Part shown: piece by piece, positions 1-64,000 of the stretch
How positions within the stretch are numbered: position 1 is the stretch's first letter
Layout: every line of letters begins with the position of its first letter
Virus record (IMG/VR): IMGVR_UViG_3300046507_000773
Span: 1-64,000 of that record
Length of the DNA: 64,000 bases
Direction: 5' to 3' (one strand)
Program-made: the position numbers and the translations under genes
Notes under the pieces: generated by a model
The model's input: the letters and a program-made list of their open reading frames with translations, nothing else
The model's database searches: none
Told to the model about the DNA's origin: nothing

Positions 1-1
1 T

Positions 2-229
2 GGCAATAACATCGGCGACGATAGGATCGGTTACTACAGTGCTAGCTGGACCTGTCGAGTCACTAAAACAACAACCACCGTGATTGGTTACACGCCAACG
101 GAAACCCATTATTACACGGATTACTACTACCAAGCGTATTCGGTGAACTTTGCCGGAAACGGATCTGTTGTTCAAGACAAAATCACAGCGCTTAACATTC
201 GGGCCGTTCGCCTAGTGAAGGTCGCTTAA
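2..229 (+). CDS. Partial (3' end) DUF1566/Lcl-like C-type-lectin-fold protein, probably tail-fibre associated
   Basis: Open frame from the window edge to TAA at 227-229. It ends ...YQAYSVNFAGNGSVVQDKITALNIRAVRLVKVA*, matching the DUF1566 C-terminal pattern. Not in the ORF track because it has no start in the window. Confidence 0.65.
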   Translation, partial: GNNIGDDRIGYYSASWTCRVTKTTTTVIGYTPTETHYYTDYYYQAYSVNFAGNGSVVQDKITALNIRAVRLVKVA

Positions 230-243
230 CGAAGGAAACTACC

Positions 244-1059
244 ATGCCTCTGATGTCCGCACGACCAAGGCGCAAACTCAGTAGTCCCAACACGCTCACA
301 CTGGGCAACGAAAACTCAGTTGACGTGTACGCGCGCGCCATTGCAAATGGCTGGGACAAGGTTTCTCCATTGTCTGTTATCGTCACTGGCGATATCGGCT
401 CCAATTCAACGGCAACTCCCGCCCTGCTGTTTAGTGGCTCGTATCCCGACGTTACGCTTACCATCAACGCAGGTGTCTATGTTTGTGGTCGCGGCGGTTT
501 GGGCGGTGCCGTGGGTCAGGCTGGTCAGGTTGGTGGCAATGCTATCCAAACAACCGGCAAAATCAAGATCGATAACAAAGGCGTCATTGGTGCCGGTGGA
601 GGTGGTGGCGCCGGTAACTGGACTAACTCCTATTCGGCCAGCGGCGTAACTTACGGTGGTGATGGAGCTGGTTTGCCAGTCTTGGTTCCTCGTACTGGTG
701 CTGCCACGCCTTCTGCGACTAAGACCAATGGCGGTACTGGCACGCGCGGTTATTCATCCGGCGGTGGCGGTTACGTCAACGGCGGTGTAGGCGGCGCTCC
801 TGGTTCGGTCGGCGGTACGGGTCCAAGTGGAGGCGGAGGCGGTCTCGGTGGTAACGGTGCTGCAAGTCAGGGTGTGGGTCCTGGTACCACCTTTACTGAC
901 CCAGGCGGCAATGGACAAAATGGTCCAGGTACGACTGACAGTGATCCGACGTACAACGACTATGGAAGCTGGGCAGGTGGCGTATCTGGTAAATCCATCG
1001 TCGGCATTGCTAACGTGACCTACGTCACGCAAGGCACCATCTACGGACCTACGTCATGA
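244..1059 (+). CDS. Glycine-rich tail-fibre/virion-associated protein
   Basis: 271 aa with GGxGG/GAGGGGG runs and motifs GRGGLGG and IDNKGVIGAGGGGGAG typical of Gly-rich phage fibre proteins. RBS GAAGGA. Confidence 0.7.
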   Translation: MPLMSARPRRKLSSPNTLTLGNENSVDVYARAIANGWDKVSPLSVIVTGDIGSNSTATPALLFSGSYPDVTLTINAGVYVCGRGGLGGAVGQAGQVGGNAIQTTGKIKIDNKGVIGAGGGGGAGNWTNSYSASGVTYGGDGAGLPVLVPRTGAATPSATKTNGGTGTRGYSSGGGGYVNGGVGGAPGSVGGTGPSGGGGGLGGNGAASQGVGPGTTFTDPGGNGQNGPGTTDSDPTYNDYGSWAGGVSGKSIVGIANVTYVTQGTIYGPTS

Positions 1060-1691
1060 GAAAAGTTCCTACCCTCATTACCGTCGATGACTTCTACGAC
1101 AATCCAATGGGAGTGCGAGAACTTGCGCTCTCTCTGGAGTTTGCTAAGTCGCCCCGTACGAACTATCCTGGTTCCCGTACGGGGCACTTGCAAGAAGTCG
1201 CACCAGAGTTCTACCAGATGTGGGAGGAGAAGTTCTTCGATATCTTTGGTGGCATGCATAACGGCGAATGGCGTTTCTCGACGCAATTCCAACTCATCCC
1301 GGCTGATCTTGAAGACCCTGAGATCAACGAGGGTTGGACACATTGCGACGATACGCAAGACATCGGTGGCGTGATCTACCTGAATCCTGAACCAGACTAC
1401 GAAGCGGGTACCAGCTTCATGCGTCCAAAGGCTGGCCTGAACCCTCAGGTTAATGCTCACCTTCGTTTTCGTAACGATTACTATGGCGGACGCAACAACA
1501 TCACGAAGGAAGAGTTCATTCGTGCCAAAGCCTTTCACAATGGCAAGTACGAAAACGATATCGTCGTGTCCAATGATTTCAATCGCATGATTGCTTTCAA
1601 CTCCCTTAAACCGCATAAGCAAAGCAAGTTTGGCCGCCCAGGTGAACTTCGCCTGACTCAAGTCTTCTTTGCGAAAATGATCAAGGAATGA
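1056..1691 (+). CDS. 2OG-Fe(II) oxygenase (DUF6445-like)
   Basis: N-terminal VDDFYDNP and YPGSRT, HxD (HCD), GGVIYLNP, AGTSF, NRMIAF, distal His (PHK) and RLTQVFF. Confidence 0.8.
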   Translation: MRKVPTLITVDDFYDNPMGVRELALSLEFAKSPRTNYPGSRTGHLQEVAPEFYQMWEEKFFDIFGGMHNGEWRFSTQFQLIPADLEDPEINEGWTHCDDTQDIGGVIYLNPEPDYEAGTSFMRPKAGLNPQVNAHLRFRNDYYGGRNNITKEEFIRAKAFHNGKYENDIVVSNDFNRMIAFNSLKPHKQSKFGRPGELRLTQVFFAKMIKE

Positions 1692-2008
1692 AAATGGCTG
1701 AAGAAGTATCGAAAGAATTGATTCGTTTTGCCATCGAATCGAAGGATGAGTCCGCAGGCACCATTGTCGTGTGTTACTGGATGGTGGGACAGAACTTCCT
1801 GTTCCGCAGCAACATCCAGTTACCCATCGATCCGGACACGAGTGCGATTCCTTCGGGCCAAGCACTCATTGATCTCATCTTGCTGCATGCGCCGGTAGAG
1901 TACTTCACCGACCAGCTCAAGCGTTACAAAGCGGCAGTCTTTGTTGACTACAGCGAGATCGATCGTTTGATCGCTGAGGGCAAAGGAAAAATCCCTACCG
2001 GCAACTAA
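1688..2008 (+). CDS. Hypothetical protein, last gene of the tail-fibre-like module
   Basis: 106 aa, ATGA-coupled, followed by a terminator. Confidence 0.75.
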   Translation: MKMAEEVSKELIRFAIESKDESAGTIVVCYWMVGQNFLFRSNIQLPIDPDTSAIPSGQALIDLILLHAPVEYFTDQLKRYKAAVFVDYSEIDRLIAEGKGKIPTGN

Positions 2009-2018
2009 CCGGCATAAC

Positions 2019-2044
2019 GCCCACCCTGAAAGGGGTGGGCTTTT
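2019..2044 (+). terminator. Intrinsic terminator
   Basis: GCCCACCC/GGGTGGGC stem followed by TTTT. Confidence 0.8.
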
Positions 2045-2082
2045 ATGATGTTCTTTTTATTCGATTCCAAGTTATTATAGGC

Positions 2083-2092
2083 ACATATTCTG
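2083..2092 (+). promoter_or_regulatory. Variant early-promoter-like motif (ACATATTCTG)
   Basis: Resembles the repeated ACATATCACG motif and sits in an AT-rich gap just after a terminator. Confidence 0.4.
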
Positions 2093-2135
2093 CTAGTGAG
2101 ATTGACCTAATCTCGTTATCCTAGGAGAAATTTTC

Positions 2136-2228
2136 ATGTGTCAAAAACTGAAGGAATCAGTGGCCTTTCACTTGCTCGTCCAGGGTGCAGTTGCCTGGTG
2201 CATCTGCGCTAGCTTCGTCTACCGCTAA
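2136..2228 (+). CDS. 30-aa hydrophobic peptide
   Basis: AGGAG RBS. MCQKLKESVAFHLLVQGAVAWCICASFVYR*. Below the ORF-track cutoff. Confidence 0.6.
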   Translation: MCQKLKESVAFHLLVQGAVAWCICASFVYR

Positions 2229-2266
2229 TTCCAACTATCGCCGCTGCCCTCGGAAAGAGGGCTTGT

Positions 2267-2752
2267 ATGACGCTTATTCACAAAAAGAAAGGTTTTATGA
2301 AATCCGTACTCAACTTCATCAAGTTCGTCCTCGTCCTCGTGGTTCTGTTCTTCGCGACGATCCTGGCGTTCTTTTTCCGCTTGACTATGTTCGTTGGCGT
2401 GGGGCAAGGACCCTACCTCTCGATCGTCACGTGGATGCAGTCACTCATTCCACTGAACATCGTGGAGTGCCAGCCATACCAGTATCCGGTCACCCCTGAA
2501 TTCAAGAGTCAAGGTCACATCCGCTTTACCGCCAAGCGAACCCATGACAAGAAAGGGAATCCGCTCAAGATCGAAGAAGTCGATGCGATGCTCTACATTG
2601 CCCGCGTGAACTTCCCGCATCGTCTCCTGGACCCATCTGAAGCATCCTTGCGTCAACTGCGTTACGCTTTGCAAAAGCGCAGTCTCATGACGCAGCGTCT
2701 GTACGTGTACACCGCAGAAAACGATCAAATGGATCGCACCATCGACATCTGA
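2267..2752 (+). CDS. Hypothetical membrane protein
   Basis: 161 aa with a long N-terminal hydrophobic helix. Confidence 0.75.
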   Translation: MTLIHKKKGFMKSVLNFIKFVLVLVVLFFATILAFFFRLTMFVGVGQGPYLSIVTWMQSLIPLNIVECQPYQYPVTPEFKSQGHIRFTAKRTHDKKGNPLKIEEVDAMLYIARVNFPHRLLDPSEASLRQLRYALQKRSLMTQRLYVYTAENDQMDRTIDI

Positions 2753-2769
2753 AACAAGGACCGCTGCAA

Positions 2770-3003
2770 ATGAAACACCTCCGCGCTTTTCTCTTTTACA
2801 TCGTTCTTTTCAGCTTCATGCTGCTTGCCGTATTCATGGTGACGATTGGTCTGTGGATACTTGCCCTGGGCTGGTGGTTCGGGGAATGGATAGGTGCACT
2901 CAACCCTGGGACCGATACCGAAAAGAGATATGCGCTGACTAGGCTTACCGATGCTTTCCACAAGTATCTTGAACTCAACCCATTTATCAAAGACAAAGAC
3001 TAA
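2770..3003 (+). CDS. Small membrane protein
   Basis: 77 aa with a hydrophobic N-terminal half. Confidence 0.7.
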   Translation: MKHLRAFLFYIVLFSFMLLAVFMVTIGLWILALGWWFGEWIGALNPGTDTEKRYALTRLTDAFHKYLELNPFIKDKD

Positions 3004-3012
3004 GGAGTTATC

Positions 3013-3570
3013 ATGAACAATCAAGCACAAATCGTTGCACTGCGCGGCTTCCTGGACAACATGAACCATCTGGCCATCCAGATCAAGGATGACCTCGAAG
3101 ACCTGGCAGCAAAGGGTACGCCGACCGATGCCCAGCAGGTGAACCTGGCCCTGCTGAAGGAAAACATCGACGAAGCACAGGAATTGCTGAACAAGTTCGA
3201 GAACCCGGACATCACTGACCTGAGCCAGGCCAGCGAAGCACTGAAGGGCATGACTGCCAGTAAGCCGGACGAGCAGCACAACCCTGGCACTCAGCCGCCG
3301 GAAGAAGTCAAGCTGGACCCCGAACTGGCGGCTGAGATCGATCGCGCGACTCCGCGGATTACGGCTGGTAACCGTAACCCCGATCTGAATCGTGGTACGG
3401 TTGAAATCATGATCGTCAAGATCACCGGCAGCGCTGAACGCCTGGAGCATGCAGAAGAAGTGAGCGAGAAAGCCAAGCCCCGTACGGACGGCCTCACCCA
3501 GGCAGACATCGACAACTTCGGTACCGGCATTTTCAGCCTCGATAAGGCCGAGGGTACCGGACTGAACTGA
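3013..3570 (+). CDS. Hypothetical protein (helical/coiled-coil N-terminus)
   Basis: 185 aa, AAGGAG RBS, strong phage codon bias. Confidence 0.8.
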   Translation: MNNQAQIVALRGFLDNMNHLAIQIKDDLEDLAAKGTPTDAQQVNLALLKENIDEAQELLNKFENPDITDLSQASEALKGMTASKPDEQHNPGTQPPEEVKLDPELAAEIDRATPRITAGNRNPDLNRGTVEIMIVKITGSAERLEHAEEVSEKAKPRTDGLTQADIDNFGTGIFSLDKAEGTGLN

Positions 3571-3750
3571 TCAATTTCTAAGCAGAAAGAGGCAAAAATA
3601 CTGCGATCTCTTCTGTTATAGAAACCCCTCAAAAACTGTCCAGCTAAATGCCTGTCAGTCCAGGAGTATGACTCTGTATTTGATTATAAGGACTTATACA
3701 AGTCAAACTCCTATCCTAGTTATTCCATCAAAAGAAAGAAGGAGAAACAC

Positions 3751-6700
3751 ATGAACATCATCTACACTCCGGAAATGCAAGCCGCAATCACGCTGTTCCA
3801 TCGTCGCTATGCAAAAGCGATGATGCTGGTGCATGACGATTACAACGTCAAGATGCTCGAAGGCATCCGTGAACACTTCGCAACCGTCGTCGGCAACAGC
3901 GCGCAGGCGTTCAACGAGCACGCGCACAAGAACATCGCGCAGATCACCGAGGAACTGCGCAACGGCGCAGAACCGACTCGTCCGAATAACTTGCTGTTCC
4001 GCCTGCTGGATCAGTTCTACCTGATGCTGAAGGAAAATGCTGAACTGGAAGTGGCGGCCGTCTTGTCGCCGGAACCGGTCAACGGCGTCATGCTCAAGAT
4101 TGTCGACGAAGCGGTTCGTGCCCTGATGGGTACGTTCCAGGATCGTGAGCAGGTCAAGGTGCTGCTCGATACCATCATCGCAAGTCCACTCATGGCCAAG
4201 CGGATTTTCGAGAGGATCGCAGCCACGTATTGGGCCCGCACCGAAAGCAACCTGGCTGATGCCTTGAAGCAGCAGGTCTACGGGGGCGATCGCACCGGCA
4301 TGCGCGGTCAGTTCTCCACGGCAGTGGCGCACGATGCTCAGGCGCTGCACAGGAAGGCAGAAGCCCAAGACCACCTGAACACGGTGGCTGATGCCATCCA
4401 GGGTGAAGACGAACTGCACGCTGCAGCACGTCTGTTCGACGGCACTGTCCTGGTCCATGTGATCGGAATCGGTCATCCGGCAGCAATCGAGGACATCGGT
4501 CAGCGCGTGCAAATGGCTGCCCCGAATGCAACCCGCGTACATGCTTTGGTCTATCATGGCGTAACGATCGACCGCGTCCGTCAGTTCTATCGCACCACCA
4601 TGGACGATGGCGCCAGTACCTTCCTGAAAGATGAACTGGCCAAGGAATCCCCGAAGATCATGAACCTGATCGTGCATCCGTATCCGCTCGGCGACGGTGC
4701 GGCCGAACAGGAACACGACAATAACGTCGGCTATTCGAACATCATCCAGCAAGCGGTGTTCGAACTGGGCGGTACTGTCTACCACATCGGCATGAATCAG
4801 ATTGATGACCTGAGGAAACTGACGGAAGCCGTGGGTGCAGCGGCAGGTGGTGTAAAGTCGGCCCGTGAAGTAAAGCCGGAAACGAAAGCGAACATGGTCG
4901 AGATCCAGCAAACCATCGATAACTACGATGGCTCTGTTGTGTTGCATTTCGTGGGCGAATCCGATCCGACCATCATCAGCGAAAAAATGCTGAAGTTCCA
5001 TGAAGTGATGAAAGATCGCCCAGTCTACCTGATCGATTACCAGGGTACGGATGTGGTGCGCTCGCACCAGCACCTCATGAACCAGATGGACTACCTGACC
5101 GATGTGTTGCTTAAGCATCCGAATGTTGTTCATTACATTATCGCTCCAGCCGGTATTGTCGTGAAGGACACTGCGGCGCGCGGCGGTGTGGATTCGTTCG
5201 AGGGTGAACTGTCCGTGCGGGTGTATCTGCAAGCTGTTGCTGTTGGCTTGAACAACTTGTGCGTTCCGGTCACTGTGCTGGATGATCGACGCCTGAACGA
5301 GCCATCGATGTTCCTCGGCAACCTCGCATGGACCATCAAGGCACGCAAACGCAGCGTTAACTTGCATGTGAGCCAGGCCGAAGTCGGTAGCTACAGTGCC
5401 GAACCGAAGTTTGGTCCGGAAACGCCGATGTCGGTGCGACTGGCTTTCGACGGCGTGCTGGTGGCACACGCTGCCGGTGTGACCGATCCCGATGAGCTAC
5501 AGGTGTTGCAAAGCCGTTTGGAGAAGACCATCCCCAATGGCCGCGTGATGGTGGTGAGCTATCCGTGTTCCGATGTTCAGGATGACCAGCAGAGCTTCAT
5601 CAATCTGATGGAAAACCTGAGCCGCAGTATCATCGAGGGCCAGATGGACATGGTCAACATCGTGGTGCCTAACAAAGAGGTGACCATGGCGGACGTTTCT
5701 GCAATCGGTCACGCACAGGCGCTCAGCAAGATCATCAACACGGCCGGTGTTCCGGCAGTGATTGTGATCATCAACGACGATGTGAGCGACCGCAAGCTCG
5801 AGGCCGACGTGGCATTCGTCATCAAGCAGGGTAAGTTCGTCCTGCAACCTACCTCGCGTGAGAAGAGCTTCGGCGTTCTGTCGCTGATCGCGCAGGGTTC
5901 GGGTAAGCAAGGCGAACGTGTCATGCCGGACAAGTCGCAAGGCGAACCTGAAGTGGGTCGGCCGGGCTGGTATGATCGTCCGGCTCCTGCTTTGACTCCG
6001 GTTGACGAGCGGCTCAATCCTCGTACTCTCGGCGAAGTGGAGCGTCGTGAGCCCGACTTTTCGCAGGCCGTGGTTTCGTTCGATGGTGTCGTTGTTTTGC
6101 ATACCTACAGCAACGGCAAACTCCAACTGCTGAGTGAACGGGTGCATGTCATTCGTGACACGCTGCAGCAAGCGCGCCTGTACACGCTCCCCTACGACGG
6201 CTATGCCTCGTCTGAAATTCTGGACAGGGTGAACGAAAACTTCCACACGGGCGAGCCGATCTGGACAGAAGGGAAAGACGGCGTCAAGGTGGCACACGTC
6301 ATTCTTTTCAACGGCAAACTCGAGCCGGCCCGCATTAGCTCACCGACGACGATGGTAGAACTGGAGTTGCACCATCTGCTCCAGGGCGTCCACATGCATG
6401 ACCGTCGCGCCATGTTCTTCGATGACGAAGACTTCACTTCGCACGAGAAGCTCGTCGAAGCGTTGAACAAGGTCGTCGAATATGCCATGGAAAAGTCCGT
6501 GCAAGATCCTGCTGCAGCCGAACAAGCTGCCCAGGTCGCCGAAGCCATCGGCGATGCTCGGACCGAACAGGCGAATCCCGGCCTCCAGAAGTTCATGGAA
6601 AACTCCGCGAACCTTGAAGAGAACATCGCAGGCGTCATTAAGCAGTTCCTCGATTCGTTGCCGGAAGAAGAACGGTCCCAGTTGGTTGGCACCATGAATG

Positions 6701-6768
6701 ATGGCATATTGGTGTCGAGCGCACTCGATCGCCTGATTAACATGGGCGTGATCGAAAACCGTCAGTAA
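3751..6768 (+). CDS. Large hypothetical protein with four internal domain repeats
   Basis: 1005 aa, AAGGAG RBS. Repeated (F/Y)DGxVxxH...Y motif. Confidence 0.85.
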   Translation: MNIIYTPEMQAAITLFHRRYAKAMMLVHDDYNVKMLEGIREHFATVVGNSAQAFNEHAHKNIAQITEELRNGAEPTRPNNLLFRLLDQFYLMLKENAELEVAAVLSPEPVNGVMLKIVDEAVRALMGTFQDREQVKVLLDTIIASPLMAKRIFERIAATYWARTESNLADALKQQVYGGDRTGMRGQFSTAVAHDAQALHRKAEAQDHLNTVADAIQGEDELHAAARLFDGTVLVHVIGIGHPAAIEDIGQRVQMAAPNATRVHALVYHGVTIDRVRQFYRTTMDDGASTFLKDELAKESPKIMNLIVHPYPLGDGAAEQEHDNNVGYSNIIQQAVFELGGTVYHIGMNQIDDLRKLTEAVGAAAGGVKSAREVKPETKANMVEIQQTIDNYDGSVVLHFVGESDPTIISEKMLKFHEVMKDRPVYLIDYQGTDVVRSHQHLMNQMDYLTDVLLKHPNVVHYIIAPAGIVVKDTAARGGVDSFEGELSVRVYLQAVAVGLNNLCVPVTVLDDRRLNEPSMFLGNLAWTIKARKRSVNLHVSQAEVGSYSAEPKFGPETPMSVRLAFDGVLVAHAAGVTDPDELQVLQSRLEKTIPNGRVMVVSYPCSDVQDDQQSFINLMENLSRSIIEGQMDMVNIVVPNKEVTMADVSAIGHAQALSKIINTAGVPAVIVIINDDVSDRKLEADVAFVIKQGKFVLQPTSREKSFGVLSLIAQGSGKQGERVMPDKSQGEPEVGRPGWYDRPAPALTPVDERLNPRTLGEVERREPDFSQAVVSFDGVVVLHTYSNGKLQLLSERVHVIRDTLQQARLYTLPYDGYASSEILDRVNENFHTGEPIWTEGKDGVKVAHVILFNGKLEPARISSPTTMVELELHHLLQGVHMHDRRAMFFDDEDFTSHEKLVEALNKVVEYAMEKSVQDPAAAEQAAQVAEAIGDARTEQANPGLQKFMENSANLEENIAGVIKQFLDSLPEEERSQLVGTMNDGILVSSALDRLINMGVIENRQ

Positions 6769-6775
6769 TACCCTG

Positions 6776-6815
6776 CAGTAAAACCCTACTGGACTCTCAC
6801 ATCCAGTAGGGTGTA
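6776..6815 (+). terminator. Hairpin after the 1005-aa gene
   Basis: ACCCTACTGGA/TCCAGTAGGGT 11-bp stem with no clear U-tract. Confidence 0.5.
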
Positions 6816-6851
6816 GTAAAACCCTCAACTTTTCTTTTACAAGGATTCACC

Positions 6852-7259
6852 ATGGCACTCCAACAATACGTCTTCGCAGCAGCCGGTATCGTTTTCCTCC
6901 TGATCGCTCTTTTCACCATCCGCCGCGGGATGGCAAAAGGCGAGCGTTTCGATTTCAAGATCAAGTTCCACAGTGAAGCCCATCCGATTGGCTGCCACGG
7001 TATGCTCTACGTGGATTGCCCGGCCAAGAACATGAAGGGACAACCGATCGCCTTCGTCCTCATTGGCGTCCCCGCCACCCCGAATCTTTCCATGGGCTTC
7101 ATGAAGAAGCTTTGGACCGAAGCAGAACTCGCAGGCTACGCACCCCTGGCCGTTAAATCCTACGTCGGCGTCGCACCGATCACGGGTCCGAACCGCCCGG
7201 TTGGTGTTCCTGTAAAGCCAACCGCACACGTACCGGTGCAAAATCCTGAAGTGGCCTAA
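6852..7259 (+). CDS. Hypothetical protein with N-terminal TM helix
   Basis: 135 aa, AAGGA RBS. Confidence 0.75.
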   Translation: MALQQYVFAAAGIVFLLIALFTIRRGMAKGERFDFKIKFHSEAHPIGCHGMLYVDCPAKNMKGQPIAFVLIGVPATPNLSMGFMKKLWTEAELAGYAPLAVKSYVGVAPITGPNRPVGVPVKPTAHVPVQNPEVA

Positions 7260-7269
7260 GGAATAGGTC

Positions 7270-7584
7270 ATGTTAGGGGCCCTCATCGGTCTACCCGAGC
7301 CGAGCATCAATATCGGTTTCGCTTCCCACATGGAACTACAACACGCCCACGGGCGCGCCTGGTTTCACATGCCAGGTACCGGGCTGGTAGCTAAGCCATT
7401 TGTCGTCGATAAACCCCGCTTGATGAAAAACGCGACACTCGACATCGTTGATCAATTGTTCGAGCAAATCGTCAAACTCGGTGTGGAGCCGCACTCCATC
7501 GAGTTCGTCGATGATAATTATCGTTACGTTTATCATTACGGGAATCGTCGACCCGTTTTTAAACAACGCAGGTTTTCACCATGA
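7270..7584 (+). CDS. Hypothetical protein
   Basis: 104 aa, in operon order. Confidence 0.7.
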   Translation: MLGALIGLPEPSINIGFASHMELQHAHGRAWFHMPGTGLVAKPFVVDKPRLMKNATLDIVDQLFEQIVKLGVEPHSIEFVDDNYRYVYHYGNRRPVFKQRRFSP

Positions 7585-8228
7585 ATAGCGAAATCAAACC
7601 TGACTTTACTTTTGAAGGAATCAAAGTTGATGAGGAAGGAAAGATGTTCGCTACTGGAGTAAAGTTTCGCGAACCGCTCTGGGAACAACATCCAAACCCT
7701 AGCAAAGGAATTGACATGGGTAACAACATTTTGAGTGCGCGTTTCCGGGACAGCATACCGGGTTCGCGTGTGACGGAAGGGACAAAGGGTTTTTCGCCGC
7801 CCGATCCGCAAGGAATGGTATCGAAGAGCTTTCCGCTGCGACCTTATCAGGAAGATGTCGCTAAGCGGATAGCTGCGGAAGGACGTCGCTTTGGCGACTT
7901 CATGGCGCGCAATGGCACTTTCGGTGCACGGCCCTCGAGCCGGTTTTCATACAACGCCTACGAGTTGCCAAAGCTCATCGTGGACTTTGAGGCGAATGTA
8001 CTGGACGGAAGAGACCTGAACATTCTGGCTCAGTACATCAATCAAGATACGGAATACGTTTCGAACATGTTCCCGATTTCCAATCCGAAACGTCATCTGC
8101 AAATCTCGATGCACCACATGCGTAATGCGCTGGGTAAAGCCGAGGCACTCTACTCCATGGCCCGGCCAATGCCAAAACTGCGACTGTTGACCGTTGCGAT
8201 GAAAGCTGCCTTCCCTGTAAAGGGGTAG
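7581..8228 (+). CDS. Hypothetical protein
   Basis: 215 aa, ATGA-coupled, followed by a terminator. Confidence 0.75.
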   Translation: MNSEIKPDFTFEGIKVDEEGKMFATGVKFREPLWEQHPNPSKGIDMGNNILSARFRDSIPGSRVTEGTKGFSPPDPQGMVSKSFPLRPYQEDVAKRIAAEGRRFGDFMARNGTFGARPSSRFSYNAYELPKLIVDFEANVLDGRDLNILAQYINQDTEYVSNMFPISNPKRHLQISMHHMRNALGKAEALYSMARPMPKLRLLTVAMKAAFPVKG

Positions 8229-8238
8229 GGCAGCATAA

Positions 8239-8270
8239 GGGGGAGGCTTCGCGGCCTCCTTCTTTTTTTT
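8239..8270 (+). terminator. Intrinsic terminator
   Basis: GGGGGAGGC/GCCTCCTTC stem followed by a T8 tract, preceded by GCATAA. Confidence 0.85.
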
Positions 8271-8334
8271 GCCCGATTACCTTTAATAGTGTTTTTTATA
8301 CAGGACACGAAGTTTATGTAACCAAATTTCAACC

Positions 8335-8344
8335 ACATATCACG
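8335..8344 (+). promoter_or_regulatory. Early-promoter-like motif ACATATCACG
   Basis: Exact 10-mer repeated in five intergenic gaps. It resembles the phiKZ TATTAC early promoter. Confidence 0.7.
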
Positions 8345-8389
8345 GTTACGAGAGCTCACCAGAGTTCCAACACTAGGAAAGGAAACATC

Positions 8390-9379
8390 ATGCAATGGCA
8401 ATATTGGGCAGCAATTGGTTTGACTGCAGTCCTTTACATCAGTCTTTATCGCTCCGGGTTCTTCAGGTTCTCTAAAGAGCCGCAATTCAATGACATCCTC
8501 TACCAGCGAGGCGATGTCGCCTACGTGTCGCCCACGGCAATCATGCGTGCGCCCTTGCCCAAGTTCGATCCCGAGCGCGTCAAGGAAGACAACGTCGATC
8601 GCCTGGTTCGTCTTCGCATGGTCGAAGTCGCTCAGTCGCTTCTCGATCCTGCGTCCAACATCAAGGACGAAGAAGACCGCAAGCAATTGCGGCGCTACGC
8701 TACGGTGCAGTCGGCAATCCTTGGCCTGTCGATTCCGAAGTCGTTCATTCTGATCGACAAGGAAACCAAGCATCTCTTCATGTCGGTGCTGTCGCGTCTG
8801 GAACTGGTGAGTGTCGAGCGCGTTCCCGTGGGCTCGGACAAAGTCGACGATACCCATGAGCTTGCCTGGATCAACGTGGACATGCATAACGCAATCCTCG
8901 AACGAGAGCGTAAAGCACTCCTGGCCCAGTACAGCAGCGTCGATCATCTGGTCCAGCAAGAGTTCTTGCGCCAAATGGGAAGGAACGAGTACGATTACTT
9001 CCACATGTTTGCTACTCGCTGCCGGCGGCGCTTTAGCCCGCAGCAAAAGCAAAAGGTCGACGACGCAGGCATCAAGTCCGTCATCACTGCCTACGCTGCT
9101 CGCACGGGACTGAAGATTCCGCGCAGCTACGTCTCGTACGATCCGATCTCGGTTCTCTTGATGAACTGGGATGATCTTCCGAAACCGGAAGCGCAGGTCT
9201 ACGACTTCCGTAAGGGAGCAAATGTTCCGCGCTGCGAATGCGGCAACATGATGGGCCTCATGTACACTGGCTTGGTTTGCGATGCCTGTGATACATCAGT
9301 AATGCCTCCTATGGAGGGTTTCAAACCAGTTCCAGCAATCTGGCAATCCTACCCAAAAGCAGAAGGAAAGAATGGCTAA
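8390..9379 (+). CDS. Membrane-anchored protein with C-terminal RNAP beta'-type zinc finger
   Basis: N-terminal TM helix. C-terminal CECG-x8-G-x2-CDAC-x3-V. Confidence 0.7.
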   Translation: MQWQYWAAIGLTAVLYISLYRSGFFRFSKEPQFNDILYQRGDVAYVSPTAIMRAPLPKFDPERVKEDNVDRLVRLRMVEVAQSLLDPASNIKDEEDRKQLRRYATVQSAILGLSIPKSFILIDKETKHLFMSVLSRLELVSVERVPVGSDKVDDTHELAWINVDMHNAILERERKALLAQYSSVDHLVQQEFLRQMGRNEYDYFHMFATRCRRRFSPQQKQKVDDAGIKSVITAYAARTGLKIPRSYVSYDPISVLLMNWDDLPKPEAQVYDFRKGANVPRCECGNMMGLMYTGLVCDACDTSVMPPMEGFKPVPAIWQSYPKAEGKNG

Positions 9380-10028
9380 GCTTAAAGAGGGCGTCTTCAT
9401 TTCGTTTGAAGGCGCTGATGCTTCCGGTAAGACAACCAATACGTTCTTCTTCATTGAAGAACTAAGGCGTCGCGGGTATGAGGTAGTGCACACCCGCGAA
9501 CCGGGTGGTAGTCCAGTCGGTGAACAAATTCGTGCGTTGCTTCTTACCACGAAGATGGACAAAGATTCGGAAGCACTTCTTTTTGCTGCAAGCCGTCGTT
9601 GTAACATCATGCAAACGATCCTGCCCAATGTAGAAGAGGGCAGGGTTGTTGTGTGCGAGCGCTTTGCTGATTCGTCTTTCGCGTATCAGGGAGTCGCTCG
9701 TGATAATCGGGAACGTATCCTCGCACTGGAGCAATGGACAGTCGAGAACTACAAACCGAAGTACACGATCTTCTTGGATATCACTGAAGAAGAAAGTGAA
9801 CGGCGCTTGGCACTTCGCCGTAATACCACAGAGCTTGACATCTTCGAACTGGAAGCACAGAAGTTTCGTCAAGCTGTGTACAAGGGCTATCAGGAGCGGG
9901 TAGCCCAATTCCCAGAGCGTATCGTAAAGATTGACGCAATGGGTGCTTTAGACGTGGTCCAGGCTAACTTGGTCACCTGGATCGATACCGTGTTTGTACC
10001 AAACCATCCTCTCGCAGAAGAAAAATGA
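9372..10028 (+). CDS. tmk: Thymidylate kinase
   Basis: FISFEGADASGKTT P-loop, TREPGG, LLFAASR, ERFADSSFAYQG. Confidence 0.95.
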   Translation: MAKLKEGVFISFEGADASGKTTNTFFFIEELRRRGYEVVHTREPGGSPVGEQIRALLLTTKMDKDSEALLFAASRRCNIMQTILPNVEEGRVVVCERFADSSFAYQGVARDNRERILALEQWTVENYKPKYTIFLDITEEESERRLALRRNTTELDIFELEAQKFRQAVYKGYQERVAQFPERIVKIDAMGALDVVQANLVTWIDTVFVPNHPLAEEK

Positions 10029-10441
10029 AATCGTCCTTTAAGACCGGCCGTCAGCGCCGTACCAACCAACAGAAACTGAAACGCAGCAAAGCAGCGCTGG
10101 CGAGTCGCAAAGCAAACCGTGAGATGGAGCAGAAGAACACCATCCACATCAAGGGTAGCGTGACGAAGGGTGTCACTCGTTACCGCACCCAGTCCCGCTG
10201 GTCGGCTTTCAAAGCGTGGGCTGGCGAAAAGCTGTCCAAGTTCCGTGGCCTCTTCAAGACGAAGAAACAAAAGGAACAGGACCGTCTGTGGGAAATGCAC
10301 ATGGGTCAAGGACTGGGCCTGAATCGTTTCCTCAAGGAAGAAAACAAACCGGCATCGCCCGGTGGTGGTAGTGACGGTCGTTACTATCGTGAAGCCATCG
10401 ATCCGCCGCCGGTACCACACATCGAAGGCATCTACGGATGA
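10025..10441 (+). CDS. Basic hypothetical protein
   Basis: 138 aa, K/R-rich, ATGA-coupled. Confidence 0.75.
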   Translation: MKSSFKTGRQRRTNQQKLKRSKAALASRKANREMEQKNTIHIKGSVTKGVTRYRTQSRWSAFKAWAGEKLSKFRGLFKTKKQKEQDRLWEMHMGQGLGLNRFLKEENKPASPGGGSDGRYYREAIDPPPVPHIEGIYG

Positions 10442-10695
10442 CGACCGATTACACTGGCGGGCGCACCCAAGCGTGGGCCTGTCCTGGTAGCTGTGCAATG
10501 GAACTCGTAGCGGGGGTGTGCTGCGCATCCTCCTGCGAGTATTACGACAACTTCGTGAAGCAACAAAGGGAGGCTTCAAATGGCATCGAAGGCACAACTG
10601 GAACGGGAACACCTGGAAGAGATGAAACGCATGGCAAAGGAGTGCGGGATCAAGTTCGTGACCCCCAAAGCTCCGCCGATGGCGCCTCGTCCTAA
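10438..10695 (+). CDS. Cys-rich small protein (3' part uncertain)
   Basis: ATGA-coupled, CPGSC...CCASSC. It overlaps the next ORF by 116 nt. Confidence 0.5.
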   Translation: MTTDYTGGRTQAWACPGSCAMELVAGVCCASSCEYYDNFVKQQREASNGIEGTTGTGTPGRDETHGKGVRDQVRDPQSSADGASS

Positions 10696-10765
10696 CTGGC
10701 TGCCCAAGCCCACGATGGTTATCGTGGATTACATCACGAAGCTGCTTCCTGAGCGTCGTGTATAG
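10580..10765 (+). CDS. Small hypothetical protein
   Basis: 61 aa, GGAGG RBS, coupled to the next gene. Confidence 0.7.
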   Translation: MASKAQLEREHLEEMKRMAKECGIKFVTPKAPPMAPRPNWLPKPTMVIVDYITKLLPERRV

Positions 10766-11117
10766 CGTTTATCAAGAAGAGCCGGGTGGCACCTTTGAAG
10801 CCGATGGCGTGCTCTACGATTTGAATGGCATTTTGCGAGACACCGCAAGACTCCCAGTCAATCACATTGCACTGTCGAAGGTAGCATGGGCTTTAAATAG
10901 CCGCCCGCTCGACCCACAACGTGTTGAGGATGCGGACTACAGTGTCCCCGTCCTCATTACCCTTTATGCTGGCCGAAATCCGAAGTATAAAGGCAAGCCG
11001 CTTGTAGTTGACGGAGAACATCGCTGTGTCAAAGCGATCCGTGACAAACGAGTTACGATCGGATACCGTTTGGTGTCCGAAGCAATCATGAAGCGCCACA
11101 TCGTTAAGAAAGCTTGA
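10758..11117 (+). CDS. ParB/sulfiredoxin-like N-terminal domain protein
   Basis: ADYSVPVLI and VVDGEHRCVKA motifs. Confidence 0.7.
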   Translation: MYSVYQEEPGGTFEADGVLYDLNGILRDTARLPVNHIALSKVAWALNSRPLDPQRVEDADYSVPVLITLYAGRNPKYKGKPLVVDGEHRCVKAIRDKRVTIGYRLVSEAIMKRHIVKKA

Positions 11118-11118
11118 A

Positions 11119-11451
11119 ATGGATGTCACCCGTTTGTTCGTAACAAAAGAAACAGGAAAAACTGGCCGTTACCGTTACCGCCGTGGTTGGTTCGGTAAAG
11201 TCATTTTGCAAATCGAAGTGGGCATCCATCGTCATCCAATCGGAATTGATTCGAAGACGCTTTACCCGGTCGAAACGAAGTGGCGCGATGCAAGGCAGGA
11301 AGAAGTTGGGCTCTTCCATCCGCACGCAAATGCAGGCATGCAGTATCAGGATTACACCACACACTTTTTCATGCGCCTGACAGCAGCGGGCGTTCATGCA
11401 GTTAGCGAAGGACGCGAAGAACGCGCCTTGGCCACCGAGAGGAAAGAATGA
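11119..11451 (+). CDS. Hypothetical phage protein
   Basis: 110 aa, GRYRYRRGWFGKVILQIE. Confidence 0.7.
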   Translation: MDVTRLFVTKETGKTGRYRYRRGWFGKVILQIEVGIHRHPIGIDSKTLYPVETKWRDARQEEVGLFHPHANAGMQYQDYTTHFFMRLTAAGVHAVSEGREERALATERKE

Positions 11452-12080
11452 AGTTTATCGCACAACACGTATTTGACGCCGGCATGCGTGCCGACGTACT
11501 GTATTCCGAAGTCCGGCACATGAATGATCCGGCTGGTCGTTTGACCATCCAGTCGTACGGTAGTCGTACCAGCAGTCAAGGCATGCGTGCCACGGCATTC
11601 GATCTGAACGGCCCGGCAGACTTCCTCGACATGAAGCGAGGCGAAGTCGTCTTTGCCATGCAAGAAGCGCTCACGCGCCTTCTGAACAAGAGCCTGGACC
11701 GTTTGTCGATCCACGGCCTGAAAACGATCCAGTTGGAAGACTTCGGCCAACACACCGTTACCGAAGACAAGGTCTACGCGATCTGGGATTCGATCGACTT
11801 CGAACTGCTGCGTACCCGTCTGGAGCAATACGCCGCCATCGAAAACAAGCCGCGTGCTTACCTGGAGAAGAAACCAAAACTCTTCATCTGGACGCCGATC
11901 CGTGATACGAACCACACCGTCGGCATCGTGCACAACACGAAAGAAGAAGCGTTTGCCGTCGCAAGCGAGCTCGTGAAGAACTACCGCGGCGAGGGCAATC
12001 CGTTCGTCGGTTGGGGAACTGACGACTACACCTTGACCACGAAAGACATGGGTCAAGCTTTCGTGATCCAGTACGAATAG
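11448..12080 (+). CDS. Hypothetical protein
   Basis: 210 aa, ATGA-coupled. Confidence 0.75.
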   Translation: MKFIAQHVFDAGMRADVLYSEVRHMNDPAGRLTIQSYGSRTSSQGMRATAFDLNGPADFLDMKRGEVVFAMQEALTRLLNKSLDRLSIHGLKTIQLEDFGQHTVTEDKVYAIWDSIDFELLRTRLEQYAAIENKPRAYLEKKPKLFIWTPIRDTNHTVGIVHNTKEEAFAVASELVKNYRGEGNPFVGWGTDDYTLTTKDMGQAFVIQYE

Positions 12081-12088
12081 GAAAAAAC

Positions 12089-12301
12089 ATGAAGCACTTT
12101 GTCTATTTCATCTCTGGTGTTCTTGTCGCCAGTTTCGTGCAACTCGGCATTCCGGCTGCTAAAGCCTGGGGCCTGCAGGAGCAACTCAAGAAAGACCGTG
12201 CCAAGTACCAGCTCTATCTGGACTGCCGCGACAAAGAAAAAACCAAGTACGCCACTTACGAGTGTCTGCGTCTGAACAACCTGGGCTTCGAACAGCTCTA
12301 A
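12089..12301 (+). CDS. Small protein with signal peptide/TM
   Basis: 70 aa, hydrophobic N-terminus, two Cys. Confidence 0.7.
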   Translation: MKHFVYFISGVLVASFVQLGIPAAKAWGLQEQLKKDRAKYQLYLDCRDKEKTKYATYECLRLNNLGFEQL

Positions 12302-12312
12302 GGAAAAAGAAC

Positions 12313-13359
12313 ATGAAACAGTACTACGACACCGTGAACTTCATTCGCGAAACCGGTGACCAGCTGGAAAACCGTACCGGTATCGATGCGATCACGGTAC
12401 CGGGCGTTGCAATGTATTTCCGCATGAAGGACGGCTTCCCGATGCTGGGTGGTCGCTTTACGCCCTTCAAGTCCATGATCGGTGAACTGTGTGCATTCTA
12501 TCGCGCTTGCACCAGCGCTGCTCAATTCCGTGAGCTGGGCAGCAAGGTCTGGGATAAGAACGCCAATGATCTTGGCGTCGACAATTCGAACGCCTGGCTG
12601 CGTAACCCGTTCCGTGAAGGCGAAGACCACCTGGGCCCGATCTACGGTGACATGTGGCGCGCATGGCCCGGCTACAAAGTTATCGGCCGTCCTTCGATCG
12701 ATGAACCCGATGAAGCACATATGCGCTATGACGAGATCATAGCGCAGATCGAAAAGGACGGCTGGGAGCACATCGGTTACGCCGAGGTCGGCTCACCCGG
12801 TACACCGAAAGGTCTTCTGTATTACAAAAAGATCGATCAACTGGGTGACGCGATCCGTACCGTCATCAAGAACCCGAACAGCCGCCGCATCCTGTTCCAT
12901 GCCTGGAATCCGGCCGTGCTGGACGAAGTCTCGCTGCCTGCCTGTCACCTGCTGTATCAGCTGCTGCCGAATCCGAAAACGAAGGTGCTGAACCTGTGCG
13001 TGTACCTGCGCTCCAACGACATCGGCCTGGGTGCTCCGTACAACATCTCGCAAGCTGCGGCTCAGTTGCACTTCATCTCTCGTCTGACCGGCTATACGCC
13101 TGGCACTATTTCGTACTTCGCTGCTGATGCCCACGTCTACGTCAATCAGCTTGAATGGCTGGACGAACAGCTGGAACTGTGGAATGCGGGTCAGCGTTAC
13201 GAACTGCCGCGCATCGAAATCAGCGACCGGGTGCCGGACTGTAGTCATGATGCAGAAAAAGCAGTGGCCTGGCTTACTGAAGTAGAACCATCGGACTTCA
13301 TCCTGCACGACTACCAGTACCACACCCTGAAAACCCCAACCCCTCCCATGGCGGTGTGA
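12313..13359 (+). CDS. thyA: Thymidylate synthase (ThyA type)
   Basis: NPNSRRILFHAWNP, LPACH catalytic Cys, YLRSNDIGLGAPYN, DAHVYVNQ. Start reassigned to ATG 12313 after AAGGA. Confidence 0.95.
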   Translation: MKQYYDTVNFIRETGDQLENRTGIDAITVPGVAMYFRMKDGFPMLGGRFTPFKSMIGELCAFYRACTSAAQFRELGSKVWDKNANDLGVDNSNAWLRNPFREGEDHLGPIYGDMWRAWPGYKVIGRPSIDEPDEAHMRYDEIIAQIEKDGWEHIGYAEVGSPGTPKGLLYYKKIDQLGDAIRTVIKNPNSRRILFHAWNPAVLDEVSLPACHLLYQLLPNPKTKVLNLCVYLRSNDIGLGAPYNISQAAAQLHFISRLTGYTPGTISYFAADAHVYVNQLEWLDEQLELWNAGQRYELPRIEISDRVPDCSHDAEKAVAWLTEVEPSDFILHDYQYHTLKTPTPPMAV

Positions 13360-13360
13360 C

Positions 13361-13603
13361 ATGATTGGACACGATCGTACGATTAACCCTATCATCGCCG
13401 GCGTGGAGCGTTTCTGGGGAGAAATCAGGCAAGCGACTCTCGAAGCGGTGCAAGAGGGCATCTTGAATGACAAGCGTGATCGTGCACACATGTCGACCAA
13501 ACGGCACAAGTGCGAAGTCATTCCCCGAAAGCGCAAAAGCAAAGTTAAAGCATCTCCTTTGCTTGTAAAGCTTGTGACCGCCAATACCAAAAAGGAGCAC
13601 TAG
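13361..13603 (+). CDS. Small basic hypothetical protein
   Basis: 80 aa, in operon order. Confidence 0.65.
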   Translation: MIGHDRTINPIIAGVERFWGEIRQATLEAVQEGILNDKRDRAHMSTKRHKCEVIPRKRKSKVKASPLLVKLVTANTKKEH

Positions 13604-13604
13604 C

Positions 13605-13910
13605 ATGGGTATCGTCACGTTTGGTATGCAAAGGTTTAGCGATCCTTTTCCACGTCGTTCCGAACGCATTGACTTTGAGGCGCAAGCAGAAGCCGTGGAA
13701 GAAGTGCAGGAAACGGAAAAGCGTCGGGCGGCCCAAGTATCGAAGAAAGGACACAAGAAAAAGGTCTTTCACAAGAGCGACAAGCCCGACGTGAAGACCT
13801 CTTCTTTGCTCACCCGCATGATGGAACCGGTGGTTGATCCGCACAAGAAAGAGCGTGACGCGGAGTTCCGCAAGAACCCTTTCCGAGGGCTCGATAGGGG
13901 ACGCTGGTAA
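13605..13910 (+). CDS. Small charged hypothetical protein
   Basis: 101 aa, AAGGAG RBS. Confidence 0.7.
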   Translation: MGIVTFGMQRFSDPFPRRSERIDFEAQAEAVEEVQETEKRRAAQVSKKGHKKKVFHKSDKPDVKTSSLLTRMMEPVVDPHKKERDAEFRKNPFRGLDRGRW

Positions 13911-13973
13911 GGAAATAATTGCACTCTCATCCTACGTAGCGGTAAGAACTTTTAACCAAACGAAGGATGAGAG

Positions 13974-15071
13974 ATGCAGTTGAATTTCGATGACGAGGAC
14001 ACCCTCGTCACCAACCAAGCAGCACCGGAAGGTGCTTCCGCAGCAGACGTCGCTAAGCGTGTGAACGTCAGCGAGAAGCGCATCATCAACGGTAAAACGG
14101 ACGTGAACCAGCTGGTTCCGTTCAAGCACAAGTGGGCCTGGGACAAGTATCTGGCAGGTTGCGCAAACCACTGGATGCCGCAAGAAGTGAACATGCAGCG
14201 CGATATCGAACTGTGGAAAGATCCGAAAGGTCTGTCCGATGACGAACGTCGCCTGGTCAAGCGCAACCTCGGCTTCTTCGTGACCGCCGACTCGCTGGCA
14301 GCCAACAACATCGTGCTGGGCACCTATCGCCACATCACGTCGCCGGAATGCCGCCAGTACCTGCTGCGTCAAGCTTTCGAAGAAGCGATCCACACCCACG
14401 CCTACCAGTACATCGTCGAGTCGCTCGGCCTGGACGAGAAGGAAGTCTTCAACGCGTACAACGAGATCCCGTCGATCCGTAATAAGGACCAGTTCCTGAT
14501 TCCGTTCATCGACGTTTTGACCAACCCGGAATTCAAAACCGGCACGATCGAAGCGGATCAGACGCTCCTGAAGTCCCTGATCGTTTTCGCCTGCATGATG
14601 GAAGGCCTGTTCTTCTACGTGGGCTTCACGCAGATCCTGGCACTGGGTCGTCAAAACAAGATGGTCGGCGCCGCCGAGCAGTATCAATACATCTTGCGCG
14701 ACGAATCGATGCACTGCAACTTCGGCATCGACCTGATCAACTCGATCAAGGCAGAAGACGATCGCCTGTTCACGCCGGCATTCCAGGAAGAGATCAAAGC
14801 CCTGTTCCATCAGGCTGTTGAACTCGAATGCGCTTACGCTGACGACACCATGCCGCGTGGCGTGCTGGGTCTGAATGCAGGCATGTTCAAAGCGTACCTG
14901 CGCTTCATCGCCAACCGTCGTGCTGTGCAGATCGGCTTGCCGCCGCTCTTCGCACAGGAAGAAAACCCGTTCCCGTGGATGGCCGAGATGATCGACCTGA
15001 AGAAGGAGCGTAACTTCTTCGAAACCCGTGTTACCGAATATCAAACCGGTGGCGCACTGAACTGGGATTAA
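13974..15071 (+). CDS. nrdB: Ribonucleotide reductase class Ia beta subunit
   Basis: [23 protein letters not shown] (radical Tyr retained), [23 protein letters not shown]. Confidence 0.97.
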
Positions 15072-15081
15072 ACCCTGCTAA

Positions 15082-15116
15082 GGCACCGGCTCTCTCACGG
15101 GGGCTGGTGCTTTTTT
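15082..15116 (+). terminator. Intrinsic terminator
   Basis: GCACCGGCTC/GGGCTGGTGC stem, T6 tract, then TATGCCG. Confidence 0.85.
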
Positions 15117-15139
15117 ATGCCGCAACAGGAGGTTATGAA

Positions 15140-15445
15140 ATGGATGACAACAAAAGGGTAGAGCTTCTTACCAAAGTCACTCTTGGTATTACGGAAAAGG
15201 TCTTGGAAACCAATCCGGAATTGGAAGAGAAGATCTGGGCTAACCTTAATGCTGGCCAGAATCTTCGCTTTACCATCAAGGTCGGTAATAATAAAGCCCA
15301 CTTTGAAATCGATGACAAACAAATCGAGGTCTGCTATGATCTCGTGACAATGGAATGGGCGTGTCCTTTTTACGATCCGATCGAGAAGATCGACGACGTA
15401 ATCGCAACTGCTGCAGCATGGCTCGCTAAACAAAGTTTTAAATAG
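15140..15445 (+). CDS. Hypothetical protein
   Basis: AGGAGG RBS upstream of MDDNK. Confidence 0.7.
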   Translation: MDDNKRVELLTKVTLGITEKVLETNPELEEKIWANLNAGQNLRFTIKVGNNKAHFEIDDKQIEVCYDLVTMEWACPFYDPIEKIDDVIATAAAWLAKQSFK

Positions 15446-15454
15446 GAGAGTAGC

Positions 15455-15772
15455 ATGTGGAAGAAGGATTATGAAGAAACCGAGAAAGTACAAATGAAAA
15501 CGCTGACCAAATGTCTGTATGTTTTCCTGGGAGCTGCTGGAGCTCTCGGTATCGCTGCAGGAATACTTGCGACGCAGTCCAATGCAAAGGCCGCTGTCAC
15601 GGACATTGCTCAACCAAGGGACATCGAGCAATTCATTTTCAAGACCATCGACGGTCGTAAGGTCCAGGTAAATTCTTGGAGAGACGGCAATAACAAATGT
15701 ACTGCTCTTACCGCTGAGTCAGGTTCGAACACGTATGCGCCGGCCGTTGCTCTTTCATGTGTTAAACTGTAG
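15455..15772 (+). CDS. Hypothetical exported/membrane protein
   Basis: Hydrophobic N-terminal segment and a paired Cys near the C-terminus. Confidence 0.7.
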   Translation: MWKKDYEETEKVQMKTLTKCLYVFLGAAGALGIAAGILATQSNAKAAVTDIAQPRDIEQFIFKTIDGRKVQVNSWRDGNNKCTALTAESGSNTYAPAVALSCVKL

Positions 15773-15782
15773 AGGATAAAAA

Positions 15783-16526
15783 ATGTCGTGGCTTAACGGA
15801 CAAATTCTGGGACCGAAAGATCTTCTCAAGAAGGGATTCGATATCGGTTCTAAATTCAAATTCATGGAAGATGTGAAACTGTGGGTCGACCACGGTAACG
15901 TCTACCAATCCATTCCGGCGAAAGTAGTCGGTGTCTTCCTGGGGGCAGAAGGGCGCACGCATTACAAGTTGGCACTGGAAATCGAAGGCACTGGTCTTTA
16001 CAGTGTTATCGAAGCACCGTCGGCAGATATCTCGGATAAGAACGTCATGAACTGGACGGGACCCGACTGGGAAGCAGATGCTGAAGCCGTCAAACAGCAC
16101 TTGGGAGTGACGGAGTCTAAGCTCTCCTTAGCTCCTGTGATAACCGATATCGGCAGGAAGATCGCTCTGGCCCGCACTTACATGGGTACGGTAACAACTC
16201 TTGCCCTGTTGTCTACTAAGGACGAGAATTACGCTTTCGTTATTGCACGGGTCTTAGCAGAAGCTGAAGCGTCCGATCACTACCCGGAGCGCATCGCGTA
16301 CGAGTGCGAGGATCGTCAGTTGCGCGATTGGTCTCTCACGTTTTTGGGGCGCAGAGTAGATCTCACTACCCGCGGGCCTGAAGATCGACTTCTGCGGGTG
16401 ACTTACCAAAGTCCATCAGGTCGACCTGTTGAAGAAAGTCGAACCTACCTGAAACCCAGTCAGGGCGACAAGATTGTCAAAGAAATCTACACTTACTTGT
16501 CAACGGGTAATCTTCCCAGCGAGTAA
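15783..16526 (+). CDS. Hypothetical protein
   Basis: 247 aa, GAGGA RBS. Confidence 0.75.
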   Translation: MSWLNGQILGPKDLLKKGFDIGSKFKFMEDVKLWVDHGNVYQSIPAKVVGVFLGAEGRTHYKLALEIEGTGLYSVIEAPSADISDKNVMNWTGPDWEADAEAVKQHLGVTESKLSLAPVITDIGRKIALARTYMGTVTTLALLSTKDENYAFVIARVLAEAEASDHYPERIAYECEDRQLRDWSLTFLGRRVDLTTRGPEDRLLRVTYQSPSGRPVEESRTYLKPSQGDKIVKEIYTYLSTGNLPSE

Positions 16527-16590
16527 CCATGCTTATCCCATGAGTAGTTGCCAATAGGCACTTTGACTAACTAACCAAAACAGGATTGGC

Positions 16591-17121
16591 ATGGCCTGGG
16601 AAGCAACACACGGGTATTCGAAGCACCCGCACTACAAGCGTTGGGATGACATGATCCAGCGCTGCTATAATTCGAAAGATGTAAAGTTCGAGCTCTACGG
16701 CGCTAAAGGCATTATTGTCGCCGCAATCTGGGATCGTCGTAATCCCTTAGGTGTAGGCAACTTCATCACCTGGCTCGAACAGCAATTGGCAAAGCGTCCC
16801 GAAGAAGAAAAGGACAAACCTTTCAAGGTCGCCCGCCGCAAGGTCACGGATATCTATTCGCCGGAAACTTGCTACATTACGACCAATGTGGATGCATGCC
16901 AAAAACGTAGTACCTGTATCCTCACTTTCGAAAAGGTAGTCGAACTTCGTCGCTTCAAGAAAGCAAACCCAAGCATGACTTTGATTGACATGTGCATCAA
17001 GTTCGGTATCACGCACAAGTACACTCTGAGCCGCTGCTTGAAAGGTATTTCGTGGCCCAATGTTGATTCGGTGGAACCGCCCATCGCTGATCTTGGGGGC
17101 AACGGGAAAAAGAAAGCATAA
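16591..17121 (+). CDS. HNH homing-endonuclease-like protein, degenerate active site
   Basis: HPHYKRWDDMIQRCYN...LYGAKGI...W...F N-terminal signature, YSPETC, and a C-terminal HTH-like segment. Confidence 0.7.
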   Translation: MAWEATHGYSKHPHYKRWDDMIQRCYNSKDVKFELYGAKGIIVAAIWDRRNPLGVGNFITWLEQQLAKRPEEEKDKPFKVARRKVTDIYSPETCYITTNVDACQKRSTCILTFEKVVELRRFKKANPSMTLIDMCIKFGITHKYTLSRCLKGISWPNVDSVEPPIADLGGNGKKKA

Positions 17122-17124
17122 GAC

Positions 17125-17154
17125 GAGGGACTTCGGTCCCTCTTCTTTTTTTTT
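17125..17154 (+). terminator. Intrinsic terminator
   Basis: GAGGGAC-TTCG-GTCCCTC followed by a long T tract. Confidence 0.9.
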
Positions 17155-17284
17155 GTTTCCGTGACAATGAATGATATGTGTTGTCAATTAAAAACACACC
17201 GCATTCGACACCATATGTCGTAACCCACGAAGGATGCTCGAAAGCATCTCTAACCTAATTCTGCCCGCCAAACCAGGAATGCCC

Positions 17285-17665
17285 ATGTCCTCCGAACTTA
17301 ACCTCATTGATGTCAACTCCCCGCACCTCATCGAGGTCTCGGACGAGCAGGCGCGCCGTTTCGATGTCACGGGTTTCGACACCGCAAACAATCCGCACAA
17401 CGCCGATCGCCAGGGTTTTCAGGCCCGCTTCGGTCGCACCACCCTCGTCTTCCAAAGTCACGTACCCAAGGAAGGCGAAACTCCCGACGGCATTACCGAT
17501 GAAGTGCTGTTTGCCATCCTGGAAAAGCGTCTGGAGTCGTACAACTGCGTGATCGAGAAATGCCCGATCAACAGTGAAGCTTTGCTGCACCTGCAGCTGG
17601 CCCATGGCCTCATTCGTCAACGCACTTTGCGCGACGAAACGCTGGTCACTGGCCCCAAGTATTAA
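17285..17665 (+). CDS. Tad1-like (Thoeris anti-defence 1) nucleotide-sponge homolog
   Basis: TLVFQ...KE...GITDEVLFAILEKRLESY...N..AL.HL..A...R..R follows the Tad1 pattern as recalled. Start placed at ATG 17285 by RBS spacing. Confidence 0.6.
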   Translation: MSSELNLIDVNSPHLIEVSDEQARRFDVTGFDTANNPHNADRQGFQARFGRTTLVFQSHVPKEGETPDGITDEVLFAILEKRLESYNCVIEKCPINSEALLHLQLAHGLIRQRTLRDETLVTGPKY

Positions 17666-17695
17666 TCGTAAGTAAGAACTACCTTTCCAATAATT

Positions 17696-17725
17696 ACTCC
17701 TCACTCTAATGGAGTGAGGAGTTTT
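17696..17725 (+). terminator. Terminator-like hairpin
   Basis: ACTCCTCACTC/GAGTGAGGAGT 11-bp stem followed by TTTATGCC. Confidence 0.75.
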
Positions 17726-17748
17726 ATGCCCACTTGAAGGAATTATCA

Positions 17749-18168
17749 ATGAATCAACTCGAACGCCCAATCGTCATCAAACACTTTGTGACGGAAGAAC
17801 AGCCCTTTAACATGATGCAGAAAGCTGCCATGATGGAAGTCGGCAACATGCTGACCAAGTTCATCAAGAAAGCTTGGGCTGAAGGTTTTTACTTCACCGT
17901 TACGCCGTTCCGTGACCACGTCAAGGGCGTCATGATCTACCACGGCTTGCGTGCCTACGTCCTCAAACCTGTCGTTGGCGTAGCGAAGTTCAAGCAAGCA
18001 GAACGCATCCAACAACTGGGGAAAGACCTGCACCACTATCTGCAAACGGCAGTGCAATTCAACCTGATCGTTGAGATCGAATCGGACACCAGCCAAGTCT
18101 ACTTCCGCCACGTAGACCGTCCGATTGTGATTCACTTCCGTTCGTCGACCGCGATCAAGCCCGACTGA
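17749..18168 (+). CDS. Hypothetical protein
   Basis: GAAGGA RBS before MNQLERP. Confidence 0.75.
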   Translation: MNQLERPIVIKHFVTEEQPFNMMQKAAMMEVGNMLTKFIKKAWAEGFYFTVTPFRDHVKGVMIYHGLRAYVLKPVVGVAKFKQAERIQQLGKDLHHYLQTAVQFNLIVEIESDTSQVYFRHVDRPIVIHFRSSTAIKPD

Positions 18169-18182
18169 AAAGAAATTTGGGC

Positions 18183-18192
18183 ACATATCACG
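18183..18192 (+). promoter_or_regulatory. Early-promoter-like motif ACATATCACG
   Basis: Exact repeat preceded by AGAAATTT. Confidence 0.7.
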
Positions 18193-18239
18193 TTGGTGTA
18201 GTAACCCAAATAAAAGAAACTTTGAAAGGAAATGCCGCA

Positions 18240-18887
18240 ATGAACCGCAATGATAAGTTCAACATCGAGATCGGAAATCTCAACTACAAGCCTGTCGGTA
18301 CGAGCTTTCTGAACGAACACATCTGGTCGCGTCAGAACCCGGCCTTCGGTCCGATGCACGTTCTCGTCGTCGGCTACCTGGCTGACATGCAAGGTCACCC
18401 GATCCTGCAAACCGGCTACGGCGCCTACGTCAATGATAACCAGCACAGCGAAACGATGTCGCTGTCGTTCGGCGACATGAAGATTCTCCAGGTGGAGTTC
18501 TTCGAAGATCCGAACCTGGCTGTCGATACGACCGGCGCCCACGTGATGGCACTGAACGACATCCTCGCACTCTTCGACGAGTTCGCACTCTCCCACAAGA
18601 ACGTGATGTACGCTAACGACACCCGTGAATTCACGGCGCAGACCATCACCTTCCCGGTGCGTCACCTGCTGCGTACCTTCTTGCAAGCCGCCGAAAAGCA
18701 AGAAGCGAAGAATTGCGTGTCGGTCTACCGCGAGATCAACCGCACGATCTTCGAAGTGAGCGTGCTGCCGCAAGAAGGCGGCCTGGCTGTTCGCTTCCAA
18801 CTGGTGGCGCCGCCGACTGACCGGGAAGCGCCGGAACAAGAAGCACCGGAGCAGGAACCGAAGCCGATCGAAACTGAAACCGAGTAA
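18240..18887 (+). CDS. Hypothetical protein
   Basis: GAAAGGA RBS before MNRNDK. C-terminal EAPEQ repeat. Confidence 0.75.
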   Translation: MNRNDKFNIEIGNLNYKPVGTSFLNEHIWSRQNPAFGPMHVLVVGYLADMQGHPILQTGYGAYVNDNQHSETMSLSFGDMKILQVEFFEDPNLAVDTTGAHVMALNDILALFDEFALSHKNVMYANDTREFTAQTITFPVRHLLRTFLQAAEKQEAKNCVSVYREINRTIFEVSVLPQEGGLAVRFQLVAPPTDREAPEQEAPEQEPKPIETETE

Positions 18888-18912
18888 TTACCCACAGCCT
18901 GAAAGGAACCCC

Positions 18913-20583
18913 GTGAACACCGCAACCCAACCTAATCAGTTCCCGCCCAAGCATCCCCAGTTTATTCTGGCCGCTGACAAGTCCTTCTTCGAAGACTTCC
19001 GTTTCGGTCAGAACAAGGACCAGCGCCTGGGCGAAGGCATTACCCGTGTCGAGGCGATCAGCTTCTACCAGGGCATTGCCGGCCACACCGTCCTGCGTCG
19101 CCGCTACGAACTGGACCTGGCCACCACCACCCTGCCGTACCGCCAATACCTGCCGTACGACGTGTTCGGCCGCATGAACCGCCAGTTCAAGCGCGAGTAC
19201 TTCGCCTATCGTCGCACCCCGCAAGCTGGCGAATCGGAACTGCATGGCAAAGTATCGGTCGGCATCGGCGGCCACATCGATGGTCATCGTACCTTCTTCA
19301 GTGAAGTCGGCGCCCTGGACCTGTTCAACACCGTCGCTGGCTCGGCTCTGGCTGAACGCGTGGAAGAACTGAAGGTCTACAAGAAGCAAGGACCGGAAAC
19401 CCTGGAACTGACCGGCGGCGAGAAAGCCCAGCAGCTGGCCATGTGGGCCAAGCCGAACCCGAACGTCAACATCCTGGTCGACAACGGCGACAACGTCGGC
19501 CAGCGCCACTTCGCCATCGTCAACTTCATCAACGTGCCGGAGGAATACGAACTGGACATCGCTGAAGAAGAACTGGAAGCCCTGGGCTTCTTGACTTACG
19601 ATGAACTGACGAGCAAGAACGCCGACGGCTCGGCCAAGTACAACCTCGAAGGCTGGACCAAGATCTGCCTGGAATACTTCGAGAAGGGTGCTTCCGGCAA
19701 GACCGGCGTGCAAGCCGACATGACCGACATCCAGCGCGGCCTGCAAGCCCAGCAACTGTCCTCAGCCACCAAGCAAGACCAGCAAGCGGCAATCGAAGCG
19801 CGTCGCGAACGTGCGGACAAGATCCGTACCGGCAGCTACGATGGTGAAGGCGAAGCCATCGGTCGCGACCAGATCGAGCAGCAAGCCCACGCAATGGGCG
19901 TCGATAGCCATACCGCCCTGACCGACAATCCGAACGTCGGCGAAGATGGTGTCGTGAAACCCTACGTGGATGTCCAGGACGCGGGCGTCGCTACCCGTAC
20001 CGTTCCGGCCAGCAACAACGTACCGGTCGGCGACAATCGCGCTGTGACAGCAGCGCAAGTCATCCAGGGCGACACGGGGGCAACCAAGCAGTTCGAAGAA
20101 GCCGTGAGCACGCCGATTCCGGCAACGGGTGAACTGGGTGCCAATCCGGAAAACCAGCCTGGCGGCGCCGGTTCGCTCACGCTGGAAGGTCACGGTGAAG
20201 AAGTCGATACCGGCCAAGGTCAATCGAACGAACCGCACGGCGGCTGGCTGAATCACCAGCAGGCAGGCCAAGTGGCGGACGCGCTGACGGCAAGCAACAC
20301 CGAAGACTTCAAGGATGGTGTCAACACCTTGCTGCCCTCGACCGGCGACCTGGTGCCCGATCCTGCCCATCAACCGGGTGGTTCGGGTTCCCTGACCCTG
20401 CACAACGAAGACGCTGACAAAGCAACTTCGAACATGCCGGGCCAGATCAACACCGAAGCAAACAAGTCCGACACGCCGCAGACTGGCCTGCCGGTGCAAG
20501 ACCCGCTGGTCGACAATGATCCGAACAAGGAACTGATCACCGATCCTTCGACGATCCCGACGAGCGACAAACCGGCCGAGTAA
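18913..20583 (+). CDS. NUDIX-like phosphoesterase (COG4112-like) with long acidic disordered tail
   Basis: YRQYLPY, YRR...GESELHGKVSVGIGGHID, NVGQRHFAIV. The C-terminal ~250 aa are low complexity. Confidence 0.75.
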   Translation: MNTATQPNQFPPKHPQFILAADKSFFEDFRFGQNKDQRLGEGITRVEAISFYQGIAGHTVLRRRYELDLATTTLPYRQYLPYDVFGRMNRQFKREYFAYRRTPQAGESELHGKVSVGIGGHIDGHRTFFSEVGALDLFNTVAGSALAERVEELKVYKKQGPETLELTGGEKAQQLAMWAKPNPNVNILVDNGDNVGQRHFAIVNFINVPEEYELDIAEEELEALGFLTYDELTSKNADGSAKYNLEGWTKICLEYFEKGASGKTGVQADMTDIQRGLQAQQLSSATKQDQQAAIEARRERADKIRTGSYDGEGEAIGRDQIEQQAHAMGVDSHTALTDNPNVGEDGVVKPYVDVQDAGVATRTVPASNNVPVGDNRAVTAAQVIQGDTGATKQFEEAVSTPIPATGELGANPENQPGGAGSLTLEGHGEEVDTGQGQSNEPHGGWLNHQQAGQVADALTASNTEDFKDGVNTLLPSTGDLVPDPAHQPGGSGSLTLHNEDADKATSNMPGQINTEANKSDTPQTGLPVQDPLVDNDPNKELITDPSTIPTSDKPAE

Positions 20584-20702
20584 TTCGGCACAGCCCCACT
20601 TCCATTTCGGGAGTGGGGCGTATGAACGTATTAAGGATAGGTAACATGGTGCAAAACAAGAAGACTGCCTTTGAAGAAGGAGTCAAAAACTAGGGAAAGA
20701 AA

Positions 20703-21044
20703 ATGAATGCGCGTGTGATTTCGAACCGATGCAAGATCGCAACTAGCGGCTACCTATTAGAAGGCTTTCATGATGATCCAGACATCTTGGAAGGTGGTAC
20801 CGTGACTATCAGTAATCTGCTACATCTGGATGGCAGTCCTGTGACGATTGATTTGCCCCGATTCGAATTAGCACCCGAACAAAAGGAAGAAATCGGCCGT
20901 TGGTTTCTTCTCACGTTAAAGCGTTCTGATTTGAAAAATCCCTTCGAACATTATTTCAACGGATTCCGTGTTTCCACTACGGTCTTAACGACGCCGCGAG
21001 TTGTTGAGAAACCGTGGAGACTTTACGACGTAAGCATTAACTGA
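20703..21044 (+). CDS. Hypothetical protein
   Basis: 113 aa. Confidence 0.65.
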   Translation: MNARVISNRCKIATSGYLLEGFHDDPDILEGGTVTISNLLHLDGSPVTIDLPRFELAPEQKEEIGRWFLLTLKRSDLKNPFEHYFNGFRVSTTVLTTPRVVEKPWRLYDVSIN

Positions 21045-21056
21045 AAGGAAAGTGTC

Positions 21057-22400
21057 GTGAGTAATGACAATGTTTTGGGTACCAATAAAAAGCTGGAACT
21101 GTGGCGCAGTCGTTTGATCGATCTGCTGAAAGATGCAGCGGCCGATGACGTGTTTCTGTCGATGTCCACCGTCGCGGAAGGTCAACCCATCACCTATCCG
21201 TTTGACCGCGCCGCAGTTCAGGCGATGAGTGAAGACGGCCAGTGCAGCTACGAATCGATTTCCTTGCTCGATCAGGAACCGGTTGTCATCGACGAGGAAC
21301 GTGCAGTGGTTGCCAATGTTTTCGTGGTGGCCACGGAAATGCAGAAGTTCGAGAACAAAGAGCGCGTACCCCTGGACCGTGAAGAACTGCACGCCAAGCC
21401 GTCGATAAATGTGATGGTGTACTCGACCGGCACCGGTACTGGCGTCGCTTACGTGACCCACCAGATCGCCGAGTTCCTCTCGTACCGCGGCTGGGACGAA
21501 GTGTATCTGCACGCCACCCACACCATCGACGCCGTTCGCACCATGATGAAGAGCGGCAGTGGTCCGTACACCCATCCCCGCAAAGGCGATGATTCGGCAA
21601 CCTGGGACATCCCGATTACGGTCGCGATGGACGAAGGTGCCAAGAACGAGAACCGAGACCTGCACGAAGTCGTGGTGCGTGAAGCAGTACCGGAATGGCT
21701 CAATGACATCATGCCGGGCTCGCATGCTGATGCAGTCCAGCAGGTCAACGGCCGCTTCCAAACCGACGGACACTTCGGCAAGGAAGCGGTGATCTTCAAC
21801 ATGAATCCGGGCGAACCGTTCTTCATCGTCTTGGGTCGTGATCCGCAAGCGCCGTACCTGGTCGAGCAGTGGGCAACTGACCGCCAACAGATCGAACCGG
21901 AAGATCCGAAGATCCTCAATGCACTGAACATCGCTTCCATGATGCGTCAGTACAAAGACGATAATCCGACGATCGGCATGCCCAAGCTGAAGTTCGAGCA
22001 GTACCTGGAAAAAGAACTGATCATTATCCCGAACCGTGAAAAGCCGTACACGGAAGAAGAGATCCTGATCATGGTGCAAGAAGTTTTGCATCGTGCAGTT
22101 CTGTCGGGGGTGAACGTGCACATCCAGCACAACACGGCGATCATCCACCTGGCCGTCGAAAACGCAGTCGAGCAGCAACTGGCAAACGTCAGCAAGCTCT
22201 CGGCCGCAGCTGGCAAGGATGTGCTCATCATCATCTACGAAGAGGACATGCCGGTGAAAGCCTGGGGGAGCCATGACCTTCTGTATTCGCACTTCGGTAA
22301 GGACGTGGCCGACAAGATCACGTACTACCGTCCTGGTGAATACGAGGACATGCGGGCAGCGGATGAACTGATCGTACCGGATGCTCCGGCTACGCATTAA
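21057..22400 (+). CDS. Multidomain hypothetical protein with a degenerate P-loop-like module
   Basis: 447 aa. INVMVYSTGTGTGVAYVTHQIAEFLSYRGW resembles the 57-59 kb family. Also EPFFIVLGRDPQAPYLV. Confidence 0.8.
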   Translation: MSNDNVLGTNKKLELWRSRLIDLLKDAAADDVFLSMSTVAEGQPITYPFDRAAVQAMSEDGQCSYESISLLDQEPVVIDEERAVVANVFVVATEMQKFENKERVPLDREELHAKPSINVMVYSTGTGTGVAYVTHQIAEFLSYRGWDEVYLHATHTIDAVRTMMKSGSGPYTHPRKGDDSATWDIPITVAMDEGAKNENRDLHEVVVREAVPEWLNDIMPGSHADAVQQVNGRFQTDGHFGKEAVIFNMNPGEPFFIVLGRDPQAPYLVEQWATDRQQIEPEDPKILNALNIASMMRQYKDDNPTIGMPKLKFEQYLEKELIIIPNREKPYTEEEILIMVQEVLHRAVLSGVNVHIQHNTAIIHLAVENAVEQQLANVSKLSAAAGKDVLIIIYEEDMPVKAWGSHDLLYSHFGKDVADKITYYRPGEYEDMRAADELIVPDAPATH

Positions 22401-22491
22401 TTTTTCATCGTTGTACCTATTGTTATGTACGAGAATGTCGCTATCCTTCGTCGTTGGAGGTGGTTGCTATCTAGTGCTCCTAATCCAGACC

Positions 22492-22605
22492 TGATCCGTC
22501 TGAAGAGCCGTTAAAGTCGGCAGCGGTTTCCTTAAAGATATCGCTTGGGCTTGGACCCACGAAAGTTGGGGGAGGTACGCCATTACTTCCCCCTTCTAAC
22601 GGACA
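22492..22605 (+). ncRNA. Candidate type I hammerhead ribozyme with expanded stem II
   Basis: Stem I TCCGT/ACGGA; core CTGAAGA (22500-06); G22507-C22560; GAAA (22561-64); stem III with a 10-bp GGGGGAGGTA/TACTTCCCCC helix; CTA cleavage triplet at 22596-98. Confidence 0.7.
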
Positions 22606-22626
22606 TTTTTCTAAAGGAGAATCGAA

Positions 22627-22815
22627 GTGGCCGAAGATGCAAAGAAGGAAAAGAAACTGTTTGAAGGTCGACAGGCTGACACAGTTCAACGCGGCGTGTG
22701 TGCCAACCTGGCAAACATGCGTGCCAAAGATATCGTGATTGCACTCTCCATCGCACGGGAGCACAATCCAGAAGTACAAAAGGCGCTCGACGAAATTTCT
22801 GCAGTCAAGCGCTAA
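22627..22815 (+). CDS. 62-aa hypothetical protein between two structured RNA elements
   Basis: AAAGGAGA RBS, GTG start, normal composition. Confidence 0.75.
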   Translation: MAEDAKKEKKLFEGRQADTVQRGVCANLANMRAKDIVIALSIAREHNPEVQKALDEISAVKR

Positions 22816-22829
22816 CAGTCTTTGAAGTT

Positions 22830-23050
22830 GAGAGTTGAGCCGTACGGGTGCCCTTCCCCGCACTGGAGCCTCTTAATGGAAGAGAGTCTCACTCGTTTTC
22901 TCTAAGGTGCTGGCTTCCTTGCGGCGGTCGCTGGTAACTTGGCCTGAAAGGTCTCCTTTCCCTCCCCCAGGTCCTAGATGAGAAGACGAGTGCCCATGCT
23001 CACGGCCCAACCGTGAGAGAGACAGGGAGGTAACTTGGATAACTCCCACC
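22830..23050 (+). ncRNA. Candidate structured non-coding RNA
   Basis: 13-bp long-range helix 22890-902/22980-92, 7-bp hairpin 22999-23017, GGTAACTTGG twice, no RBS-led ORF, ends at a UUCG hairpin. Confidence 0.55.
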
Positions 23051-23062
23051 TATAACCAATGG

Positions 23063-23092
23063 GTCCCTCGGTCTTCGGATCGAGGGGTCTTT
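23063..23092 (+). terminator. Terminator-like hairpin
   Basis: CCCTCGGTC-TTCG-GATCGAGGG followed by TCTTTATGCCG. Confidence 0.75.
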
Positions 23093-23221
23093 ATGCCGAA
23101 TTTTTTTGTTTGCAGCATAAAAACCCCCACCAGACGGTGGGGGAATATGCCGTACATTTACAAGATGCGTTTTATACCAGGCATCCATATCACTTGGATG
23201 TGGCAAAGGAAAGAACAGCAG

Positions 23222-23707
23222 ATGACTAACACAAAAAACTATCCACCTATGGTGGTGCTCGAACTTGAGCGTACGTTCCCGTGGTTGCTGGACATTGCGG
23301 CAGACTTAGAAGGTCAGTGCACCGTTGATGAGTTGCTCAATCATCTCTTTGAATTTCTGCGAGATGAGATCAACATTACGGATGCTACCAAAATGCTCAG
23401 ACTGGGATATCGTTTCCCAGAGCACGGCGAGAACGAGGAAGAGCAAAAGAAAAAGGATGAAGAGCAGATCAAAACGTTTGTCAACGTACTGCGTGAAATC
23501 AAAGATGCGCTTGTCAGAGCACAAGTCATCACGGCGTTCGAGACGACGCCTTATCGTTTCCACCGAGCTTTTGGTAATGGCTCCATAGTGCTTGTGCGTG
23601 CTGACCTAGCACCACTCAAGGGGAAGCTTATGGAAACGCCACCACGGCCCGTAGAAAGGGTGTGGGAGACTACATTTGGTCGAGATATGGAGTATCGGAT
23701 TGCTTAG
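23222..23707 (+). CDS. Hypothetical protein, dispersed member of the 42.6-43.8 kb paralog family
   Basis: VVLEL...PYRFHRAFGNGSIVLVR. CCATATCACT motif ~30 nt upstream. Confidence 0.75.
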   Translation: MTNTKNYPPMVVLELERTFPWLLDIAADLEGQCTVDELLNHLFEFLRDEINITDATKMLRLGYRFPEHGENEEEQKKKDEEQIKTFVNVLREIKDALVRAQVITAFETTPYRFHRAFGNGSIVLVRADLAPLKGKLMETPPRPVERVWETTFGRDMEYRIA

Positions 23708-23984
23708 GGATGTTGGGGAGTTCCGCGTCCCAGTTACCCAAGAGATGATGGCAATCGGCGGCAAACTTAATGATGCCGTTTGTCACAGTGTAGTGGCAAA
23801 GTGCTGACGGGCGAAGTGCTGGTTCAAACGTCGGCGCATCTACACTACCATTCCAATTCCACATCTGACCGAAGTGGTTGGGACGGTTAATAAAGACTGG
23901 ATGATATCTGTCGCAAGCAGGACACCAGTGGAGCAGCAAATCGTCGCCGACTTGATGCAGCTTACTTGAAAGTGCGCGAATCAT
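23670..23984 (-). CDS. DUF6527-like Cys/His protein
   Basis: CPAC..YH, WNWNG...PTFEP, CHYTVTNG, DCHH. GAGG RBS. 104 aa. Confidence 0.75.
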   Translation of the reverse strand: MIRALSSKLHQVGDDLLLHWCPACDRYHPVFINRPNHFGQMWNWNGSVDAPTFEPALRPSALCHYTVTNGIIKFAADCHHLLGNWDAELPNIPKQSDTPYLDQM

Positions 23985-24056
23985 GGAGTGGCCTCGATGG
24001 AGGTAATACAGCTGTTGGGGATAGAGCACCGATCTCCTTTTAAAAGAATTTTGACG

Positions 24057-24066
24057 ACATATCACG
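24057..24066 (+). promoter_or_regulatory. Early-promoter-like motif ACATATCACG
   Basis: Exact repeat preceded by AAGAATTTT. Confidence 0.7.
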
Positions 24067-24159
24067 ACAGTGTCAAGTAAGTAGTAAAACCCCTGACCAA
24101 TTACAAGAGGGATATATTCCCCCTCCATAGAATTTGAACAAAAAGTTGAAGATTTCTCG

Positions 24160-24753
24160 ATGCCAACAATACTTTCCTTAATGCAAGACGACGCGCGGTT
24201 TGCCATCAGCTACATGCGGATGGTAGCAGCCCTGTCAGTCTTTGCTTTGACGGGTCGCAACCCGCTTGATCAACTTCATGAACTTGTCGCCTACACTGTA
24301 AGAAACGGTGTTCGCGCAGTCCCTTCTCGCATTGATCCGGAGCGTCTTCGGTTTCACTGGGAGAAAGATCCACTTCTTTTTGCCCGTGGTCGTATTCAGA
24401 TCACGGTGTATTACCGCATCACGGATGAGGGACCGGATGCTATCCAGCATGAGGATACACCTTGGCCCGATGTCTACTGCGGCGAGTTCTTCTTAATCGT
24501 CGAGAAGACGCGCGAACACTACGGCATTAAAGCGATTACGTTACAAGACGTAGAGGAATTTGAAATGCCAGTTCCTAATAATCGCTGGAGAATAACGAAC
24601 CATGCTGAATTTGCAGACAGCTGGGAAGAAGCACAGGCAAAGATGCGACATCAAGTCTTAGAGTTGCCTGGAACGAATGTGCCTCGAGAAGAGGCAACAG
24701 AAGCGATATTTGAAACGCTTCGAATGAACCTGCCTAGCAAGCAGCTCTTTTAG
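24160..24753 (+). CDS. Hypothetical protein
   Basis: 197 aa. Confidence 0.7.
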   Translation: MPTILSLMQDDARFAISYMRMVAALSVFALTGRNPLDQLHELVAYTVRNGVRAVPSRIDPERLRFHWEKDPLLFARGRIQITVYYRITDEGPDAIQHEDTPWPDVYCGEFFLIVEKTREHYGIKAITLQDVEEFEMPVPNNRWRITNHAEFADSWEEAQAKMRHQVLELPGTNVPREEATEAIFETLRMNLPSKQLF

Positions 24754-24763
24754 GGAGATGTAG

Positions 24764-25045
24764 ATGAGTACGATGGATAGCTTTCACTTTACGTGCTTGC
24801 GTTTCCCTAGCAAGGAAAAGCGTGACGGCGTGCGTAAAACCATGGTCGTCTTTGGTTCTGATTCAAAGCCTGTTCCCAATGAAGACGACTACATCGCAAC
24901 AGGTACAGATGAAGAAGGTTTCTATTTCGTGATGTTCCGTGATAAGGAACAAACGGAAGACACCGTTTTCACGTACTTGTCCGATGGTGCAATTCTGAAG
25001 AACAACGTCAATCCCAAGTCCTACAAGGACATTTTCAATCAGTAG
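24764..25045 (+). CDS. Hypothetical protein
   Basis: 93 aa, GGAG RBS. Confidence 0.7.
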   Translation: MSTMDSFHFTCLRFPSKEKRDGVRKTMVVFGSDSKPVPNEDDYIATGTDEEGFYFVMFRDKEQTEDTVFTYLSDGAILKNNVNPKSYKDIFNQ

Positions 25046-25102
25046 TACCGGTAAGGTTGAAGGGCCCTACCGTTTCATAAACCCACAGAAGAAGGAATTA
25101 GC

Positions 25103-26308
25103 ATGAACAGCAATAACGTCAAAGAACTCGCTTTCGTCACCATCACCATGCGCCCGCTGGACAGCACCGATGCGACGAAGGCTGACTTCGAAGTCCAGAT
25201 GACCAACACCAACACCGCTGGCATCAAGGTTGTCAAGTTCGACTTCAAGCCCGATCCGCGCCTGGGTCGCAAAGATTTCCCGATCAACCGCGACCGCGCC
25301 GAAAGCCTCGTCATCCACGCCATGGAAGAACTGATCGGCGGCCTGCCGGACGACGTACGCAACGAGTATGACGTGCACTTCGCTACCGCTGACGTGTTCG
25401 ATCGCTTGCTCGTCGTGGCCAGCGTCAAGGTCAAGGATTTCTCGATGCTGCCCGATCCGATCGAATCGCCCTTCGGCAAGATCGAGTTCATCGCCAAGCC
25501 GACCAAAGAAACCTTCACGTCGCTTTCCGATCTTCCCAGCATGGCTTTCACGGCGATGCGCAAGTCGACCTGCGACGTCATGCCGATCTACATCCGTCTG
25601 ACTCCGGTGACCGATATCCCGGCAATGTCTGATGGTTTCGGCATGGGCTACGGTCGGATGGGTAATATCCCTGAAGGCAAGAAGGTGGTCGATCGTACCC
25701 AGGCCATCTTGAAAATGGCCGGTCAGCTGAAGGACGCACTCGATCCGTACGACATGGAAATCACGCCGGAAAATACGGCGCCCAGGGCCCGCTTCGACGG
25801 CAGCAATCCGCAGCCGGAACCGGATCGTCGCACGTTCGTGCAGGCTGCATATGCTCAGTTGGCAGAGAACATCGTTCAGCGCATGTACGAGATCGACTAC
25901 GGCAATGATGTGGCCGACTTCACCATGAGCAAGGGCGGCCGCATTCAGCGCGAGGAAGACAAGGACCATAGCTTCGTCATGTCCCTGCATCTGGGCGGCT
26001 ACTATGTCCTGCACATCCTGTCGGGTGAATACCTCAAGACCCGCCGTCCTGTGCAACACAGCTACGCCGGCTACCCGCGCGGCGATGTCCATGGCAACCT
26101 GCTCTTCAACGGCGAGAAGCGCGGCTTCAGCATCGGTTTCGCAGCGCACAATCGCTACGCTGTGCCGATGAATCTGAAGGAACTGATGGACCCGCCAAAA
26201 CTGCTGGCCGTCATCAACAAGGCAGTCGAGCGTCATCTGCAACCGCTGAACCTGGCGCAGTTCATCGATACCTCGACCATCCAGTTCGACCAGGACGACG
26301 GCAAGTAA
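25103..26308 (+). CDS. Hypothetical protein
   Basis: 401 aa, AAGGA RBS, strong codon bias. Confidence 0.85.
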   Translation: MNSNNVKELAFVTITMRPLDSTDATKADFEVQMTNTNTAGIKVVKFDFKPDPRLGRKDFPINRDRAESLVIHAMEELIGGLPDDVRNEYDVHFATADVFDRLLVVASVKVKDFSMLPDPIESPFGKIEFIAKPTKETFTSLSDLPSMAFTAMRKSTCDVMPIYIRLTPVTDIPAMSDGFGMGYGRMGNIPEGKKVVDRTQAILKMAGQLKDALDPYDMEITPENTAPRARFDGSNPQPEPDRRTFVQAAYAQLAENIVQRMYEIDYGNDVADFTMSKGGRIQREEDKDHSFVMSLHLGGYYVLHILSGEYLKTRRPVQHSYAGYPRGDVHGNLLFNGEKRGFSIGFAAHNRYAVPMNLKELMDPPKLLAVINKAVERHLQPLNLAQFIDTSTIQFDQDDGK

Positions 26309-26318
26309 TTGCTGCATG

Positions 26319-26354
26319 AAAAATAGGGGGCCTTCGGGCTCTCTATTTTTTTTT
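26319..26354 (+). terminator. Intrinsic terminator
   Basis: AAAATAGGGGGCC-TTCG-GGCTCTCTATTTT followed by a T tract. Confidence 0.85.
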
Positions 26355-26408
26355 GTTTCTTCAGGTGAAATATATGTAGCAATAATAACCATTCCTGAAG
26401 GGACAGCC

Positions 26409-26690
26409 GTGGACCAGAAACTCATCACCGATACCGTCGTGGTATCTGCCTATGTACAAATCGTGGGCAGCAAAAGCAAGAAGCGTTTGACCACTTCGGA
26501 GATCTTCCGAGCAGTGGTGAAAGTGCCCAAGGGTTTTAGTGAGCACGACAAGAAAATGTGGATCGAGACTGAAGCGACCAGTCAGTTCCACGAAGAGTTC
26601 CGTAAGCGCCTCGCAGCGCAACCGACACTCAAGCATCAGATCGGTTCGACGAAATGGGAAGTCAATTTGCTCTCGTACAGTCACGAGTAA
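26409..26690 (+). CDS. Hypothetical protein
   Basis: GTG start after GAAGGGA. Confidence 0.65.
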   Translation: MDQKLITDTVVVSAYVQIVGSKSKKRLTTSEIFRAVVKVPKGFSEHDKKMWIETEATSQFHEEFRKRLAAQPTLKHQIGSTKWEVNLLSYSHE

Positions 26691-26791
26691 TAGGGGAGGC
26701 CAGTTGGCCTCTCTTATGCCGTTCTTTCTATTTTTAACAAGAGCATCTAATGTAGTGAGTAAGCCGCCGTAGAAGCAATCGAGATAAAACC

Positions 26792-26801
26792 ACATATCAC
26801 G
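26792..26801 (+). promoter_or_regulatory. Early-promoter-like motif ACATATCACG
   Basis: Exact intergenic repeat. Confidence 0.7.
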
Positions 26802-26847
26802 AACTTGATGCTAACCCACAAGTGTCAAGAATCAACTAACAATAGGA

Positions 26848-27129
26848 ATGAGAATGTCCAGGACTTGCCCGCACGTACAGATGAACATCACGGTCATCGA
26901 CAACGTTACCAAACTGCCGCTCGCAGATTCGTTTGATTGTCAGGTGGATGTGGAAATTCCGCCTTACGCTTACGGTCATCCGGTACTCAAGCGCGTGTAC
27001 ACGGAAGCAGCTGCGCAATTGATGTTCCTCACGAGGTTCATCAATCGAGGTAACGACGAGAACTTCAGGGACAAGGATTGGGGACTCGACATCAAGTACA
27101 CGGATATTCAGTATCCGGAAAGGAATTGA
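26848..27129 (+). CDS. Hypothetical protein
   Basis: 93 aa. Confidence 0.65.
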   Translation: MRMSRTCPHVQMNITVIDNVTKLPLADSFDCQVDVEIPPYAYGHPVLKRVYTEAAAQLMFLTRFINRGNDENFRDKDWGLDIKYTDIQYPERN

Positions 27130-27130
27130 A

Positions 27131-27748
27131 ATGGAGAAGAAAGATTTCCCGAAGCTGAGCGATATGCTCGAAGGAAGTCTCAAGGGTCGTGGCGAAGTCG
27201 AGCGCATCCACTTCGAAAGCACGCCGGGAAAGGGTGAAGGTCTGTGGCCGCCGCGCGTTTGGGGACATCCGGTGATTGTTGATTCGGGTCCGCTCCTGGA
27301 TATCAGCAATCTGATGCGTGTCCAGGAAATGCTCAACGGCGGTTTCCGTCGCGGGGACCTGTCAGTGATGGTCGCACATCACCGCCCTTTCAGAGAATCG
27401 AAGACTGACATGACTTCGTTCATGGCACTTTGCAGTCCTGATCCCGAACTGTTCATGGAACGTCTCATGGAGCAGCGCATGAAGGACGGCCTCTACGATT
27501 TCGAGCACTTTGACGAGAAGGGGTTCAAGGAATCGCTCGAGCGAATGATGGAACGCCTCAACGCAGGTGATACCAAAAACTTCATTACGATCGATTCGTT
27601 GGGCGAATTCGAACCAGGCGATGAAGTTACTGTTAGCTACCAGGCTATCGGTGGTAAGCGCCGCAAGAGCAAGAAAGACAAGAACGTCAGCAAGAAAAAG
27701 AAACTCAAGGCCAGCCGTTTGGCCAAGGGTTTGATCAGCAAACTCTGA
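27131..27748 (+). CDS. Hypothetical protein with a DnaB-like GGFRRGD motif and a basic tail
   Basis: MLNGGFRRGDLSVMVA resembles helicase MLQGGIRRGDEGVIGA. Confidence 0.75.
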   Translation: MEKKDFPKLSDMLEGSLKGRGEVERIHFESTPGKGEGLWPPRVWGHPVIVDSGPLLDISNLMRVQEMLNGGFRRGDLSVMVAHHRPFRESKTDMTSFMALCSPDPELFMERLMEQRMKDGLYDFEHFDEKGFKESLERMMERLNAGDTKNFITIDSLGEFEPGDEVTVSYQAIGGKRRKSKKDKNVSKKKKLKASRLAKGLISKL

Positions 27749-27760
27749 AAGGAATTCAGG

Positions 27761-28231
27761 ATGGAAAATCTCCAACCCATTAAAGTCGTGCTCGCTACCG
27801 CAGGTGTGCCGACAGCCGCTGGCCACATCTACACCCAAAAGGCTCTGGAAAACGTTGTCAAGGGCCAGAAGAAGTTCTACCACGGCGAAGACAAGACTGG
27901 TGGCTACAACCTCCAGGACAAGGCCAAGACGCCGGTCCAGGCCATTTTGAGTATGGGTGAAAAGGAAGAGAAGCTCGCCCAACTTCTGTCCATCAACATC
28001 GGTAATGTCACGCATCGCGTGAGCAATCTCGAGATGGACGGGAATAAGCTCGTGGGCAAGATCGAGTACTGCGGAGCAAAAGGCGACGATGTGATCCGCG
28101 CCATGCTGGACAACGAACAACGTCCCGTCTTCGGTATCCGGGCACTGTGCGACAAACAGCCCAACGGCGTGCTGAATAACATCAGCGTCATCTCTTTTGA
28201 TCTCGTCAACTTCGAGGATAAACATGCCTAG
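27761..28231 (+). CDS. Prohead-protease-fold protein (T4 gp21/phiKZ gp175-like), probably inactive
   Basis: INIGNVTHRVSNL.MDG..LVGKI, FGIRA, ISFDLV. The expected catalytic His and Ser are absent. Confidence 0.6.
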   Translation: MENLQPIKVVLATAGVPTAAGHIYTQKALENVVKGQKKFYHGEDKTGGYNLQDKAKTPVQAILSMGEKEEKLAQLLSINIGNVTHRVSNLEMDGNKLVGKIEYCGAKGDDVIRAMLDNEQRPVFGIRALCDKQPNGVLNNISVISFDLVNFEDKHA

Positions 28232-28457
28232 GGCCAATCTTCCCCAGCCCGACTACCTGGATCTGTGTCGCCTCCTAGGGCCATATCAGCCCATTGAACC
28301 TCTGGACAAGATCATGGAAGGTCCGGTCATGAGAGTGGTGGGCGTCGATCCGGGTAGCGATAGCTTTTCCATCACCGCAGTTTCTTACAACAGCAAAACG
28401 GGGACCGTGACCGACGTCACGAGCTTTACCGAAATCAAAAATAACGAAGGACAGTAA
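28224..28457 (+). CDS. Small protein with an RNase H/RuvC-like first strand
   Basis: MRVVGVDPGSDSFSITAV in a 77-aa ORF. Confidence 0.55.
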   Translation: MPRANLPQPDYLDLCRLLGPYQPIEPLDKIMEGPVMRVVGVDPGSDSFSITAVSYNSKTGTVTDVTSFTEIKNNEGQ

Positions 28458-28834
28458 TGTACCGCGACCGCTATAGCTACCATGACGATCAACCCAAGGT
28501 CGTCATGATTGAAAACGACGAACTGGGCGAAGCACGTTTCACGAAACTCAAGGAAGAGTTCAAGAACGTAAAGCTCACGCCTGAAATGCAACGTCGTTAC
28601 GACAACATCGTCACGGTGTTCTCGTACCGCCTCGACCTGTCCAAGCAGGCGAAGTTCCCGCGTCAGTTCCAAGGTGCCGCTCAGCGCCTGGAAAAGTTCA
28701 AGTCCGTCGCTTTCTTCATGGATGCTTTCCAAGCACTCCTGGACGAATCGAAGAAGGCAGCAGCCGATGAACTGGAACGCAAGCGCACGCAGCGCAAAGC
28801 GCGTGAAAGCAAACCACGTTCCTGGGGCTGGTAA
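28457..28834 (+). CDS. Hypothetical protein
   Basis: 125 aa, TAATG-coupled. Confidence 0.75.
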   Translation: MYRDRYSYHDDQPKVVMIENDELGEARFTKLKEEFKNVKLTPEMQRRYDNIVTVFSYRLDLSKQAKFPRQFQGAAQRLEKFKSVAFFMDAFQALLDESKKAAADELERKRTQRKARESKPRSWGW

Positions 28835-29253
28835 TGATCGTCCAAGGAGAAGCCTGCCTATCCAAAGAGATTCCCTTGACATTACTCGCTCAAGCCGAGT
28901 TGATGAACAAGGAGTTCGTGGGTTCGACAGATTACAAGGTCGAACCTTACGAGCACAAGGATCGCCGTCCGCACAGTGTCGAATGGCGTTTCAAAATCGT
29001 GCACAAGCTCACCGGAGAATGCTTGACTCGCAACCTGGTGCCTGAAGGGGCCGACGCACACACGTACATGCTTTTCATCCATGCGGCAAAGGAACATGGT
29101 AATCGCATGCATGACGAAGGTGAAGCAGATTGCCTGAACCTTCTGTACCAGCACTTCGCCAAGGTTTTGGCTATCAAGCCACACTTGCAGCTTCGGACCA
29201 AAGAACGTGCCATCGCGGAATTTAAGGCTGACAATCCGCACCTTTTCAAATAG
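28834..29253 (+). CDS. Hypothetical protein
   Basis: 139 aa, TAATG-coupled. Confidence 0.75.
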   Translation: MIVQGEACLSKEIPLTLLAQAELMNKEFVGSTDYKVEPYEHKDRRPHSVEWRFKIVHKLTGECLTRNLVPEGADAHTYMLFIHAAKEHGNRMHDEGEADCLNLLYQHFAKVLAIKPHLQLRTKERAIAEFKADNPHLFK

Positions 29254-29262
29254 GAGACAGTC

Positions 29263-29652
29263 ATGTTCATCAGTACGCCTGCAATTCAAAAGCTGAGGGA
29301 CGAATGCGAAAATCCGGAAATTGCCAAGTTCATTGGCGTTCCGGTTTGGTTCTTCACGCTGATCGACGGTAAGGGTGGGGTGGCAAGTGTCAATGCTGTC
29401 ATTACTCGCATCCAGCCTGGTGACGATCCCAACGGTGCTTTCACGGTGGACCTGGGGATCGATACCTCGGTCGAAGGTATCTACCTGGTGCTGACCGATC
29501 TCGTCGTCAAGAGCTTGGTCCTCGAGAATCGCAAGGATGGTGGCCCGATGGAGCGCTCTGCCCTTGCACTCGAAGCAGACCTCGAAGAAGTAAGTGACAT
29601 CATCAATGCCCCGCGCTATGGTGAACTGTCACTCGTACAGAAACCCGAATAA
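29263..29652 (+). CDS. Hypothetical protein
   Basis: 129 aa, AGGAG RBS. Confidence 0.75.
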   Translation: MFISTPAIQKLRDECENPEIAKFIGVPVWFFTLIDGKGGVASVNAVITRIQPGDDPNGAFTVDLGIDTSVEGIYLVLTDLVVKSLVLENRKDGGPMERSALALEADLEEVSDIINAPRYGELSLVQKPE

Positions 29653-29664
29653 CGAAGGAAAGCA

Positions 29665-30546
29665 ATGATTAAGAGCGATAAGTGGATCAAGTCCAAGTGC
29701 ATGTTGCCCTTGGCGGTTGCGCATTACATGGTGCGTGGTTCGGCCTTCGATGGTCCGTTCCGAAAGCACGAATTTATCTACGGCGATGCGACCACCGACA
29801 TCGACGCGGAGTTCGACAAAATCGTCAACCGTGTTTCGCAGGAGAACAACGTCATCAGCGGTTCGACGCAACTGGAATACGTTGGCGACATCCAGGTCAA
29901 CGACTTCCAGCCGATGATCGAACCTTTCGTGCCGACGCAAATCCGGACTGCTGGCCATGACCGACATGTCCGCATGCTGGCGATGCCGCGCAATACGCCG
30001 CAAGAAATGCTGGCCCGCACGCTCCTGGATTTCGATGGCGACGACGAATTCGAAAAGCGTAAGATCATCTCGCGTGGTCTGACGAGCTTCGGTTACGATG
30101 TGACGCTGGCTGAAGAAGCTGCAATCTTCACCAACGTCAACTGCGCCGTCATCGATCCGCTGAACTTTACGGAAGACACGCTGCAGCGCGTCATTGCGAA
30201 AGACGGCTACTTCCTCATGCCGCCCAACAGCTACCTGCTGGGTTACACGAAGGAGTACTTCCGCATGCCGCGTAATGTCATTGCCGTCGCGCTGGGCAAG
30301 TCGACTTACGCTCGTGCCGGCGCCATCGTGAACGTCACACCGATCGAACCGGGCTTTGAAGGTACCGTCGTCATCGAGATCGCCAACGCGACCAGCCTGC
30401 CGATGAAGGTCTACGCCAACCAGGGTATCGCACAGTTCCTCTTCTTCGAATCCGACGAAGACTGTGAAACCTCCTACGCTGACCGTAATGGTGGCGAAGG
30501 TGGCAAGTACCAGGGCCAACGCGGCCTGGTGACTCCGCGGGGCTAA
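29665..30546 (+). CDS. dcd: dCTP deaminase with two N-terminal insertions
   Basis: [61 protein letters not shown]. Confidence 0.92.
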
Positions 30547-30547
30547 T

Positions 30548-30958
30548 GTGAAAGCGCTCAAGATTGCTCTTGAAGGCGTCGCTCTTAATGAACTGCGTGT
30601 CTCTCTTGAAGAGCTGGCCGAAGTTCACGAGGGTGGCGTCGTGGCGTTCGATCTGGACGGTACCCTGGCAGAGTACGATGGCTGGAAAGGCGAGATGCAT
30701 ATCGGAGCTCCAGTTCCGAAGATGGTCGCGCGCTGGAAAGAATATCGTGCCAAGGAAGTCGTCTGCGTGATCTTCACGGCACGTTGGTCGGACGATCCTG
30801 CGAAAGAAATGGCGATGAAGCAAATCCAGGCCTGGGCTCTCCAGAACCTGGACGAGATTCCGCCGATCACCAACGAGAAGACCCCGAACATCGTTCGCAT
30901 CTACGATGACCGGGCACGACAGGTTCTCGAAAACGAAGGCGTCGTAGTCGGCGAGTAA
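30548..30958 (+). CDS. HAD-superfamily phosphatase (PNK-phosphatase-like)
   Basis: AFDLDGTLA, IFTAR, TNEK, YDDRA. Confidence 0.85.
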   Translation: MKALKIALEGVALNELRVSLEELAEVHEGGVVAFDLDGTLAEYDGWKGEMHIGAPVPKMVARWKEYRAKEVVCVIFTARWSDDPAKEMAMKQIQAWALQNLDEIPPITNEKTPNIVRIYDDRARQVLENEGVVVGE

Positions 30959-31018
30959 GTAACCACGGGGAGTGCTGTTGGGCAGCGCTTCCCGTTTTAT
31001 GATGAAAGGAAAAGTAAC

Positions 31019-31285
31019 ATGAACATGCGTCCTGATCAAATCCAGGATTTCTTCAAGAATTTCCTGCGTCATTTGCAGTACGAAGGAGAATTGCCAACTG
31101 AGCTGCGTGAACAACTTCACGGCGCTACGCAGGTCGGACTGCTTACGTCTCCTACGCTCTTTGTCATCCGGTTTCTCGATAGTAATCATCATCCGGTGGC
31201 TTATCAGTACAAAATCCGCGATCCTAACACGCCCGCACCGGAAGTGGAACGTGCTCAGGGTAACTGGGAACTGGTGCCGGAATGA
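31019..31285 (+). CDS. Hypothetical protein
   Basis: 88 aa, GAAAGGA RBS. Confidence 0.7.
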   Translation: MNMRPDQIQDFFKNFLRHLQYEGELPTELREQLHGATQVGLLTSPTLFVIRFLDSNHHPVAYQYKIRDPNTPAPEVERAQGNWELVPE

Positions 31286-31467
31286 GTAACGGTTCTTTTA
31301 ATCGAGCAGAGCCTACTGCCACAGGTGGCGAGCTCAAGAAGTACCAGGGTGATTTATCTCCCAATACTGATCCCAACTACGACGCTGAAATGGAAACGAC
31401 CATGCAGCAAGCCGAGGCTCGTGGTGAATACAATCCGTGGAACAAAGGAGAAGAAAAAGATGACTGA
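31282..31467 (+). CDS. Small acidic hypothetical protein
   Basis: 61 aa, ATGA-coupled. Confidence 0.65.
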   Translation: MSNGSFNRAEPTATGGELKKYQGDLSPNTDPNYDAEMETTMQQAEARGEYNPWNKGEEKDD

Positions 31468-31897
31468 AGAAAAGAAACGTGAACGCCTGTATCTGCGTTC
31501 CAAGTCGATCAAGATTACTGCCGGGTCGGATTTCACGAAAACCGTTCTCGACGCAGCTTGCTACCTGACCAAGCAGCTGAACGATCTGTCCTCCATCACG
31601 GAGCAGCCCAGTATCGAAACCATGCGCGCAGCCATCATGCCGGCGTACACGATGATCGCTTCGCAGCTGGGCGACTTCCTGAACATCCCGGACATGACTG
31701 AAGCTCGCTTGACGGGCCTGTCGGTGGACATGAACCCGTGCTTGGGTACGTACAGCTTCGACGTGAACTACAAACTCGATAGCGGCAAGTACCAGCCCTA
31801 CAGCGTCAAGGTATCGTCGCCCGATGGCAACGTCTTCTTGCGTGTCCGTGAAGCAAAAGGCGTCGAGGCAGCTTTCGAATTCATGCAGCAGATCTAA
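31460..31897 (+). CDS. Hypothetical protein
   Basis: AAGGAG RBS before MTEEKKR. Confidence 0.75.
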   Translation: MTEEKKRERLYLRSKSIKITAGSDFTKTVLDAACYLTKQLNDLSSITEQPSIETMRAAIMPAYTMIASQLGDFLNIPDMTEARLTGLSVDMNPCLGTYSFDVNYKLDSGKYQPYSVKVSSPDGNVFLRVREAKGVEAAFEFMQQI

Positions 31898-31983
31898 TTT
31901 TTATCATGTTGCCGTATTAAATAGATAACGCCTTTGTCGCGTAGTGCACTCCAGTGGGGAGTGCCTTTTTTAGGAGAAGTGCC

Positions 31984-32730
31984 ATGAGTACCAACGTAAT
32001 TGCAACGATCCCTTTCCTCCAAGGTCAAATGGAGATCATTGATTTTCCGACGGACGTGAAGAAATTTGCGGAGTTTCCCGATGGTCGCTTCCTCGTGCTC
32101 GATGGCACCGGTCGCAACATGGGGCCTCAGCACTTTATCCGTATCGACACGTTAGCACACCACTCGACGGTATCGTCGCTTGCGGGTAAGAAAATCCTTG
32201 ATGCCAATATTCAGCTGCTGGCCTGGGTAAAAGACAAATACGGCTTCGAAGCTTCTATTGGAGGTAAGAGTTTGGAGCGTGCTTTAGTTCGCACGATCCA
32301 CCCAGCAAAAGCAAAGGGTCGTCCAAGCGTGCCCAATGCCATTTATGGCGTAAGTCGTCCGAATGCAGGTTCTATCATCGAAATGCGCATGCCGCGTGGT
32401 ATTTCGATGTTGGCATATGGCACCGGGGAACAAATCCCGGAGATCGAAGACACGAAAAAGAACTTTGTCGGTAATTTGAAGTTTGTAGGACGTAAGCAGC
32501 GTTTTCGTATCGGCCACAACAACCAATTTGATTGGTGTGATCAGATTCTTGCTCAACCTGGCGACAAGCTGGATGAACGAGTTGAAGAGGCTTCTCGCTA
32601 TCTCCCTACGCTCATTTCGCCGGCAGATACAATCAGTGAAATGCGCTACTATTTCGAACAAGCGTTCCCCTGGGCCGCAACCTTGTTGGGAGACATCACC
32701 ATCGATTCTCCCTTGACGCTTGTGAAGTAA
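31984..32730 (+). CDS. Hypothetical protein
   Basis: AGGAG RBS before MSTNV. Confidence 0.75.
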   Translation: MSTNVIATIPFLQGQMEIIDFPTDVKKFAEFPDGRFLVLDGTGRNMGPQHFIRIDTLAHHSTVSSLAGKKILDANIQLLAWVKDKYGFEASIGGKSLERALVRTIHPAKAKGRPSVPNAIYGVSRPNAGSIIEMRMPRGISMLAYGTGEQIPEIEDTKKNFVGNLKFVGRKQRFRIGHNNQFDWCDQILAQPGDKLDERVEEASRYLPTLISPADTISEMRYYFEQAFPWAATLLGDITIDSPLTLVK

Positions 32731-32748
32731 CCTTTACCGAAGGATATC

Positions 32749-33327
32749 ATGACTCCGCTTATTCCCATTTACAGTGACGAGAGCAAGAAGTTTTTCGTCG
32801 ATCCGGCTCTCCATAAGCCCTACGAGCGCCAGGTGTCGGGCGACATCAGCGTGACCACGAACTTCCTCAAGTTCGGCGAACGTTTCGACCTGATGGATAT
32901 CTCGAGCGCAACCGAGATGTTCGTGACCGGCATCCGTGACGTGACCGATACGATCGATCCGGCGGTGACACTGGAAAAGATCCTGGTGTCGTTCGGTGAC
33001 CTGGGTACTGCAATTTTCGATGTACGCAACCAAGTGTTCGCATCCATGCACTTTCCGCAGGGGGCCAGTTTCGATACCGTCAATCTCGATTTCAGTACCA
33101 CGAAGAAGTTCGAGAACATCGACATTATCCCGAACCCGCCGGTGGGTGACACGTTCCGCATCAAAGTCACGGGCCATGTGAACCTGCGGACTGGCGACAC
33201 GTTCCTGACGGCCATTCTGGAAGCGATGCCGGCCGGTGTGAATATTCCGCGACCCAGTCTCGAAGGGTACACCCTGCAAGCAAATGCGACCAACATCGCG
33301 CGTTTGGCGACGCCGCTGACTGCCTAG
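32749..33327 (+). CDS. Free-standing paralog of the central domain of the major capsid protein
   Basis: Aligns by eye end-to-end to MCP residues ~222-441 encoded at 46960-47619. Confidence 0.85.
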   Translation: MTPLIPIYSDESKKFFVDPALHKPYERQVSGDISVTTNFLKFGERFDLMDISSATEMFVTGIRDVTDTIDPAVTLEKILVSFGDLGTAIFDVRNQVFASMHFPQGASFDTVNLDFSTTKKFENIDIIPNPPVGDTFRIKVTGHVNLRTGDTFLTAILEAMPAGVNIPRPSLEGYTLQANATNIARLATPLTA

Positions 33328-33331
33328 TCGC

Positions 33332-33354
33332 AAGGGGGCTTCGGCCCCCGTTTA
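33332..33354 (+). terminator. Terminator-like hairpin
   Basis: GGGGGC-TTCG-GCCCCC followed by GTTTATGCCG. Confidence 0.75.
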
Positions 33355-33425
33355 TGCCGGGAAATTCTTGGCCCTTTTTACCTATGGCTGGTATCGAATG
33401 TAGTACCAACCAACAAGGAGAAAAC

Positions 33426-33875
33426 ATGAGTACTTACGACAATGGCTTGACTGTCATCGTCAAGGGCGGCACCGCTTCCGGCAAAACGACTGTGGCAGCT
33501 TTCATCGGGCAGAAACTGCAAGAAGCTGGCTTTTCTCACATCGAGTACGACTGGCAAGAACAGCTCGTTCCTGGTGCGATCGAAGACAAGCTGGAGTCGC
33601 TTGCCGCTCGTCGTTCTGACGACAAGTTCTTCCAGAAGCCGATTCGTATCATCGAAGAACAAGAGCATCGCCGGCCCGTTCACAATGAAGAAAAGTTCAG
33701 TGAATACACTTACGAGCCACTCGTGACGCCCTCGGATTATGCAGCCGAAGCCGTACTCGACAGTCTGCGCGCTCGTAAAGGCGTGGGCAGTGAACTCGAC
33801 GGATACGACCAGGAAACCCTGGGTAGCATCTGTAAGGACATCAAGGAGATTATCTCCGAGTCCATGGGCAAGTAA
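33426..33875 (+). CDS. Small P-loop (Walker A) protein related to the 57-59 kb family
   Basis: VIVKGGTASGKTTVAAFIGQKLQEAGFS. Confidence 0.75.
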   Translation: MSTYDNGLTVIVKGGTASGKTTVAAFIGQKLQEAGFSHIEYDWQEQLVPGAIEDKLESLAARRSDDKFFQKPIRIIEEQEHRRPVHNEEKFSEYTYEPLVTPSDYAAEAVLDSLRARKGVGSELDGYDQETLGSICKDIKEIISESMGK

Positions 33876-34035
33876 AGCAGCATAAGACGGGGGCCGAGTG
33901 CCCCCGCTTTCTGCCCGTAGTAAATACAAAAATATATCGACTACCCGAAGTATATTCAGTTCCTTAAAACAGATGTTTGAAACGTTCCAAGAGATCGTAG
34001 CTTAGTACCCACCATCTAGTCAAAAGGAGTGAGCA

Positions 34036-34422
34036 ATGAAGCTTCAGGGTGAAAGTGAATTAAAGAACGTTGAAGTTGTAAAACTCAATGAAGGAGAACA
34101 TTTTGCCGGGGTCGTACTCGGCAATGGAGAAGGACCCGATTACTACCTCGTGTTGCTACCGCATGAACTTCACGATGCCACGTGGGCAGATGCCTTAGAG
34201 TGGGCCGCAAGCTTCGAAGGAACGTTGCCCAATAGGCGCGAGCTTTCGCTTCTGAAAGCCAACTTGGCCGAAAAGTTCGAGCCCGTTCAGTACTGGTCTT
34301 CGGAGAAGAATGAGCACCGTAAGCGAGAAGTGTGGATACAGCACTTCCGCAACGGTAATCAAACTTCCTATGGCCAGTGCTTCCGTGGATCGGCGCGCGC
34401 TGTTCGCCGGGTGCTGATGTAA
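34036..34422 (+). CDS. DUF1566/Lcl-like domain protein
   Basis: W.DA..WA...G.LP.RREL.LL, YWSSE, W.Q.F..G.Q, ARAVRR. Confidence 0.85.
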   Translation: MKLQGESELKNVEVVKLNEGEHFAGVVLGNGEGPDYYLVLLPHELHDATWADALEWAASFEGTLPNRRELSLLKANLAEKFEPVQYWSSEKNEHRKREVWIQHFRNGNQTSYGQCFRGSARAVRRVLM

Positions 34423-34432
34423 TATCGGTACC

Positions 34433-34467
34433 AAAAAAGAGAGTTTGGGGATACTCTCTTTTTTTTT
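34433..34467 (+). terminator. Intrinsic (possibly bidirectional) terminator
   Basis: AAAAAAGAGAGT/ACTCTCTTTTTT stem. Confidence 0.8.
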
Positions 34468-34487
34468 GTTTGAAAGAATTTATAACG

Positions 34488-34497
34488 CCATATTACG
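34488..34497 (+). promoter_or_regulatory. Early-promoter-like motif CCATATTACG
   Basis: Contains TATTAC, preceded by AAGAATTT. Confidence 0.7.
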
Positions 34498-34555
34498 CGC
34501 TTGAGATGTAACCAATGTTTCTTCTATAAACCGCTTTTGATAGGAAATCAAAATC

Positions 34556-35872
34556 ATGAAACGTCCAGTTAAACGCAAGTCCCATTTCAAGATCAAAGTC
34601 ACGCGCCGTGACTTGGCTCGTGCAGAGCTGAAGAAGTTGACGCAATACATGCGCGCAAGCTTCCACTCCCCACAGGGTCTCAAGATGGGCATTATCGAGT
34701 CGATGACGATCTATCGTTCGAAGTCGGTGCGATCCCTGGCCAACATCAGCAACTTCGCAGGTTCGATGCGTGCTCGCCGCCGACTGATCGTTCGTGCGAA
34801 GATGCACAGTGCTGTTGTCGGTGAGACTCGCCCGCGTATCGATATCGCCCCCGTGACCGGTAGTCGCCGCCGCAAGAATCGTTCGGTGCTCAAGACGCGT
34901 CTCAAAGACCAGCAAACGATCATGACCAACATGAATACCGAGCTGGAAGCTGCACGCGAGCGACACCTCAAGCTTCCCAGGGGGTTTGGCGATATTGATA
35001 CCGAACTCTTCAGTGCTCCTATTTCACGCGGCTACGCCATTGACGTAGATACGATCGCGGCGCGCCAACAGGTCAAGAGTGAAATCAAAGACGGTACTCG
35101 TCCGATGCCGACGCCGGAAGAGATGGACGCGATGCAGCGTCGAGGTTCTCCTCACTTCAGTTTCCGCGGCGTGATCAACTCGATCAAGAATGATCCGTCA
35201 AGTATCTCCACCATGGAGCAGAATCTTCGTACTCGCAGAAAGGTGATCGAGAATCTGGACAAGGGCATGCCGCTGACCGAAGCGTATAAGGACGCTATCG
35301 GTGCCAATGGCAAGATTACCAGTATCGAAGAACCGGCAAAGGAATACAAGTACGGCGTAGAGCTGAACATGAACATGTCGGCGATGCCCCAGGTGCAGGA
35401 AGATGAGATCTTCATCAACCAGCGCCAGGCCGATACGCTCGGAGAAGTGAAGAAATCGCTCGAAGACAAGAACCCTCTTCCGATCACCCGCGGGCACTAT
35501 GGTGACCTGATGGCGGCATCGCAGTATCCGGGTATGAGGCGCATTGCTGACGAGCTCTTCAAGAACGGTGTCGAGTTCATCGAAGCTTCTGATCCACGCG
35601 CCAAGCTGGCCGACTACTCAGTGTGCTTCATGTACCCGCACACCATCACTGCTCTCGACATATCGAAAGACACGACGCAAAGCGAGATCGACAAGTTCAA
35701 ACCTTTTGACGATATCGCGAACTGGCCCAGTCTGGAGGACCAATTGCAGCAGTTGCGTCTGAACAGTCTGAAGCATCTCGATCCCCAAAACGTCGTCAAT
35801 AGCGTCCAAAAATGGATGGATGGCGACAACAATAAAGAGGAAGGAAATCCGAACAATGAAGACCAAGACTAA
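34556..35872 (+). CDS. Hypothetical protein with a very basic N-terminal third
   Basis: 438 aa. Confidence 0.8.
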   Translation: MKRPVKRKSHFKIKVTRRDLARAELKKLTQYMRASFHSPQGLKMGIIESMTIYRSKSVRSLANISNFAGSMRARRRLIVRAKMHSAVVGETRPRIDIAPVTGSRRRKNRSVLKTRLKDQQTIMTNMNTELEAARERHLKLPRGFGDIDTELFSAPISRGYAIDVDTIAARQQVKSEIKDGTRPMPTPEEMDAMQRRGSPHFSFRGVINSIKNDPSSISTMEQNLRTRRKVIENLDKGMPLTEAYKDAIGANGKITSIEEPAKEYKYGVELNMNMSAMPQVQEDEIFINQRQADTLGEVKKSLEDKNPLPITRGHYGDLMAASQYPGMRRIADELFKNGVEFIEASDPRAKLADYSVCFMYPHTITALDISKDTTQSEIDKFKPFDDIANWPSLEDQLQQLRLNSLKHLDPQNVVNSVQKWMDGDNNKEEGNPNNEDQD

Positions 35873-36644
35873 AGAACATGCCATTGGCTACTTAGCGTCC
35901 CTGCTTAGCCAATCTGGCAAGAACGATCTGGAGGCCAAGAATACGGCGGGAGACCTCGTCTTTAAACTGGCCCCGGTACTGATCGTTAAAGATGTGACTG
36001 CCAGTTACGTTAAAGGACTGTGCCACCGCGTTAGTACGGCCAACGCGGAACTGAGCACGGTGCTGAGTTATCACAACTACCTGCAAGCTGCCGCTATCAT
36101 CCTCGGCTACGACGGCTGGCATCCACTCATGAAGGCTGTCGATAAGAGCGATCTTATCCCGGTGGACGTTGAACGCGATGTTGTTCCTTTGACGCACCGG
36201 AACAAGGCCAGTCAAGTGCGCGGTGGCTTGCATGCCCTGGCCAAGGGTACTCACATCACCTGGAAAGACATGCGCGACACCTTGCGTAAGTTGGCAAGTC
36301 ACGACATGCATTCCATGATTGATGCCGTCATGATGGAAATGCAGATGAAAGTCGGCATTACCTCGGCAAGTGATGAGCGGGGCGACATGCTTTTCGCGAT
36401 CTTCCCTGATCCGAGTTCGGACATGGGTGACGACTGGTTCATGATCCTTGGCGAGAAGTACCGCCCGCCGCAGGAACGTGATGGCGAATACAAGACGGCA
36501 ATGATCGCTGTCCAAACGTATCCGCTTTCCAACCGCATCGCTCACATCGAAGGCGGCAAGATCGACGAGTACTCGTCGGTATCGATCAAGGAAATGGTCG
36601 AGGCTACCCGTAAAGCCCGTCAAGCACAAAAACAAACTGCATAA
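35856..36644 (+). CDS. Hypothetical protein
   Basis: Contains LSYHNYLQAAAIILGYDGWHPL, a helical motif seen in phage/plasmid proteins. Confidence 0.75.
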   Translation: MKTKTKEHAIGYLASLLSQSGKNDLEAKNTAGDLVFKLAPVLIVKDVTASYVKGLCHRVSTANAELSTVLSYHNYLQAAAIILGYDGWHPLMKAVDKSDLIPVDVERDVVPLTHRNKASQVRGGLHALAKGTHITWKDMRDTLRKLASHDMHSMIDAVMMEMQMKVGITSASDERGDMLFAIFPDPSSDMGDDWFMILGEKYRPPQERDGEYKTAMIAVQTYPLSNRIAHIEGGKIDEYSSVSIKEMVEATRKARQAQKQTA

Positions 36645-36667
36645 CTTCACTAGGAAAGTGAGAAGCT

Positions 36668-37072
36668 GTGAAACAAGAAGACATCGATAAGCTCAAACTG
36701 AACGCCTCCCTGGTCTTGGAACAACTGGGGGAAATTTTCGAAGAGCGCAATGAACTGCCCAATAAAGCAGTCACGTTGGAAAGTGCAGAAATCGGTACTC
36801 ACGTCATTATGCGCATGACGATGCACGATGTTCGTGATGGCAAGATGGTGCCTACGCCTGAGCATCCGGGTAAGCCCATGTGCCTGCTCGGCAAGCCGCC
36901 CTATGTCCATCCCACTAAAACGTTCTCTGGGGCGCTTTGTTTCGTCGGGGACCGTGTGGACCAGTACCACCTGCTAGAGCTCCCTGAGGGCTCGTATCGT
37001 GCCATGGCGGAGATATTCTACGACTTCCTCGTGCACGGTGAAAAGCCTGGTACTGATTTGCCGAAAGCATAA
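36668..37072 (+). CDS. Hypothetical protein
   Basis: 134 aa. Confidence 0.7.
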   Translation: MKQEDIDKLKLNASLVLEQLGEIFEERNELPNKAVTLESAEIGTHVIMRMTMHDVRDGKMVPTPEHPGKPMCLLGKPPYVHPTKTFSGALCFVGDRVDQYHLLELPEGSYRAMAEIFYDFLVHGEKPGTDLPKA

Positions 37073-37141
37073 GCTGTTTTTACCGCATCATCTTATCAAC
37101 TGAGTAGGCGAAGCCTCTCAACAATTAATTGGAAGAACACC

Positions 37142-37852
37142 ATGACCGCAGTCAAGAAGACCGCTCATCTGACCGATGCACAGCTCAAGCGCGAGCGTCA
37201 ATCGGAGTACAATGCAATTCTTTCAGGTCGCTTTATTAAGACCGTGTATTACGAAACCCCAGATAAGAAGAAGAGCACCAAGAAAAACCGTTCTCTCTAC
37301 ATGCGTACTGCCGTGTCGAACGTCATGAAAAACATGGCGCAAAACCGTCACGACTCGCTGTGGGCTGAAGTGTGGAACGATTTGACTGGCGAACTCATCG
37401 CTACCGTCGGTCGAGACATCATGGGTAAGGTCGAAGCAACTCAGTACTTCGATCCGGTCACCGGCAAGAAGCTGCGTGCTCAAGCCCGTAAGGTTTCGGT
37501 TGTCGCTGTCGGCATCACTGCAGAGCAGACCGAGAAAGTCAACCAGCTGATCTTGATGCTGCATTTGTTCGAGAGCAGCCCGGCAGCACAGGTGTTCGTG
37601 CAGGATGGTGTGTTCTACGCCGACGAACTGGGCACCATGGCGCTGAACGAAGTCTATCGCAACGTCATCGAAGACTTGCTCGAACAGATCGACACCACGA
37701 TCTTCATGGGCGAAACCAGCTTCTTCGATAAGAAGGTATTGAAGTACTTCGAAGAAGCAAGTTCGTACAAAATTGTCCAAACTACTGAAGGTTACGATGT
37801 CACTCTGTCGGAAACCTTTGCTATCCGTCGCCGCATTTTTCAACGCTCCTAG
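37142..37852 (+). CDS. Hypothetical protein
   Basis: 236 aa. Confidence 0.8.
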   Translation: MTAVKKTAHLTDAQLKRERQSEYNAILSGRFIKTVYYETPDKKKSTKKNRSLYMRTAVSNVMKNMAQNRHDSLWAEVWNDLTGELIATVGRDIMGKVEATQYFDPVTGKKLRAQARKVSVVAVGITAEQTEKVNQLILMLHLFESSPAAQVFVQDGVFYADELGTMALNEVYRNVIEDLLEQIDTTIFMGETSFFDKKVLKYFEEASSYKIVQTTEGYDVTLSETFAIRRRIFQRS

Positions 37853-37866
37853 GAAAGAGGGCTAAC

Positions 37867-38370
37867 ATGAAGGTTTATACCCCGGCGGGTTATTTCGAAA
37901 ACCGTCCATTGTTTTCCAATCTGCTCGACGTCGTGATGGGCGTGAATCGGCAGATGTATCGGTTTCACAACAATGGCATTACCGTGCCCTATAAGCTTCG
38001 CATCACTGAAGAAGAAACGATGATCGACGGCGAGCACTGCGTTGGCTACCGCTTCACCTTCAAGGAAACGGGATTCACGGTGCTCCTGATGGTGGAGAGC
38101 TACATCGTGACGGATAATGTACCGCATCCGCAGTTCTCGCTTCGCATGAGTGCTGTCGAGGCTTTGCCGGTCATTGCTCGCAAGGTTCCCGGCTTGGGCA
38201 TGGTTGGTGTTTCTGTATTTGACACTACGCGTCCGCCCGACCACATGTTCACGATGGAAGAACGTGAATACATCCACAACGTCATTCTCGACTACCTGTA
38301 CGAGGGCAAAACGCCTGCAGACATTCGTCGCGAGAATTCTCCCCTGAAACTCGTTACCAACAACTCCTAG
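37867..38370 (+). CDS. Hypothetical protein
   Basis: 167 aa. Confidence 0.75.
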   Translation: MKVYTPAGYFENRPLFSNLLDVVMGVNRQMYRFHNNGITVPYKLRITEEETMIDGEHCVGYRFTFKETGFTVLLMVESYIVTDNVPHPQFSLRMSAVEALPVIARKVPGLGMVGVSVFDTTRPPDHMFTMEEREYIHNVILDYLYEGKTPADIRRENSPLKLVTNNS

Positions 38371-38381
38371 GAAAGAGAGTT

Positions 38382-38669
38382 ATGCGCCTTACTACTCCTG
38401 TGCTTTACAATGGCCGCACCGTCGAATTGGCCATGGGTTTTGACAACCACAACCAGGGTTACTTCATGACCGTCGCCCCCACTGACGAAGATGAAGACAA
38501 CCCGGACGCTGACGAAGAAACCGGCATGATCTACAGCAACCTCGACGACAAGGCGCTGAAGTTCCCGGCAGTCACCGAAGACCTGTCGCACTACAAGAAG
38601 GTTCTGCGTGACATGAACATCGACGTGCCGTCCGAGTTCTTTGGCAAAGTTCTGGCAGCATGTGACTGA
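38382..38669 (+). CDS. Small acidic hypothetical protein
   Basis: MGFD...QGYFMTV...MIYSNLDD. Confidence 0.75.
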   Translation: MRLTTPVLYNGRTVELAMGFDNHNQGYFMTVAPTDEDEDNPDADEETGMIYSNLDDKALKFPAVTEDLSHYKKVLRDMNIDVPSEFFGKVLAACD

Positions 38670-38735
38670 GTTCCGTTTGAAAGGGAGTTGGCTTGCGAGG
38701 CCGCTCCCTTTCTTTTTTATTTGGGAGAAAAAGAA

Positions 38736-39308
38736 ATGCTGATTCAAATGCAGCGCAAACTGGTCAACGGTTTGCATCATATCGGGCTGGGTTCGTTGGG
38801 TCAGCTCGTCATGCCGAAGGAAGACAAAGAAAAGCTGGCCGAATTGGTAAAGGGTGTCAAGACGGCCCACGACTTTGTGAAGGGCATGGAAAAGACCGCA
38901 CTCGAGAAGTATCCAGATACCGCTATCTGGTTCGTGGAAGCGAAGGTAAAGACCCTGCCTGGCGCCATGCTTATCTTTAACGACGCGATCTACAACTTGT
39001 TCACGGTATTGAAAACGGAAGAACGTTTCTTCGACTTCTTCCGCAAATTCGTACTGAACGATGAATCGTACAAGGCCATCGTGCTCTTTTTCGCTACGAT
39101 TCAGACGCTCCTGGAAAATTACGGTGCGCTCGATGATGATGGTGGCCCTAAGCTTACCAAGGAAGAAGACGAGGCCCTCGATCTCATGGTGGTGCGTACG
39201 CTAGTGGGTAAGCTCGGTACTTCGCTGTCGAGCAGGTACACCGGCGAACAACTGACTTACGCCCTGATCGAGGCCCTTGACGACGACGTGAAAGGTCAGC
39301 CGGCATGA
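38736..39308 (+). CDS. Hypothetical protein
   Basis: GGAG RBS before MLIQMQ. Confidence 0.75.
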   Translation: MLIQMQRKLVNGLHHIGLGSLGQLVMPKEDKEKLAELVKGVKTAHDFVKGMEKTALEKYPDTAIWFVEAKVKTLPGAMLIFNDAIYNLFTVLKTEERFFDFFRKFVLNDESYKAIVLFFATIQTLLENYGALDDDGGPKLTKEEDEALDLMVVRTLVGKLGTSLSSRYTGEQLTYALIEALDDDVKGQPA

Positions 39309-39649
39309 ACCTGCGTCACATGAAGGAGCACATCGCAGCAGTGGTGGCGCAAATTGCTAAGGATCGTGGTGTTGAAACGAACATCATCGTGTCCCACAAT
39401 GTCGTTCATCGCGACATGGCTTTGCTGCGCTACCAAACCCCGGACAATAAGAAAGATGTCCGGTTTGTGAAGGTGGAAGCCAATCCCCAGGGTAAGCGCT
39501 GGACCCTGACGTTTTGCTTTAACTTGCAAGGCGCTAGCGATGGCTCAAACCGCATTGAAGTGGCGGGTGATGAGATTGTACCCATTACCGCTGTTGTTAT
39601 CCGCAAATACCTCGACGACGGCGTGGTACCTGAAGAACAAACCCTTTAA
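39305..39649 (+). CDS. Hypothetical protein
   Basis: 114 aa, ATGA-coupled. Confidence 0.75.
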   Translation: MNLRHMKEHIAAVVAQIAKDRGVETNIIVSHNVVHRDMALLRYQTPDNKKDVRFVKVEANPQGKRWTLTFCFNLQGASDGSNRIEVAGDEIVPITAVVIRKYLDDGVVPEEQTL

Positions 39650-39663
39650 GAAGGAGGAACCAA

Positions 39664-40155
39664 ATGGCAGAGAAAACTCAATTGCAATACAGTGGCGATA
39701 TCCGTCTCATGCACGAGCGCGTGGGCTTCGGAATGAATCACGAGATCCTGCGTGAAATCATTCGTTCGCTTTGCCGCGGCATTGATGTGTTCGCCGCCAC
39801 TATGGGTAAGGTCGAATCCATGGTGCGTGAAATGCCCGACTACGAATCGAAGGTCGGTATTTCCGGTTACGTCTTCCGTATCCTGCCCTCGTGCAATCCG
39901 AATGATACGTTCGGCTATCGACTGTACGTTCGTTCCAATCGTGAACGCATCCCGACCATGCGCTTCATCCCGATAAGCTTTTCTCCACTCGATGGAAAAA
40001 TCAATACCGTCGGACCGGCTGAAGAACTGACGATGGGCGAGATGGACCTGCATGCTGCTGTCAATGACTTCAATCGTCGTCGTTCTGCCGCGTTAATGGA
40101 TCGTGTCGTCGCAGCGGCCGAGAAACAAAGCGAGCGATCGCCCAACACGAAATAA
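39664..40155 (+). CDS. Hypothetical protein
   Basis: 163 aa, AGGAGG RBS. Confidence 0.8.
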   Translation: MAEKTQLQYSGDIRLMHERVGFGMNHEILREIIRSLCRGIDVFAATMGKVESMVREMPDYESKVGISGYVFRILPSCNPNDTFGYRLYVRSNRERIPTMRFIPISFSPLDGKINTVGPAEELTMGEMDLHAAVNDFNRRRSAALMDRVVAAAEKQSERSPNTK

Positions 40156-40165
40156 AGGAACTGTA

Positions 40166-40693
40166 GTGTCCACAAGAAAGAAAGCGGGTACGCTCGGCAA
40201 GAAGCCGGAAACTACGCCAGCAGTAGAAGGTCAGCGTCAATTACCACCAGGTTTGACGACGATGTTCACGGACCATTCGTTTGAACGAGCAGACGCTCTG
40301 AAAGAGATCCCCAAGAAAAGCCTTGAAAAGCTGGGGAAGCACAAAGGTTCTTTGCGTGATTGGGCCAACATTCAGTTTCGTTTGGCATTCGGACTGTTTC
40401 TTGTCAAAGCAGTTCTCGAAATGGAAGACGAAGCAGCGTCTGTTGTGCTCCCGCTTAACGAAGCAGTACTCGTTAATCGTGCCGTCATGCATCGTGCAAA
40501 GATGCGTATCGCCAATAAGCACGAGTGGGCAGCAACGCCGATGGAAGTTGAGATGATCGATGAAGGACTCGATTACATCAACCAAATCCAGGATCAGGTT
40601 ACGCCTGAAGAAATCAAGACGGCATTTGAAAATGCCAAGCAGGGCTTCGAGACGTCCATGTTGACCATGGCGATTCGAATGAACAAACGGTAA
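40166..40693 (+). CDS. Hypothetical protein
   Basis: GTG start after AAAGGAA. Confidence 0.7.
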   Translation: MSTRKKAGTLGKKPETTPAVEGQRQLPPGLTTMFTDHSFERADALKEIPKKSLEKLGKHKGSLRDWANIQFRLAFGLFLVKAVLEMEDEAASVVLPLNEAVLVNRAVMHRAKMRIANKHEWAATPMEVEMIDEGLDYINQIQDQVTPEEIKTAFENAKQGFETSMLTMAIRMNKR

Positions 40694-40749
40694 TTCAATT
40701 AAGGCCTCATTCCCACAGTGGGGCAACTATCTAGGAAGGATAAAAAGAA

Positions 40750-41703
40750 ATGACTCTCGTAGTTTTCAAGAACGGAATTCTCGCCACCGATTCGCGCCGC
40801 ACGCACGTGTGTTCCAGAACCCACTCGAACAAGTGTCCTTACTGCGAAAAGCCCGCTGTCTCGGTAAAGGACGATGCGGACAAACTTTTCGTCGTTCGAA
40901 AGAAAGGTTCCATCAAGTTTCGTAACGTCACCATTCTCGCGTACGCGTGTGCTGGCGATGTCGAGATGATTAACCGCATTAAAGGGGTCCTTCGTCTGCA
41001 CGATGATCTCGAAGCGGTGTACAAGAGCTACCTCGCTATTCATGGTACGCATACCAAGAACGAGCGCACCTGCACTGTCATGCTCATCGGCGTGGAACAC
41101 AACTTCATCGTTCGCATCCCCGAACAAGGCAGTCTGGATGTGAAGGTTTTCGAGAAGGACAAGTTCCTCGCCATCGGTTCCGGCACGCAGGGGGCACGCT
41201 GGATCAATAAGCTCATGCCTGAAGCATGGGCACCGCTCATTATCAACATGGTGATGGAGGACGACATTGGCGTTGGCGGTACGATCTCGTACGTGGATCT
41301 GAATGAAGAGATAGAGGAAGGCAGTCTGCGTCCTCCAGTCATGCTTCATGTCCCGAACGATCCGAAAGCCATGATTGAACGCGCCAACAAGGTCTTCAGC
41401 ATGGGTGAAGCTGTCGAAGCGGAAAATGAAGTGGTCAAGGTTCGCAAGGAAGCAGGTTATCCTGAAGTCTGGGATTTGCCGATCTCCGACCTGGGGCTGA
41501 AAGTGCATACGCTCAACAACTTGATGACTGAAGGCGGCATTACCCATGTCGCTGAACTCATCATGTTCACGCCGCAAACGCTCCTGAAGATCCCCAAGAT
41601 CGGCAAGGTGGCACTGCAAGAAGTCCACGCCCGCCTGAAAGATCGTAAGCTCACCCTGGGCACCGATACCAACAGCTGGCCGAATCACAAGAAGGCAAAG
41701 TAA
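40750..41703 (+). CDS. HslV/Ntn-hydrolase-like peptidase fused to an RNAP alpha-subunit C-terminal domain
   Basis: Thr at position 2 (MTLVVF..GILATDSR), FLAIGSG. The C-terminal 80 aa align to the alpha-CTD through LTLG....SWP. Confidence 0.85.
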   Translation: MTLVVFKNGILATDSRRTHVCSRTHSNKCPYCEKPAVSVKDDADKLFVVRKKGSIKFRNVTILAYACAGDVEMINRIKGVLRLHDDLEAVYKSYLAIHGTHTKNERTCTVMLIGVEHNFIVRIPEQGSLDVKVFEKDKFLAIGSGTQGARWINKLMPEAWAPLIINMVMEDDIGVGGTISYVDLNEEIEEGSLRPPVMLHVPNDPKAMIERANKVFSMGEAVEAENEVVKVRKEAGYPEVWDLPISDLGLKVHTLNNLMTEGGITHVAELIMFTPQTLLKIPKIGKVALQEVHARLKDRKLTLGTDTNSWPNHKKAK

Positions 41704-41705
41704 CA

Positions 41706-42044
41706 GTGGATCGACTTATCGACGTCGACGTGGTTAGTCGCATGTATCCGGGTCAGATGGTGCAGCTTTACCTGATGGCTTCGTGGCTCTATTACTGGCA
41801 GGATGATTCTGTCATGACGGATCATGCGTTTGACTACATGTGCAAATGCTTGTTGGCTGAGTTCGATAACTTCGAGCACATTCACAAGCATTTAATCGAC
41901 AAGGAAAGCTTAGAAGCTGGAACGTGTCTTTTAGCCAAAGATGCGTTTCCTCAGCGCGTCAGGCATGCTGCTGATGGTTTGTTGCGCTCCATTGCAACAG
42001 ATGGCTTCTGGGACGATGTCGAGCCCCGGTTAAAACCAGCATAA
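41706..42044 (+). CDS. Stand-alone NAD-dependent DNA ligase subdomain Ia-like protein
   Basis: YLMASWLYYWQDDSVMTDHAFDYMCKCL resembles LigA Ia (YY..D.P.isD.eYD.L). Confidence 0.65.
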   Translation: MDRLIDVDVVSRMYPGQMVQLYLMASWLYYWQDDSVMTDHAFDYMCKCLLAEFDNFEHIHKHLIDKESLEAGTCLLAKDAFPQRVRHAADGLLRSIATDGFWDDVEPRLKPA

Positions 42045-42046
42045 AG

Positions 42047-42075
42047 AAAGGGGGCGTCAAGCTCCCTTTTTTTCT
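42047..42075 (+). terminator. Intrinsic terminator
   Basis: AAAGGGGGC/GCTCCCTTT stem followed by a T tract. Confidence 0.8.
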
Positions 42076-42098
42076 TTGGAAAAAAGAAATTACAAGAC

Positions 42099-42108
42099 AA
42101 ATATTACT
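42099..42108 (+). promoter_or_regulatory. Early-promoter-like motif AAATATTACT
   Basis: TATTAC core after an AAGAAATT tract. Confidence 0.6.
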
Positions 42109-42147
42109 GTAGGGTTATTATGCCCGATTTACAGTGAAAGAAAATAA

Positions 42148-42627
42148 ATGAAACTCATCCCATCCAAAACGAAGGAAACGATCGAAAGCGGCGTCGGTCG
42201 TTTTGCTACAAAGACACTACGAGCGATGCATCCTGACGAAGCAATGCAGTTCCTGGGCGCTTACTGCGTCTTCCCGGAGCTCTATCAGGACATCTGCAAT
42301 GCCGTCAACCACGCAATTGAGAACGAGAAGCGCCGTGACAAGTACTTTGTCTATGTTCGCGATGATCGCGTGCCGTACTTCAGCGTCCATTGCAGCATGG
42401 TCGCCAGCCACAAAGTCATCAAGGTAACGATCACCCGTCATCTGCCTGCGCCTGCATCCCGCTTCAAGTGGGCCAGCTACGAACACCAGAGCAAGGTCGC
42501 CGATATCTTCCTGCGCATCACGAATGACGGCTTGATTGCCGACATCTGCGATCGCAATGAAGTGCCGAAATACAATCCGGCCAACCTCATCACGATTCTG
42601 GATCGAAGCGAGGCTTCCTACCACTAA
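42148..42627 (+). CDS. Hypothetical protein
   Basis: 159 aa. Confidence 0.75.
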   Translation: MKLIPSKTKETIESGVGRFATKTLRAMHPDEAMQFLGAYCVFPELYQDICNAVNHAIENEKRRDKYFVYVRDDRVPYFSVHCSMVASHKVIKVTITRHLPAPASRFKWASYEHQSKVADIFLRITNDGLIADICDRNEVPKYNPANLITILDRSEASYH

Positions 42628-42636
42628 GGAGTCTTC

Positions 42637-43011
42637 ATGTATCGTTGGGTCATTCTGGATACCAAGGAGCAGGTCGAGAAGCTTACCCGCAAAGTACAAG
42701 CGGTGCCAAGTCACGATCTGTCGATAGAAGAAATTGTGTCCACCGTTGTGGCTTGTGCCATGAACGACGTGTCCCTCGAAGAAGACTTCTTTGATTACAA
42801 GCTAGCGCTAGGTAAGCGACTCGTTAAGTTGCCCTTGCCTGAGGTACACCGGATTGTAAGGGCGATAGAGAAGTTTGCGAGTTTCCTTTTCAAGAAGATT
42901 CGGGAACTCCATCTTCATTCCAAACACGGCGTTTTGTGGTACGAGTTCGCAGACTTGTTTCACGGCAGTATCGTTCTCAAAAGCATTGTCACCATGGAGG
43001 AACGCTTATGA
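42637..43011 (+). CDS. Paralog-family protein 1 of 3
   Basis: WVILDTKE...HGVLWYEF...HGSIVLK. Confidence 0.8.
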   Translation: MYRWVILDTKEQVEKLTRKVQAVPSHDLSIEEIVSTVVACAMNDVSLEEDFFDYKLALGKRLVKLPLPEVHRIVRAIEKFASFLFKKIRELHLHSKHGVLWYEFADLFHGSIVLKSIVTMEERL

Positions 43012-43421
43012 GGTACGAAGTTTTAATCTTGGATATCCAAGAACCCTTGGAGCGCTTTGTCGATTTGGTCGAAGCGCATCAAGTGGATATCCTTCCTGAC
43101 TTTGCCACAGAAGTCATTGAATCGGTGTTGGACTACGGGGCGGACAAGAAGACTGCCTGGGGTTCGATCGAAGAATACATCCGCGACACAGTCGAAGTGT
43201 ATTACCCGAACGAAGGGCTCGACAAGGATACTTTTCGAAGGCACATCACGACGCTTTGCCGAAGCGTGCACGATGGACTAAAACGCAGTAAAGCGTACGA
43301 CAACACCGGGGCGTTAGAAGCTACCTTTCTGCGCTACTTAGGCTACAACGTTGTTTTAAGGAAGATGACCGCCGATGAACTCAATGCTGTTAAACCACCT
43401 TACCGAGATCGTGGTCCTTGA
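43008..43421 (+). CDS. Paralog-family protein 2 of 3
   Basis: VLILDIQE...TGALEATF...GYNVVLR. GGAGG RBS. Confidence 0.8.
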   Translation: MRYEVLILDIQEPLERFVDLVEAHQVDILPDFATEVIESVLDYGADKKTAWGSIEEYIRDTVEVYYPNEGLDKDTFRRHITTLCRSVHDGLKRSKAYDNTGALEATFLRYLGYNVVLRKMTADELNAVKPPYRDRGP

Positions 43422-43806
43422 CTTTCATGACGATGCAGTCGAGTTCAAGGCCGCAGTCGGTGATGTTTCGAAACACTTAAAGACGCAAACTAAGGACGTT
43501 CTCAACGATCCTTACAACATCATCATTGGCATGATGCCTTGTTTCGATAACCTCTTTGCCGCAGAAACCTTCTTTAATGCTGCGGTGTACGAGTTCTGGA
43601 CCAAGCATCAGCATGTTGATGTGGCGTGGATGGAAAAGTACACGGACCAGATTTTGAAACTCTGTGGGAAAGTGCTGAACAAGATGCAAGTCTTGAACAT
43701 GTATAACCAGGAAGGTGAACTCCTGTACACGTTTGAATCACGCCTGGGTGACGGGATTGTGATGCGTCTGAAAGCGTTAAAGCCTGACCAATACCAACTC
43801 TTCTAG
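43375..43806 (+). CDS. Paralog-family protein 3 of 3
   Basis: IVVLDFHD...EGELLYTF...GDGIVMR. Confidence 0.75.
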   Translation: MNSMLLNHLTEIVVLDFHDDAVEFKAAVGDVSKHLKTQTKDVLNDPYNIIIGMMPCFDNLFAAETFFNAAVYEFWTKHQHVDVAWMEKYTDQILKLCGKVLNKMQVLNMYNQEGELLYTFESRLGDGIVMRLKALKPDQYQLF

Positions 43807-43816
43807 CGCGGCATAC

Positions 43817-43871
43817 GGCCCTCTACCGACCTTACTCCATTACGGGGTAGGGACGGTAGAGGGCTGGTTTT
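43817..43871 (+). terminator. Long hairpin ending the plus-strand accessory block
   Basis: GCCCTCTACCG/CGGTAGAGGGC stem flanked by CGGCATA and TTTATGCCG. Confidence 0.7.
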
Positions 43872-43904
43872 ATGCCGTACTTCTTTTTTTTTGCTTGAAG
43901 AGGC

Positions 43905-43948
43905 GGCATAAAAAAGAACTAGCCCAGCGCACGCACCGGACTAGCCCT
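43905..43948 (-). terminator. Minus-strand terminator of the helicase gene
   Basis: On the minus strand, CTAGTCCGG/CTGGGCTAG (G-U pairs valid only on this strand) followed by TTCTTTTTTATGCCG. Confidence 0.75.
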
Positions 43949-43972
43949 CTCAACTACTATACAATGATGGAA

Positions 43973-45535
43973 TTAAAATGCCATTGCCATTTCACCGACT
44001 GGAGTATCGAGCTCCCAGTCAGGGATTTCGTTACTGGAGCCAATCGGACCACCACCAACTTTGCTACGGCTACTGTCAGGGCCGTTCAAGTCATCCCGGA
44101 TTGCCCCGACAGGATAGAAGGGCAGCACGAGGTACTTGTACTTTTCTGGCAGGATGCCATTGACGCGATGCTTGCCACGTTGCAGCGTCAGGAAGGCGTC
44201 GCCATTGACGATTTCCTTGTGGATGTAGAGTTCCCAGTCCACTTCGTTGTCAAGCGACTGACACAAAGCGTACATGCCTTTGTTCTCGATTTGCTTCACG
44301 AAGTCCGTGGCGCCATCACGGGTCAAACGTTTAGCTTCAGTCGAGAGCTGGTGCGGAGTGATGAAAGCGATCTTACGCGGCGAGCAGAACGCACGAATGC
44401 GCTGGTACATGTTGCGAACGTCCGTACCAGTTGGGCCCACGGTACAGCCAGTCGTTGGTACCTGAGTCAGGTAGTCGACCATGCACAGGTGCACTTCGTA
44501 ACCTTGCGATTCGAATTCCAGCAGTTTGTCGCAGATGTGGCGGTAAGTCCAGAGCGTCGGGTTGACACTGATGATCTTGATGTGGTACCCGTTGACCCGG
44601 AGCTTCTCTTTGACGTACTGTGCGATGTACTTGGGATCGAGGCCAATCGTAACGGCTTTCTTGGTTGGGTCCTCGTTTTCCTTCAAGCTCATGTAGAGGA
44701 ACTCCATGTTCTTCTCGGCCGAGTCTTCGAACGTGAAACGAACGAGGAGTGGCTTCTTGAGCGGATTGATCATGTACGGTACGTTGTACAGAGCGATCTG
44801 CTTGAACATGGTCAGCGTAAAGCCAGTCTTGAAGTTGTGTTGCAGCGCGCCGATGACCCCTTCGTCACCACGACGGATGCCCCCTTGCAGCATTCGGTTC
44901 ACGCCCTGCCAGCCAGTCCTCATGATCGACTCACCCACTTCACTTGCCTGAACCTGGACGTAAGTCTGTGCGACAGCTTCTTCGTCATCGATGTCCAGCT
45001 CGTTAATAATAGCTGGGTCACGGATTACCGAGACGACGTTGCTTTCCTCGAGCTTTTGGGCAAGCTCAGCGAAAAACTTGTGGGTATCCTGAATTTCGTT
45101 CTTCTTGAACTTCATCCTGTACATAGCCTCTTCCATGATCTGGAAGGAGGTGGCTTCCCGCAAAGCCTCCTGCAGCGTGCGGCGCAGGTTCAATACGGTA
45201 CGCTTCAATGCGTTCTCATCGAGTTCGACGACCATGCTATCGTACAGGGCGTCGTAAGCACTCGTGTCTTCTCCGGTATCCACACGGAGGCGCTGCATGA
45301 GTTCGTTCAGTTCGTAGATGTGACCGTGTGGTGCGGAACACATCTGCATGGTGGTTTGACGAAGGCAGTCGATGATGTCATGTTCCTGCCCAACTCCCAA
45401 ATTCGACTCCAGGGCGGTGAACTTCATCTTACTAATTAAGTTACGGATGAGGTCACTGGAGCGTTCCGCATCATTCATTTGGCTCTCGCGGTAGAGCAAA
45501 GTGATGCTAGTGATAAGCAAAAGTTTGTTATTCAT
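43973..45535 (-). CDS. DnaB-like replicative helicase (phiKZ gp118-like)
   Basis: TGW..VNRML.GG.RRG, phiKZ-type Walker A GALQHNFKTGF, VDYL, ITPHQLS, LDNEVD, QRGKHR. Confidence 0.92.
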   Translation of the reverse strand: MNNKLLLITSITLLYRESQMNDAERSSDLIRNLISKMKFTALESNLGVGQEHDIIDCLRQTTMQMCSAPHGHIYELNELMQRLRVDTGEDTSAYDALYDSMVVELDENALKRTVLNLRRTLQEALREATSFQIMEEAMYRMKFKKNEIQDTHKFFAELAQKLEESNVVSVIRDPAIINELDIDDEEAVAQTYVQVQASEVGESIMRTGWQGVNRMLQGGIRRGDEGVIGALQHNFKTGFTLTMFKQIALYNVPYMINPLKKPLLVRFTFEDSAEKNMEFLYMSLKENEDPTKKAVTIGLDPKYIAQYVKEKLRVNGYHIKIISVNPTLWTYRHICDKLLEFESQGYEVHLCMVDYLTQVPTTGCTVGPTGTDVRNMYQRIRAFCSPRKIAFITPHQLSTEAKRLTRDGATDFVKQIENKGMYALCQSLDNEVDWELYIHKEIVNGDAFLTLQRGKHRVNGILPEKYKYLVLPFYPVGAIRDDLNGPDSSRSKVGGGPIGSSNEIPDWELDTPVGEMAMAF

Positions 45536-45658
45536 CGTGGGATTTATTCGTTATTTAATGACGCTAAGATTTCGTACAACAAGTTCTCTCTGTTGTTCGT
45601 TCATAGATAGAAGGCACTCTGATTTTAATTTAATCGCCTTACCTAAAGGAGCCCGGAT

Positions 45659-46237
45659 GTGAGTGTGAAAAGTAAAGTCATCGTGATCCCGCACTGGATT
45701 GCAGAATCCTTGAAGCGGGCTCAGATGCAGCCCAAAGAGTGCATCGACTATCGAAAAGTCAAACAAGTCGTCTCCACCGACGATCTGCTGACCCTGATAG
45801 CTGCACAGCAATTGACCCAAACGCTCATCGGCTCCCAGTGGAATCCGACGTCCGAGTGGGATCTCTGCGAACTCTGGCAACAGAGTATGAATGGTGGTAC
45901 GGAATCGGAGAAGTCCGAAGCCAACGCCCTGTTCGAATTGAGCCGCGCAGGCTACCTGGAAGAAGTGAAGGCTCGCTTGTTCACGGCCGGAACCAACGGC
46001 GATACTTATCGTCCCGACTACGACAAACCCTTTATTATCTATGACCTGATGCCCGACGTCATCGGTATCGTGGTGCATCCGGGTTTCTTTTCGGAAAACC
46101 CAGCCAAGGAATTGAAGCTTTCCCTGGTTGAAGCAGTAATAAAAGTATTGTATGTGTACAATACTGCGTATCACGAGTTGGCTGCTACGCTCTGGTACAA
46201 ACGTTTCCTCGAACTGTTGGCGCCGAACGGCCGCTAA
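45659..46237 (+). CDS. Conserved hypothetical gene upstream of the MCP
   Basis: 192 aa, AAGGAG RBS. Occupies the position between helicase and MCP seen in phiKZ-like synteny. Confidence 0.8.
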   Translation: MSVKSKVIVIPHWIAESLKRAQMQPKECIDYRKVKQVVSTDDLLTLIAAQQLTQTLIGSQWNPTSEWDLCELWQQSMNGGTESEKSEANALFELSRAGYLEEVKARLFTAGTNGDTYRPDYDKPFIIYDLMPDVIGIVVHPGFFSENPAKELKLSLVEAVIKVLYVYNTAYHELAATLWYKRFLELLAPNGR

Positions 46238-46296
46238 CGACGAGGGTCACTTGCCCCAAAAGCAAATTTTTCACAAACTGAAATAAGGTAGATTCC

Positions 46297-48474
46297 ATGA
46301 ATCCGTTCCAAAACAAAACCAAGAAGCCGGCACTGCCGGATTCGCAAACCGCGGTCATGCTGCGCTCCACCCTGAGCCAGCTGAACAAGAACAGCTCGCT
46401 GCTGAGCTCGCAAGTTGCCCGCGGCGCCTTCGCCCTGGAAGGTCTGGACGACGAAACCGTCCTGGCCATGGACAACGCAGCTGAAGGCCTGAACGTCGCC
46501 CTGGAACAGATCTTCCAGGAAGCCGGCTTCAAAGCAACCCCGCAGCAGAAGCAGTCGGCAATGATCGCCGGCATGATGGGCGGCGACGTGGGCGCCTACC
46601 TGGGCCACGCTGTTTCCCTGGAAGGTTTCCAGGCCAAGAACACCGACGTCGTGATCGTCGGCGCCGCTGACGCAATCGCCTCGCGTCCGGCAATGGAAGC
46701 GTACGACGAGAAGGAACTGAAGAACTCGATCGCCTACTCGGTCGCGTACAACATGAACTCGCCGCGTCAAGACGCGTTCGGCGAAGCCTTCTTCCCGACC
46801 GTCGTCGTGAACCCGGACCAGGTCGGCTACCAGATCTCGATCCGCCTGACCTACGTCTACCCGGAAGTCCGCCGCAACATCGACGGCTCCGTCAACGACT
46901 TCAAGAAGCGCAACATCATCCAGGCAATCGTCGACCCGTCGATCCTGAAGACCGAGCAGCTGAAGGTCGTGCCGGTGTTCCGTAACGAATCGAAGGCCAA
47001 CTTCGTCGACGAAACCCTGCTGCCGCCGAAGAACATCACCTTCGAAGGCGAGACCATCACCACCAGCGCCCTGCGCTTCGACAACAAGTTCTCGCTGCTG
47101 GGCATCTCCCAGACCCCGGCCCTGCTGGAAACCGGCGTCATGGACAGCACCGACGCGCTGGACGCGGCGATCACGCTGAGCAACGTCTACATGTCGGTCG
47201 CCGGCAAAGTGGGCGGCGTCGACAAGACCGAGGTGTTCAAGTTCATGACGGCCAACATGCCGCTGTCGAACTTCATCTCGATGCAGCAAGACGACTACCG
47301 CATGATGCAAGTCACCTTCATGACCGAAGGCCTGCTGATGACCGGTAACACCAAGACCGTCGCTGGCGCCGCTTCGGGCGTGCTGGCCGACATCGCTGCA
47401 CAGAAGGTCTCGGTCCGTCTGGAACTGACCGTGAACGGCACCGTGAACGTCGAACTGGGTACCACCAACCTGATGGCATCGAAAGTGCGCGTCAAGTCGG
47501 TCACCGACGAAGACGGCAACCTGCTGTCGCTGACCTCGCCGGGCGTCGGCAAGGACATCGCGGACCTGTTCGCAACGGCTGAAGCCATCGGCTACGACCT
47601 GCAAGCGCAGCGTACCAACAGCAACCGTCGTCAGCGCGGCACCCTGCTGGGCCAGACGATCCAGAACCAGGTGTACAACGTGCCCCTGCGCTCGCCGATC
47701 ACCATCCCGCGTCCGCAAACCGTTGGCGATGCCAACGACGCCTCGGACCTGGCTGCACTGATCTCGACGACCCGCATCCGCATCTCGAACGCGGCCGTCG
47801 ACAAGCTGCTGGAAACCGCTGACCAGCTGAAAGAGCTGGTTGCCCAGAACGACCTGCTGGAAAACAACCTGCCGATCCTGGGTATCGCCCGTCACCTGGT
47901 GACCGCCTTCTACGACGAGTTCACCGTCGACGTGCAAGCGTCGATGAACAACCTGACCTCGTCCGAGAAGTACGACGACATCAGCGCCACGCTGATCAAC
48001 CAACTGCGCGACCTCGTGTATCGCATGCTGGTGAAATCGGCCTACCAGGCTGCTGCTGACGCGCTGGCTGGCGGCATCGCTCCGATGCCTGACGTCATCA
48101 TCGGTACCGATCCGAAGACCGCTCGCTACCTGATGGTTTCGGGCGACCTGCGCACCCTCGGCACCGAAGTGAACATCAAGCTGGTCACCACGCTGAACCT
48201 GCAGATGCGCGACACCATCATCGTCGCCTTCGGCCAGCCGAACGCCGGCGACGGTACGCCGAACCCGCTGCACTACGGCAACATGGTCTGGAAACCGGAA
48301 ATGACCCTGATCATGCCGACCCAGCGTAACGGCTCGAACTCGAAAGAGATCACCGTCACCCCGTCGTTCAACCACATCGTGAACGTGCCGATCATGGCCC
48401 GTATCTACGTGAAGGGCATCAGCGACGCGGTGGGCAGCAAAAGCACTGTTGCCTTCGAACAGGTCGGTCCGTAA
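46297..48474 (+). CDS. Major capsid protein (phiKZ gp120-like)
   Basis: 725 aa, extreme codon bias, N-terminal A/S-x-E maturation-type sites (ALE, SLE, AME), QDAFGEAFFPT, synteny. Confidence 0.92.
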   Translation: MNPFQNKTKKPALPDSQTAVMLRSTLSQLNKNSSLLSSQVARGAFALEGLDDETVLAMDNAAEGLNVALEQIFQEAGFKATPQQKQSAMIAGMMGGDVGAYLGHAVSLEGFQAKNTDVVIVGAADAIASRPAMEAYDEKELKNSIAYSVAYNMNSPRQDAFGEAFFPTVVVNPDQVGYQISIRLTYVYPEVRRNIDGSVNDFKKRNIIQAIVDPSILKTEQLKVVPVFRNESKANFVDETLLPPKNITFEGETITTSALRFDNKFSLLGISQTPALLETGVMDSTDALDAAITLSNVYMSVAGKVGGVDKTEVFKFMTANMPLSNFISMQQDDYRMMQVTFMTEGLLMTGNTKTVAGAASGVLADIAAQKVSVRLELTVNGTVNVELGTTNLMASKVRVKSVTDEDGNLLSLTSPGVGKDIADLFATAEAIGYDLQAQRTNSNRRQRGTLLGQTIQNQVYNVPLRSPITIPRPQTVGDANDASDLAALISTTRIRISNAAVDKLLETADQLKELVAQNDLLENNLPILGIARHLVTAFYDEFTVDVQASMNNLTSSEKYDDISATLINQLRDLVYRMLVKSAYQAAADALAGGIAPMPDVIIGTDPKTARYLMVSGDLRTLGTEVNIKLVTTLNLQMRDTIIVAFGQPNAGDGTPNPLHYGNMVWKPEMTLIMPTQRNGSNSKEITVTPSFNHIVNVPIMARIYVKGISDAVGSKSTVAFEQVGP

Positions 48475-48593
48475 TCCAGTACCGATAGTGATGGTACAGC
48501 TCTTGGATGGATTTGCAATCTTCCATCCTTGAGCAAAGGAGACTTCCCCAAGGAGTCTCCTGTACCTGATCTAGTGAAAGCTTTTGGGGCTTG

Positions 48594-48633
48594 TTGCTCT
48601 CACTCTGGGGAAACCTGGGGTGAGAGCAATTTA
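48594..48633 (+). terminator. Hairpin/terminator downstream of the MCP
   Basis: TTGCTCTCACTCTGGG-GAAA-CCTGGGGTGAGAGCAA followed by TTTATGCCG. Confidence 0.75.
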
Positions 48634-48702
48634 TGCCGCCTATGCTCTTTTTACAGTAGCATGCTATCTAGTAGACACTACTCCACATGGAAGGACTATT
48701 AG

Positions 48703-49446
48703 ATGGATACTCTGGTTTATACGCTGTTTCCCCCAGTACCGGTTATCGCTGAGGGCGCCACACAAGAACAACGTGAGAGCATCAAGATCGGCGCAGGCAT
48801 CGTTTTAGAGAAGGCCAAGTCAATGGCAAATACCGTGGAGCGTATTCGCGTCCACAACGATGCAATCGGTAAGATCATCGAAGTGAAGGAAAACCTTCAA
48901 AGGTACATCGGCCAACTTCAAGCCGCGTTTGAAGAAGGCTTTGTCAATAAGGTTGCACTTCGTCCTTACTACGCACAAGAAACGGTCATCATTAAACAGA
49001 GCATGGAAATGTTCTTACTGACCGATAGCTTCATCCGCTCGGTCAAGGACCTCGTTGAGAAAACGCGCCCCAAGGATGCCGAGGAATGGAATCCGCGGAT
49101 AGCGGCAGTGACGGACCCTGTGATTCGTCGCGCCCTTCTGGCTAACGAGATGATTCGTGGCATGGAGAACGTAACGATTCTCGATAGCCCCCACATCCGT
49201 GTTCGCGGCCAGATCTTTATGACGGTTGCTAATCCGCCTAAAGAAGCAGGTGTCGCCGATCCAGCCACCTTCGGTATGTTCCTCTTTGCCCCGCAGCAAA
49301 TCAAGGATCTTACGCCGGAAGAGTTCCCCATCGTTCATCCGTTTTTCAAGGACAGCCCAGAGCCTGCTCGGGAGTTCTCGTTCAACTACGATCTGATGGT
49401 GAACCAGTCAGTGATGAAGTACTTTCGCGTCGAAGGACTGATGTGA
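48703..49446 (+). CDS. Hypothetical protein
   Basis: 247 aa. Confidence 0.75.
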   Translation: MDTLVYTLFPPVPVIAEGATQEQRESIKIGAGIVLEKAKSMANTVERIRVHNDAIGKIIEVKENLQRYIGQLQAAFEEGFVNKVALRPYYAQETVIIKQSMEMFLLTDSFIRSVKDLVEKTRPKDAEEWNPRIAAVTDPVIRRALLANEMIRGMENVTILDSPHIRVRGQIFMTVANPPKEAGVADPATFGMFLFAPQQIKDLTPEEFPIVHPFFKDSPEPAREFSFNYDLMVNQSVMKYFRVEGLM

Positions 49447-49505
49447 CATAAGGCCCGCACCCTTAATAGGTGCGGGCTGTATGCCGGATGGAAGATTTTT
49501 CAACC

Positions 49506-49515
49506 ACATATCACG
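49506..49515 (+). promoter_or_regulatory. Early-promoter-like motif ACATATCACG upstream of the nvRNAP operon
   Basis: 18 nt (TTTCAACCACATATCACG) identical to the copy at 8327-8344. Confidence 0.75.
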
Positions 49516-49583
49516 TACTTGCTATCGGGATTGATAGAGATTAGTAAGCAATAATAACAGATCCTAGAATGAACTCTTAGATA

Positions 49584-50771
49584 GTGGTTTGCGAGAGCGT
49601 CATGATGAATCAAACGGAGTCCATCCTTAACTCCCACTTCGGTGCACCGGTCCTGCATCAAGTGGGGTTTCGAAAAACTGCACAGGCTTTTGCAAGTCCT
49701 GTTGAAATCACGGAGTCTTACTTTAACTACACCAGGTCACCTTTGACCATTGTGAAACGAAACGGGCTAGTCATTCCGCTCGATCCGGAACCCAGCCTAG
49801 GTTTTGATGAGAACCTAGTCATCCGGATTGAGATCGTTATTCGTAACGGAACGATTCCCGCACTCAAGAAACAATTAAGTGTCCTGGAAGAAGCAGATGA
49901 AAAGGCGATGCACTTGCTTCGGCAAGCCGTCGAGAACACAACAATCAGCCCAGTAAATGGAGGAATCCGCGTAACCCTCGACTATCCGCTGGCTCTGGCG
50001 GAGTTAAAAAAATATGGGGGTACAGTCTATTATGGAGAGCTGGACATAGTCGCCTCGCTCGATCCTCCCGAAACCGTCATCCCGCACCCTTACAGCGAGC
50101 GTGGCAGGCGGGAGAACATTGCGGCCGCGTCAGTGGCTGATGATAAAGGGGAATCCTTCGGGTACTCTGTATTTATCATTGATAACGAGGGGAAGTACGG
50201 ACCACGTTATCTCAACATCGGGGGAAGTGTCTACAAGGTTACGCCAACTCGGGACTTCACAAAACGAGACGGCATCTATGTTGCCTCCACAAGACCGGTG
50301 GAAGGCGATATGCTCGTAACAGGTGTCGAGGTGACCCGACATGCGTTCGAGGGTGCAGAAGACAGCGTAGGCTTGTATAGGACGTATGACGAAGCACTAA
50401 ACCTTGGAGATTTGACAACGGCGCGGAAGAATTCGTTGGCTCAGCTTGAGCACGACAATTTGACATTGCAGCGAGAGATCGCTAACATGAAATCTGCGCA
50501 GAGTCAAGAGGCAGCTGAAAACGATCGAGTCATGCGGGACCTAACAAGCCAGCATGAACGAGAGAAACTAGCTCTTGAAGAGAAACGACTGAAGTCCGAG
50601 TCAGAAGCAAAAGAGCGCGAAGCAGTGCTTGAACGCCAACGACAAGAAATGAAGGACTACTACGAGCAGCGGTCGCTTAACCGGAAAGACAATAGTGAGG
50701 TGGTGAAAGTCCTGCCAGCCATTATTGTTGGAATCGGTGCAGCAATTGCAGTATTGATGAAGATTTTTTAA
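49584..50771 (+). CDS. Conserved phiKZ-like protein with coiled coil and C-terminal hydrophobic tail
   Basis: 395 aa (start may be 49602/49605). Sits immediately upstream of the nvRNAP subunit. Confidence 0.8.
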   Translation: MVCESVMMNQTESILNSHFGAPVLHQVGFRKTAQAFASPVEITESYFNYTRSPLTIVKRNGLVIPLDPEPSLGFDENLVIRIEIVIRNGTIPALKKQLSVLEEADEKAMHLLRQAVENTTISPVNGGIRVTLDYPLALAELKKYGGTVYYGELDIVASLDPPETVIPHPYSERGRRENIAAASVADDKGESFGYSVFIIDNEGKYGPRYLNIGGSVYKVTPTRDFTKRDGIYVASTRPVEGDMLVTGVEVTRHAFEGAEDSVGLYRTYDEALNLGDLTTARKNSLAQLEHDNLTLQREIANMKSAQSQEAAENDRVMRDLTSQHEREKLALEEKRLKSESEAKEREAVLERQRQEMKDYYEQRSLNRKDNSEVVKVLPAIIVGIGAAIAVLMKIF

Positions 50772-50779
50772 GTAAGGGA

Positions 50780-52426
50780 GTGAGCATGGGAGATAGAGAG
50801 CTAGGGCGTCTCATCGATTTACATACGCCTAAGCTGAATCCTCGCACTGCCAAAGGCCTTGCTGTGGAGCATTTGCAGAAACCTGAACTGTACATCGATC
50901 AGGTGATGCGCTCCGCAGCAAAAGGTTTCCCTGTTGGGTTGCACTACCTCGGCTTTTCCCACACGACGCCGATGGAAGAGTTCAACGAGCAAAAGCGTCG
51001 ACCCAGCAGTAACCGTGGCAATAAGAAGCAGTACGACATTGCGCGCTCGGACGTGTACATGGTGAAGTTCCACTTCCGCTGGCAACCACCGGGCTTACCC
51101 CCGGAAGACTTGCCGCCGCGGTATATCTCTTTGCCGTTTGTCGGCGAAGCAGGTACGATCTATATCAGTGGAAGCCGGTTTGTCATCTCGCCAATCATGG
51201 CAGACCGGGTGATCTCTGTGGGCGAATCGGATGTCTTTGTGCGGTTGCTCCGTGCGAAGCTGACGTTCAAACGCATGGGTCACCACTACCGCATCAACGG
51301 TCAGATCGAGACCGTCAACGTGGTGTGGTCGGAAATCCATAACGGCCGTAGCAAAACAAAGGGGACCAGCGGGGCAGGCAAAGCAAAAACGACGATGATG
51401 CATTACTTGTTGGGCAAGTACGGCTTCACCGAAACGTTTGCTCGCTTCGGGAAATGTTATCCGGTTATTGGTGGACCGGAGATCAACGCCAACAATTACC
51501 CGGCATCGGAATGGACCATCTGTTCCAGCAGCGAAGTCAAACCGCGCAATGCATCGCGTGGCAGCTATGCGCCTTCCACCGTGCGCCTGGCAATTCGCAA
51601 TGAAGAGTTCACCCCAACCGTCAAGTCGATGGTGGCTGGATTCTTCTACATCGCCGACTACTTCCCGCATCGCGTGATTCCCGAGACGCGCTATGTGGAC
51701 TCGCAGCGTCTGTGGATGATCCTGATGGGTCACATTCTGTTCTCTTCGCTTTCCATGGAAGGACAGTTGTACGACAACATCGCGGACCATTACCATTCGC
51801 TTGACTACTACATCGACATCATCGTCGATCAGCAGTTGCGAGAAATCGGTATCGCAGTCGATAACGTGTACCACCTGTTCCATGTCATCATCGAGAATTT
51901 CGACAAGTGGGTTGTGAACTCCGGTGACAAGATGACGAGTGTGTACGACAAGGAGCTGAACGTTCGTCACTTCTTGTTGCACGATATCACTTCGTCGATC
52001 ATGAACATGAACTTCCGTCTGAATGCAGCGGCCAAGAAGGAGCTGACCAAGAAGGAAATCATCAAGATCATGGACGCTACCTTGCGTTCTGGCACGATCT
52101 TCCTGATCACGAAGAAGCACGGCGAAGTGTCAACCCTGTCGTCTCCGGGTGACAACATGGCATTCAAGATGACGGCCATGCTGATCCCGCAGTCGGAATC
52201 GAACAAGCAGTCCAAACGTAATGATCGAGGCATCCTCACCGATCCCTCGAAGCGGTTCCACGTATCGGTGATCGAGATCTGCTGTTACTCGAACCTACCG
52301 AAGAGTGGACCAGACGGCCGCCAACGTCTCAATCATTGCGCTCGTCTTGACGATCGTAATGTGGTGCAAAGGAATCCTGTATTCGTGCCTATTCTGGATG
52401 AAGTGCAGGAACTCATTAAGCGGTGA
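50780..52426 (+). CDS. Non-virion RNA polymerase beta subunit, N-terminal half (phiKZ gp123-like)
   Basis: 548 aa. YISLPFVGEAG.IYISGS.FVISP, HVSVIE.C.Y.NLPKS.PDGR.RLN, synteny. Confidence 0.85.
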   Translation: MSMGDRELGRLIDLHTPKLNPRTAKGLAVEHLQKPELYIDQVMRSAAKGFPVGLHYLGFSHTTPMEEFNEQKRRPSSNRGNKKQYDIARSDVYMVKFHFRWQPPGLPPEDLPPRYISLPFVGEAGTIYISGSRFVISPIMADRVISVGESDVFVRLLRAKLTFKRMGHHYRINGQIETVNVVWSEIHNGRSKTKGTSGAGKAKTTMMHYLLGKYGFTETFARFGKCYPVIGGPEINANNYPASEWTICSSSEVKPRNASRGSYAPSTVRLAIRNEEFTPTVKSMVAGFFYIADYFPHRVIPETRYVDSQRLWMILMGHILFSSLSMEGQLYDNIADHYHSLDYYIDIIVDQQLREIGIAVDNVYHLFHVIIENFDKWVVNSGDKMTSVYDKELNVRHFLLHDITSSIMNMNFRLNAAAKKELTKKEIIKIMDATLRSGTIFLITKKHGEVSTLSSPGDNMAFKMTAMLIPQSESNKQSKRNDRGILTDPSKRFHVSVIEICCYSNLPKSGPDGRQRLNHCARLDDRNVVQRNPVFVPILDEVQELIKR

Positions 52427-52465
52427 CCCACGCCGTAAAGTAGTTAATGATAAGGAAAAGAAACC

Positions 52466-54511
52466 ATGATGTTCAATCAATCGAATGACCTGCCGTTCGA
52501 TCCCGTCAACCTGCAAGTCCAGCCGATCAACTTCAGCTTGCAGAATCCGCCGTACGTGCCGAACAACGTGAATACCCACGAAGCGTTGTACGATTACGTT
52601 CCGGCGATCTGCGCGCTGCTGGCCAACGAAATCCAAACCAAGGCCACGGCAAGCAATACGAACTTCCTCCGGGTGTTCATGTACAACCAGTGCGCTCCGA
52701 ACAACTTCGCTACCGAAGCGTTCGACCAGCTGGTGCATGCAACCCTGGACTTCGTCGTCTACATCCTGACCCCGCCGGTATCCATCCAGAACCCGTCGGT
52801 CGAAGCGGCTATCGAGTACGCCGTCCCCGAGATGGTGTACATGATGGCTGCCTACAACTGCCAGCAATACCCGCGTCTGGGTAGCGAGGTGCCGCAGCAA
52901 CTCGTTGGTACGCTGAAGGCGCTGATCGAACAGTACCACTTCGTCAGCAAGGAAATCGAGAACCTCAAGCGCGGCGGTCAGAAGTCGAACAACGCCAGCA
53001 TGGGTAATCGCTCGGCGTTCGGTGGTCGTGGTTCGTTCGGTGGTGGTCAAGCCAACAACAACAACCGCGGCTCGTTCGGCGGTGGTGGACAGCAGCAGCA
53101 AAGCAGCTTCGGTGGCTTCGGCAATCGCAACAACAACCAGAACGCCAACACCAATCGCAGCTTCGGCGCCAGCTCGGGTCTGTTCAGCAATACCAGCAGC
53201 ACCCCGATGGGCTTTGGCAAGCAAACCAATTCGTTCGGTGGCGGCGCGTCGCAGCCTGCTACCCAAATCGAAACCAAGCAAACCACCGGCAGCAAGTATC
53301 CGCAGCCGAACTTCAGCAAAGGAACCAACATGCAGCCTGCAGCACAAGCACCGCAGCAATCGCTGGCCGAAGAGCTGTCGTTCGAATCGCCGGCCGGCCC
53401 GTCGAACGAGGACTACACCGCCACCGACTGGGTACCGTCCAAGCGTTACCCGTACTTCCCGGCGTTTAACCCCGCTACCATGACCCTGTCGTACGAAATC
53501 CAGGCCGACGGGACCACTCATCCGATCTTGAAGAAAAGGGACCCGAATATGGAATACGACCGCCACGCTTTGCCGAGTGTTTTCGGTAACGCGCCGGAAA
53601 GCTACGACCTGAGCCGCACGGCTCAATCGCTGCAACGTATCCAGAAGGGCACGCTTGCCATCAACAGCGAAGCAGCCCTGGCTGCAGCGCCGGTCGAAGA
53701 AGGTCAGGAAGAGCCGAAAACGGTTCTGAATCACCCGGAATGGTTCATCGAGACGTCGCTGACCGGCGCCTGGCTCGTGACCCAGCTGGCTCGTCTGGAA
53801 CTGGACCAGTCCCCGGACGTGTTCCGTGCCAACGCGATGGTGACTTCCCCGATCATCGTGACCCCGGCCGAGAAGGAAACCGTCTCGATCCTGTCCAAGT
53901 GCATGACCTACAAGGGCCTGCGCGAACAGATGGAAGCTGCGTACACCCGGATGACCCCGGAACTGTACCAGGCTCTGAACACCCGGATCACCCGGATCGT
54001 GAACCAGAGCATCCGTCTGGAGATGGGCATTCCGAAGCTGTCGATGACGGACTTCCGTACCGACATCGTCGAAGTGCTCGAGTACATGGAAGAGCGTTAC
54101 GGCAAGGACGTGCTCAACGCGTTCACCTCGCGTCAGGAAGCGCACATCAAAGAAGCGATGGCAACCCTGGACGACGAAGCCTCGGCCAAGATGGTCGACA
54201 GCTTCCTGGCTGGCAAGAAGTTCCCGAACGACATCGCGCCGACGATGCTCTGCCTGGCAACCAACTTCAGCCTGACCGTCGTGAACGTGCGTTCGTTCGA
54301 CCTCGAGCTGGAACTGGGCAACGATGGCCTGGGTTCGGCAGTCACGCCGGAAGCTGTACCGGAAATCCATGAGCTGGTCAAGGGTCTGTTCACGGCGCCG
54401 CACGCCGAGATGGTGCATCGTCACCTGATCCGCACGCAAGACGGCCGCGTCATGGAAGCTGCGCAAGGTGCGCTGGGTGACGGTTACTACACCCTGTCGC
54501 TGGTCGAGTAA
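52466..54511 (+). CDS. Conserved-block protein with an FG/N/Q-rich disordered insert
   Basis: 681 aa with strong codon bias. Low-complexity segment at about residues 170-290. Confidence 0.85.
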   Translation: MMFNQSNDLPFDPVNLQVQPINFSLQNPPYVPNNVNTHEALYDYVPAICALLANEIQTKATASNTNFLRVFMYNQCAPNNFATEAFDQLVHATLDFVVYILTPPVSIQNPSVEAAIEYAVPEMVYMMAAYNCQQYPRLGSEVPQQLVGTLKALIEQYHFVSKEIENLKRGGQKSNNASMGNRSAFGGRGSFGGGQANNNNRGSFGGGGQQQQSSFGGFGNRNNNQNANTNRSFGASSGLFSNTSSTPMGFGKQTNSFGGGASQPATQIETKQTTGSKYPQPNFSKGTNMQPAAQAPQQSLAEELSFESPAGPSNEDYTATDWVPSKRYPYFPAFNPATMTLSYEIQADGTTHPILKKRDPNMEYDRHALPSVFGNAPESYDLSRTAQSLQRIQKGTLAINSEAALAAAPVEEGQEEPKTVLNHPEWFIETSLTGAWLVTQLARLELDQSPDVFRANAMVTSPIIVTPAEKETVSILSKCMTYKGLREQMEAAYTRMTPELYQALNTRITRIVNQSIRLEMGIPKLSMTDFRTDIVEVLEYMEERYGKDVLNAFTSRQEAHIKEAMATLDDEASAKMVDSFLAGKKFPNDIAPTMLCLATNFSLTVVNVRSFDLELELGNDGLGSAVTPEAVPEIHELVKGLFTAPHAEMVHRHLIRTQDGRVMEAAQGALGDGYYTLSLVE

Positions 54512-54519
54512 TCGACATA

Positions 54520-54553
54520 CGAGCCCACTCCCGAATCTGGGGGTGGGCTTTTC
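54520..54553 (+). terminator. Intrinsic terminator
   Basis: AGCCCACTCCC/GGGGGTGGGCT stem followed by TTTCTTTT. Confidence 0.8.
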
Positions 54554-54612
54554 TTTTCTGCTTTGTAGAAAGTTGCTTTTTCTGCAAGGAAATATTTATT
54601 AGAGGAAACAAA

Positions 54613-55224
54613 ATGAGTCAATCGCCGCAAGAATGCCATGGTCTGCAACGTCACCTGTGGGACCAAGTTGTTAAAGCCCACGGTTACCCGGAAGGCTACG
54701 AAGGCAAAGACACTGACGCTACCTTCAACCAGCCGCATCATCACAGCATTTCGCTCTTCCACGCTTTGCAGAAGATCGTGGACGGCGACACCAAGTACGC
54801 CGGTACCAAAATCGAGATGGCGCGTGATCCGGTCTATCTTCGCGATGCATTCAAGCTCGTGAGCACGGGCTACGTTGGCGTCGAAGACGAGAAAAACCCC
54901 AACGTGCGTCGTGTCGAAATCTCGGCAATGGTCTATCCGGAAGACACTTCGTTCATCTCGGCCGCCAAGAAGAGCGATGAGAGCGAAGAAGAACGAAAGA
55001 GCTCGAAGATGGCTGTGAAGACGGAAGCGCGCATTCCCGTCATGTTCATGACCAATATCAACAAGAAGGAACTGAAAGACCTTTCGGTGACTCGCCACTA
55101 CCAGGCCGACAAACCGTCGCGTGTCTACGCCGGCATGACCAACCGCGTACTGGAAACGCTGCCGCAAGATATCGTCAACTTCCTGTACGACGGCACTTTG
55201 CCGGCGGAACCCAAGCTCAACTAA
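54613..55224 (+). CDS. Hypothetical protein
   Basis: 203 aa, GAGGA RBS. Confidence 0.8.
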   Translation: MSQSPQECHGLQRHLWDQVVKAHGYPEGYEGKDTDATFNQPHHHSISLFHALQKIVDGDTKYAGTKIEMARDPVYLRDAFKLVSTGYVGVEDEKNPNVRRVEISAMVYPEDTSFISAAKKSDESEEERKSSKMAVKTEARIPVMFMTNINKKELKDLSVTRHYQADKPSRVYAGMTNRVLETLPQDIVNFLYDGTLPAEPKLN

Positions 55225-55236
55225 AGGGGGGCTGTC

Positions 55237-56763
55237 ATGGCTAAGAAAGAGAAGGGTAGCGTCAACGAGCCGACGCGCGAGGTGTTGGATCTCCGAGATC
55301 AAGGCGGGATTGACATTCGCACCAGCGTTGGCGACGAGGGACCTGTTCCCATTACCGGTAGCGTGGGCGTGGTGGTGCTAGGTAAAGATCCCGAGCGTTC
55401 GGCTATCATGGCGGACGTCATCCACAGCCAGCTGCAAAAGCTCGGCTTGCCGATGGTGGAGCGTCACGAGTTTCACGATGTGGGCAAGAGCCACACGATC
55501 GAATACGATGAACCGTCGGTCATGGACATCATTGGTCGTCGTGATCCCAAGCTTTACGGGACGGCAGTTGTGGTTGCACATGACAACTTCGGCCACAGAC
55601 TGGTGGGTAGCCAGCAAAATCAAATCGTCGGCGATATGGTCAAGCGTTCGGACCTGGTCGCCAACAATGAAAGCAAGGTGAGTCGTATCGGACATATCGA
55701 AGAATCGGACGACACTCGTCGTATCTTCGGTAAAAAGGTCGACAAAACCATCACCGATCTTGCTGACCGGGCGCACAACGAAATCTCGGAAGCCGTCACC
55801 AACATTCTGATCGATGGCGTTTATCGTCTCGAACCGAATGTGGCACCGATCAATCGTCTGCTCGCTGTCCAGGCTTTCGTCAGCCGGACAGGTGTGGGTG
55901 CGGCAGCTTACGATGGCTATCGCCGTGTGGAAAACATGCTGATGGCCGCAGAGCGCGTCGAGAACCATATCGACGAACGGGCGGATTCGGGCTTGTTTGA
56001 ACTTTCCTCGTACGGACTGGATCATCAGTTGCGTTCGAATCTGAAACTGGAAAACCAGATCTCGCATCCGAACCCGACGGAAGAAGACGATGAAATGAAT
56101 GCTCGTGTCTATGACGAGCTGGGGCATCTGATGTGTTCTTACCTGGATGTGCATCAGGACAACACGATGCGTCAAGTGAAAGGTCAGTTCCCGTACGACG
56201 GTAGCCTGATCAATCCAGCCTCCGTCGGCCTGCCGAGCGAAATCGACGGCAAGAAAGTCGAAGCGCGTTTCGTCTCGCACCCGGACGAACTGCGCTACAT
56301 CCTCGACCAGAGCAACGTCAACCTGAACGAGGTGGCGAAGAACAAGATCATCGATACGTTCTTCGCACGCGAGAATGCCAATCCGCCGATCTCGGGTGCT
56401 CGCACCTTTGCGCCGGGCCAGGGCTTCAATCGCGATTTGGCAAAGCTCGAAGGCATCGTCGAGGATCTGCGCAAGATGAACGAAAAGCGTATCGATCCTG
56501 CGGCAACCCTGGAAAAGCATCTCCAGAATCCCAAGGAGCCGAGTGCGGCAGAAAATGCCTGGGCCCAGGGCGTGGTTGACCGTGTGAACAAGAAGATCGC
56601 GGAAGACGCAGCCACGACCTCGGAGACGATCGAAGATCTGCTGGAAGATGCATCCGAACTTCCGATCAACGTTACCGTTCATGAGAATGGCATCAGCATG
56701 ACCAATACGAAAGATGGACCCATGCTCACGCTTCGTAATGGCGTGAAGGTCGGACGTTTCTAG
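55237..56763 (+). CDS. Hypothetical protein with an N-terminal module of the 57-59 kb family
   Basis: VGVVVLG...IMADVIHSQLQKLGL...PSVMDIIGRRDP. Confidence 0.8.
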   Translation: MAKKEKGSVNEPTREVLDLRDQGGIDIRTSVGDEGPVPITGSVGVVVLGKDPERSAIMADVIHSQLQKLGLPMVERHEFHDVGKSHTIEYDEPSVMDIIGRRDPKLYGTAVVVAHDNFGHRLVGSQQNQIVGDMVKRSDLVANNESKVSRIGHIEESDDTRRIFGKKVDKTITDLADRAHNEISEAVTNILIDGVYRLEPNVAPINRLLAVQAFVSRTGVGAAAYDGYRRVENMLMAAERVENHIDERADSGLFELSSYGLDHQLRSNLKLENQISHPNPTEEDDEMNARVYDELGHLMCSYLDVHQDNTMRQVKGQFPYDGSLINPASVGLPSEIDGKKVEARFVSHPDELRYILDQSNVNLNEVAKNKIIDTFFARENANPPISGARTFAPGQGFNRDLAKLEGIVEDLRKMNEKRIDPAATLEKHLQNPKEPSAAENAWAQGVVDRVNKKIAEDAATTSETIEDLLEDASELPINVTVHENGISMTNTKDGPMLTLRNGVKVGRF

Positions 56764-56859
56764 TTCAGTAACTAATGGTAAAAAAGCTAGCCTCTATTCA
56801 TCTTACGTAGAGGCTAGCAGTTGGGCCTGTCGTACATCTAAACGCTGGAAGGAATCCAC

Positions 56860-57183
56860 ATGCTGCACTTGAATCGCCCCATCGCCCAAACAATCGCGAT
56901 GATGGTCGACTTTACTGTGCTTTCACCTGAATACCACGGCACCGACATCCATGTTGTCCCAGACGCCCTGCAGGGAAGGCCTGTATCGATCTTTACTGCA
57001 CCAACTGCATCACCGAATAAAAGTGTCGTGATTTACGAGCCGACATTTGATGAAACCGTCTACGATGGCATCAATGTTTCGTTCATCAAGAATCATGCCA
57101 GTCTTCTGGATGATAATTTCAGAGGACCAGACGTAGCGAATATTGCCAGGCAACTCGTGGAATTCCTTGCACATTCTGCGTAA
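56860..57183 (+). CDS. Hypothetical protein
   Basis: 107 aa, GAAGGA RBS. Confidence 0.7.
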   Translation: MLHLNRPIAQTIAMMVDFTVLSPEYHGTDIHVVPDALQGRPVSIFTAPTASPNKSVVIYEPTFDETVYDGINVSFIKNHASLLDDNFRGPDVANIARQLVEFLAHSA

Positions 57184-57305
57184 TGTTTGCTGTTTGTTAA
57201 TAAAATGCTATGTTAAAATTATTGACCACGCTATTTTAATGAAAGGAATAATTACTTCACCAGTTTTGTTTTACTTTACAGTAACTTAGAGAAGGAAGAA
57301 AACAA

Positions 57306-57626
57306 ATGACAGCAGTTCCAGGAAACATTCACGTCAACATCAGCGGCCAGGACAAGGATGCCCGCGATGTGGTGGCGACCATCGTCAACGATGCACTGAC
57401 CAAAGAAGGGTTCACGAATACCGCAATCGTGAACTCGCACGGCGAACCCATGGCTGGCGTGCACGCGCCGTCGGTGCTCGACGTGCTGAAAAGCCGTGAC
57501 CCGGAGTTCTTCGCAACCCCGGTGCAGATCTGGGCTGACTCGCCCGTCGCAGAAGCGATCGTGAATGCGATCGTGCCTACCGTCGTCGAAGCCGACGTTA
57601 CCATCAACGAAATCGACCCGAAATAA
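57306..57626 (+). CDS. P-loop-derived mini-protein, array member 1
   Basis: ALTKEGFTN...PSVLDVLKSRDP. Confidence 0.8.
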   Translation: MTAVPGNIHVNISGQDKDARDVVATIVNDALTKEGFTNTAIVNSHGEPMAGVHAPSVLDVLKSRDPEFFATPVQIWADSPVAEAIVNAIVPTVVEADVTINEIDPK

Positions 57627-57627
57627 A

Positions 57628-58155
57628 ATGACTTTCGAAAAATCCGAAGAAACTCCCAAGCAAGCTCCGCGTCCAGCATCGAGCACGATCCACATCAACA
57701 GCAACAGCCGCATCGGCGAGCGCGTGATCACCAACATCGTCGCTGAAGCGCTGAAGGAAAAGGGCTTCACCAACGTGGACGTGCGCAAGTCCCATGGCGA
57801 AACCCACGTCGTCAAGAACGGTATGGAACCGCTGTCGGATGATCCGACGACCGTCATGGACGCCCTGATCGCCCGCAACCCGTCGTTCATGAACAGCCGC
57901 GTGACCGTGCAGCCGAACGGCTACCATTACGGTGGCGACATCCCGCCGGACAGCGAATACCCGGCCGCCGGCCTGCCGATCGTCGGCTACAAGACCGCGC
58001 AGTACGCCGACACGAACATCATCGCTGTCGACGAAAAGGGCGGTGAGCAATACATCGCCCACGCCAATTCGCCGGAAGTTGCCAAGGCACTGATCCAAGT
58101 GCTGGAAAAGTCCGACGTCAAGATCCCGGTCGACGCCATCCAGGCGCCGTTCTAA
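57628..58155 (+). CDS. P-loop-derived mini-protein, array member 2
   Basis: ALKEKGFTN...TVMDALIARNP. Confidence 0.8.
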   Translation: MTFEKSEETPKQAPRPASSTIHINSNSRIGERVITNIVAEALKEKGFTNVDVRKSHGETHVVKNGMEPLSDDPTTVMDALIARNPSFMNSRVTVQPNGYHYGGDIPPDSEYPAAGLPIVGYKTAQYADTNIIAVDEKGGEQYIAHANSPEVAKALIQVLEKSDVKIPVDAIQAPF

Positions 58156-58199
58156 TACCAGATCGCGCTCTCCGCTACGAACACTCCCCGTAGCGTCTT

Positions 58200-58231
58200 G
58201 GAGCGCCCATAACTAGGGCGCTCCTTTTTTT
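58200..58231 (+). terminator. Intrinsic terminator with overlapping antiterminator
   Basis: GGAGCGCCC/GGGCGCTCC stem followed by T7. Upstream GCGCTC competes for the 5' arm. Confidence 0.8.
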
Positions 58232-58248
58232 GTTAAGGAAGGACTATA

Positions 58249-58671
58249 GTGAACGTCCAAAAGCAAGCAAACGGTATCGACATCGTTATCGAAGGTGGTA
58301 GCGATTACAACAACCACATGGTAGCGATGGTAGCTACCAGAGCCCTGCACGATGCAGGCTTTACCAATGCGCACCGCGTTTTCACTCCGACCGGTACCAG
58401 CGAAGTGCATCGCCTGGCGAATACTGATCAGTACGTTCCCTCGGTGCTGGACGTTATTCGTAAGCAAGACCCGTCGGTGTTCCGTACGCCGGTCGTCATG
58501 GCTGCGCATGATCCGAAACCTTTCCCCAAAGAGCGTCGGCGCCACGATCGCGCGCTCTTGCAAGCAGATTCCATCGCCGAAGCCCTGAGCGTGAGCGATG
58601 ACCCGGATGAAATCTGGGCAAACCTGCAAGACGGAGACAAGCACAGAATCGTGCGTGAACTGGTGCGTTAA
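58249..58671 (+). CDS. P-loop-derived mini-protein, array member 3
   Basis: ALHDAGFTN...PSVLDVIRKQDP. Confidence 0.8.
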   Translation: MNVQKQANGIDIVIEGGSDYNNHMVAMVATRALHDAGFTNAHRVFTPTGTSEVHRLANTDQYVPSVLDVIRKQDPSVFRTPVVMAAHDPKPFPKERRRHDRALLQADSIAEALSVSDDPDEIWANLQDGDKHRIVRELVR

Positions 58672-58701
58672 TCCAGGGATCAACTAAAGTGAGGTAACAC
58701 A

Positions 58702-59016
58702 ATGATGAATCGAGACCATCTGAGCATCGCAGTCAAAAGCCCGGCTGTCGTGGCTAATGATCTCATTGGCCGAATCATTAAAGACGCCCTGAAAGGTGGC
58801 GGCTTCAAGTCCGTTGAAGTCTACGACCAAAAAGGCGATCCCGTCCCGCCAAAACCCCTGGTGACGATGCTCGATGCAGTACGTTCGCTCAGCCCGAAAA
58901 CTTTTCAAACGCGTGTCGCTATTCGCACGAAGGATGAAGACCATACGGAGTTGACATTCACCGAACAACTGCAAGGCGTCGAACTGGAAACTGGTGAAAC
59001 TGTGGAACAAGACTAA
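58702..59016 (+). CDS. P-loop-derived mini-protein, array member 4
   Basis: ALKGGGFKS...TMLDAVRSLSP. Confidence 0.8.
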   Translation: MMNRDHLSIAVKSPAVVANDLIGRIIKDALKGGGFKSVEVYDQKGDPVPPKPLVTMLDAVRSLSPKTFQTRVAIRTKDEDHTELTFTEQLQGVELETGETVEQD

Positions 59017-59058
59017 CGGCCTATTCAATGGAGTAGCGTTAGCATATGGAGGTTTAAA

Positions 59059-59367
59059 ATGGTTGAAGATGACATCAACATCCTCATTACTGGAGGACCT
59101 GATTCGGGCAAGGCTGTTGCTGCTGTACTCATCAACAAAGCTTTGGCCGACAATGGCTTTTCAGACGTCATCATGCTTTCGGATAGTGGCAAAGCCATTT
59201 CCCCGATTGAAGCAGTACCGTCCATTCTGGACGTAATTAAGAACGGCACTCCAAGGCTGTTCGAAACTCCCGTGATTGTCCAGGAGATCAGAACGAAGGC
59301 ACCTTACTTTCAGCGTCCCGCACGACGATTAGAGCCCTCAGGGCCAATTCTGGAAGTAGAAGGGTAA
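59059..59367 (+). CDS. P-loop-derived mini-protein, array member 5 (Walker A nearly intact)
   Basis: ILITGGPDSGKA...ALADNGFSD...PSILDVIKNGTP. Confidence 0.8.
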   Translation: MVEDDINILITGGPDSGKAVAAVLINKALADNGFSDVIMLSDSGKAISPIEAVPSILDVIKNGTPRLFETPVIVQEIRTKAPYFQRPARRLEPSGPILEVEG

Positions 59368-59485
59368 TCCCGGTGTTCCGGGAACTTCGCACTAGGGAAA
59401 GAATAAAGAGTCTGCTAAAGCAGCATAAGAAGCCAGTGGAGGAAACTCCACTGGCCAGTATGACATCGATTAAGAGGGCTATGGA

Positions 59486-59941
59486 ATGACCGTCAAGTTC
59501 GAGATTACTAGTGAAGCAACATCAGCTGTGTGCGCAGAGTTTCAACAAGAGATCGTCCAAAAGATCCAGTACTGCTTGGTCCATACGCCGGATGCTATTA
59601 CCCGTGAGAATCTGCATCAGATTGCATGGAAGACGAACATTGCCGTTCGTAAGAATGATACCGCATCGCTCATTACGATCCACCGTTTTGTTAATGAGAG
59701 TTACGACAAGCTTGCAGAAGCTGAACATGTTTCGCTTTCGATGAAAGTGCAACAGAGAATGAACGTGATCAATACCCTGGTCAACGGCATGCTCAAAGAC
59801 CACCCAACAGATCAACGCCTTCAAGAGCGCATCTTGACAATCGTGTACCCAATTGAGCAAGTCAAGTCCGATCCCGAGAAGTTTATTCGTTTAGCCAATG
59901 TCGCCATCACCCAGCTGACTACGTTAAGCCGTTCATTGTAA
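59486..59941 (+). CDS. Hypothetical helical protein
   Basis: 151 aa, convergent with the portal gene. Confidence 0.75.
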   Translation: MTVKFEITSEATSAVCAEFQQEIVQKIQYCLVHTPDAITRENLHQIAWKTNIAVRKNDTASLITIHRFVNESYDKLAEAEHVSLSMKVQQRMNVINTLVNGMLKDHPTDQRLQERILTIVYPIEQVKSDPEKFIRLANVAITQLTTLSRSL

Positions 59942-59951
59942 AGCAGCATAA

Positions 59952-60006
59952 GCCCCGCTACGCCACCTTTCCTATTATAGGATTGGTTGGCGTAGCGGGG
60001 GCCTTT
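59952..60006. terminator. Hairpin between convergent genes
   Basis: GCCCCGCTACGCCA/TGGCGTAGCGGGG stem flanked by GCATAA and TTTATGCCG. Confidence 0.75.
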
Positions 60007-60036
60007 ATGCCGGACTACTTCTTTTTTGCTTTGATA

Positions 60037-62874
60037 TCAGCTTGCCTGCTCGTCATCAGTCTTGCCTTTATCGTCGCCGTCCTTTGGTGGTTCTTCGCCT
60101 TCTGGTTTCGCTGCAGCTTCGTCTGCTGCCGGTTCACCTTCAGCACCACCTGCTGCGTCAGGAGTCGCAGGTTCAGCAGTTGCATCAGCGCCGTCATTCA
60201 GACCGCCACCGAGGTCACTGCCCAAGTCAAACCCATCATTCCCGCCACCGCCACCGAACTCATCGTCCGTAGTGCTACCGCCACCGCTCTGGTCATCGGT
60301 GCTACCGCCACCAGATGCTTCCATGTCGCCAACCTTCGCTTGCAGCACTTCATTGGATGCACGCTTGATTGGTTGCAGGTTGACCATGAACGAAGTCAGG
60401 TGCTTAGTGAGGGACTCGATGTGTTCCATCGCGCCGTTGTACAGTTCCATCGTCGGCGAACCGTCTTCGTTGGTTTCCGTGATGGAGGACAGTTCAGGCA
60501 AGATGCCGTTGTCTGCCATGTACTTCTGCATGAAGCGTGCCTTGACGATTGCACGAACCATGCCGGTCTGGTTTGCCACGTCGCCACCGGACTCGCTCGT
60601 GTAGAACGCGTCAGCAATGATGTGGTCCAGTGCAGCATCCAGCGCTTTGCCATAGACTTCCATGGCTGCCAGTTGGTTTTCCAGCGTGACCGAATTCGGA
60701 CGCGGCAGGTTTGCTTCGAAGCCAGCGATGAATTGCTTCAGGAATTCCGTGATGATGAACATCTCCACTTCTTCCTTCTTGACACTCTCGGACATCTGCT
60801 TGTCCTTCATGTACTCTTCGATGCGGGTTTCCAGCTTGTCCTTGTTCTTGACGAGGATTTCCAGCAGCGCTTTCCACAGGTTTTCCGAAGCACCCATGTA
60901 TTTGCGCATGTGGTCAGACAGTTGCGGCGTGAAGACGTCCTGGATGTTGATCACCTGCTTACTCAGCAGGATGTTGTTCGACACCGCAGTGGTTGCGAAC
61001 TCGATGGGAATGCCCGAGTCCACGAGTTCCGGCGGAACGCCCGAACTCATGATGCTGTCTTTACGCAGGCTGTCGGCCAGGTCCGTGTCGGGCTTGACGT
61101 ACTGGTTCGACTTTTCACCGAAGTCCACACGAACGTCCGGCATGCCGGGGTGACCTTCCGTGATGAATTCCAGGGAGGCCAGGTTCAGGTGGTCGACGAT
61201 GTCAGTCGGACTCGTCATGCCAACAGGTGGCAGCGTCTTCTGACGGGAACGCACGACTTCGTGACGGATGATTTCTTCGCTCCTGAACGGGTCAGGATCT
61301 TTCTCATCGAGTTTGATCTTGACTTCGGTGCGGCCGATGGAATTTTTGATACCGGCCATGACGTTCGAGAACAGAAGCGCCGAACGCAGACCGTTCGTCA
61401 CCTTCATCTGGTCCAGCATGGATTCACCCACGCCGTTCTCGTCGTATTCAAAAGCGATGTACGTCACGAGTTCAGCTGGCAGGAACACCAGCTGCGTATG
61501 TTGCTTAGCCAGAGCGCGGGCGAACATGATGCGGTAGATCGATTCGCGCTTGGCAATCGACGCACCTTCACCATACGCACCGTTACGAAGACGCGCCAGC
61601 AGTTCTTGCTCGACCATTTCACCGAACACACGAGCCGAGAAGTCCAGGTGTTGCTGGTTCATCGGATCGAACCCGTTCATCTCGCCCTTGACCTTATTGA
61701 GCATGACAGACGGGAAGGACGATGCACTCGACAGACGCGAACCCATGTCCAAGTTCTGCTGGTATTCAGAAGCGTTGGTAACTGGATTACCTTCGCCGTC
61801 CGTGATCATGAAGTAACCCAGGTGCTGCGAGACGTTACCGGGCATGAAGACCGGCAGCAGTGCTTGCGGTGGGATATGCATGACCAAAGGTTCGCCAACA
61901 GCACGGCGATTCAATTGGTCTTGCGTCTTCAGGGTCGTGATCGGATTGTACTTGAACGCACGGTTCTTGTAGATCAGATCGACCAGCTGACGATCGTTCA
62001 TCATCGGGTTCTTGTGCGACTCCATGGCAGCACGATGGCCACCACTACCCAAAGCCTGCTGGATCTTCTGTTCACGCAAGCGCTGGTTCAAGCGCGGCAC
62101 GTTCAGGATAGCAGGGTTGTCGCAGACGGTGATGAACGTCTCTTGTGCTTTACCTTCGAACGCCAGGGAGAGCGTGACGTTCTGATCGATGTTCTGGTGC
62201 TTGGTATAGCCACCAAAACTCTCGAGCGAAATACTCGACATCGAAGTCGGTGTCGGCGCTTCTTTAACAACCGGGCCCAGGATCGACAGCGGACGGATGT
62301 TGCCTTTGTCGTCGAAATGATCCTTGATCATCTCCATCGAAATCTGGCGACCACCATTGATTACGTCGTCCAGAGTGTTCTCCGGAATAACAGCAATGGG
62401 ATAAGCGCCTTCGTCGAAAATTGCTTTACCGAGGATATCGGCGAGCTTCGGCGTTATTTTATAGTCCTTTTCCAGATGGGCTTTAATCGCAGCCATCATT
62501 TCGGAGGAAACCTCCGGCGGTAAGAGCCCTTCTGCCGATGTGTAATTCAGCTCGACAGTAACCATGTCTTTCGGTGCCAGGACGGAGCTCACCAGGATTT
62601 GCTTGGTGCGTTTCAGGTCCGGCAATACCTGAAGGACGGTTTTAGCATCGATGATGTCTTGTGCTTTCCGCTGGCCAATTTGTTTCAACTGGCTGACATC
62701 TGGGGTGTGCGGCGAAAGGTTCCCTTTGTCGTCGTACGTTGCAGAATTATTGCCACGGATTGTCTTACTCAGGATGGCCGCCATTTCCGGGTTTTGTCGC
62801 GTGAGCTTCATCACCGGGAAATGTTCACCCTGGTTGGCACTCTGTAAGGCCTGTTTGAAAGTTTCACCAGCCAT
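60037..62874 (-). CDS. Portal protein (phiKZ gp129-like)
   Basis: 945 aa. ILVSSVLAPKDM, GAYPIAVIPE, GEPLVMHIP...PV..PG....HLGYF, S/A-x-E sites, acidic Gly-rich tail, divergent from the gp128-like gene. Confidence 0.85.
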   Translation of the reverse strand: MAGETFKQALQSANQGEHFPVMKLTRQNPEMAAILSKTIRGNNSATYDDKGNLSPHTPDVSQLKQIGQRKAQDIIDAKTVLQVLPDLKRTKQILVSSVLAPKDMVTVELNYTSAEGLLPPEVSSEMMAAIKAHLEKDYKITPKLADILGKAIFDEGAYPIAVIPENTLDDVINGGRQISMEMIKDHFDDKGNIRPLSILGPVVKEAPTPTSMSSISLESFGGYTKHQNIDQNVTLSLAFEGKAQETFITVCDNPAILNVPRLNQRLREQKIQQALGSGGHRAAMESHKNPMMNDRQLVDLIYKNRAFKYNPITTLKTQDQLNRRAVGEPLVMHIPPQALLPVFMPGNVSQHLGYFMITDGEGNPVTNASEYQQNLDMGSRLSSASSFPSVMLNKVKGEMNGFDPMNQQHLDFSARVFGEMVEQELLARLRNGAYGEGASIAKRESIYRIMFARALAKQHTQLVFLPAELVTYIAFEYDENGVGESMLDQMKVTNGLRSALLFSNVMAGIKNSIGRTEVKIKLDEKDPDPFRSEEIIRHEVVRSRQKTLPPVGMTSPTDIVDHLNLASLEFITEGHPGMPDVRVDFGEKSNQYVKPDTDLADSLRKDSIMSSGVPPELVDSGIPIEFATTAVSNNILLSKQVINIQDVFTPQLSDHMRKYMGASENLWKALLEILVKNKDKLETRIEEYMKDKQMSESVKKEEVEMFIITEFLKQFIAGFEANLPRPNSVTLENQLAAMEVYGKALDAALDHIIADAFYTSESGGDVANQTGMVRAIVKARFMQKYMADNGILPELSSITETNEDGSPTMELYNGAMEHIESLTKHLTSFMVNLQPIKRASNEVLQAKVGDMEASGGGSTDDQSGGGSTTDDEFGGGGGNDGFDLGSDLGGGLNDGADATAEPATPDAAGGAEGEPAADEAAAKPEGEEPPKDGDDKGKTDDEQAS

Positions 62875-62906
62875 TATTACAACCTCTTTAGTTTTTAGGG
62901 ATAGTC

Positions 62907-64000
62907 GTGACTACCAACAACAGCTATCAAGACTACATGGATTCGGTGCTACAGTTGGCAGAGACGATTGTTATCAAATCGTCCGCTGCTGCTGAAGCGC
63001 TTAATCAGAAATTGGTAGAAGATTACGGGGCAAGTGTTGTTGACTCCCGCTACCCCTCTACCTGGAAGTATTACCTGAATCTTGCAGGTGAGTACCACCC
63101 CACCGATACCGTAATGACGGTCGTGTCAATGGATACATTGGAAAAAATAACTTTTTCCAAGACGAACCTCAAATTGCACCGAGCGACGGCTCGCGGCTAT
63201 GCGTTCGGTACCCGTCAATACAATTTGTTGGTATCCCAATACCCGGAACAATCTCTGCTCATCAAGGGCATCTTGAACCCGGTGGATATCGACGATGCCA
63301 TCGCAGCCGATGATGGCAAGATCCTTGGATACCCAGTAGGACTCGTAGAAGAAAACGAGTACTCCTTAATTGCCAAACTCCAGACGTGGGTAAATGGTTT
63401 TCGTGCCCGTTACGTGAACGAGCAGTTTAGTATCTCTGATTCCCTCTACACTTCATCGTGGATGGGCATCATGTACATGAACTTACCTGGCGCAATTGCA
63501 GGCTTGCGAAAGGAAGCTTGTCACACGAACGAAGCGCACAGCTACCACGTTAAACAGTACCTGGCAAGTCACGGACACCTGGACCAGTACATGGACCAGC
63601 TGACCACGAAGCAAGCTTTGTGGCTCTACCGTAACATCAGATACCTGCGCAACAACACGGGTAAGCAAGAGAACTTCGAGTGGCTCATAGAGCATATCAT
63701 GACCGAGCGTAACCTGCCCTTGGCAGAGTACAACATGCATCACGATGTCTCGGTAATGGCGGGTCACAGCGATTCGTCCATGATGCGCATGATGGCACTT
63801 GAGGCGCCGGTGGAAACTGGCTCACTCTATCCGGACATCAAATTTAAGAAGGTGCCGCTTAACCTCGGCTACAACTTGACTGACGATGATCCGGTGACGC
63901 TTGGCACCGTACTGGCGAAAGAAGATCGTTTTGCCAGGATGAACGCGAAGATCCGTTCAGTTGCACAGCCCCAGATTCAAGAGGCCATGGAGAACTCGCT
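62907..64000 (+). CDS. Virion structural protein (phiKZ gp128-like), partial at the window end
   Basis: GTG start after TAGGGA, open to the end. TWKYYLNLAGEYH, HSYHVKQYLASH, LWLYRNIRYL. Not in the ORF track because it has no stop in the window. Confidence 0.8.
   Translation, partial: MTTNNSYQDYMDSVLQLAETIVIKSSAAAEALNQKLVEDYGASVVDSRYPSTWKYYLNLAGEYHPTDTVMTVVSMDTLEKITFSKTNLKLHRATARGYAFGTRQYNLLVSQYPEQSLLIKGILNPVDIDDAIAADDGKILGYPVGLVEENEYSLIAKLQTWVNGFRARYVNEQFSISDSLYTSSWMGIMYMNLPGAIAGLRKEACHTNEAHSYHVKQYLASHGHLDQYMDQLTTKQALWLYRNIRYLRNNTGKQENFEWLIEHIMTERNLPLAEYNMHHDVSVMAGHSDSSMMRMMALEAPVETGSLYPDIKFKKVPLNLGYNLTDDDPVTLGTVLAKEDRFARMNAKIRSVAQPQIQEAMENS

Follow-up and report, generated by a model that had tools for sequence, protein, structure and literature searches.

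The DNA analyzed here (the window) is the whole 64,000-nucleotide stretch at positions 1 to 64,000 of IMG/VR record IMGVR_UViG_3300046507_000773, a 226.8-kb contig. The 725-aa major head protein matches phrog_3231, and its best database relatives are from jumbo phages, such as Burkholderia phage FLC9 at 50% and Ralstonia RP12/RP31, and we take the source to be a phiKZ-like jumbo phage. The element of interest (22495-22603, + strand) lies on the coding strand between a 447-aa gene that ends at 22400 and a 62-aa gene, ORF62. No tRNAs were detected in the window, and a sigma-70 scan found no promoter near the element. The features of this region are as follows.

22416..22430 (+), conserved motif CCTATTGTTATGTAC, which opens the unit just after the stop codon of the upstream gene; inferred to be, probably, a phage promoter or transcription start region
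22431..22494 (+), 5' leader predicted to be removed by cleavage, with a hairpin (about 22440-22464) and CUCCU (22479-83), which is complementary to the downstream Shine-Dalgarno sequence
22495..22499 (+), stem I, 5' strand (UCCGU)
22500..22506 (+), core strand C3-U4-G5-A6-N7-G8-A9 (CUGAAGA)
22507..22521 (+), hairpin 1, read here as stem II: GCCG/CGGC, 4 bp, with loop UUAAAGU
22522..22545 (+), hairpin 2, a variable arm (AGCGGU/AUCGCU with a 12-nt loop)
22546..22559 (+), hairpin 3 (UGGG/CCCA, loop CUUGGA)
22560..22564 (+), C22560, then G12-A13-A14-A15.1 (CGAAA)
22564..22597 (+), stem III: A15.1-U16.1, G-C, a 2x2 U/U internal loop, then a 10-bp hairpin
22598..22599 (+), predicted cleavage site: H17 = A22598, with the scissile bond between 22598 and 22599
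22599..22603 (+), stem I, 3' strand (ACGGA), the 5' end of the predicted 3' product
22614..22815 (+), Shine-Dalgarno sequence AAGGAG (22614-19) and ORF62 (GTG 22627 to stop 22815), directly downstream of the ribozyme in lineage A (defined below)
22816..23097 (+), conserved structured 3' RNA domain ending in a terminator-like hairpin (about 23061-23089), probably part of the same transcript

The initial annotation described a hammerhead core in which stem II is replaced by a four-way junction, and its observation holds in every coordinate. Stem I pairs 22495-99 with 22599-603, and is followed by CUGAAGA, G22507, C22560, and GAAA (22561-64). Stem III comprises A22564-U22597 and G22565-C22596, two U.U mismatches, and ten pairs (22568-77 with 22584-93), and CUA occupies 22596-98. 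Between G22507 and C22560 sit three adjacent hairpins, CCG/CGG (22508-10 with 22518-20), AGCGGU/AUCGCU (22522-27 with 22540-45), and UGGG/CCCA (22546-49 with 22556-59), and UUAAAG occurs in two loops (22511-16 and 22532-37). The minimum-free-energy fold of the 114 nt from 22492 to 22605 gives stem I, the three hairpins, and stem III (−44.7 kcal/mol, z = −3.0). In the longer 240-nt context (22401-22640), however, the energy-minimum fold contains the leader hairpin but replaces stem I by a hairpin containing AGAC/GUCU.

Taken alone, the motif is weak evidence. The core strings (CTGANGAG..CGAAA) are expected 0.44 times per window, and a lenient type-I hammerhead descriptor hits 0.36 loci (stem I of at least 4 bp) or 0.13 loci (at least 5 bp) per dinucleotide-shuffled window, such that the bare motif is not significant. 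Given the core, the observed combination of stem III and stem I is reached by 6 of 2000 shuffles of the downstream sequence. The Rfam models, one of the checks proposed with the initial annotation, do not detect the element: none of RF00163, RF00008, RF02275, RF02276, and RF02277 matches at gathering score in the window, at E <= 10 in the 281 nt from 22380 to 22660, or at E <= 1 in three related contigs (L003-L005), and no other Rfam family is matched in these searches. The large insertions described below are the probable reason. What lifts the element above chance is its conservation, with covariation, in relatives.

Searches with homologues of neighboring proteins led to related metagenomic phage contigs (designated by L numbers), although the 447-aa and 401-aa neighbors gave only four or five such contigs, and more distant homologues of the 188-aa protein have no noncoding gap and no element. 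A covariance model built only from the window and its closest relative, L003, finds the element in L004 (E = 3e-8), L042 (5e-6), L045 (1e-5), and L043/L044 (0.018) and nowhere else in the 93 kb plus 31 kb plus 322 kb searched; it finds nothing else in the window. L057 and L058, found through ORF62 homologues, carry the element as well. L043 is identical to L044 over the element, leaving eight sequences in three lineages: A (window, L003, L057, and L058), B (L004), and C (L042, L043/L044, and L045). L005 (3107-3180) keeps the upstream motif, the leader, and the downstream RNA but lacks exactly the ribozyme segment, a presence/absence polymorphism at one position that marks the element as a discrete module. 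DNA similarity searches with the locus and with the element gave no real match among deposited phage genomes. An exact-pattern scan with CTGANGAGNCGTTAAAGTCGNC returned only the window's own contig among viral contigs, nothing in genomes, and one chance hit in metagenome contigs, which lies inside a 503-aa ORF that, judged by reading the sequence alone, we took for an ATP-synthase alpha-subunit gene. The looser CTGANGAGNNGTTAAAGTNNNC gave 34 other loci, none of which was accepted by the covariance model, indicating that the model is specific.

For lineage C, the covariance model misaligned the 3' half because it forced a local stem III, and we therefore searched downstream of each core, without reference to the model, for the best combination of U16.1, a non-G at position 17, stem I, and stem III. 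This search picks one site per locus: AGCAUGGGGA...UCCUCAUGCU, then A, then AGAG in L042; AGCAUGGGGA...UCCCCGUGCU, then A, then AAAG in L043; AGUACGGAGA...UCUCCGUACU, then C, then AAG in L045; and AUGGU(A)GGGGCG...CGCCCCGCUAU, then C, then AAAG in L004. These sites have 10 contiguous stem III pairs plus 3-4 stem I pairs in L042, L043, and L045, and 5+6 pairs plus 4 in L004. Shuffle controls reach these scores in 0.1-5% of trials per lineage, which is only moderately strong.

All eight sequences keep C3, U4, G5, A6, G8, A9, G12, A13, A14, A15.1, and U16.1. N7, the one free core position, is A in lineages A and B and U in lineage C, and H17 is A or C and never G. The three helices around this core change sequence while keeping their pairing. 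Stem I is UCCGU/ACGGA, CUUU/AAAG, CUCU/AGAG, or CUU/AAG at the same position. Stem II (hairpin 1) has compensatory changes at three of its four pairs, C-G to U-A in L003, C-G to U-A in L058, and G-C to A-U at the 10.1 pair in L042. Stem III shows compensatory A-U to G-C and G.U to U.G changes in L003, is GGAGAGG/CCUCUCC in L058, and is replaced wholesale in lineages B and C with pairing kept, becoming in lineage C a 10-bp long-range helix that encloses about 50 nt. In an alignment of the window, L003, and L004, 95.5% of cells are paired and 11 of 31 pairs have changes on both sides, against 0-1 in slid controls, although this alignment was fitted to the model; in a MAFFT-only alignment of lineage A, 4 pairs are compensatory, against 0-1 in slid controls. 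RNAalifold on lineage C independently recovers stem I, hairpin 1, and hairpin 3, and the minimum-energy folds of L042 and L043 reproduce stem I, hairpins 1-3, and the long-range stem III. An invariant catalytic core, a free N7, a non-G H17, and covarying helices are the signature of selection on hammerhead catalysis, albeit here from only eight sequences in three lineages.

The interpretation offered in the initial annotation is partly supported. A hammerhead-type core with all catalytic positions in register, and a multihelix junction where stem II normally ends in a loop, are both borne out. However, G22507-C22560 had been proposed as a 1-bp stem II enclosing three hairpins, and G22507-C22521 had been treated as a competing fold that breaks the core. 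L042 is the only sequence in which position 10.1 changes (G to A), and it is also the only one in which the 22521 position changes (C to U), whereas the C before GAAA stays C, such that the proposed 10.1-11.1 pair would be an A.C mismatch in L042. Hairpin 1 is thus best read as a 4-bp stem II (10.1-11.1 = 22507-22521), with hairpins 2 and 3 plus C22560 inserted between 11.1 and G12, separating them by 38 nt. Neither reading is the canonical arrangement, in which the 10.1-11.1 pair closes stem II and G12 follows directly. C22560, invariant in 8 of 8 sequences, would be an extra junction nucleotide in the model supported by covariation. The other proposed competing fold, CCCAC-GAAA-GUUGGG, is not conserved in lineage C. 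G22507 could in principle pair with either C22521 or C22560. Hairpins 2 and 3 abut without a linker in the window and so can stack on each other, and stem II can stack on the core and stem III. Together these would give a classical four-way junction (stem II, hairpin 2, hairpin 3, and the core/stem III stack) of which the two pairings would be branch isomers, a step that is inference.

The inserted arms differ in their conservation. Hairpin 2 is 21-24 nt in lineage A and 58-97 nt and branched in lineages B and C, with no conserved loop; its UUAAAG is absent from L057 and L058. Hairpin 3 has a covarying stem (UGGG/CCCA against CAGG/CCUG in lineages B and C, which is two compensatory pairs), with the outer pair broken in L057 and L058, and its loop is YUYGGA in all sequences. 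The loop of hairpin 1 is UUAAAGU in 7 of 8 sequences and UUAAAGC in L058 (UUAAAGY). Stem I is short and has no obvious docking loop, and the usual tertiary contact between stems I and II was not identified. A candidate pairing of the hairpin 3 loop with UCCAG 22484-88 is contradicted by a mismatch in L003 and a deletion in L058, and kissing of the hairpin 1 and hairpin 3 loops shows no compensatory pattern. In lineages B and C, the hairpin 1 loop could pair with the ACUUAAC loop of the next hairpin, but both are invariant, such that covariation cannot speak to this pairing.

The flanking sequences are conserved as well. The upstream motif CCTATTGTTATGTAC is exact or near-exact in the window, L003, L004, L005, L057, and L058, with a related ...TATGTTATGTAC in L042, L043, and L045. 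It occurs once in the 64-kb window and is not a general promoter there, but it could be a dedicated phage promoter or start site. The leader hairpin is kept with changes in L058. In lineage A, the leader CUCCU (22479-22483) is complementary to 22615-22619 of the ORF62 Shine-Dalgarno region, and an AGAC/GUCU hairpin (22487-22490 with 22498-22501) would occupy part of stem I and C3-U4; both pairings are invariant in the four lineage-A sequences and rest on complementarity alone. ORF62 is a real conserved small gene, encoding a 59-62-aa protein found only in the four lineage-A loci examined here, with 73-92% amino acid identity in L003, L057, and L058, an in-frame indel, and an excess of third-position changes. 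Family searches gave no assignment, the only hint being a weak, subthreshold match to DUF1846_C (E = 0.007).

ORF62 is followed by an unannotated structured RNA domain of about 280 nt (window 22816-23097; L003 5759-6042, L004 6427-6700, L005 3674-3951, L042 2059-2343, L043 3207-3488, and L045 3215-3490), with invariant blocks (GUUGAGCC, GAGUC, CUUGCGGCG, UGCCC, and GACAGxGxGGUAAxxUGGAUAAC) and a terminator-like end. In an alignment of these seven loci, RNAalifold predicts 62 pairs, 39 of them with compensatory changes. No Rfam family matches this domain, and a pattern scan with a block from it found only the window's own contig. The longest ORF that follows (23093-23707, +) starts at an ATG inside the conserved UUUAUGCC tail of the domain, but the L003 homologue aligns only from about residue 50, so the true start in the window is probably further downstream, which would leave more noncoding sequence after 23097. 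In lineages B and C and in L005, the stretch between the ribozyme (or the upstream motif) and the next gene is a gene-free conserved RNA of about 0.7-0.8 kb (L004 5925-6700, L005 3122-3951, L042 1642-2343, L043 2776-3488, and L045 2809-3490). It begins with a covarying hairpin whose loop is ACUUAACAGUU and ends with the same 3' domain, and it may be a new large phage noncoding RNA. The window lineage keeps only its 3' domain and has ORF62 in place of the rest.

We consider it probable that this element is a type-I hammerhead self-cleaving ribozyme (open end at stem I) with a canonical core, a very short stem I (5 bp here, 3-4 bp in relatives), and two further hairpins plus one C between stem II and G12. 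The sequence, its conservation, and its covariation are established by the present analysis, whereas catalysis, the start of transcription, and the consequences of a 5'-OH end are inferred from them. In this view, the unit is transcribed from the motif at 22416-30, and the RNA folds and cleaves between A22598 and A22599, releasing a leader-plus-ribozyme fragment of about 170 nt with a 2',3'-cyclic phosphate and leaving a downstream RNA that starts with a 5'-OH, 28 nt before the ORF62 start codon. Because stem I is so short, the products should separate at once and religation should be negligible. In lineages B and C, the same predicted ribozyme sits directly in front of the noncoding RNA of about 0.8 kb, and the general role would therefore be to set a defined, leader-free 5' end. 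Cleavage may also free the Shine-Dalgarno sequence from the leader CUCCU, change or protect against 5'-end-dependent decay, or insulate the unit from read-through transcripts of the upstream gene. A caution is that an insertion of about 38 nt or more next to G12 has no precedent that we could find and could impair the A9-G12 stack.

A regulated hammerhead, in which the extra junction or the invariant loops bind a phage or host protein or a small molecule that switches cleavage, as the initial annotation inferred, is possible but unlikely. The loops of hairpins 1 and 3 are invariant across lineages whose stems have diverged, and lineage A has the alternative AGAC/GUCU and CUCCU/AGGAG pairings. 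In lineage C, moreover, the 5' strand of stem III (GCAUGGGGA / GUACGGAGA; L042 1570-1612, L043 2701-2746, and L045 2737-2773) can pair either with a nearby partner or with the distal strand that carries the cleavage site. These partners are mutually exclusive and both covary with it, suggesting a folding switch or an ordered folding pathway in that lineage only. However, a conserved ligand-binding domain is not seen: hairpin 2, the only arm large enough for an aptamer, is not conserved, and no riboswitch family matches. Ligand or protein switching is therefore not supported, and the conserved loops are equally well explained as tertiary contacts that replace the usual stem I-stem II docking.

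Slightly less likely still is a hammerhead-derived RNA that no longer cleaves and is kept as a folding scaffold or protein-binding 5' domain. The unprecedented insertion beside G12 might disable catalysis, Rfam models do not score the element, and L005 does without it. Against this reading, every catalytic nucleotide is invariant whereas the single free core position and all helices vary, H17 avoids G in 8 of 8 sequences, as expected for selection on catalysis and not on a scaffold, and a short stem I next to the predicted cleavage site is kept by covariation. Two other structural readings are rejected. An intrinsic terminator at 22568-93 is not called by a terminator scan, and the hairpin is followed by UUCUAACGGAC and not directly by a U-tract. 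A K-turn or C/D box-like motif (UGAUGA...CUGA) is excluded because the CUGANGA and GAAA strands join three different helices and are not opposite each other in a two-way loop, and UGAUGA becomes UGAAGA in lineages A and B. Chance resemblance, in which an ordinary structured intergenic leader or a terminator-like hairpin at 22568-93 happens to contain CUGAAGA and GAAA, is very unlikely despite the shuffle frequencies given above, as the same core and topology recur in three lineages with different helix sequences, and the many substitutions among the relatives argue against their being assembly duplicates of a single sequence.

Hammerheads that flank genes in phage and prophage transcripts are established (Perreault et al. 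2011, PMC3088659; Rfam RF00163, RF00008, and RF02276). They share the catalytic core (CUGANGA, GAAA, A15.1-U16.1, and H17) with three helices around it, a location between phage genes on the coding strand, and a proposed role in cutting phage transcripts into defined units. Those examples have a simple stem II of 1-6 bp, closed by a loop or open (type II), whereas here two hairpins plus a C lie between stem II and G12, and stem III can hold about 50 extra nucleotides. We found no report of a natural hammerhead with helices inserted at this position and none of hammerheads in phiKZ-like jumbo phages. Discontinuous or expanded natural hammerheads (the rodent Clec2 3'-UTR hammerhead; Rfam HH9/HH10) show that the core tolerates very large insertions in a peripheral helix, but their insertions sit in a distal stem or loop, far from the core, whereas the extra helices here emerge at the core-proximal end of stem II. 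Engineered aptazymes and the RiboJ-type 5'-UTR insulator graft extra RNA domains on stem II or remove an upstream leader so that the mRNA starts at a fixed 5'-OH end a short distance before the ribosome-binding site. Those are designed, with the sensor replacing loop II through a communication helix, whereas here the arms are natural, the big arm is not conserved, and no ligand is indicated. The natural hairpin ribozyme, which has a different fold, core, and context (plant satellite RNA), uses a four-way junction that aids folding at physiological Mg2+, a possible analogy for what hairpins 2 and 3 do here. Non-circularly permuted hammerheads (Eckert and Weinberg 2023, PMC10085705) show that hammerhead architecture is more plastic than the three classical types and that standard models miss such variants; those change strand connectivity and create pseudoknots, whereas connectivity here is the classical type I, with an insertion.

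More tentatively, this element could represent a previously unrecognized architectural class of natural hammerhead, in which a conserved four-way junction at the stem II/G12 boundary, with invariant UUAAAGY and YUYGGA loops, would replace the classical stem I-stem II docking or make cleavage depend on a phage factor. Such a ribozyme would mature the 5' end of a novel structured RNA of about 0.8 kb and of a small-protein mRNA in nucleus-forming jumbo phages. If so, current hammerhead models systematically miss such variants. If the element does cleave, the most conserved edge of the hammerhead core (11.1/G12) can accept a two-helix insertion, widening the structural range of the best-studied small ribozyme. 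This would explain why curated covariance models miss the element, making more hidden variants likely, and the natural four-way junction could serve as a scaffold for ribozyme switches. It would be, as far as we could find, the first hammerhead tied to phiKZ-like jumbo phages, and by marking the 5' end of an unannotated, covariation-supported large RNA, it would give a handle on RNA processing in phages that transcribe with their own polymerases.

What the first reader, a model, noticed from the sequence alone, without database searches (positions are those of the whole stretch)
22830..23050. Multi-helix 3' RNA with a duplicated GGUAACUUGG motif
Seen: CACTCGTTTTCTC(22890-902) pairs with GAGAAGACGAGTG(22980-92) over 13 bp with one G-U, extended by TCTAAGG/CCTAGA and CTGG/CCAG. 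Other hairpins are CTCTT/AAGAG, GGCC-TGAAA-GGTC and CTCACGG-CCCAA-CCGTGAG. A possible closing helix is GAGTTG/TAACTC. GGTAACTTGG occurs at 22933 and 23029, and AGTTGAG twice near 22826-39. I do not recognise a known RNA family.
Basis: seen in the sequence. Interest (0 to 1): 0.7.

Follow-up and report, generated by a model that had tools for sequence, protein, structure and literature searches.

The report
New structured RNA of jumbo phages
This stretch is the best-conserved part of a large, elaborately folded RNA found so far only in a small group of uncultured giant phages; it matches no described RNA family and its function is still unknown.

Summary
The main helices are real: I found homologous copies at nine other loci in metagenome assemblies. 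On a 10-sequence alignment, 93% of cells in 55 predicted pairs form standard pairs (38-47% when partners are slid), and 32 pairs change on both sides. G-U counts and the terminator place the RNA on the + strand.

Three proposals fail comparison: CTCTT/AAGAG, GGCC-TGAAA-GGTC and CTGG/CCAG. Only the second GGTAACTTGG is conserved, inside a hairpin loop; the first is not.

The finding is the invariant 3' domain (~22827-23095) of a larger modular RNA.
- In eight relatives it ends a gene-free stretch of about 0.85-1.0 kb (seven full-length, one cut by a contig end). On the seven full-length copies, 56 of 93 predicted central-domain pairs covary.
- In this window and its nearest relative the central domain is replaced by a real 62-aa ORF (22627-22815).
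- Upstream lies a hammerhead-like junction (22495-22603), present in six copies.

There is no Rfam 15 match and no copy in IMG/VR, JGI metagenomes, GTDB genomes, or the two nearest cultured phages tested (FLC9, RP31). The host phage is phiKZ-like.

This is a new RNA family. Its function is inferred only: probably a stable, processed trans-acting scaffold RNA.

The parts
22416..22430 (+). Conserved 5' motif CCTATTGTTATGTAC, containing TATG (22424-22427). It is a candidate phage promoter and transcription start, or else the 5' end of the RNA.
   Evidence: The core TRTTATGTA is present in all 9 copies whose 5' end is held. The motif is unique in the 226.8-kb genome. In phiKZ, late promoters are TATG with +1 at the G (PMC4666361). 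Promoter function here is inferred.
22431..22494 (+). 5' leader with local hairpins.
   Evidence: RNAfold of 22424-22612 gives z = -3.1. The leader is 93% identical to L018, against 73-87% for the three flanking CDSs compared.
22495..22603 (+). Hammerhead-like multi-helix junction. Its parts are helix I 22495-22499/22599-22603, CUGAAGA 22500-22506, hairpin A 22507-22521, hairpin B 22522-22545, hairpin C 22546-22559, GAAA 22561-22564, and helix III 22564-22597. The predicted cut by hammerhead rules is after A22598.
   Evidence: The layout is the same in all 6 copies that carry the module. On alignment A11, 90.5% of cells pair (32-48% when slid), and 13 of 23 pairs change on both sides. The module is absent from L020, L026 and L031. 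Cleavage is untested.
22614..22815 (+). Shine-Dalgarno AAGGAG (22614-22619) and a 62-aa ORF (GTG 22627 to TAA 22815). This replaces the ~0.5-kb central RNA domain of the long-form relatives.
   Evidence: Against L018 there are 16 synonymous and 7 replacement codon differences, and differences by codon position are 5/4/20. No Pfam or PHROG family matches. The long forms have no conserved ORF.
22827..22877 (+). P1: helix 22827-22834/22870-22877, enclosing the invariant internal loop UUGAG/AGC and a hairpin (22840-22866).
   Evidence: Helix 1: 15 pairs, 7 with changes on both sides, 98% of cells paired.
22886..23023 (+). Three-way junction closed by GUCU 22886-22889 / AGAC 23020-23023. It holds the long helix P3 (22890-22902/22980-22992, plus CUAAGG/CCUAG), hairpin P4 with the invariant loop UUGCGGC (22909-22935), hairpin P5 (22941-22946/22968-22973) with the invariant UCCUUUC (22954-22960), and hairpin P6 (22999-23017, CCCAA loop).
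   Evidence: Helices 2, 3, 4 and 6: 4, 8, 8 and 6 pairs, with 1, 5, 7 and 5 changing on both sides. For P5, in the 8 long-form copies a stem of about 7-13 bp with unrelated sequence carries UCCUUUC in its apical loop; in the window and L018 the outer arms are present but the minimum-energy fold pairs the motif into a small inner stem. Model R1 scores 149.7 bits on 22884-23051 and finds a single copy in the genome.
23025..23047 (+). P7 hairpin GGGAG / CTCCC with the 13-nt loop GUAACUUGGAUAA.
   Evidence: Helix 7: 100% paired, 2 of 5 pairs change on both sides. The loop is GUAAYKUGGAUAA in all 10 copies.
23061..23097 (+). 3' stem-loop (CCCTCGGTC-TTCG-GATCGAGGG, 23065-23086) followed by CUUUAUGCC. 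It is an intrinsic-terminator-like 3' end.
   Evidence: One search lists it as terminator-like. A hairpin of different sequence followed by UUUAUG(C/A)C stands at the same place in all 10 copies (helix 8 has 4 of 6 pairs changing on both sides).

Best explanation
The region is the invariant 3' domain of a previously undescribed, modular, highly structured RNA. The RNA is encoded on the + strand of a small clade of uncultured phiKZ-like jumbo phages.

Shown:
- The domain is about 270 nt. It folds into helix P1 (with an invariant internal loop) followed by a three-way junction closed by P2 that carries P3 (itself branching into hairpins P4 and P5) and P6, then hairpin P7, and ends in a terminator-like hairpin.
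- Its helices covary. Four loop motifs are invariant: UUGCGGC, UCCUUUC, CCCAA and GUAAYKUGGAUAA.
- In most relatives the domain closes a gene-free, covarying stretch of 0.85-1.0 kb.
- In this window the central domain has been swapped for a real 62-aa ORF, and a hammerhead-like junction lies upstream.

Inferred:
- The locus is transcribed as its own unit from the conserved TATG-containing 5' motif to the terminator.
- In copies that carry the hammerhead-like module, the transcript is cut after the conserved N-U-H triplet (after 22598 here). That would release a 5'-OH RNA whose constant part is the 3' domain.
- The 3' domain acts as a stable scaffold, and its invariant loops are docking sites for a conserved partner.

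My most specific guess is that the loop-displayed, anti-Shine-Dalgarno-like UCCUUUC pairs with purine-rich ribosome-binding sites or engages the translation machinery. In this window it would then act as a functional 3' module of the small mRNA.

My probabilities: new conserved structured RNA on the + strand, about 0.95. Independent, processed, trans-acting RNA, about 0.5. Translation or SD-directed action, about 0.2. The confidence given for this explanation (0.7) is for the statement as a whole, weighted towards the shown part.
For: - Near relatives. In sequencing runs, relatives keep 22876-23047 free of the differences listed for run X5, while the adjacent ORF differs by about 17%. Against L018 the RNA parts are 90-93% identical and the three flanking CDSs compared are 73-87%.
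- Homologs. Nine further loci were found through flanking proteins that are only 35-55% identical.
- Covariation in the 3' domain. Of 55 pairs, 93% of cells pair against 38-47% when slid. 32 pairs change on both sides against 6-12. The covariation score is 0.53 against 0.07-0.15, and 0 of 500 shuffles reach the observed values.
- Strand. There are 62 G-U cells on the + strand. Read on the - strand, the same pairs give 89 non-pairs. The terminator orientation agrees.
- Long forms. They have no conserved ORF. The central domain has 93 predicted pairs, 87% of cells paired against 31-44% when slid, and 56 pairs change on both sides.
- The 62-aa ORF is under purifying selection.
- Hammerhead-like module.
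- The element is single-copy in the genome.
- UCCUUUC sits in the apical loop of a stem of unrelated sequence in 8 of 10 copies.
Against: - There is no expression data. All runs that hold the sequence look like DNA, so the transcript ends, the promoter and the cleavage are unverified.
- Only 10 copies exist, in perhaps 4-5 lineages. The alignments and structures were derived from the same sequences, which inflates the slid-partner controls.
- The invariant loops give no covariation, so no partner can be deduced.
- In the window's own minimum-energy fold, UCCUUUC is sequestered in a small stem.
- The hammerhead-like core has 47-127 nt, with two extra hairpins, between stem II and the GAAA strand. 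I found no such insertion described in the two hammerhead surveys I consulted (PMC3088659, PMC10085705).
- In the long forms the terminator sits about 20 nt upstream of the next gene's start codon, which also fits a leader role.
Confidence: 0.7

Rival explanations
1. It is a cis-acting leader or attenuator. The whole structured RNA would be a giant 5' untranslated region that controls read-through of its own terminator into the downstream + strand gene cluster, by riboswitch-like or processive-antitermination-like action.
For: In the long-form copies for which I printed the 3' flank (L019, L020, L026, L028, L030, L031), the terminator hairpin and UUUAUGCC are followed within about 20 nt by AAGGA and the ATG of a ~190-aa gene. 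All neighbouring genes run on the + strand.
Against: - In the window and L018 the next gene is about 130 nt away, behind a second hairpin, and is a different gene of 161 aa.
- The terminator stems differ freely in sequence. By eye I saw no conserved alternative (antiterminator) pairing with the 3' domain.
- About 1 kb is far larger than the leaders I know of (my own knowledge).
- The domain persists when it follows an ORF.
Confidence: 0.12
2. It is a 3' UTR element of the 62-aa gene that only stabilises or terminates that mRNA. It would have no function of its own.
For: In the window it starts a few bases after the ORF's stop codon and ends in a terminator. The ORF is a real gene.
Against: Eight of ten copies have no ORF upstream, yet they keep the domain with invariant loops. 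A nuclease barrier would not need four invariant loop sequences across phages whose neighbouring proteins are 35-55% identical.
Confidence: 0.08
3. It is a self-splicing intron or another mobile ribozyme element that carries an ORF.
For: It is a large structured RNA whose middle is variable or occupied by an ORF, and it carries a ribozyme-like junction.
Against: - No group I or group II intron model matches, even at E = 10.
- The flanking genes are complete, with their own stops and starts, and differ between lineages.
- The element is single-copy and always at the same syntenic place.
- A 62-aa ORF with no family match is not a recognisable homing endonuclease or reverse transcriptase.
Confidence: 0.03
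4. It is a chance fold in an intergenic spacer, or a - strand feature.
For: The single-sequence z-score is only -2.1. ORFs can be drawn on the - strand at 22480-22863 and 22873-23049.
Against: Covariation and the strand test exclude it. The - strand fold has z = +0.4. No - strand ORF is conserved.
Confidence: 0.01

Closest known systems
GOLLD and ROOL RNAs (large ornate RNAs of phages and prophages, function unknown)
   Same: Both are phage-borne, 0.6-1 kb, extensively base-paired and gene-free, with no known protein partner. [quoted passage not shown]
   Different: - No sequence or structure match to either Rfam model.
- No neighbouring tRNA genes.
- Found in phiKZ-like jumbo phages from soil, not in the phages and prophages where GOLLD and ROOL are reported.
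- The central domain can be swapped for a protein-coding ORF.
- It carries a hammerhead-like module.
- Oligomerisation is untested.
Type I (CGS) hammerhead ribozymes in phage intergenic regions
   Same: The upstream module has CUGANGA (only N7 varies), GAAA, an invariant A15.1-U16.1 pair, a U-H triplet (H = A or C) exactly before helix I, and covarying helices I and III. Hammerheads are known between phage genes, and they tolerate very short stem II and unusual connectivity (PMC3088659, PMC10085705).
   Different: - 47-127 nt forming two extra hairpins lie between stem II and G12, making a five-way junction.
- No Rfam hammerhead model matches.
- Three of the nine copies whose 5' end is held lack the module.
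- Activity is unknown.
Pyrimidine-rich (anti-SD-like) loop sRNAs that mask ribosome-binding sites, such as the C-rich loops of RsaE/RoxS-type sRNAs (my own knowledge)
   Same: An invariant UCCUUUC is displayed in an apical loop. It is complementary to the AAGGA-type Shine-Dalgarno sequences enriched upstream of this phage's genes.
   Different: The motif is embedded in a 270-nt to 1-kb scaffold, not a ~100-nt sRNA. No target has been identified. In the window, the loop can self-pair.
Intrinsic terminators and structured 3' ends
   Same: The domain ends in a GC-rich hairpin followed by a U-rich tract.
   Different: The terminator is only the last ~35 nt. The conserved 230 nt upstream of it are not explained by termination.

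Membership tests
Hammerhead ribozyme (5' module, 22495-22603) | Core strand C3-U4-G5-A6-N7-G8-A9 | tested here: met
   CUGA[A/U]GA is present in 6 of 6 copies, and only N7 varies.
Hammerhead ribozyme (5' module, 22495-22603) | G12-A13-A14 strand, an A15.1-U16.1 pair, and H17 not G immediately 5' of helix I | tested here: met
   GAAA is present in 6 of 6 copies. The 15.1-16.1 pair is A-U in all 6. The triplets are CUA, AUC and CUC.
Hammerhead ribozyme (5' module, 22495-22603) | Helices I, II and III placed correctly around the core and supported by covariation | tested here: met
   Pairs changing on both sides: helix I, 4 of 5; helix III, 6 of 10; hairpin A, 1 of 4.
Hammerhead ribozyme (5' module, 22495-22603) | Stem II directly joins A9 to G12, forming a three-way junction | tested here: not met
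   47-127 nt containing two further hairpins (B and C) lie between hairpin A and G12.
Hammerhead ribozyme (5' module, 22495-22603) | Match to curated covariance models | tested here: not met
   No hammerhead family was reported at E up to 10.
Hammerhead ribozyme (5' module, 22495-22603) | Site-specific self-cleavage giving 2',3'-cyclic phosphate and 5'-OH ends | not testable with these tools
   This needs in vitro transcription and cleavage mapping.
GOLLD / ROOL large ornate RNAs | Match to the family covariance model | tested here: not met
   There were no matches at gathering score in the window or in L018-L020. There were none at E up to 10 on L019:7600-8800 and L022:3200-4300.
GOLLD / ROOL large ornate RNAs | Frequent adjacency to tRNA genes | tested here: not met
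   ARAGORN finds no tRNA in the 64-kb window.
GOLLD / ROOL large ornate RNAs | Homo-oligomeric RNA-only assembly | not testable with these tools
   This needs native gels, SEC-MALS or cryo-EM.
Group I / group II introns | Match to intron models, and interruption of a host gene | tested here: not met
   No Rfam hit. The flanking ORFs are complete and differ between lineages.
Riboswitch / transcription-attenuation leader | Terminator immediately upstream of the regulated gene, plus a conserved mutually exclusive antiterminator pairing | tested here: inconclusive
   The terminator-SD-ATG layout is met in the long forms whose 3' flank I printed, but not in the window or L018. Inspection of A7 showed no conserved alternative pairing. 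There was no systematic search.
Intrinsic terminator (3' end only) | GC-rich stem-loop followed by a U-rich tract on the transcribed strand | tested here: met
   One search lists 23072-23086. A hairpin plus UUUAUG is present in all 10 copies, with compensatory changes (helix 8).

The most novel reading that the evidence does not exclude
This is a new class of large ornate phage RNA, about 1 kb, with at least 164 predicted base pairs on the seven full-length copies. It would be made by phiKZ-like (possibly nucleus-forming) jumbo phages and matured by a non-canonical hammerhead whose core tolerates two extra hairpins between stem II and the GAAA strand. Its invariant 3' domain would be a trans-acting module that engages the translation apparatus or ribosome-binding sites. 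The central domain would be an exchangeable cassette, either RNA or a small ORF.
Probability: 0.3. Interest if true: 0.85.

Novelty: new variant of a known kind. Interest (0 to 1): 0.72.

Why it matters
Large, intricately folded non-coding RNAs are rare. Each new class (OLE, GOLLD, ROOL, raiA) has opened new RNA biology, most recently RNA-only cages.

This one has unusually clean comparative support for so few copies. It sits in jumbo phages that use their own transcription machinery. It also shows two features I have not seen described together:
- a central domain that can be exchanged for a protein-coding gene while the 5' and 3' RNA modules stay;
- an upstream junction that keeps every hammerhead core rule except the direct stem II to G12 connection.

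If the junction cleaves, it widens the known architecture of hammerheads. If the 3' domain binds a host or phage factor, it is a new handle on how jumbo phages control infected cells.

It also shows that the public Logan and ENA assemblies hold RNA families that IMG/VR, the JGI metagenomes and Rfam do not hold.

Tried and rejected
**Searches that found no relatives**
- Duplicated-motif pattern GGTAACTTGG-N(80-100)-GGTAACTTGG in IMG/VR. The 16 hits are all coding tandem repeats unrelated to this RNA.
- Exact and degenerate loop patterns in IMG/VR, JGI metagenomes and GTDB genomes: no hits.
- Pattern GGAGCC..GAGTC..CTTGCGGCG in IMG/VR: two chance hits inside a coding region.
- Hammerhead-module pattern in IMG/VR and GTDB genomes: no hits.
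- Protein-guided locus searches in IMG/VR and JGI metagenomes: nothing.
- blastn of 22400-23250 and tblastn of the upstream protein against cultured phages: nothing.
- Model R1 on the whole genomes of Burkholderia phage FLC9 and Ralstonia phage RP31: no match.

**Ideas dropped**
- CCTATTGTTATGTAC as a general promoter. It is unique in the genome. TATG-containing 5-mers are about 2-4-fold enriched upstream of ORFs, but so are AT-rich words in general.
- Annotating the neighbours. Pfam and PHROGs give nothing for the genes flanking the RNA. The protein atlas gives no usable lead for the conserved C-terminal domain of the upstream protein.
- A long-range AAGGAG / UCCUUUC pairing conserved in all copies. 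By my reading of the printed sequences, the purine motif sits in GNRA-tetraloop hairpins in four long-form copies, so I dropped it.
- K-turn and group II domain V readings of UUGAGCC...GGAGCC. I checked these by hand and they do not fit.

**Technical limits**
- A MAFFT alignment of P5 alone put the arms out of register, so P5 rests on per-sequence folds.
- No RNA-seq run holds the locus.

Full report
**1. Observation**

The quoted strings are all at the stated coordinates.
- The 13-bp helix is 22890-22902 / 22980-22992.
- The CCCAA hairpin is 22999-23017.
- GGTAACTTGG is at 22933 and 23029.
- AGTTGAG is at 22826 and 22833.

As a single sequence, 22816-23100 folds only moderately better than shuffles on the + strand (z = -2.1). 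It folds no better than shuffles on the - strand (z = +0.4). Rfam 15 reports nothing at gathering score in the whole window, and nothing relevant at E up to 10 in 22300-23300.

**2. Context**

The window is the first 64 kb of a 226.8-kb IMG/VR virus record from a rhizosphere metagenome. The phage is phiKZ-like:
- major head protein phrog_3231 at 46297-48474;
- virion protein phrog_3004;
- DnaB phrog_3213;
- nearest cultured capsids: Burkholderia phage FLC9 at 49.8% and Ralstonia phages RP12/RP31 at 41%.

The finding lies in a + strand gene run. It sits between a 62-aa ORF (22627-22815) and a 161-aa ORF (23222-23707). Neither these nor their neighbours match Pfam or PHROGs, apart from phrog_8902 on the 556-aa protein. 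A terminator-like hairpin with a U-rich tail (23065-23095) closes the region. A second hairpin (23124-23143) looks like a - strand terminator.

**3. Close relatives**

Contigs from other runs carry relatives of this phage.
- In run X5 the 62-aa ORF differs at 41 of 239 positions. The contig covering 22825-23574 shows none of its listed differences between 22876 and 23047.
- In X3 and X4 the ORF interior (22667-22804) is replaced by diverged sequence of the same length, while the RNA flanks stay nearly identical.
- Against L018, nucleotide identity is 93% for the 5' non-coding part and 90.5% for the 3' domain. It is 84%, 87% and 73% for the three CDSs compared.

**4. Homolog collection**

Pattern and protein-guided scans of IMG/VR, JGI metagenomes and GTDB genomes found nothing related. 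Relatives came only from the large protein collections, through flanking proteins:
- the 447-aa upstream protein gave L018, L019 and L020;
- a profile of the 401-aa downstream protein gave L021 and L022;
- the 633-aa upstream protein of L022 gave L026, L028, L030 and L031.

Together with the window this makes ten copies. L021 is cut by a contig end.

In the long-form loci the layout is a ~600-aa gene, usually followed by a ~110-aa gene, then 0.85-1.0 kb without genes, then a ~150-190-aa gene. No conserved ORF exists in that gap.

**5. Structure of the 3' domain**

The evidence is a 10-sequence alignment (A7), in which identity to the window is 49-58% outside L018. RNAalifold predicts 55 pairs, and 32 of them have compensatory changes. 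The independent count gives:

| Measure | Observed | Partners slid by 1-3 columns |
|---|---|---|
| Cells forming a standard pair | 93% | 38-47% |
| Pairs changing on both sides | 32 | 6-12 |
| Covariation score | 0.53 | 0.07-0.15 |

None of 500 shuffles reached the observed values for any of the five measures.

The same pairs hold 62 G-U cells on the + strand. Read on the - strand they would give 89 non-pairs. So the RNA is on the + strand, which agrees with the terminator.

In window coordinates the fold is:
- **P1**: 22827-22834 / 22870-22877, around the invariant loop UUGAG/AGC and a hairpin.
- **P2**: GUCU 22886-22889 / AGAC 23020-23023, closing a three-way junction.
- **P3**:
- **P4**: 22909-22935, with invariant loop UUGCGGC.
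- **P5**: 22941-22946 / 22968-22973.
- **P6**: 22999-23017, with loop CCCAA.
- **P7**: 23025-23047, with loop GUAACUUGGAUAA.
- The terminator follows.

P5 rests on per-sequence folds. In the eight long-form copies a stem of about 7-13 bp with unrelated sequence caps a loop holding the invariant UCCUUUC. In the window and L018 the outer arms are present but the minimum-energy fold pairs the motif into a small inner stem.

**6.

Supported: the long helix, its extension, the CCCAA hairpin, and the hairpin around the second motif copy.

Not supported: CTCTT/AAGAG (CTCTT belongs to P1), GGCC-TGAAA-GGTC, and CTGG/CCAG (these bases belong to P4 and P5).

The proposed closing helix GAGTTG/TAACTC holds for at least 6 bp in only about 4 of 10 copies, by my reading of the aligned sequences (A7). 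Its 4-nt invariant core (GUUG/UAAC) could still be a tertiary contact, but covariation cannot test it.

The first GGTAACTTGG is not conserved even in L018.

**7. The larger element**

The window's upstream spacer (22401-22626) is homologous to the 5' end of the long forms. The element has four parts ahead of the 3' domain.

*(a) A 5' motif.* CCTATTGTTATGTAC (22416-22430) has its core conserved in every copy whose 5' end is held. It is unique in the genome. It contains TATG. In phiKZ, TATG is the late promoter of the non-virion RNA polymerase, with +1 at the G (PMC4666361). That makes G22427 a candidate start. This is inference.

*(b) A multi-helix junction* (22495-22603). It is present in six copies and absent from L020, L026 and L031. 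Its order is:
1. helix I;
2. CUGA[A/U]GA;
3. hairpin A, with loop UUAAAGU;
4. variable hairpin B;
5. hairpin C, with loop YUUGGA;
6. C-GAAA;
7. helix III, starting with an invariant A-U pair;
8. N-U-(A/C);
9. helix I.

On alignment A11, 90.5% of cells pair (32-48% when slid), and 13 of 23 pairs change on both sides.

This meets every hammerhead core rule except one. Between stem II and G12 there are 47-127 nt, with two extra hairpins. No Rfam hammerhead model matches. Hammerheads do occur between phage genes, with stem II as short as 1-2 bp, and permuted connectivities are active (PMC3088659, PMC10085705). Activity is therefore plausible but unproven. I put it at about 0.4. The predicted cut is after A22598, 28 nt upstream of the ORF's start codon.

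*(c) A central part.* In the long forms it is a domain of about 0.5 kb. On the 7-sequence alignment it has 93 predicted pairs. Of these, 87% of cells pair (31-44% when slid), and 56 pairs change on both sides (14-18 when slid). Because the structure was derived from the same alignment, the contrast is somewhat inflated.

In the window and L018 this domain is absent. In its place is the 62-aa ORF with a good Shine-Dalgarno sequence. Against L018 the ORF shows 16 synonymous and 7 replacement codon differences, with 20 of 29 differences at third positions. It is a real gene.

*(d) The 3' domain and terminator.* These are present in all ten copies.

A covariance model of the 3' domain (R1) finds one copy in the own genome (149.7 bits). 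It finds none in FLC9 or RP31.

**8. Comparison with known families**

No family in Rfam 15 matches the window, L018-L020, L019:7600-8800 or L022:3200-4300. My two literature searches aimed at jumbo-phage non-coding RNAs returned no description of such an RNA.

The nearest kind is the large ornate phage RNAs, GOLLD and ROOL. These are phage-borne, 0.6-0.8 kb or more, and of unknown function. GOLLD likewise has a conserved 3' region and a variable 5' region (PMC12286853). However, there is no model match, no tRNA neighbourhood, a different phage group, and an ORF-swappable centre.

Intron membership fails. There is no model match, and the flanking genes are complete and vary between lineages.

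A leader or attenuator role fits the long-form layout, where the terminator is followed directly by SD and ATG. It does not fit the window or L018, and I saw no conserved antiterminator pairing.

**9. Most likely mechanism**

Shown: this is a conserved, + strand, covarying multi-domain RNA. Its constant part is the finding.

Inferred:
- It is its own transcription unit, running from the TATG motif to the terminator.
- It is optionally processed by the hammerhead-like module.
- The 3' domain is a stable scaffold. Its four invariant loops contact a partner conserved across these phages or their hosts.

The only loop with an obvious reading is UCCUUUC. It is complementary to the AAGGA-type ribosome-binding sites that are enriched upstream of this phage's genes. 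It is also complementary to the window ORF's own SD region (AAAGGAGA / UCUCCUUU, read). Hence my most specific but weak proposal (about 0.2) is action on translation initiation.

Rivals, with my probabilities:
- leader or attenuator, 0.12;
- mere 3' UTR stabiliser, 0.08;
- intron or mobile ribozyme, 0.03;
- chance fold or - strand feature, 0.01.

**10. Verdict**

The finding is real and more interesting than described. It is the invariant 3' domain of a new, rare, modular, ornate RNA of uncultured phiKZ-like phages. The duplicated motif and three minor helices do not hold. Function and processing remain to be tested. The decisive experiments are transcript-end mapping, an in vitro cleavage assay at 22598, chemical probing, an oligomerisation test, and partner pull-downs.

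Noticed in passing
window 22495-22603: A hammerhead-like five-way junction. It keeps CUGANGA, GAAA, the A15.1-U16.1 pair and the U-H cleavage triplet, but has two extra hairpins between stem II and G12. It is present in 6 of the 9 copies whose 5' end is held.
   Followed up: yes
window 22627-22815: A 62-aa ORF with a strong SD and clear purifying selection sits where relatives have about 0.5 kb of structured RNA. In runs X3 and X4 its interior (22667-22804) is replaced by diverged sequence of the same length, while the RNA flanks stay nearly identical. This looks like a hypervariable or recombining cassette.
   Followed up: partly
window 23116-23150: A second GC-rich hairpin (CCCCCACC-AGAC-GGTGGGGG) has a T-run on the - strand. 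It is a terminator-like site facing the opposite way, between the RNA and the next + strand gene. No convincing - strand gene lies to its right.
   Followed up: no
window 23091-23097 and the 3' ends of L019-L031: The conserved UUUAUGCC after the terminator contains TATG. In the long forms whose 3' flank I printed it lies about 15-20 nt upstream of the next gene's start codon, with AAGGA in between. It may double as that gene's phiKZ-type promoter.
   Followed up: partly
window 21057-22400; L022:1334-3235 and relatives: The protein encoded upstream of the RNA (447-893 aa) has a variable N-terminal part and a conserved ~200-aa C-terminal domain (motif GEPFFxLLGRDPQ). It has no Pfam, PHROG or cultured-phage match. 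It is linked to the RNA in the nine copies whose upstream flank is held (L021 is cut at its 5' end).
   Followed up: partly
window 20985-22397 (-) and 22480-22863 (-): Long ORFs on the - strand overlap the + strand genes and the RNA. They look like shadow ORFs of this 54% GC genome, not genes.
   Followed up: partly
window 18913-20583: A 556-aa protein whose N-terminal ~250 aa match phrog_8902 and are 48% identical to the L019 homolog. It is the best-conserved protein of the neighbourhood, and its function is unknown.
   Followed up: no
L021:1035-1319, L026:9256-9540, L028:9421-9705, L030:4708-4992 (- strand): A 94-aa BubE-family (PF20137) gene lies on the opposite strand about 1 kb downstream of the RNA in several long-form loci. 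I did not look for a counterpart in the window.
   Followed up: no

What the first reader, a model, noticed from the sequence alone, without database searches (positions are those of the whole stretch)
27761..42044. Cluster of broken-off pieces of core machines: a possible decoy arsenal
Seen within the accessory region: an MCP domain (32749), a dead head protease (27761), an alpha-CTD (41461), a ligase Ia domain (41706), a helicase motif (27131) and, further left, a beta' zinc finger (9233), alongside a Tad1-like sponge. Known: several defence systems sense capsid, protease or replication proteins. Inference: the phage may express fragments early to saturate pattern-recognition sensors. Neutral duplication debris is the alternative explanation.
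Basis: inference. Interest (0 to 1): 0.6.

Follow-up and report, generated by a model that had tools for sequence, protein, structure and literature searches.

The report
Selected single-domain genes, not debris
In a soil jumbo phage, four small genes built from single domains of the capsid protein, head protease, RNA polymerase alpha subunit and DNA ligase are real and under selection. Each belongs to its own wider gene family, and the capsid-domain family appears undescribed and is sometimes fused to a known anti-immunity sponge domain.

Summary
The window is the first 64 kb of a 227-kb chimallin-encoding (phiKZ-like) jumbo phage from rhizosphere metagenomes. Four of the seven reported pieces are real.

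- 32749-33327 is exactly the insertion (I) domain of the phiKZ-type capsid protein.
- 27761-28231 is a truncated prohead-protease paralog that lacks the catalytic His and Ser.
- 41461 onward is an alpha-CTD, but it forms the C-terminus of a proteasome-beta/HslV-like peptidase that looks active.
- 41706-42044 is a solo ligase Ia (Nlig-Ia) domain.

The helicase motif, the beta' zinc finger and the Tad1-like protein were not confirmed.

Neutral debris is rejected. A syntenic relative keeps every gene at full length, with dN/dS of 0.09-0.24.

A coordinated decoy arsenal is not supported either. The genes lie in three transcription units and belong to four independent families. Two of those families are already described (cryptic protease paralogs, solo Nlig-Ia).

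The new element is the free I-domain family. It has at least 48 diverged solo clusters, includes 201phi2-1 gp106, and forms one clade apart from capsid-embedded I domains. Some members are fused to a Tad2-like anti-Thoeris domain or to a mini P-loop. This gives only indirect support for a counter-defence, capsid-mimic role, and only for this gene.

The parts
26778..26809 (+). Predicted early (virion RNAP) promoter motif that starts the operon 26848-30958
   Evidence: 32-nt motif with 16 sites genome-wide, all on the + strand, against 0-2 in shuffles. The same motif precedes chimallin, PhuZ and an RNAP beta piece. A site is conserved at the orthologous place in L003 (4708).
27131..27748 (+).
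   Evidence: No family hit in Pfam, PHROGs or NCBIfam. Conserved in L003 at 60% identity, dN/dS 0.18.
27761..28231 (+). Truncated, catalytically dead paralog of the S80 prohead protease
   Evidence: phrog_7478 E 1.5e-4. Its L004 counterpart hits Pfam S80 at E 8.6e-12. His76 becomes Leu, Ser153 becomes Gly and Asp178 is kept in three lineages. dN/dS 0.17.
29665..30546 (+). dCTP deaminase, a context gene in the same operon as the dead protease
   Evidence: Pfam DCD E 6e-28. Lies next to the S80 paralog in L004 as well.
30965..30995 (+). Intrinsic-terminator-like hairpin ending the first operon
   Evidence: 14-bp stem followed by a T run.
32749..33327 (+). Free insertion (I) domain of the phiKZ-type major capsid protein
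   Evidence: Pfam PF25620 E 2.4e-22. Model pLDDT 92.8, matching only the phiKZ and phiKp24 capsid proteins. 89% identical in L003, dN/dS 0.086, with 61 synonymous-only against 22 nonsynonymous codons. Family of at least 48 solo clusters.
33426..33875 (+). 149-aa mini P-loop protein (KGGTASGKT), possible partner of the I-domain protein
   Evidence: Resembles the P-loop fused N-terminally to I domains in P0011, P0014, P0016 and P0119. Its first 85 aa have 26 synonymous and 0 nonsynonymous codon changes against L003. The complex prediction gave no verdict.
34433..34464 (+). Terminator-like hairpin ending the unit that holds the I-domain gene
   Evidence: 12-bp stem followed by a T run.
34474..34505 (+). 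Predicted early promoter motif that starts the operon 34556 to about 42044
   Evidence: Score 35.3. Conserved in L003 at 11405.
40750..41703 (+). Proteasome-beta/HslV-like Ntn peptidase with a zinc-knuckle insert, fused to an RNAP alpha-CTD
   Evidence: phrog_1040 E 3e-10 over aa 1-191. The homolog P0006 lacks the CTD. T2, D14, K45 and G143-S144-G145 are invariant, as are H19, C21, C29 and C32. Fold hits are Anbu and proteasome subunits, from a low-confidence model. Alpha-CTD Pfam E 5e-7. dN/dS 0.24.
41706..42044 (+). Stand-alone NAD+-binding domain Ia of NAD-dependent DNA ligase (Nlig-Ia)
   Evidence: Pfam PF22745 E 2.9e-9. phrog_19233 E 1e-24. No ligase catalytic module in the genome. dN/dS 0.10.
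46297..48474 (+). The phage's real major capsid protein, whose I domain spans residues 221-447
   Evidence: Pfam PF25620 E 8e-195. The I-domain profile matches residues 221-447.

Best explanation
The region is part of the early/accessory arm of a nucleus-forming (chimallin-encoding) jumbo phage. The 'pieces' are not broken genes. Each is one complete, self-folding domain taken from a core machine and kept as an independent gene or fused to a new partner. Each evolves under purifying selection within its own separate gene family.

SHOWN
(1) 32749-33327 is a free capsid I domain. It belongs to a large clade of free I-domain proteins that is distinct from capsid-embedded I domains.
(2) 27761-28231 is a truncated S80 prohead-protease paralog that lacks the catalytic His and Ser.
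(3) 40750-41703 is a proteasome-beta/HslV-like peptidase with an intact N-terminal Thr, carrying an alpha-CTD in which the DNA-contact Arg, Lys and Ser are replaced.
(4) 41706-42044 is a solo Nlig-Ia domain.

INFERRED
- The dead protease and the peptidase/Nlig-Ia genes are early genes transcribed from virion-RNAP promoters.
- The alpha-CTD acts as a protein-targeting module for the peptidase rather than as a DNA binder or a decoy.
- Nlig-Ia binds NAD+, as a sensor or a buffer.
- The free I domain is a soluble, non-virion copy of the capsid's most exposed surface domain. It acts in counter-defence, most likely by occupying host sensors that recognise the capsid lattice without giving them the multivalent array they need to fire. 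It works with nucleotide-binding partners: a Tad2-like sponge when fused, and the mini P-loop that is fused in some phages and adjacent here.

The four genes do not form one coordinated system.

The confidence given is for the whole statement. The shown parts alone I hold at about 0.9, and the capsid-mimic mechanism alone at about 0.25-0.3.
For: Selection and conservation:
- Full synteny with L003, and dN/dS of 0.086 (I domain), 0.17 (dead protease), 0.24 (peptidase-CTD) and 0.10 (Nlig-Ia).

Free I domain:
- Sequence, model and fold match. phiKZ gp120 I domain is residues 248-472 (PMC11297242).
- Among the best 150 representatives there are 48 solo proteins, about 14 N-terminal fusions and 3 C-terminal fusions.
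- 61 of 65 free domains fall in one clade with support 1.0.
- Tad2-like fusions in P0158 (E 3e-12) and P0067 (E 1e-8).
- P-loop fusions, plus a P-loop neighbour here.
- A cpYpsA/SLOG gene two genes downstream of P0010.
- The fusion gene lies two genes upstream of chimallin.
- 201phi2-1 gp106 is a member (hhalign 98.9%). It sits between chimallin and an RNAP beta' gene and carries no virion mass-spectrometry note, unlike gp98.
- Thoeris TIR proteins are activated by capsid protein (PMC12578639).

Dead protease. Triad and 'cryptic protease' paralogs in PMC5694885.

Peptidase-CTD. In RAY, gp116, assigned to the HslVU protease family (its figure legend calls it an HslU-superfamily homolog), localises to the phage nucleus.

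Nlig-Ia.

Promoter motif shared with chimallin, PhuZ and an RNAP beta gene.
Against: - No expression, binding or phenotype data exist. No RNA runs hold this phage.
- The I-domain unit has no early motif, so its timing is unknown.
- The counter-defence role rests on two fusion clusters and gene neighbourhoods.
- Tad2-like domains are widespread, and not all are shown to be sponges.
- A monomeric capsid piece could equally activate a sensor.
- The window phage's own I-domain protein has no Tad2-like domain, and none is found in the genome.
- The P-loop link is a 33-column profile match centred on the Walker A motif, and the complex prediction gave no verdict.
- The peptidase model has low confidence (pLDDT 57).
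- dS is near saturation (0.9-1.9), so the dN/dS ratios are approximate.
Confidence: 0.55

Rival explanations
1. Full decoy arsenal. All the fragments are expressed early as inert look-alikes that soak up host pattern-recognition sensors for capsid, protease, polymerase and ligase.
For: Two of the three units carry the predicted early promoter motif. All genes are under selection. The I-domain family has Tad2-like fusions. Capsid sensing by Thoeris is documented.
Against: - The alpha-CTD is covalently attached to a peptidase with an intact catalytic Thr, and the peptidase exists without the CTD in a relative.
- Solo Nlig-Ia keeps NAD+-binding character and is a described small-molecule binder.
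- The genes lie in three units and do not co-occur as a set in L004, 201phi2-1, L009 or L010.
- Three of the seven listed pieces are not real.
- I know of no sensor for RNAP alpha-CTD or ligase Ia; I did not search for one.
Confidence: 0.07
2. The free I domain is a capsid-associated protein. It could be a decoration or cement protein, or an assembly chaperone, that docks on capsid I domains through the same I-I contacts that join capsomers.
For: In phiKZ, I domains of neighbouring capsomers dimerise (PMC11297242). The protein shares the I-domain fold. T4 gp24 is a precedent for capsid-protein paralogs serving structural roles (PMC5694885). A second partial capsid paralog lies next to the capsid gene.
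Against: - The gene lies far from the structural module, among accessory genes.
- In 201phi2-1 it lies beside chimallin and RNAP genes, and gp106 has no virion mass-spectrometry note.
- Fusions to Tad2-like and P-loop domains are odd for a cement protein.
- It is only 36% identical to the phage's own I domain.
- phiKZ itself gave no second match besides its capsid gene.
Confidence: 0.2
3. The free I domain is not a capsid mimic. It is a generic beta-rich scaffold or oligomerisation module that presents or regulates nucleotide-binding partners (sponges or small kinases).
For: It has varied N- and C-terminal partners: Tad2-like, mini P-loop and at least three unknown domains. A P-loop gene is adjacent here, and both genes are the best conserved in their unit. 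A SLOG gene lies two genes downstream in L009.
Against: Most members (48 of about 65) are solo proteins with no partner domain. The complex prediction gave no verdict. It offers no reason why the capsid I domain in particular was recruited.
Confidence: 0.2
4. Neutral duplication debris: decaying leftovers of duplicated core genes.
For: Each is shorter than its parent. The protease copy has lost two catalytic residues.
Against: - Open frames of identical or near-identical length in L003, with dN/dS of 0.09-0.24.
- 61 synonymous-only against 22 nonsynonymous codon changes in the I domain.
- Domain boundaries match structural domain boundaries exactly.
- The families are deep.
Confidence: 0.02

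Closest known systems
Insertion (I) domain of the phiKZ major capsid protein gp120 (PDB 8Y6V; also phiKp24, 8BFL)
   Same: Same fold and detectable sequence homology over the whole 192 aa. The boundaries coincide with the I domain, residues 248-472 in gp120.
   Different: It stands alone, with no N-arm, linkers, P domain or A domain. It is shorter than the phage's own I domain (192 against 227 aa). It belongs to a separate clade of free I domains. It is encoded in the accessory region, not the head module.
Truncated 'cryptic' prohead-protease paralogs of giant phages (SPN3US gp117, 201phi2-1 gp206, PhiPA3 gp143; PMC5694885)
   Same: A short (136-156 aa), diverged paralog of the S80 protease that coexists with the full-length enzyme and is presumed inactive.
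   Different: Here both His and Ser are lost (L and G), whereas gp117 keeps Ser and Asp. Direct homology to gp117 was not shown. The link to S80 runs through the L004 counterpart.
Solo Nlig-Ia proteins of phages (for example ECBP2_0056; Iyer et al. 2022, PMC9503650)
   Same: A stand-alone domain Ia in a phage record where no ligase catalytic module was found.
   Different: None that I could establish. Here it directly follows the peptidase-alpha-CTD gene, and that pairing is kept in L003 but not in L004.
HslV / Anbu / proteasome-beta Ntn peptidases; HslVU-family protein gp116 of Erwinia phage RAY
   Same: N-terminal Thr after Met, a GSG motif, a conserved Asp and Lys, and a proteasome-like fold. 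A chimallivirus accessory gene, like RAY gp116.
   Different: It carries an invariant H-C-C-C insert and, in this lineage only, a C-terminal RNAP alpha-CTD. There is no Pfam Proteasome hit. Homology to RAY gp116 was not tested.
Tad2 (Thoeris anti-defence 2, DUF2829) sponges
   Same: Two diverged clusters of I-domain proteins carry an N-terminal Tad2-like domain above the Pfam cut-off.
   Different: The window's own protein has no Tad2-like domain, and the genome has none. The link is by fusion in relatives only.

Membership tests
PhiKZ-type major capsid protein (PF25620, HK97 fold) | Insertion (I) domain | tested here: met
   Pfam E 2.4e-22 at positions 145-267. Foldseek matches to 8bfl and 8y6v with TM 0.73-0.76.
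PhiKZ-type major capsid protein (PF25620, HK97 fold) | N-arm, P domain and A domain that form the shell | tested here: not met
   The 192-aa protein ends where the I domain ends. The MCP profile covers only positions 225-388. It is therefore not a capsid protein.
Peptidase S80 (phiKZ gp175-type prohead protease) | Sequence homology to the protease domain | tested here: met
   Weak for the window protein (PHROG E 1.5e-4). Clear for the L004 counterpart (Pfam E 8.6e-12). Shared FxIRA and FDxxN motifs.
Peptidase S80 (phiKZ gp175-type prohead protease) | Catalytic triad His-Ser-Asp (gp245 H77, S153, D178) | tested here: not met
   His is replaced by Leu and Ser by Gly, with Asp kept, in the window, L003 and L004. 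Triad taken from PMC5694885.
Peptidase S80 (phiKZ gp175-type prohead protease) | C-terminal propeptide or targeting region | tested here: not met
   The alignment ends about 70 residues before the end of the full-length enzyme.
Cryptic prohead-protease paralogs (SPN3US gp117 kind) | A short, diverged second copy beside a full-length protease in the same genome | tested here: met
   A 156-aa copy at 27761, and the full-length enzyme at genome 123458-124240.
Cryptic prohead-protease paralogs (SPN3US gp117 kind) | Direct homology to gp117, gp206 or gp143 | not tested
   tblastn of the window and L004 proteins hit full-length proteases and unnamed second places, not these named genes.
Solo Nlig-Ia (Iyer et al. 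2022) | Domain Ia match as a stand-alone protein | tested here: met
   PF22745 at 37.9 bits against a cut-off of 27, in a 112-aa protein.
Solo Nlig-Ia (Iyer et al. 2022) | No ligase catalytic module in the phage | tested here: met
   No PF01653 or PF01068 match in the 227-kb record, which is 86% complete.
Solo Nlig-Ia (Iyer et al. 2022) | NAD+-contact residues conserved; NAD+ binding | not testable with these tools
   No PDB sequence match was available to align against. Reading the sequence by eye, the Tyr..Asp..aromatic-Asp pattern is present, but this rests on my own knowledge of LigA.
RNA polymerase alpha subunit | C-terminal domain (alpha-CTD) | tested here: met
   PF03118 E 5e-7. Aligns to alpha-CTD structures.
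RNA polymerase alpha subunit | N-terminal dimerisation and assembly domain | tested here: not met
   Residues 1-190 are proteasome-beta/HslV-like. There is no RNA_pol_L or RNA_pol_A_bac hit.
RNA polymerase alpha subunit | UP-element DNA contacts (E. coli R265, K298, S299) | tested here: not met
   In the alignment, TVRSANCL aligns with KVHTLNNL, and GKKSL aligns with GKVAL. The residue roles come from my own knowledge.
HslV / proteasome-beta Ntn hydrolases | N-terminal Thr nucleophile with conserved Asp, Lys and a Ser-Gly motif | tested here: met
   T2, D14, K45 and G143-S144-G145 are invariant in four homologs.
HslV / proteasome-beta Ntn hydrolases | Alpha-beta-beta-alpha sandwich fold | tested here: inconclusive
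   352 proteasome-family hits at E of 1e-3 or better, but from a model with pLDDT 57. No Pfam Proteasome hit.
Helicase (claim at 27131) | Walker A/B or any helicase family match | tested here: not met
   No hits in three libraries. No GxxxxGK[ST] in the sequence.
RNAP beta' zinc-binding domain (claim at 9233) | Significant similarity beyond the Cys spacing | tested here: not met
   Beta' chains match at E 0.9-1.6, no better than PKC C1 domains. No Rpb1_1 match in the genome.
Tad1 / Tad2 sponges (claim 'alongside a Tad1-like sponge') | A family match in the window | tested here: not met
   No Tad-type family appeared in Pfam scans of the window's called ORFs of 40 aa or more. PF11195 is absent from the genome. 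I could not verify whether the library holds a Tad1 model.

The most novel reading that the evidence does not exclude
Free capsid I-domain proteins (this gene, 201phi2-1 gp106 and at least 48 diverged clusters) are a new class of phage counter-defence protein. They are monovalent mimics of the capsid's exposed surface domain. They blind capsid-sensing immune systems such as Thoeris TIR sensors, and in some phages are fused to a Tad2-like signal sponge so that one protein blocks both sensing and signalling.
Probability: 0.22. Interest if true: 0.85.

Novelty: new variant of a known kind. Interest (0 to 1): 0.55.

Why it matters
Jumbo phages carry hundreds of unexplained early genes. This analysis shows that several of them are whole domains lifted from core machines and kept under selection. 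That turns 'hypothetical proteins' into testable objects.

The free I-domain family is the most useful lead:
- It is sizeable.
- It occurs in a cultured, genetically tractable phage (201phi2-1 gp106, beside chimallin).
- Its fusion to a Tad2-like domain links it to Thoeris, a system now known to be triggered by capsid protein.

If it does blind capsid sensors, it would be, as far as I know, the first example of a phage using a piece of its own capsid as an immune decoy.

The proteasome-like peptidase with an alpha-CTD suggests a new way of aiming a phage protease at partners of the host RNA polymerase.

Tried and rejected
- Megablast of the region against 50,697 phage records found nothing.
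- The search for related loci with the I-domain protein in IMG/VR found nothing.
- P0003 has no contig on record.
- P0008 and P0009 lie on contigs of 1-2 kb. These confirm complete genes but give no context.
- Complex prediction of the I-domain protein with the adjacent mini P-loop protein scored 0.29 against a mark of 0.32, so it gave no verdict. I do not use it for or against binding.
- The look-up of sequencing runs returned only DNA runs from rhizosphere metagenomes and no RNA, so expression could not be tested.
- A PDB sequence search with Nlig-Ia gave no usable match.
- tblastn of the window's dead protease found one weak hit only.
- tblastn of the 247-aa capsid-core paralog found nothing.
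- P0080 and P0141, long proteins with 5-7 'stretches', turned out to be Ig, cadherin or PKD repeat proteins and were dropped as spurious.
- The collinear alignment of the 317-aa protein with full-length alpha subunits briefly suggested a whole alpha homolog. I rejected this because residues 1-190 are proteasome-like and a homolog lacks the CTD.
- My crude codon-usage gene caller preferred antisense shadows at four places. The + strand calls were kept because of homology, low dN/dS and the gene calls in L003.
- A literature search for capsid-fragment decoys returned nothing, and 'gp106' hits concerned PhiPA3, not 201phi2-1.

Full report
WHAT THE WINDOW IS

The window is bases 1-64000 of a 226,810-base IMG/VR virus record, estimated 86% complete. 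The record encodes:
- a phiKZ-type major capsid protein (46297-48474, Pfam PF25620, E 8e-195);
- an S80 prohead protease (genome 123458-124240);
- chimallin (genome 161339-163384);
- a PhuZ-like tubulin and split RNAP subunits.

It is therefore a nucleus-forming, phiKZ-like jumbo phage. Near-identical DNA occurs only in rhizosphere metagenomes. The closest cultured capsid protein is Burkholderia phage FLC9, at 50% identity. Genes from 22.6 to 43.8 kb are tightly tiled on the + strand. A relative on a 99.5-kb Logan contig (L003) is syntenic gene for gene.

CHECKING THE OBSERVATION

Four of the seven items are real.

1. Capsid domain, 32749-33327 (192 aa).
   - It matches PhiKZ_MCP profile positions 145-267 (E 2.4e-22) and phrog_3231 'major head protein'.
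   - It is 36% identical over 84 aa to the phage's own capsid protein.
   - tblastn aligns 98% of its length to a stretch of about 225 aa inside capsid genes of isolate phages.
   - An AlphaFold2 model built on a 42-row alignment is confident (pLDDT 92.8, pTM 0.88). In the PDB it matches only the phiKp24 and phiKZ capsid proteins (E 2e-12 to 1e-10, TM 0.73-0.76).
   - In phiKZ gp120 the matched part is the insertion (I) domain, residues 248-472. This is an elaboration of the HK97 E-loop that sits on the outer surface and pairs with I domains of neighbouring capsomers (PMC11297242).
   - In this phage's own capsid protein the I-domain profile covers residues 221-447.
   - The gene is therefore one complete structural domain, not an arbitrary fragment.

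2. Dead head protease, 27761-28231 (156 aa).
   - It has only a weak PHROG protease hit (E 1.5e-4).
   - Its 152-aa counterpart in a more distant 269-kb relative (L004) sits beside the same dCTP deaminase gene and hits Pfam Peptidase_S80 at E 8.6e-12.
   - I aligned it with the phage's own protease. Against the SPN3US gp245 triad H77/S153/D178 (PMC5694885), the His is Leu, the Ser is Gly and the Asp is kept in all three short copies.
   - About 22 N-terminal and 70 C-terminal residues are missing.

3. Alpha-CTD at 41461.
   - It is real (Pfam E 5e-7; PDB alpha subunits), but it forms residues 240-297 of the 317-aa product of 40750-41703.
   - Residues 1-191 match phrog_1040 'HslV family peptidase' (E 3e-10).
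   - A 244-aa homolog in L004, 43% identical and named an HslV subunit by JGI, lacks the CTD.
   - The protein starts Met-Thr. It keeps invariant D14, K45 and G143-S144-G145, and carries an invariant H19/C21/C29/C32 insert.
   - A low-confidence model (pLDDT 57) retrieves only Anbu and proteasome subunits.
   - In the CTD, the residues aligned with the alpha subunit's VRS and GKKS motifs are VHT and GKVA. The classical UP-element contacts (R265, K298, S299, from my own knowledge) are therefore replaced.

4. Ligase Ia domain, 41706-42044 (112 aa).
   - It matches Pfam Nlig-Ia (E 2.9e-9) and phrog_19233 (E 1e-24).

Three items are not confirmed.
   - The 205-aa product of 27131-27748 matches nothing and has no Walker A motif.
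   - The 'beta' zinc finger' at 9233 is a CxCG-x12-CxxC ribbon at the C-terminus of a protein with a hydrophobic N-terminal stretch that looks like a membrane anchor (read by eye). It shares the Cys spacing of the beta' zinc-binding domain, but beta' chains match only at E of about 1, no better than PKC C1 domains.
   - No Tad1- or Tad2-type family appeared in Pfam scans of the window's called ORFs of 40 aa or more, and PF11195 is absent from the genome.

DEBRIS OR SELECTED GENES?

Against L003, every gene keeps its frame and essentially its length.

| Gene | Protein identity | dN/dS (Nei-Gojobori) |
|---|---|---|
| I domain | 89% | 0.086 |
| Dead protease | 71% | 0.17 |
| Peptidase-CTD | 64% | 0.24 |
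| Nlig-Ia | 72% | 0.10 |

The I domain is among the best conserved genes of the region.

Codon counts tell the same story. The I-domain gene has 61 synonymous-only and 22 nonsynonymous codon differences. dS is 0.9-1.9, near saturation, so the ratios are approximate, but the direction is unambiguous. Neutral debris is rejected.

EACH PIECE BELONGS TO ITS OWN FAMILY

An exhaustive phmmer search with the 192-aa protein found 174 cluster representatives. I sorted the best 150 by domain position:
- 72 are full-length capsid proteins;
- 48 are solo proteins of 165-235 aa that align end to end;
- about 14 carry the I domain C-terminally behind another domain;
- 3 carry it N-terminally.

Short contigs show solo genes flanked by other genes, so they are complete. 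Several lie on contigs of 110-245 kb.

In a FastTree of 142 I domains, 61 of the 65 free domains fall in one clade with support 1.0, apart from the capsid-embedded domains. There are 7 Fitch changes overall. The sample is biased because it was picked by similarity to this protein. It still points to an old, diversifying gene family rather than repeated decay of each phage's own capsid gene.

Cultured members exist:
- 201phi2-1 gp106 (188 aa, hhalign probability 98.9%);
- Phabio_274 (315 aa);
- a likely member in Xanthomonas phage RTH11, WJJ55076, found by tblastn only.

I found no description of this family in the held literature. That is not proof of novelty.

The dead protease matches a described kind. 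Ali et al. 2017 reported truncated, presumably inactive paralogs of the prohead protease in SPN3US (gp117), Erwinia phages, 201phi2-1 (gp206) and PhiPA3 (gp143).

Solo Nlig-Ia proteins were described in 81 phages that mostly lack any ligase catalytic module. They were proposed to be NAD+ sensors (PMC9503650). This genome likewise has no ligase catalytic domain.

An HslVU-family accessory protein that localises to the phage nucleus is known in Erwinia phage RAY (gp116). I found the alpha-CTD fusion only in this lineage (P0004, P0005).

IS IT A CLUSTER?

Strong + strand terminators at 26318, 26690, 30965 and 34433, together with a 32-nt motif, divide the region into units. The motif reads roughly AAGAWTTTTCAAC-N-ACATATCACG-N4-TG. 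It has 16 sites in the genome, all on the + strand, against 0-2 in shuffles.

The motif precedes chimallin, the PhuZ-like tubulin and an RNAP beta piece. It fits the rule that each RNAP-encoding jumbo phage has its own AT-rich early-promoter consensus (PMC7598289). I therefore read it as the early, virion-RNAP promoter. This is an inference.

Motif sites start two units:
- 26848-30958, which holds the dead protease and the dCTP deaminase;
- 34556 to about 42044, which ends with the peptidase-CTD and Nlig-Ia genes.

Both sites are conserved in L003. The unit with the I-domain gene (31019/31954-34422) has no such site.

Outside close relatives the genes separate:
- L004 keeps the dead protease, the deaminase and the peptidase, but there the peptidase lacks the CTD and is followed by a CCA-adding-type enzyme.
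- In the 20 kb of L004 that I hold, no I-domain gene was found.
- In 201phi2-1 the I-domain gene lies between chimallin and an RNAP beta' gene.

The co-location therefore reflects the phage's early/accessory arm, not a conserved functional unit.

WHAT THE I-DOMAIN PROTEIN MIGHT DO

Its contexts point away from the virion.
- The gene lies far from the head module.
- 201phi2-1 gp106 carries no 'identified using mass spectrometry' note, whereas the nearby gp98 does.
- In L011 the gene lies two genes upstream of chimallin.

Its partners point to nucleotide biology and counter-defence.
- Two diverged clusters (P0158 and P0067) have an N-terminal Tad2-like domain above the Pfam cut-off (47.2 and 35.7 bits against 25).
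- P0158 and a solo form (P0017) sit in one 90% cluster, so fusion and fission are recent.
- Four clusters (P0011, P0014, P0016, P0119) have an N-terminal mini P-loop.
- In the window the gene directly downstream (33426-33875) is a mini P-loop protein. It is the best match in the genome to that fused domain. Its first 85 residues show 26 synonymous and no nonsynonymous codon changes against L003.
- In L009 a cpYpsA/SLOG gene lies two genes downstream.

Staphylococcal and streptococcal Thoeris TIR proteins are activated by forming a complex with the major capsid protein (PMC12578639), and Tad2 sponges sequester the Thoeris signal. The most economical reading is that the free I domain is a soluble copy of the capsid's exposed domain that interferes with capsid sensing, and that some phages have fused it to a signal sponge.

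A plausible reason why a mimic would inhibit rather than trigger is that TIR enzymes need to assemble on a multivalent surface, which a monomer cannot provide. This is inference. I put it at roughly one in four to one in three. The structural and scaffold readings remain open.

THE OTHER THREE GENES

- The peptidase looks catalytically competent. Its alpha-CTD has lost the DNA-contact residues, so I read the CTD as a protein-targeting module. It could bring factors that normally dock on the host alpha-CTD to the peptidase, or bring the peptidase to them.
- Nlig-Ia is most simply an NAD+ binder, as already proposed in the literature.
- The dead protease may still bind S80 substrates or cleavage motifs. 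Nothing here says what for.

COMPARISON AND VERDICT

The 'arsenal' framing is not supported.

Two items are new members of described kinds (the cryptic protease and the solo Nlig-Ia). One is a new fusion variant (the proteasome-like peptidase with an alpha-CTD). The free I-domain family appears undescribed and is the part worth following.

No alternative genetic code was used. No reads were laid.

Noticed in passing
window 48703-49446 (+): A 247-aa ORF directly after the capsid gene is a weak collinear paralog of capsid residues 490-708, the P/A core of the HK97 fold (BLASTP E 2e-8, capsid-HMM E 1.4e-9). Together with the free I domain (capsid residues 221-447), the two partial paralogs cover most of the mature capsid protein. 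There is no tblastn match in isolate phages.
   Followed up: partly
window 2069, 8321, 18169, 24043, 26778, 34474, 49492; genome 68924-174463: A 32-nt promoter-like motif (about AAGAWTTTTCAAC-N-ACATATCACG-N4-TG) has 16 sites, all on the + strand. It precedes chimallin, PhuZ and an RNAP beta gene, and three sites are conserved in L003. It is probably the early promoter consensus of this phage.
   Followed up: partly
window 33426-33875; also 59059-59367, 57565-58155: A family of mini P-loop proteins (deviant Walker A, KGGTASGKT), with two or three weak paralogs in the window. The ESM Atlas places the nearest clusters among viral hypothetical proteins of about 90 aa. The first 85 residues of the copy next to the I-domain gene are 100% identical to L003 despite 26 synonymous codon changes.
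   Followed up: partly
window 8390-9379 (+): A 329-aa protein with a hydrophobic N-terminal stretch and a C-terminal CxCG-x12-CxxC zinc ribbon, preceded by the early-type motif at 8321. It has no family match.
   Followed up: partly
window 17234-17665 (+): A 143-aa protein weakly similar (phmmer E 1e-3) to the unknown C-terminal domain that follows the I domain in P0143 and P0085. This is a second possible 'split versus fused' pair with the I-domain family.
   Followed up: no
window 40750-41703, residues 19-32: An invariant His-x-Cys...Cys-x2-Cys insert inside the proteasome-like peptidase domain, probably a zinc knuckle. It is present in all four homologs, including the one without the alpha-CTD.
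   Followed up: no
window 244-1056 (+): A 271-aa protein matching Pfam GP38 (phage tail-fibre adhesin) at E 4.7e-12, at the very start of the record.
   Followed up: no
window 34036-34422 (+): A 128-aa protein with a sub-threshold Lcl C-terminal domain match (E 1.2e-6, 29.3 bits against a cut-off of 34.9). It is the last gene of the unit holding the I-domain and P-loop genes, and no ortholog turned up in L003.
   Followed up: no
window 31954-32730 (+) and L004 14143-15006: The 258-aa gene directly upstream of the I-domain gene has a distant homolog (29% over 85 aa) in the 269-kb relative L004. In L003 that position is occupied by different small genes, so the flanks of the I-domain gene are variable.
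   Followed up: no
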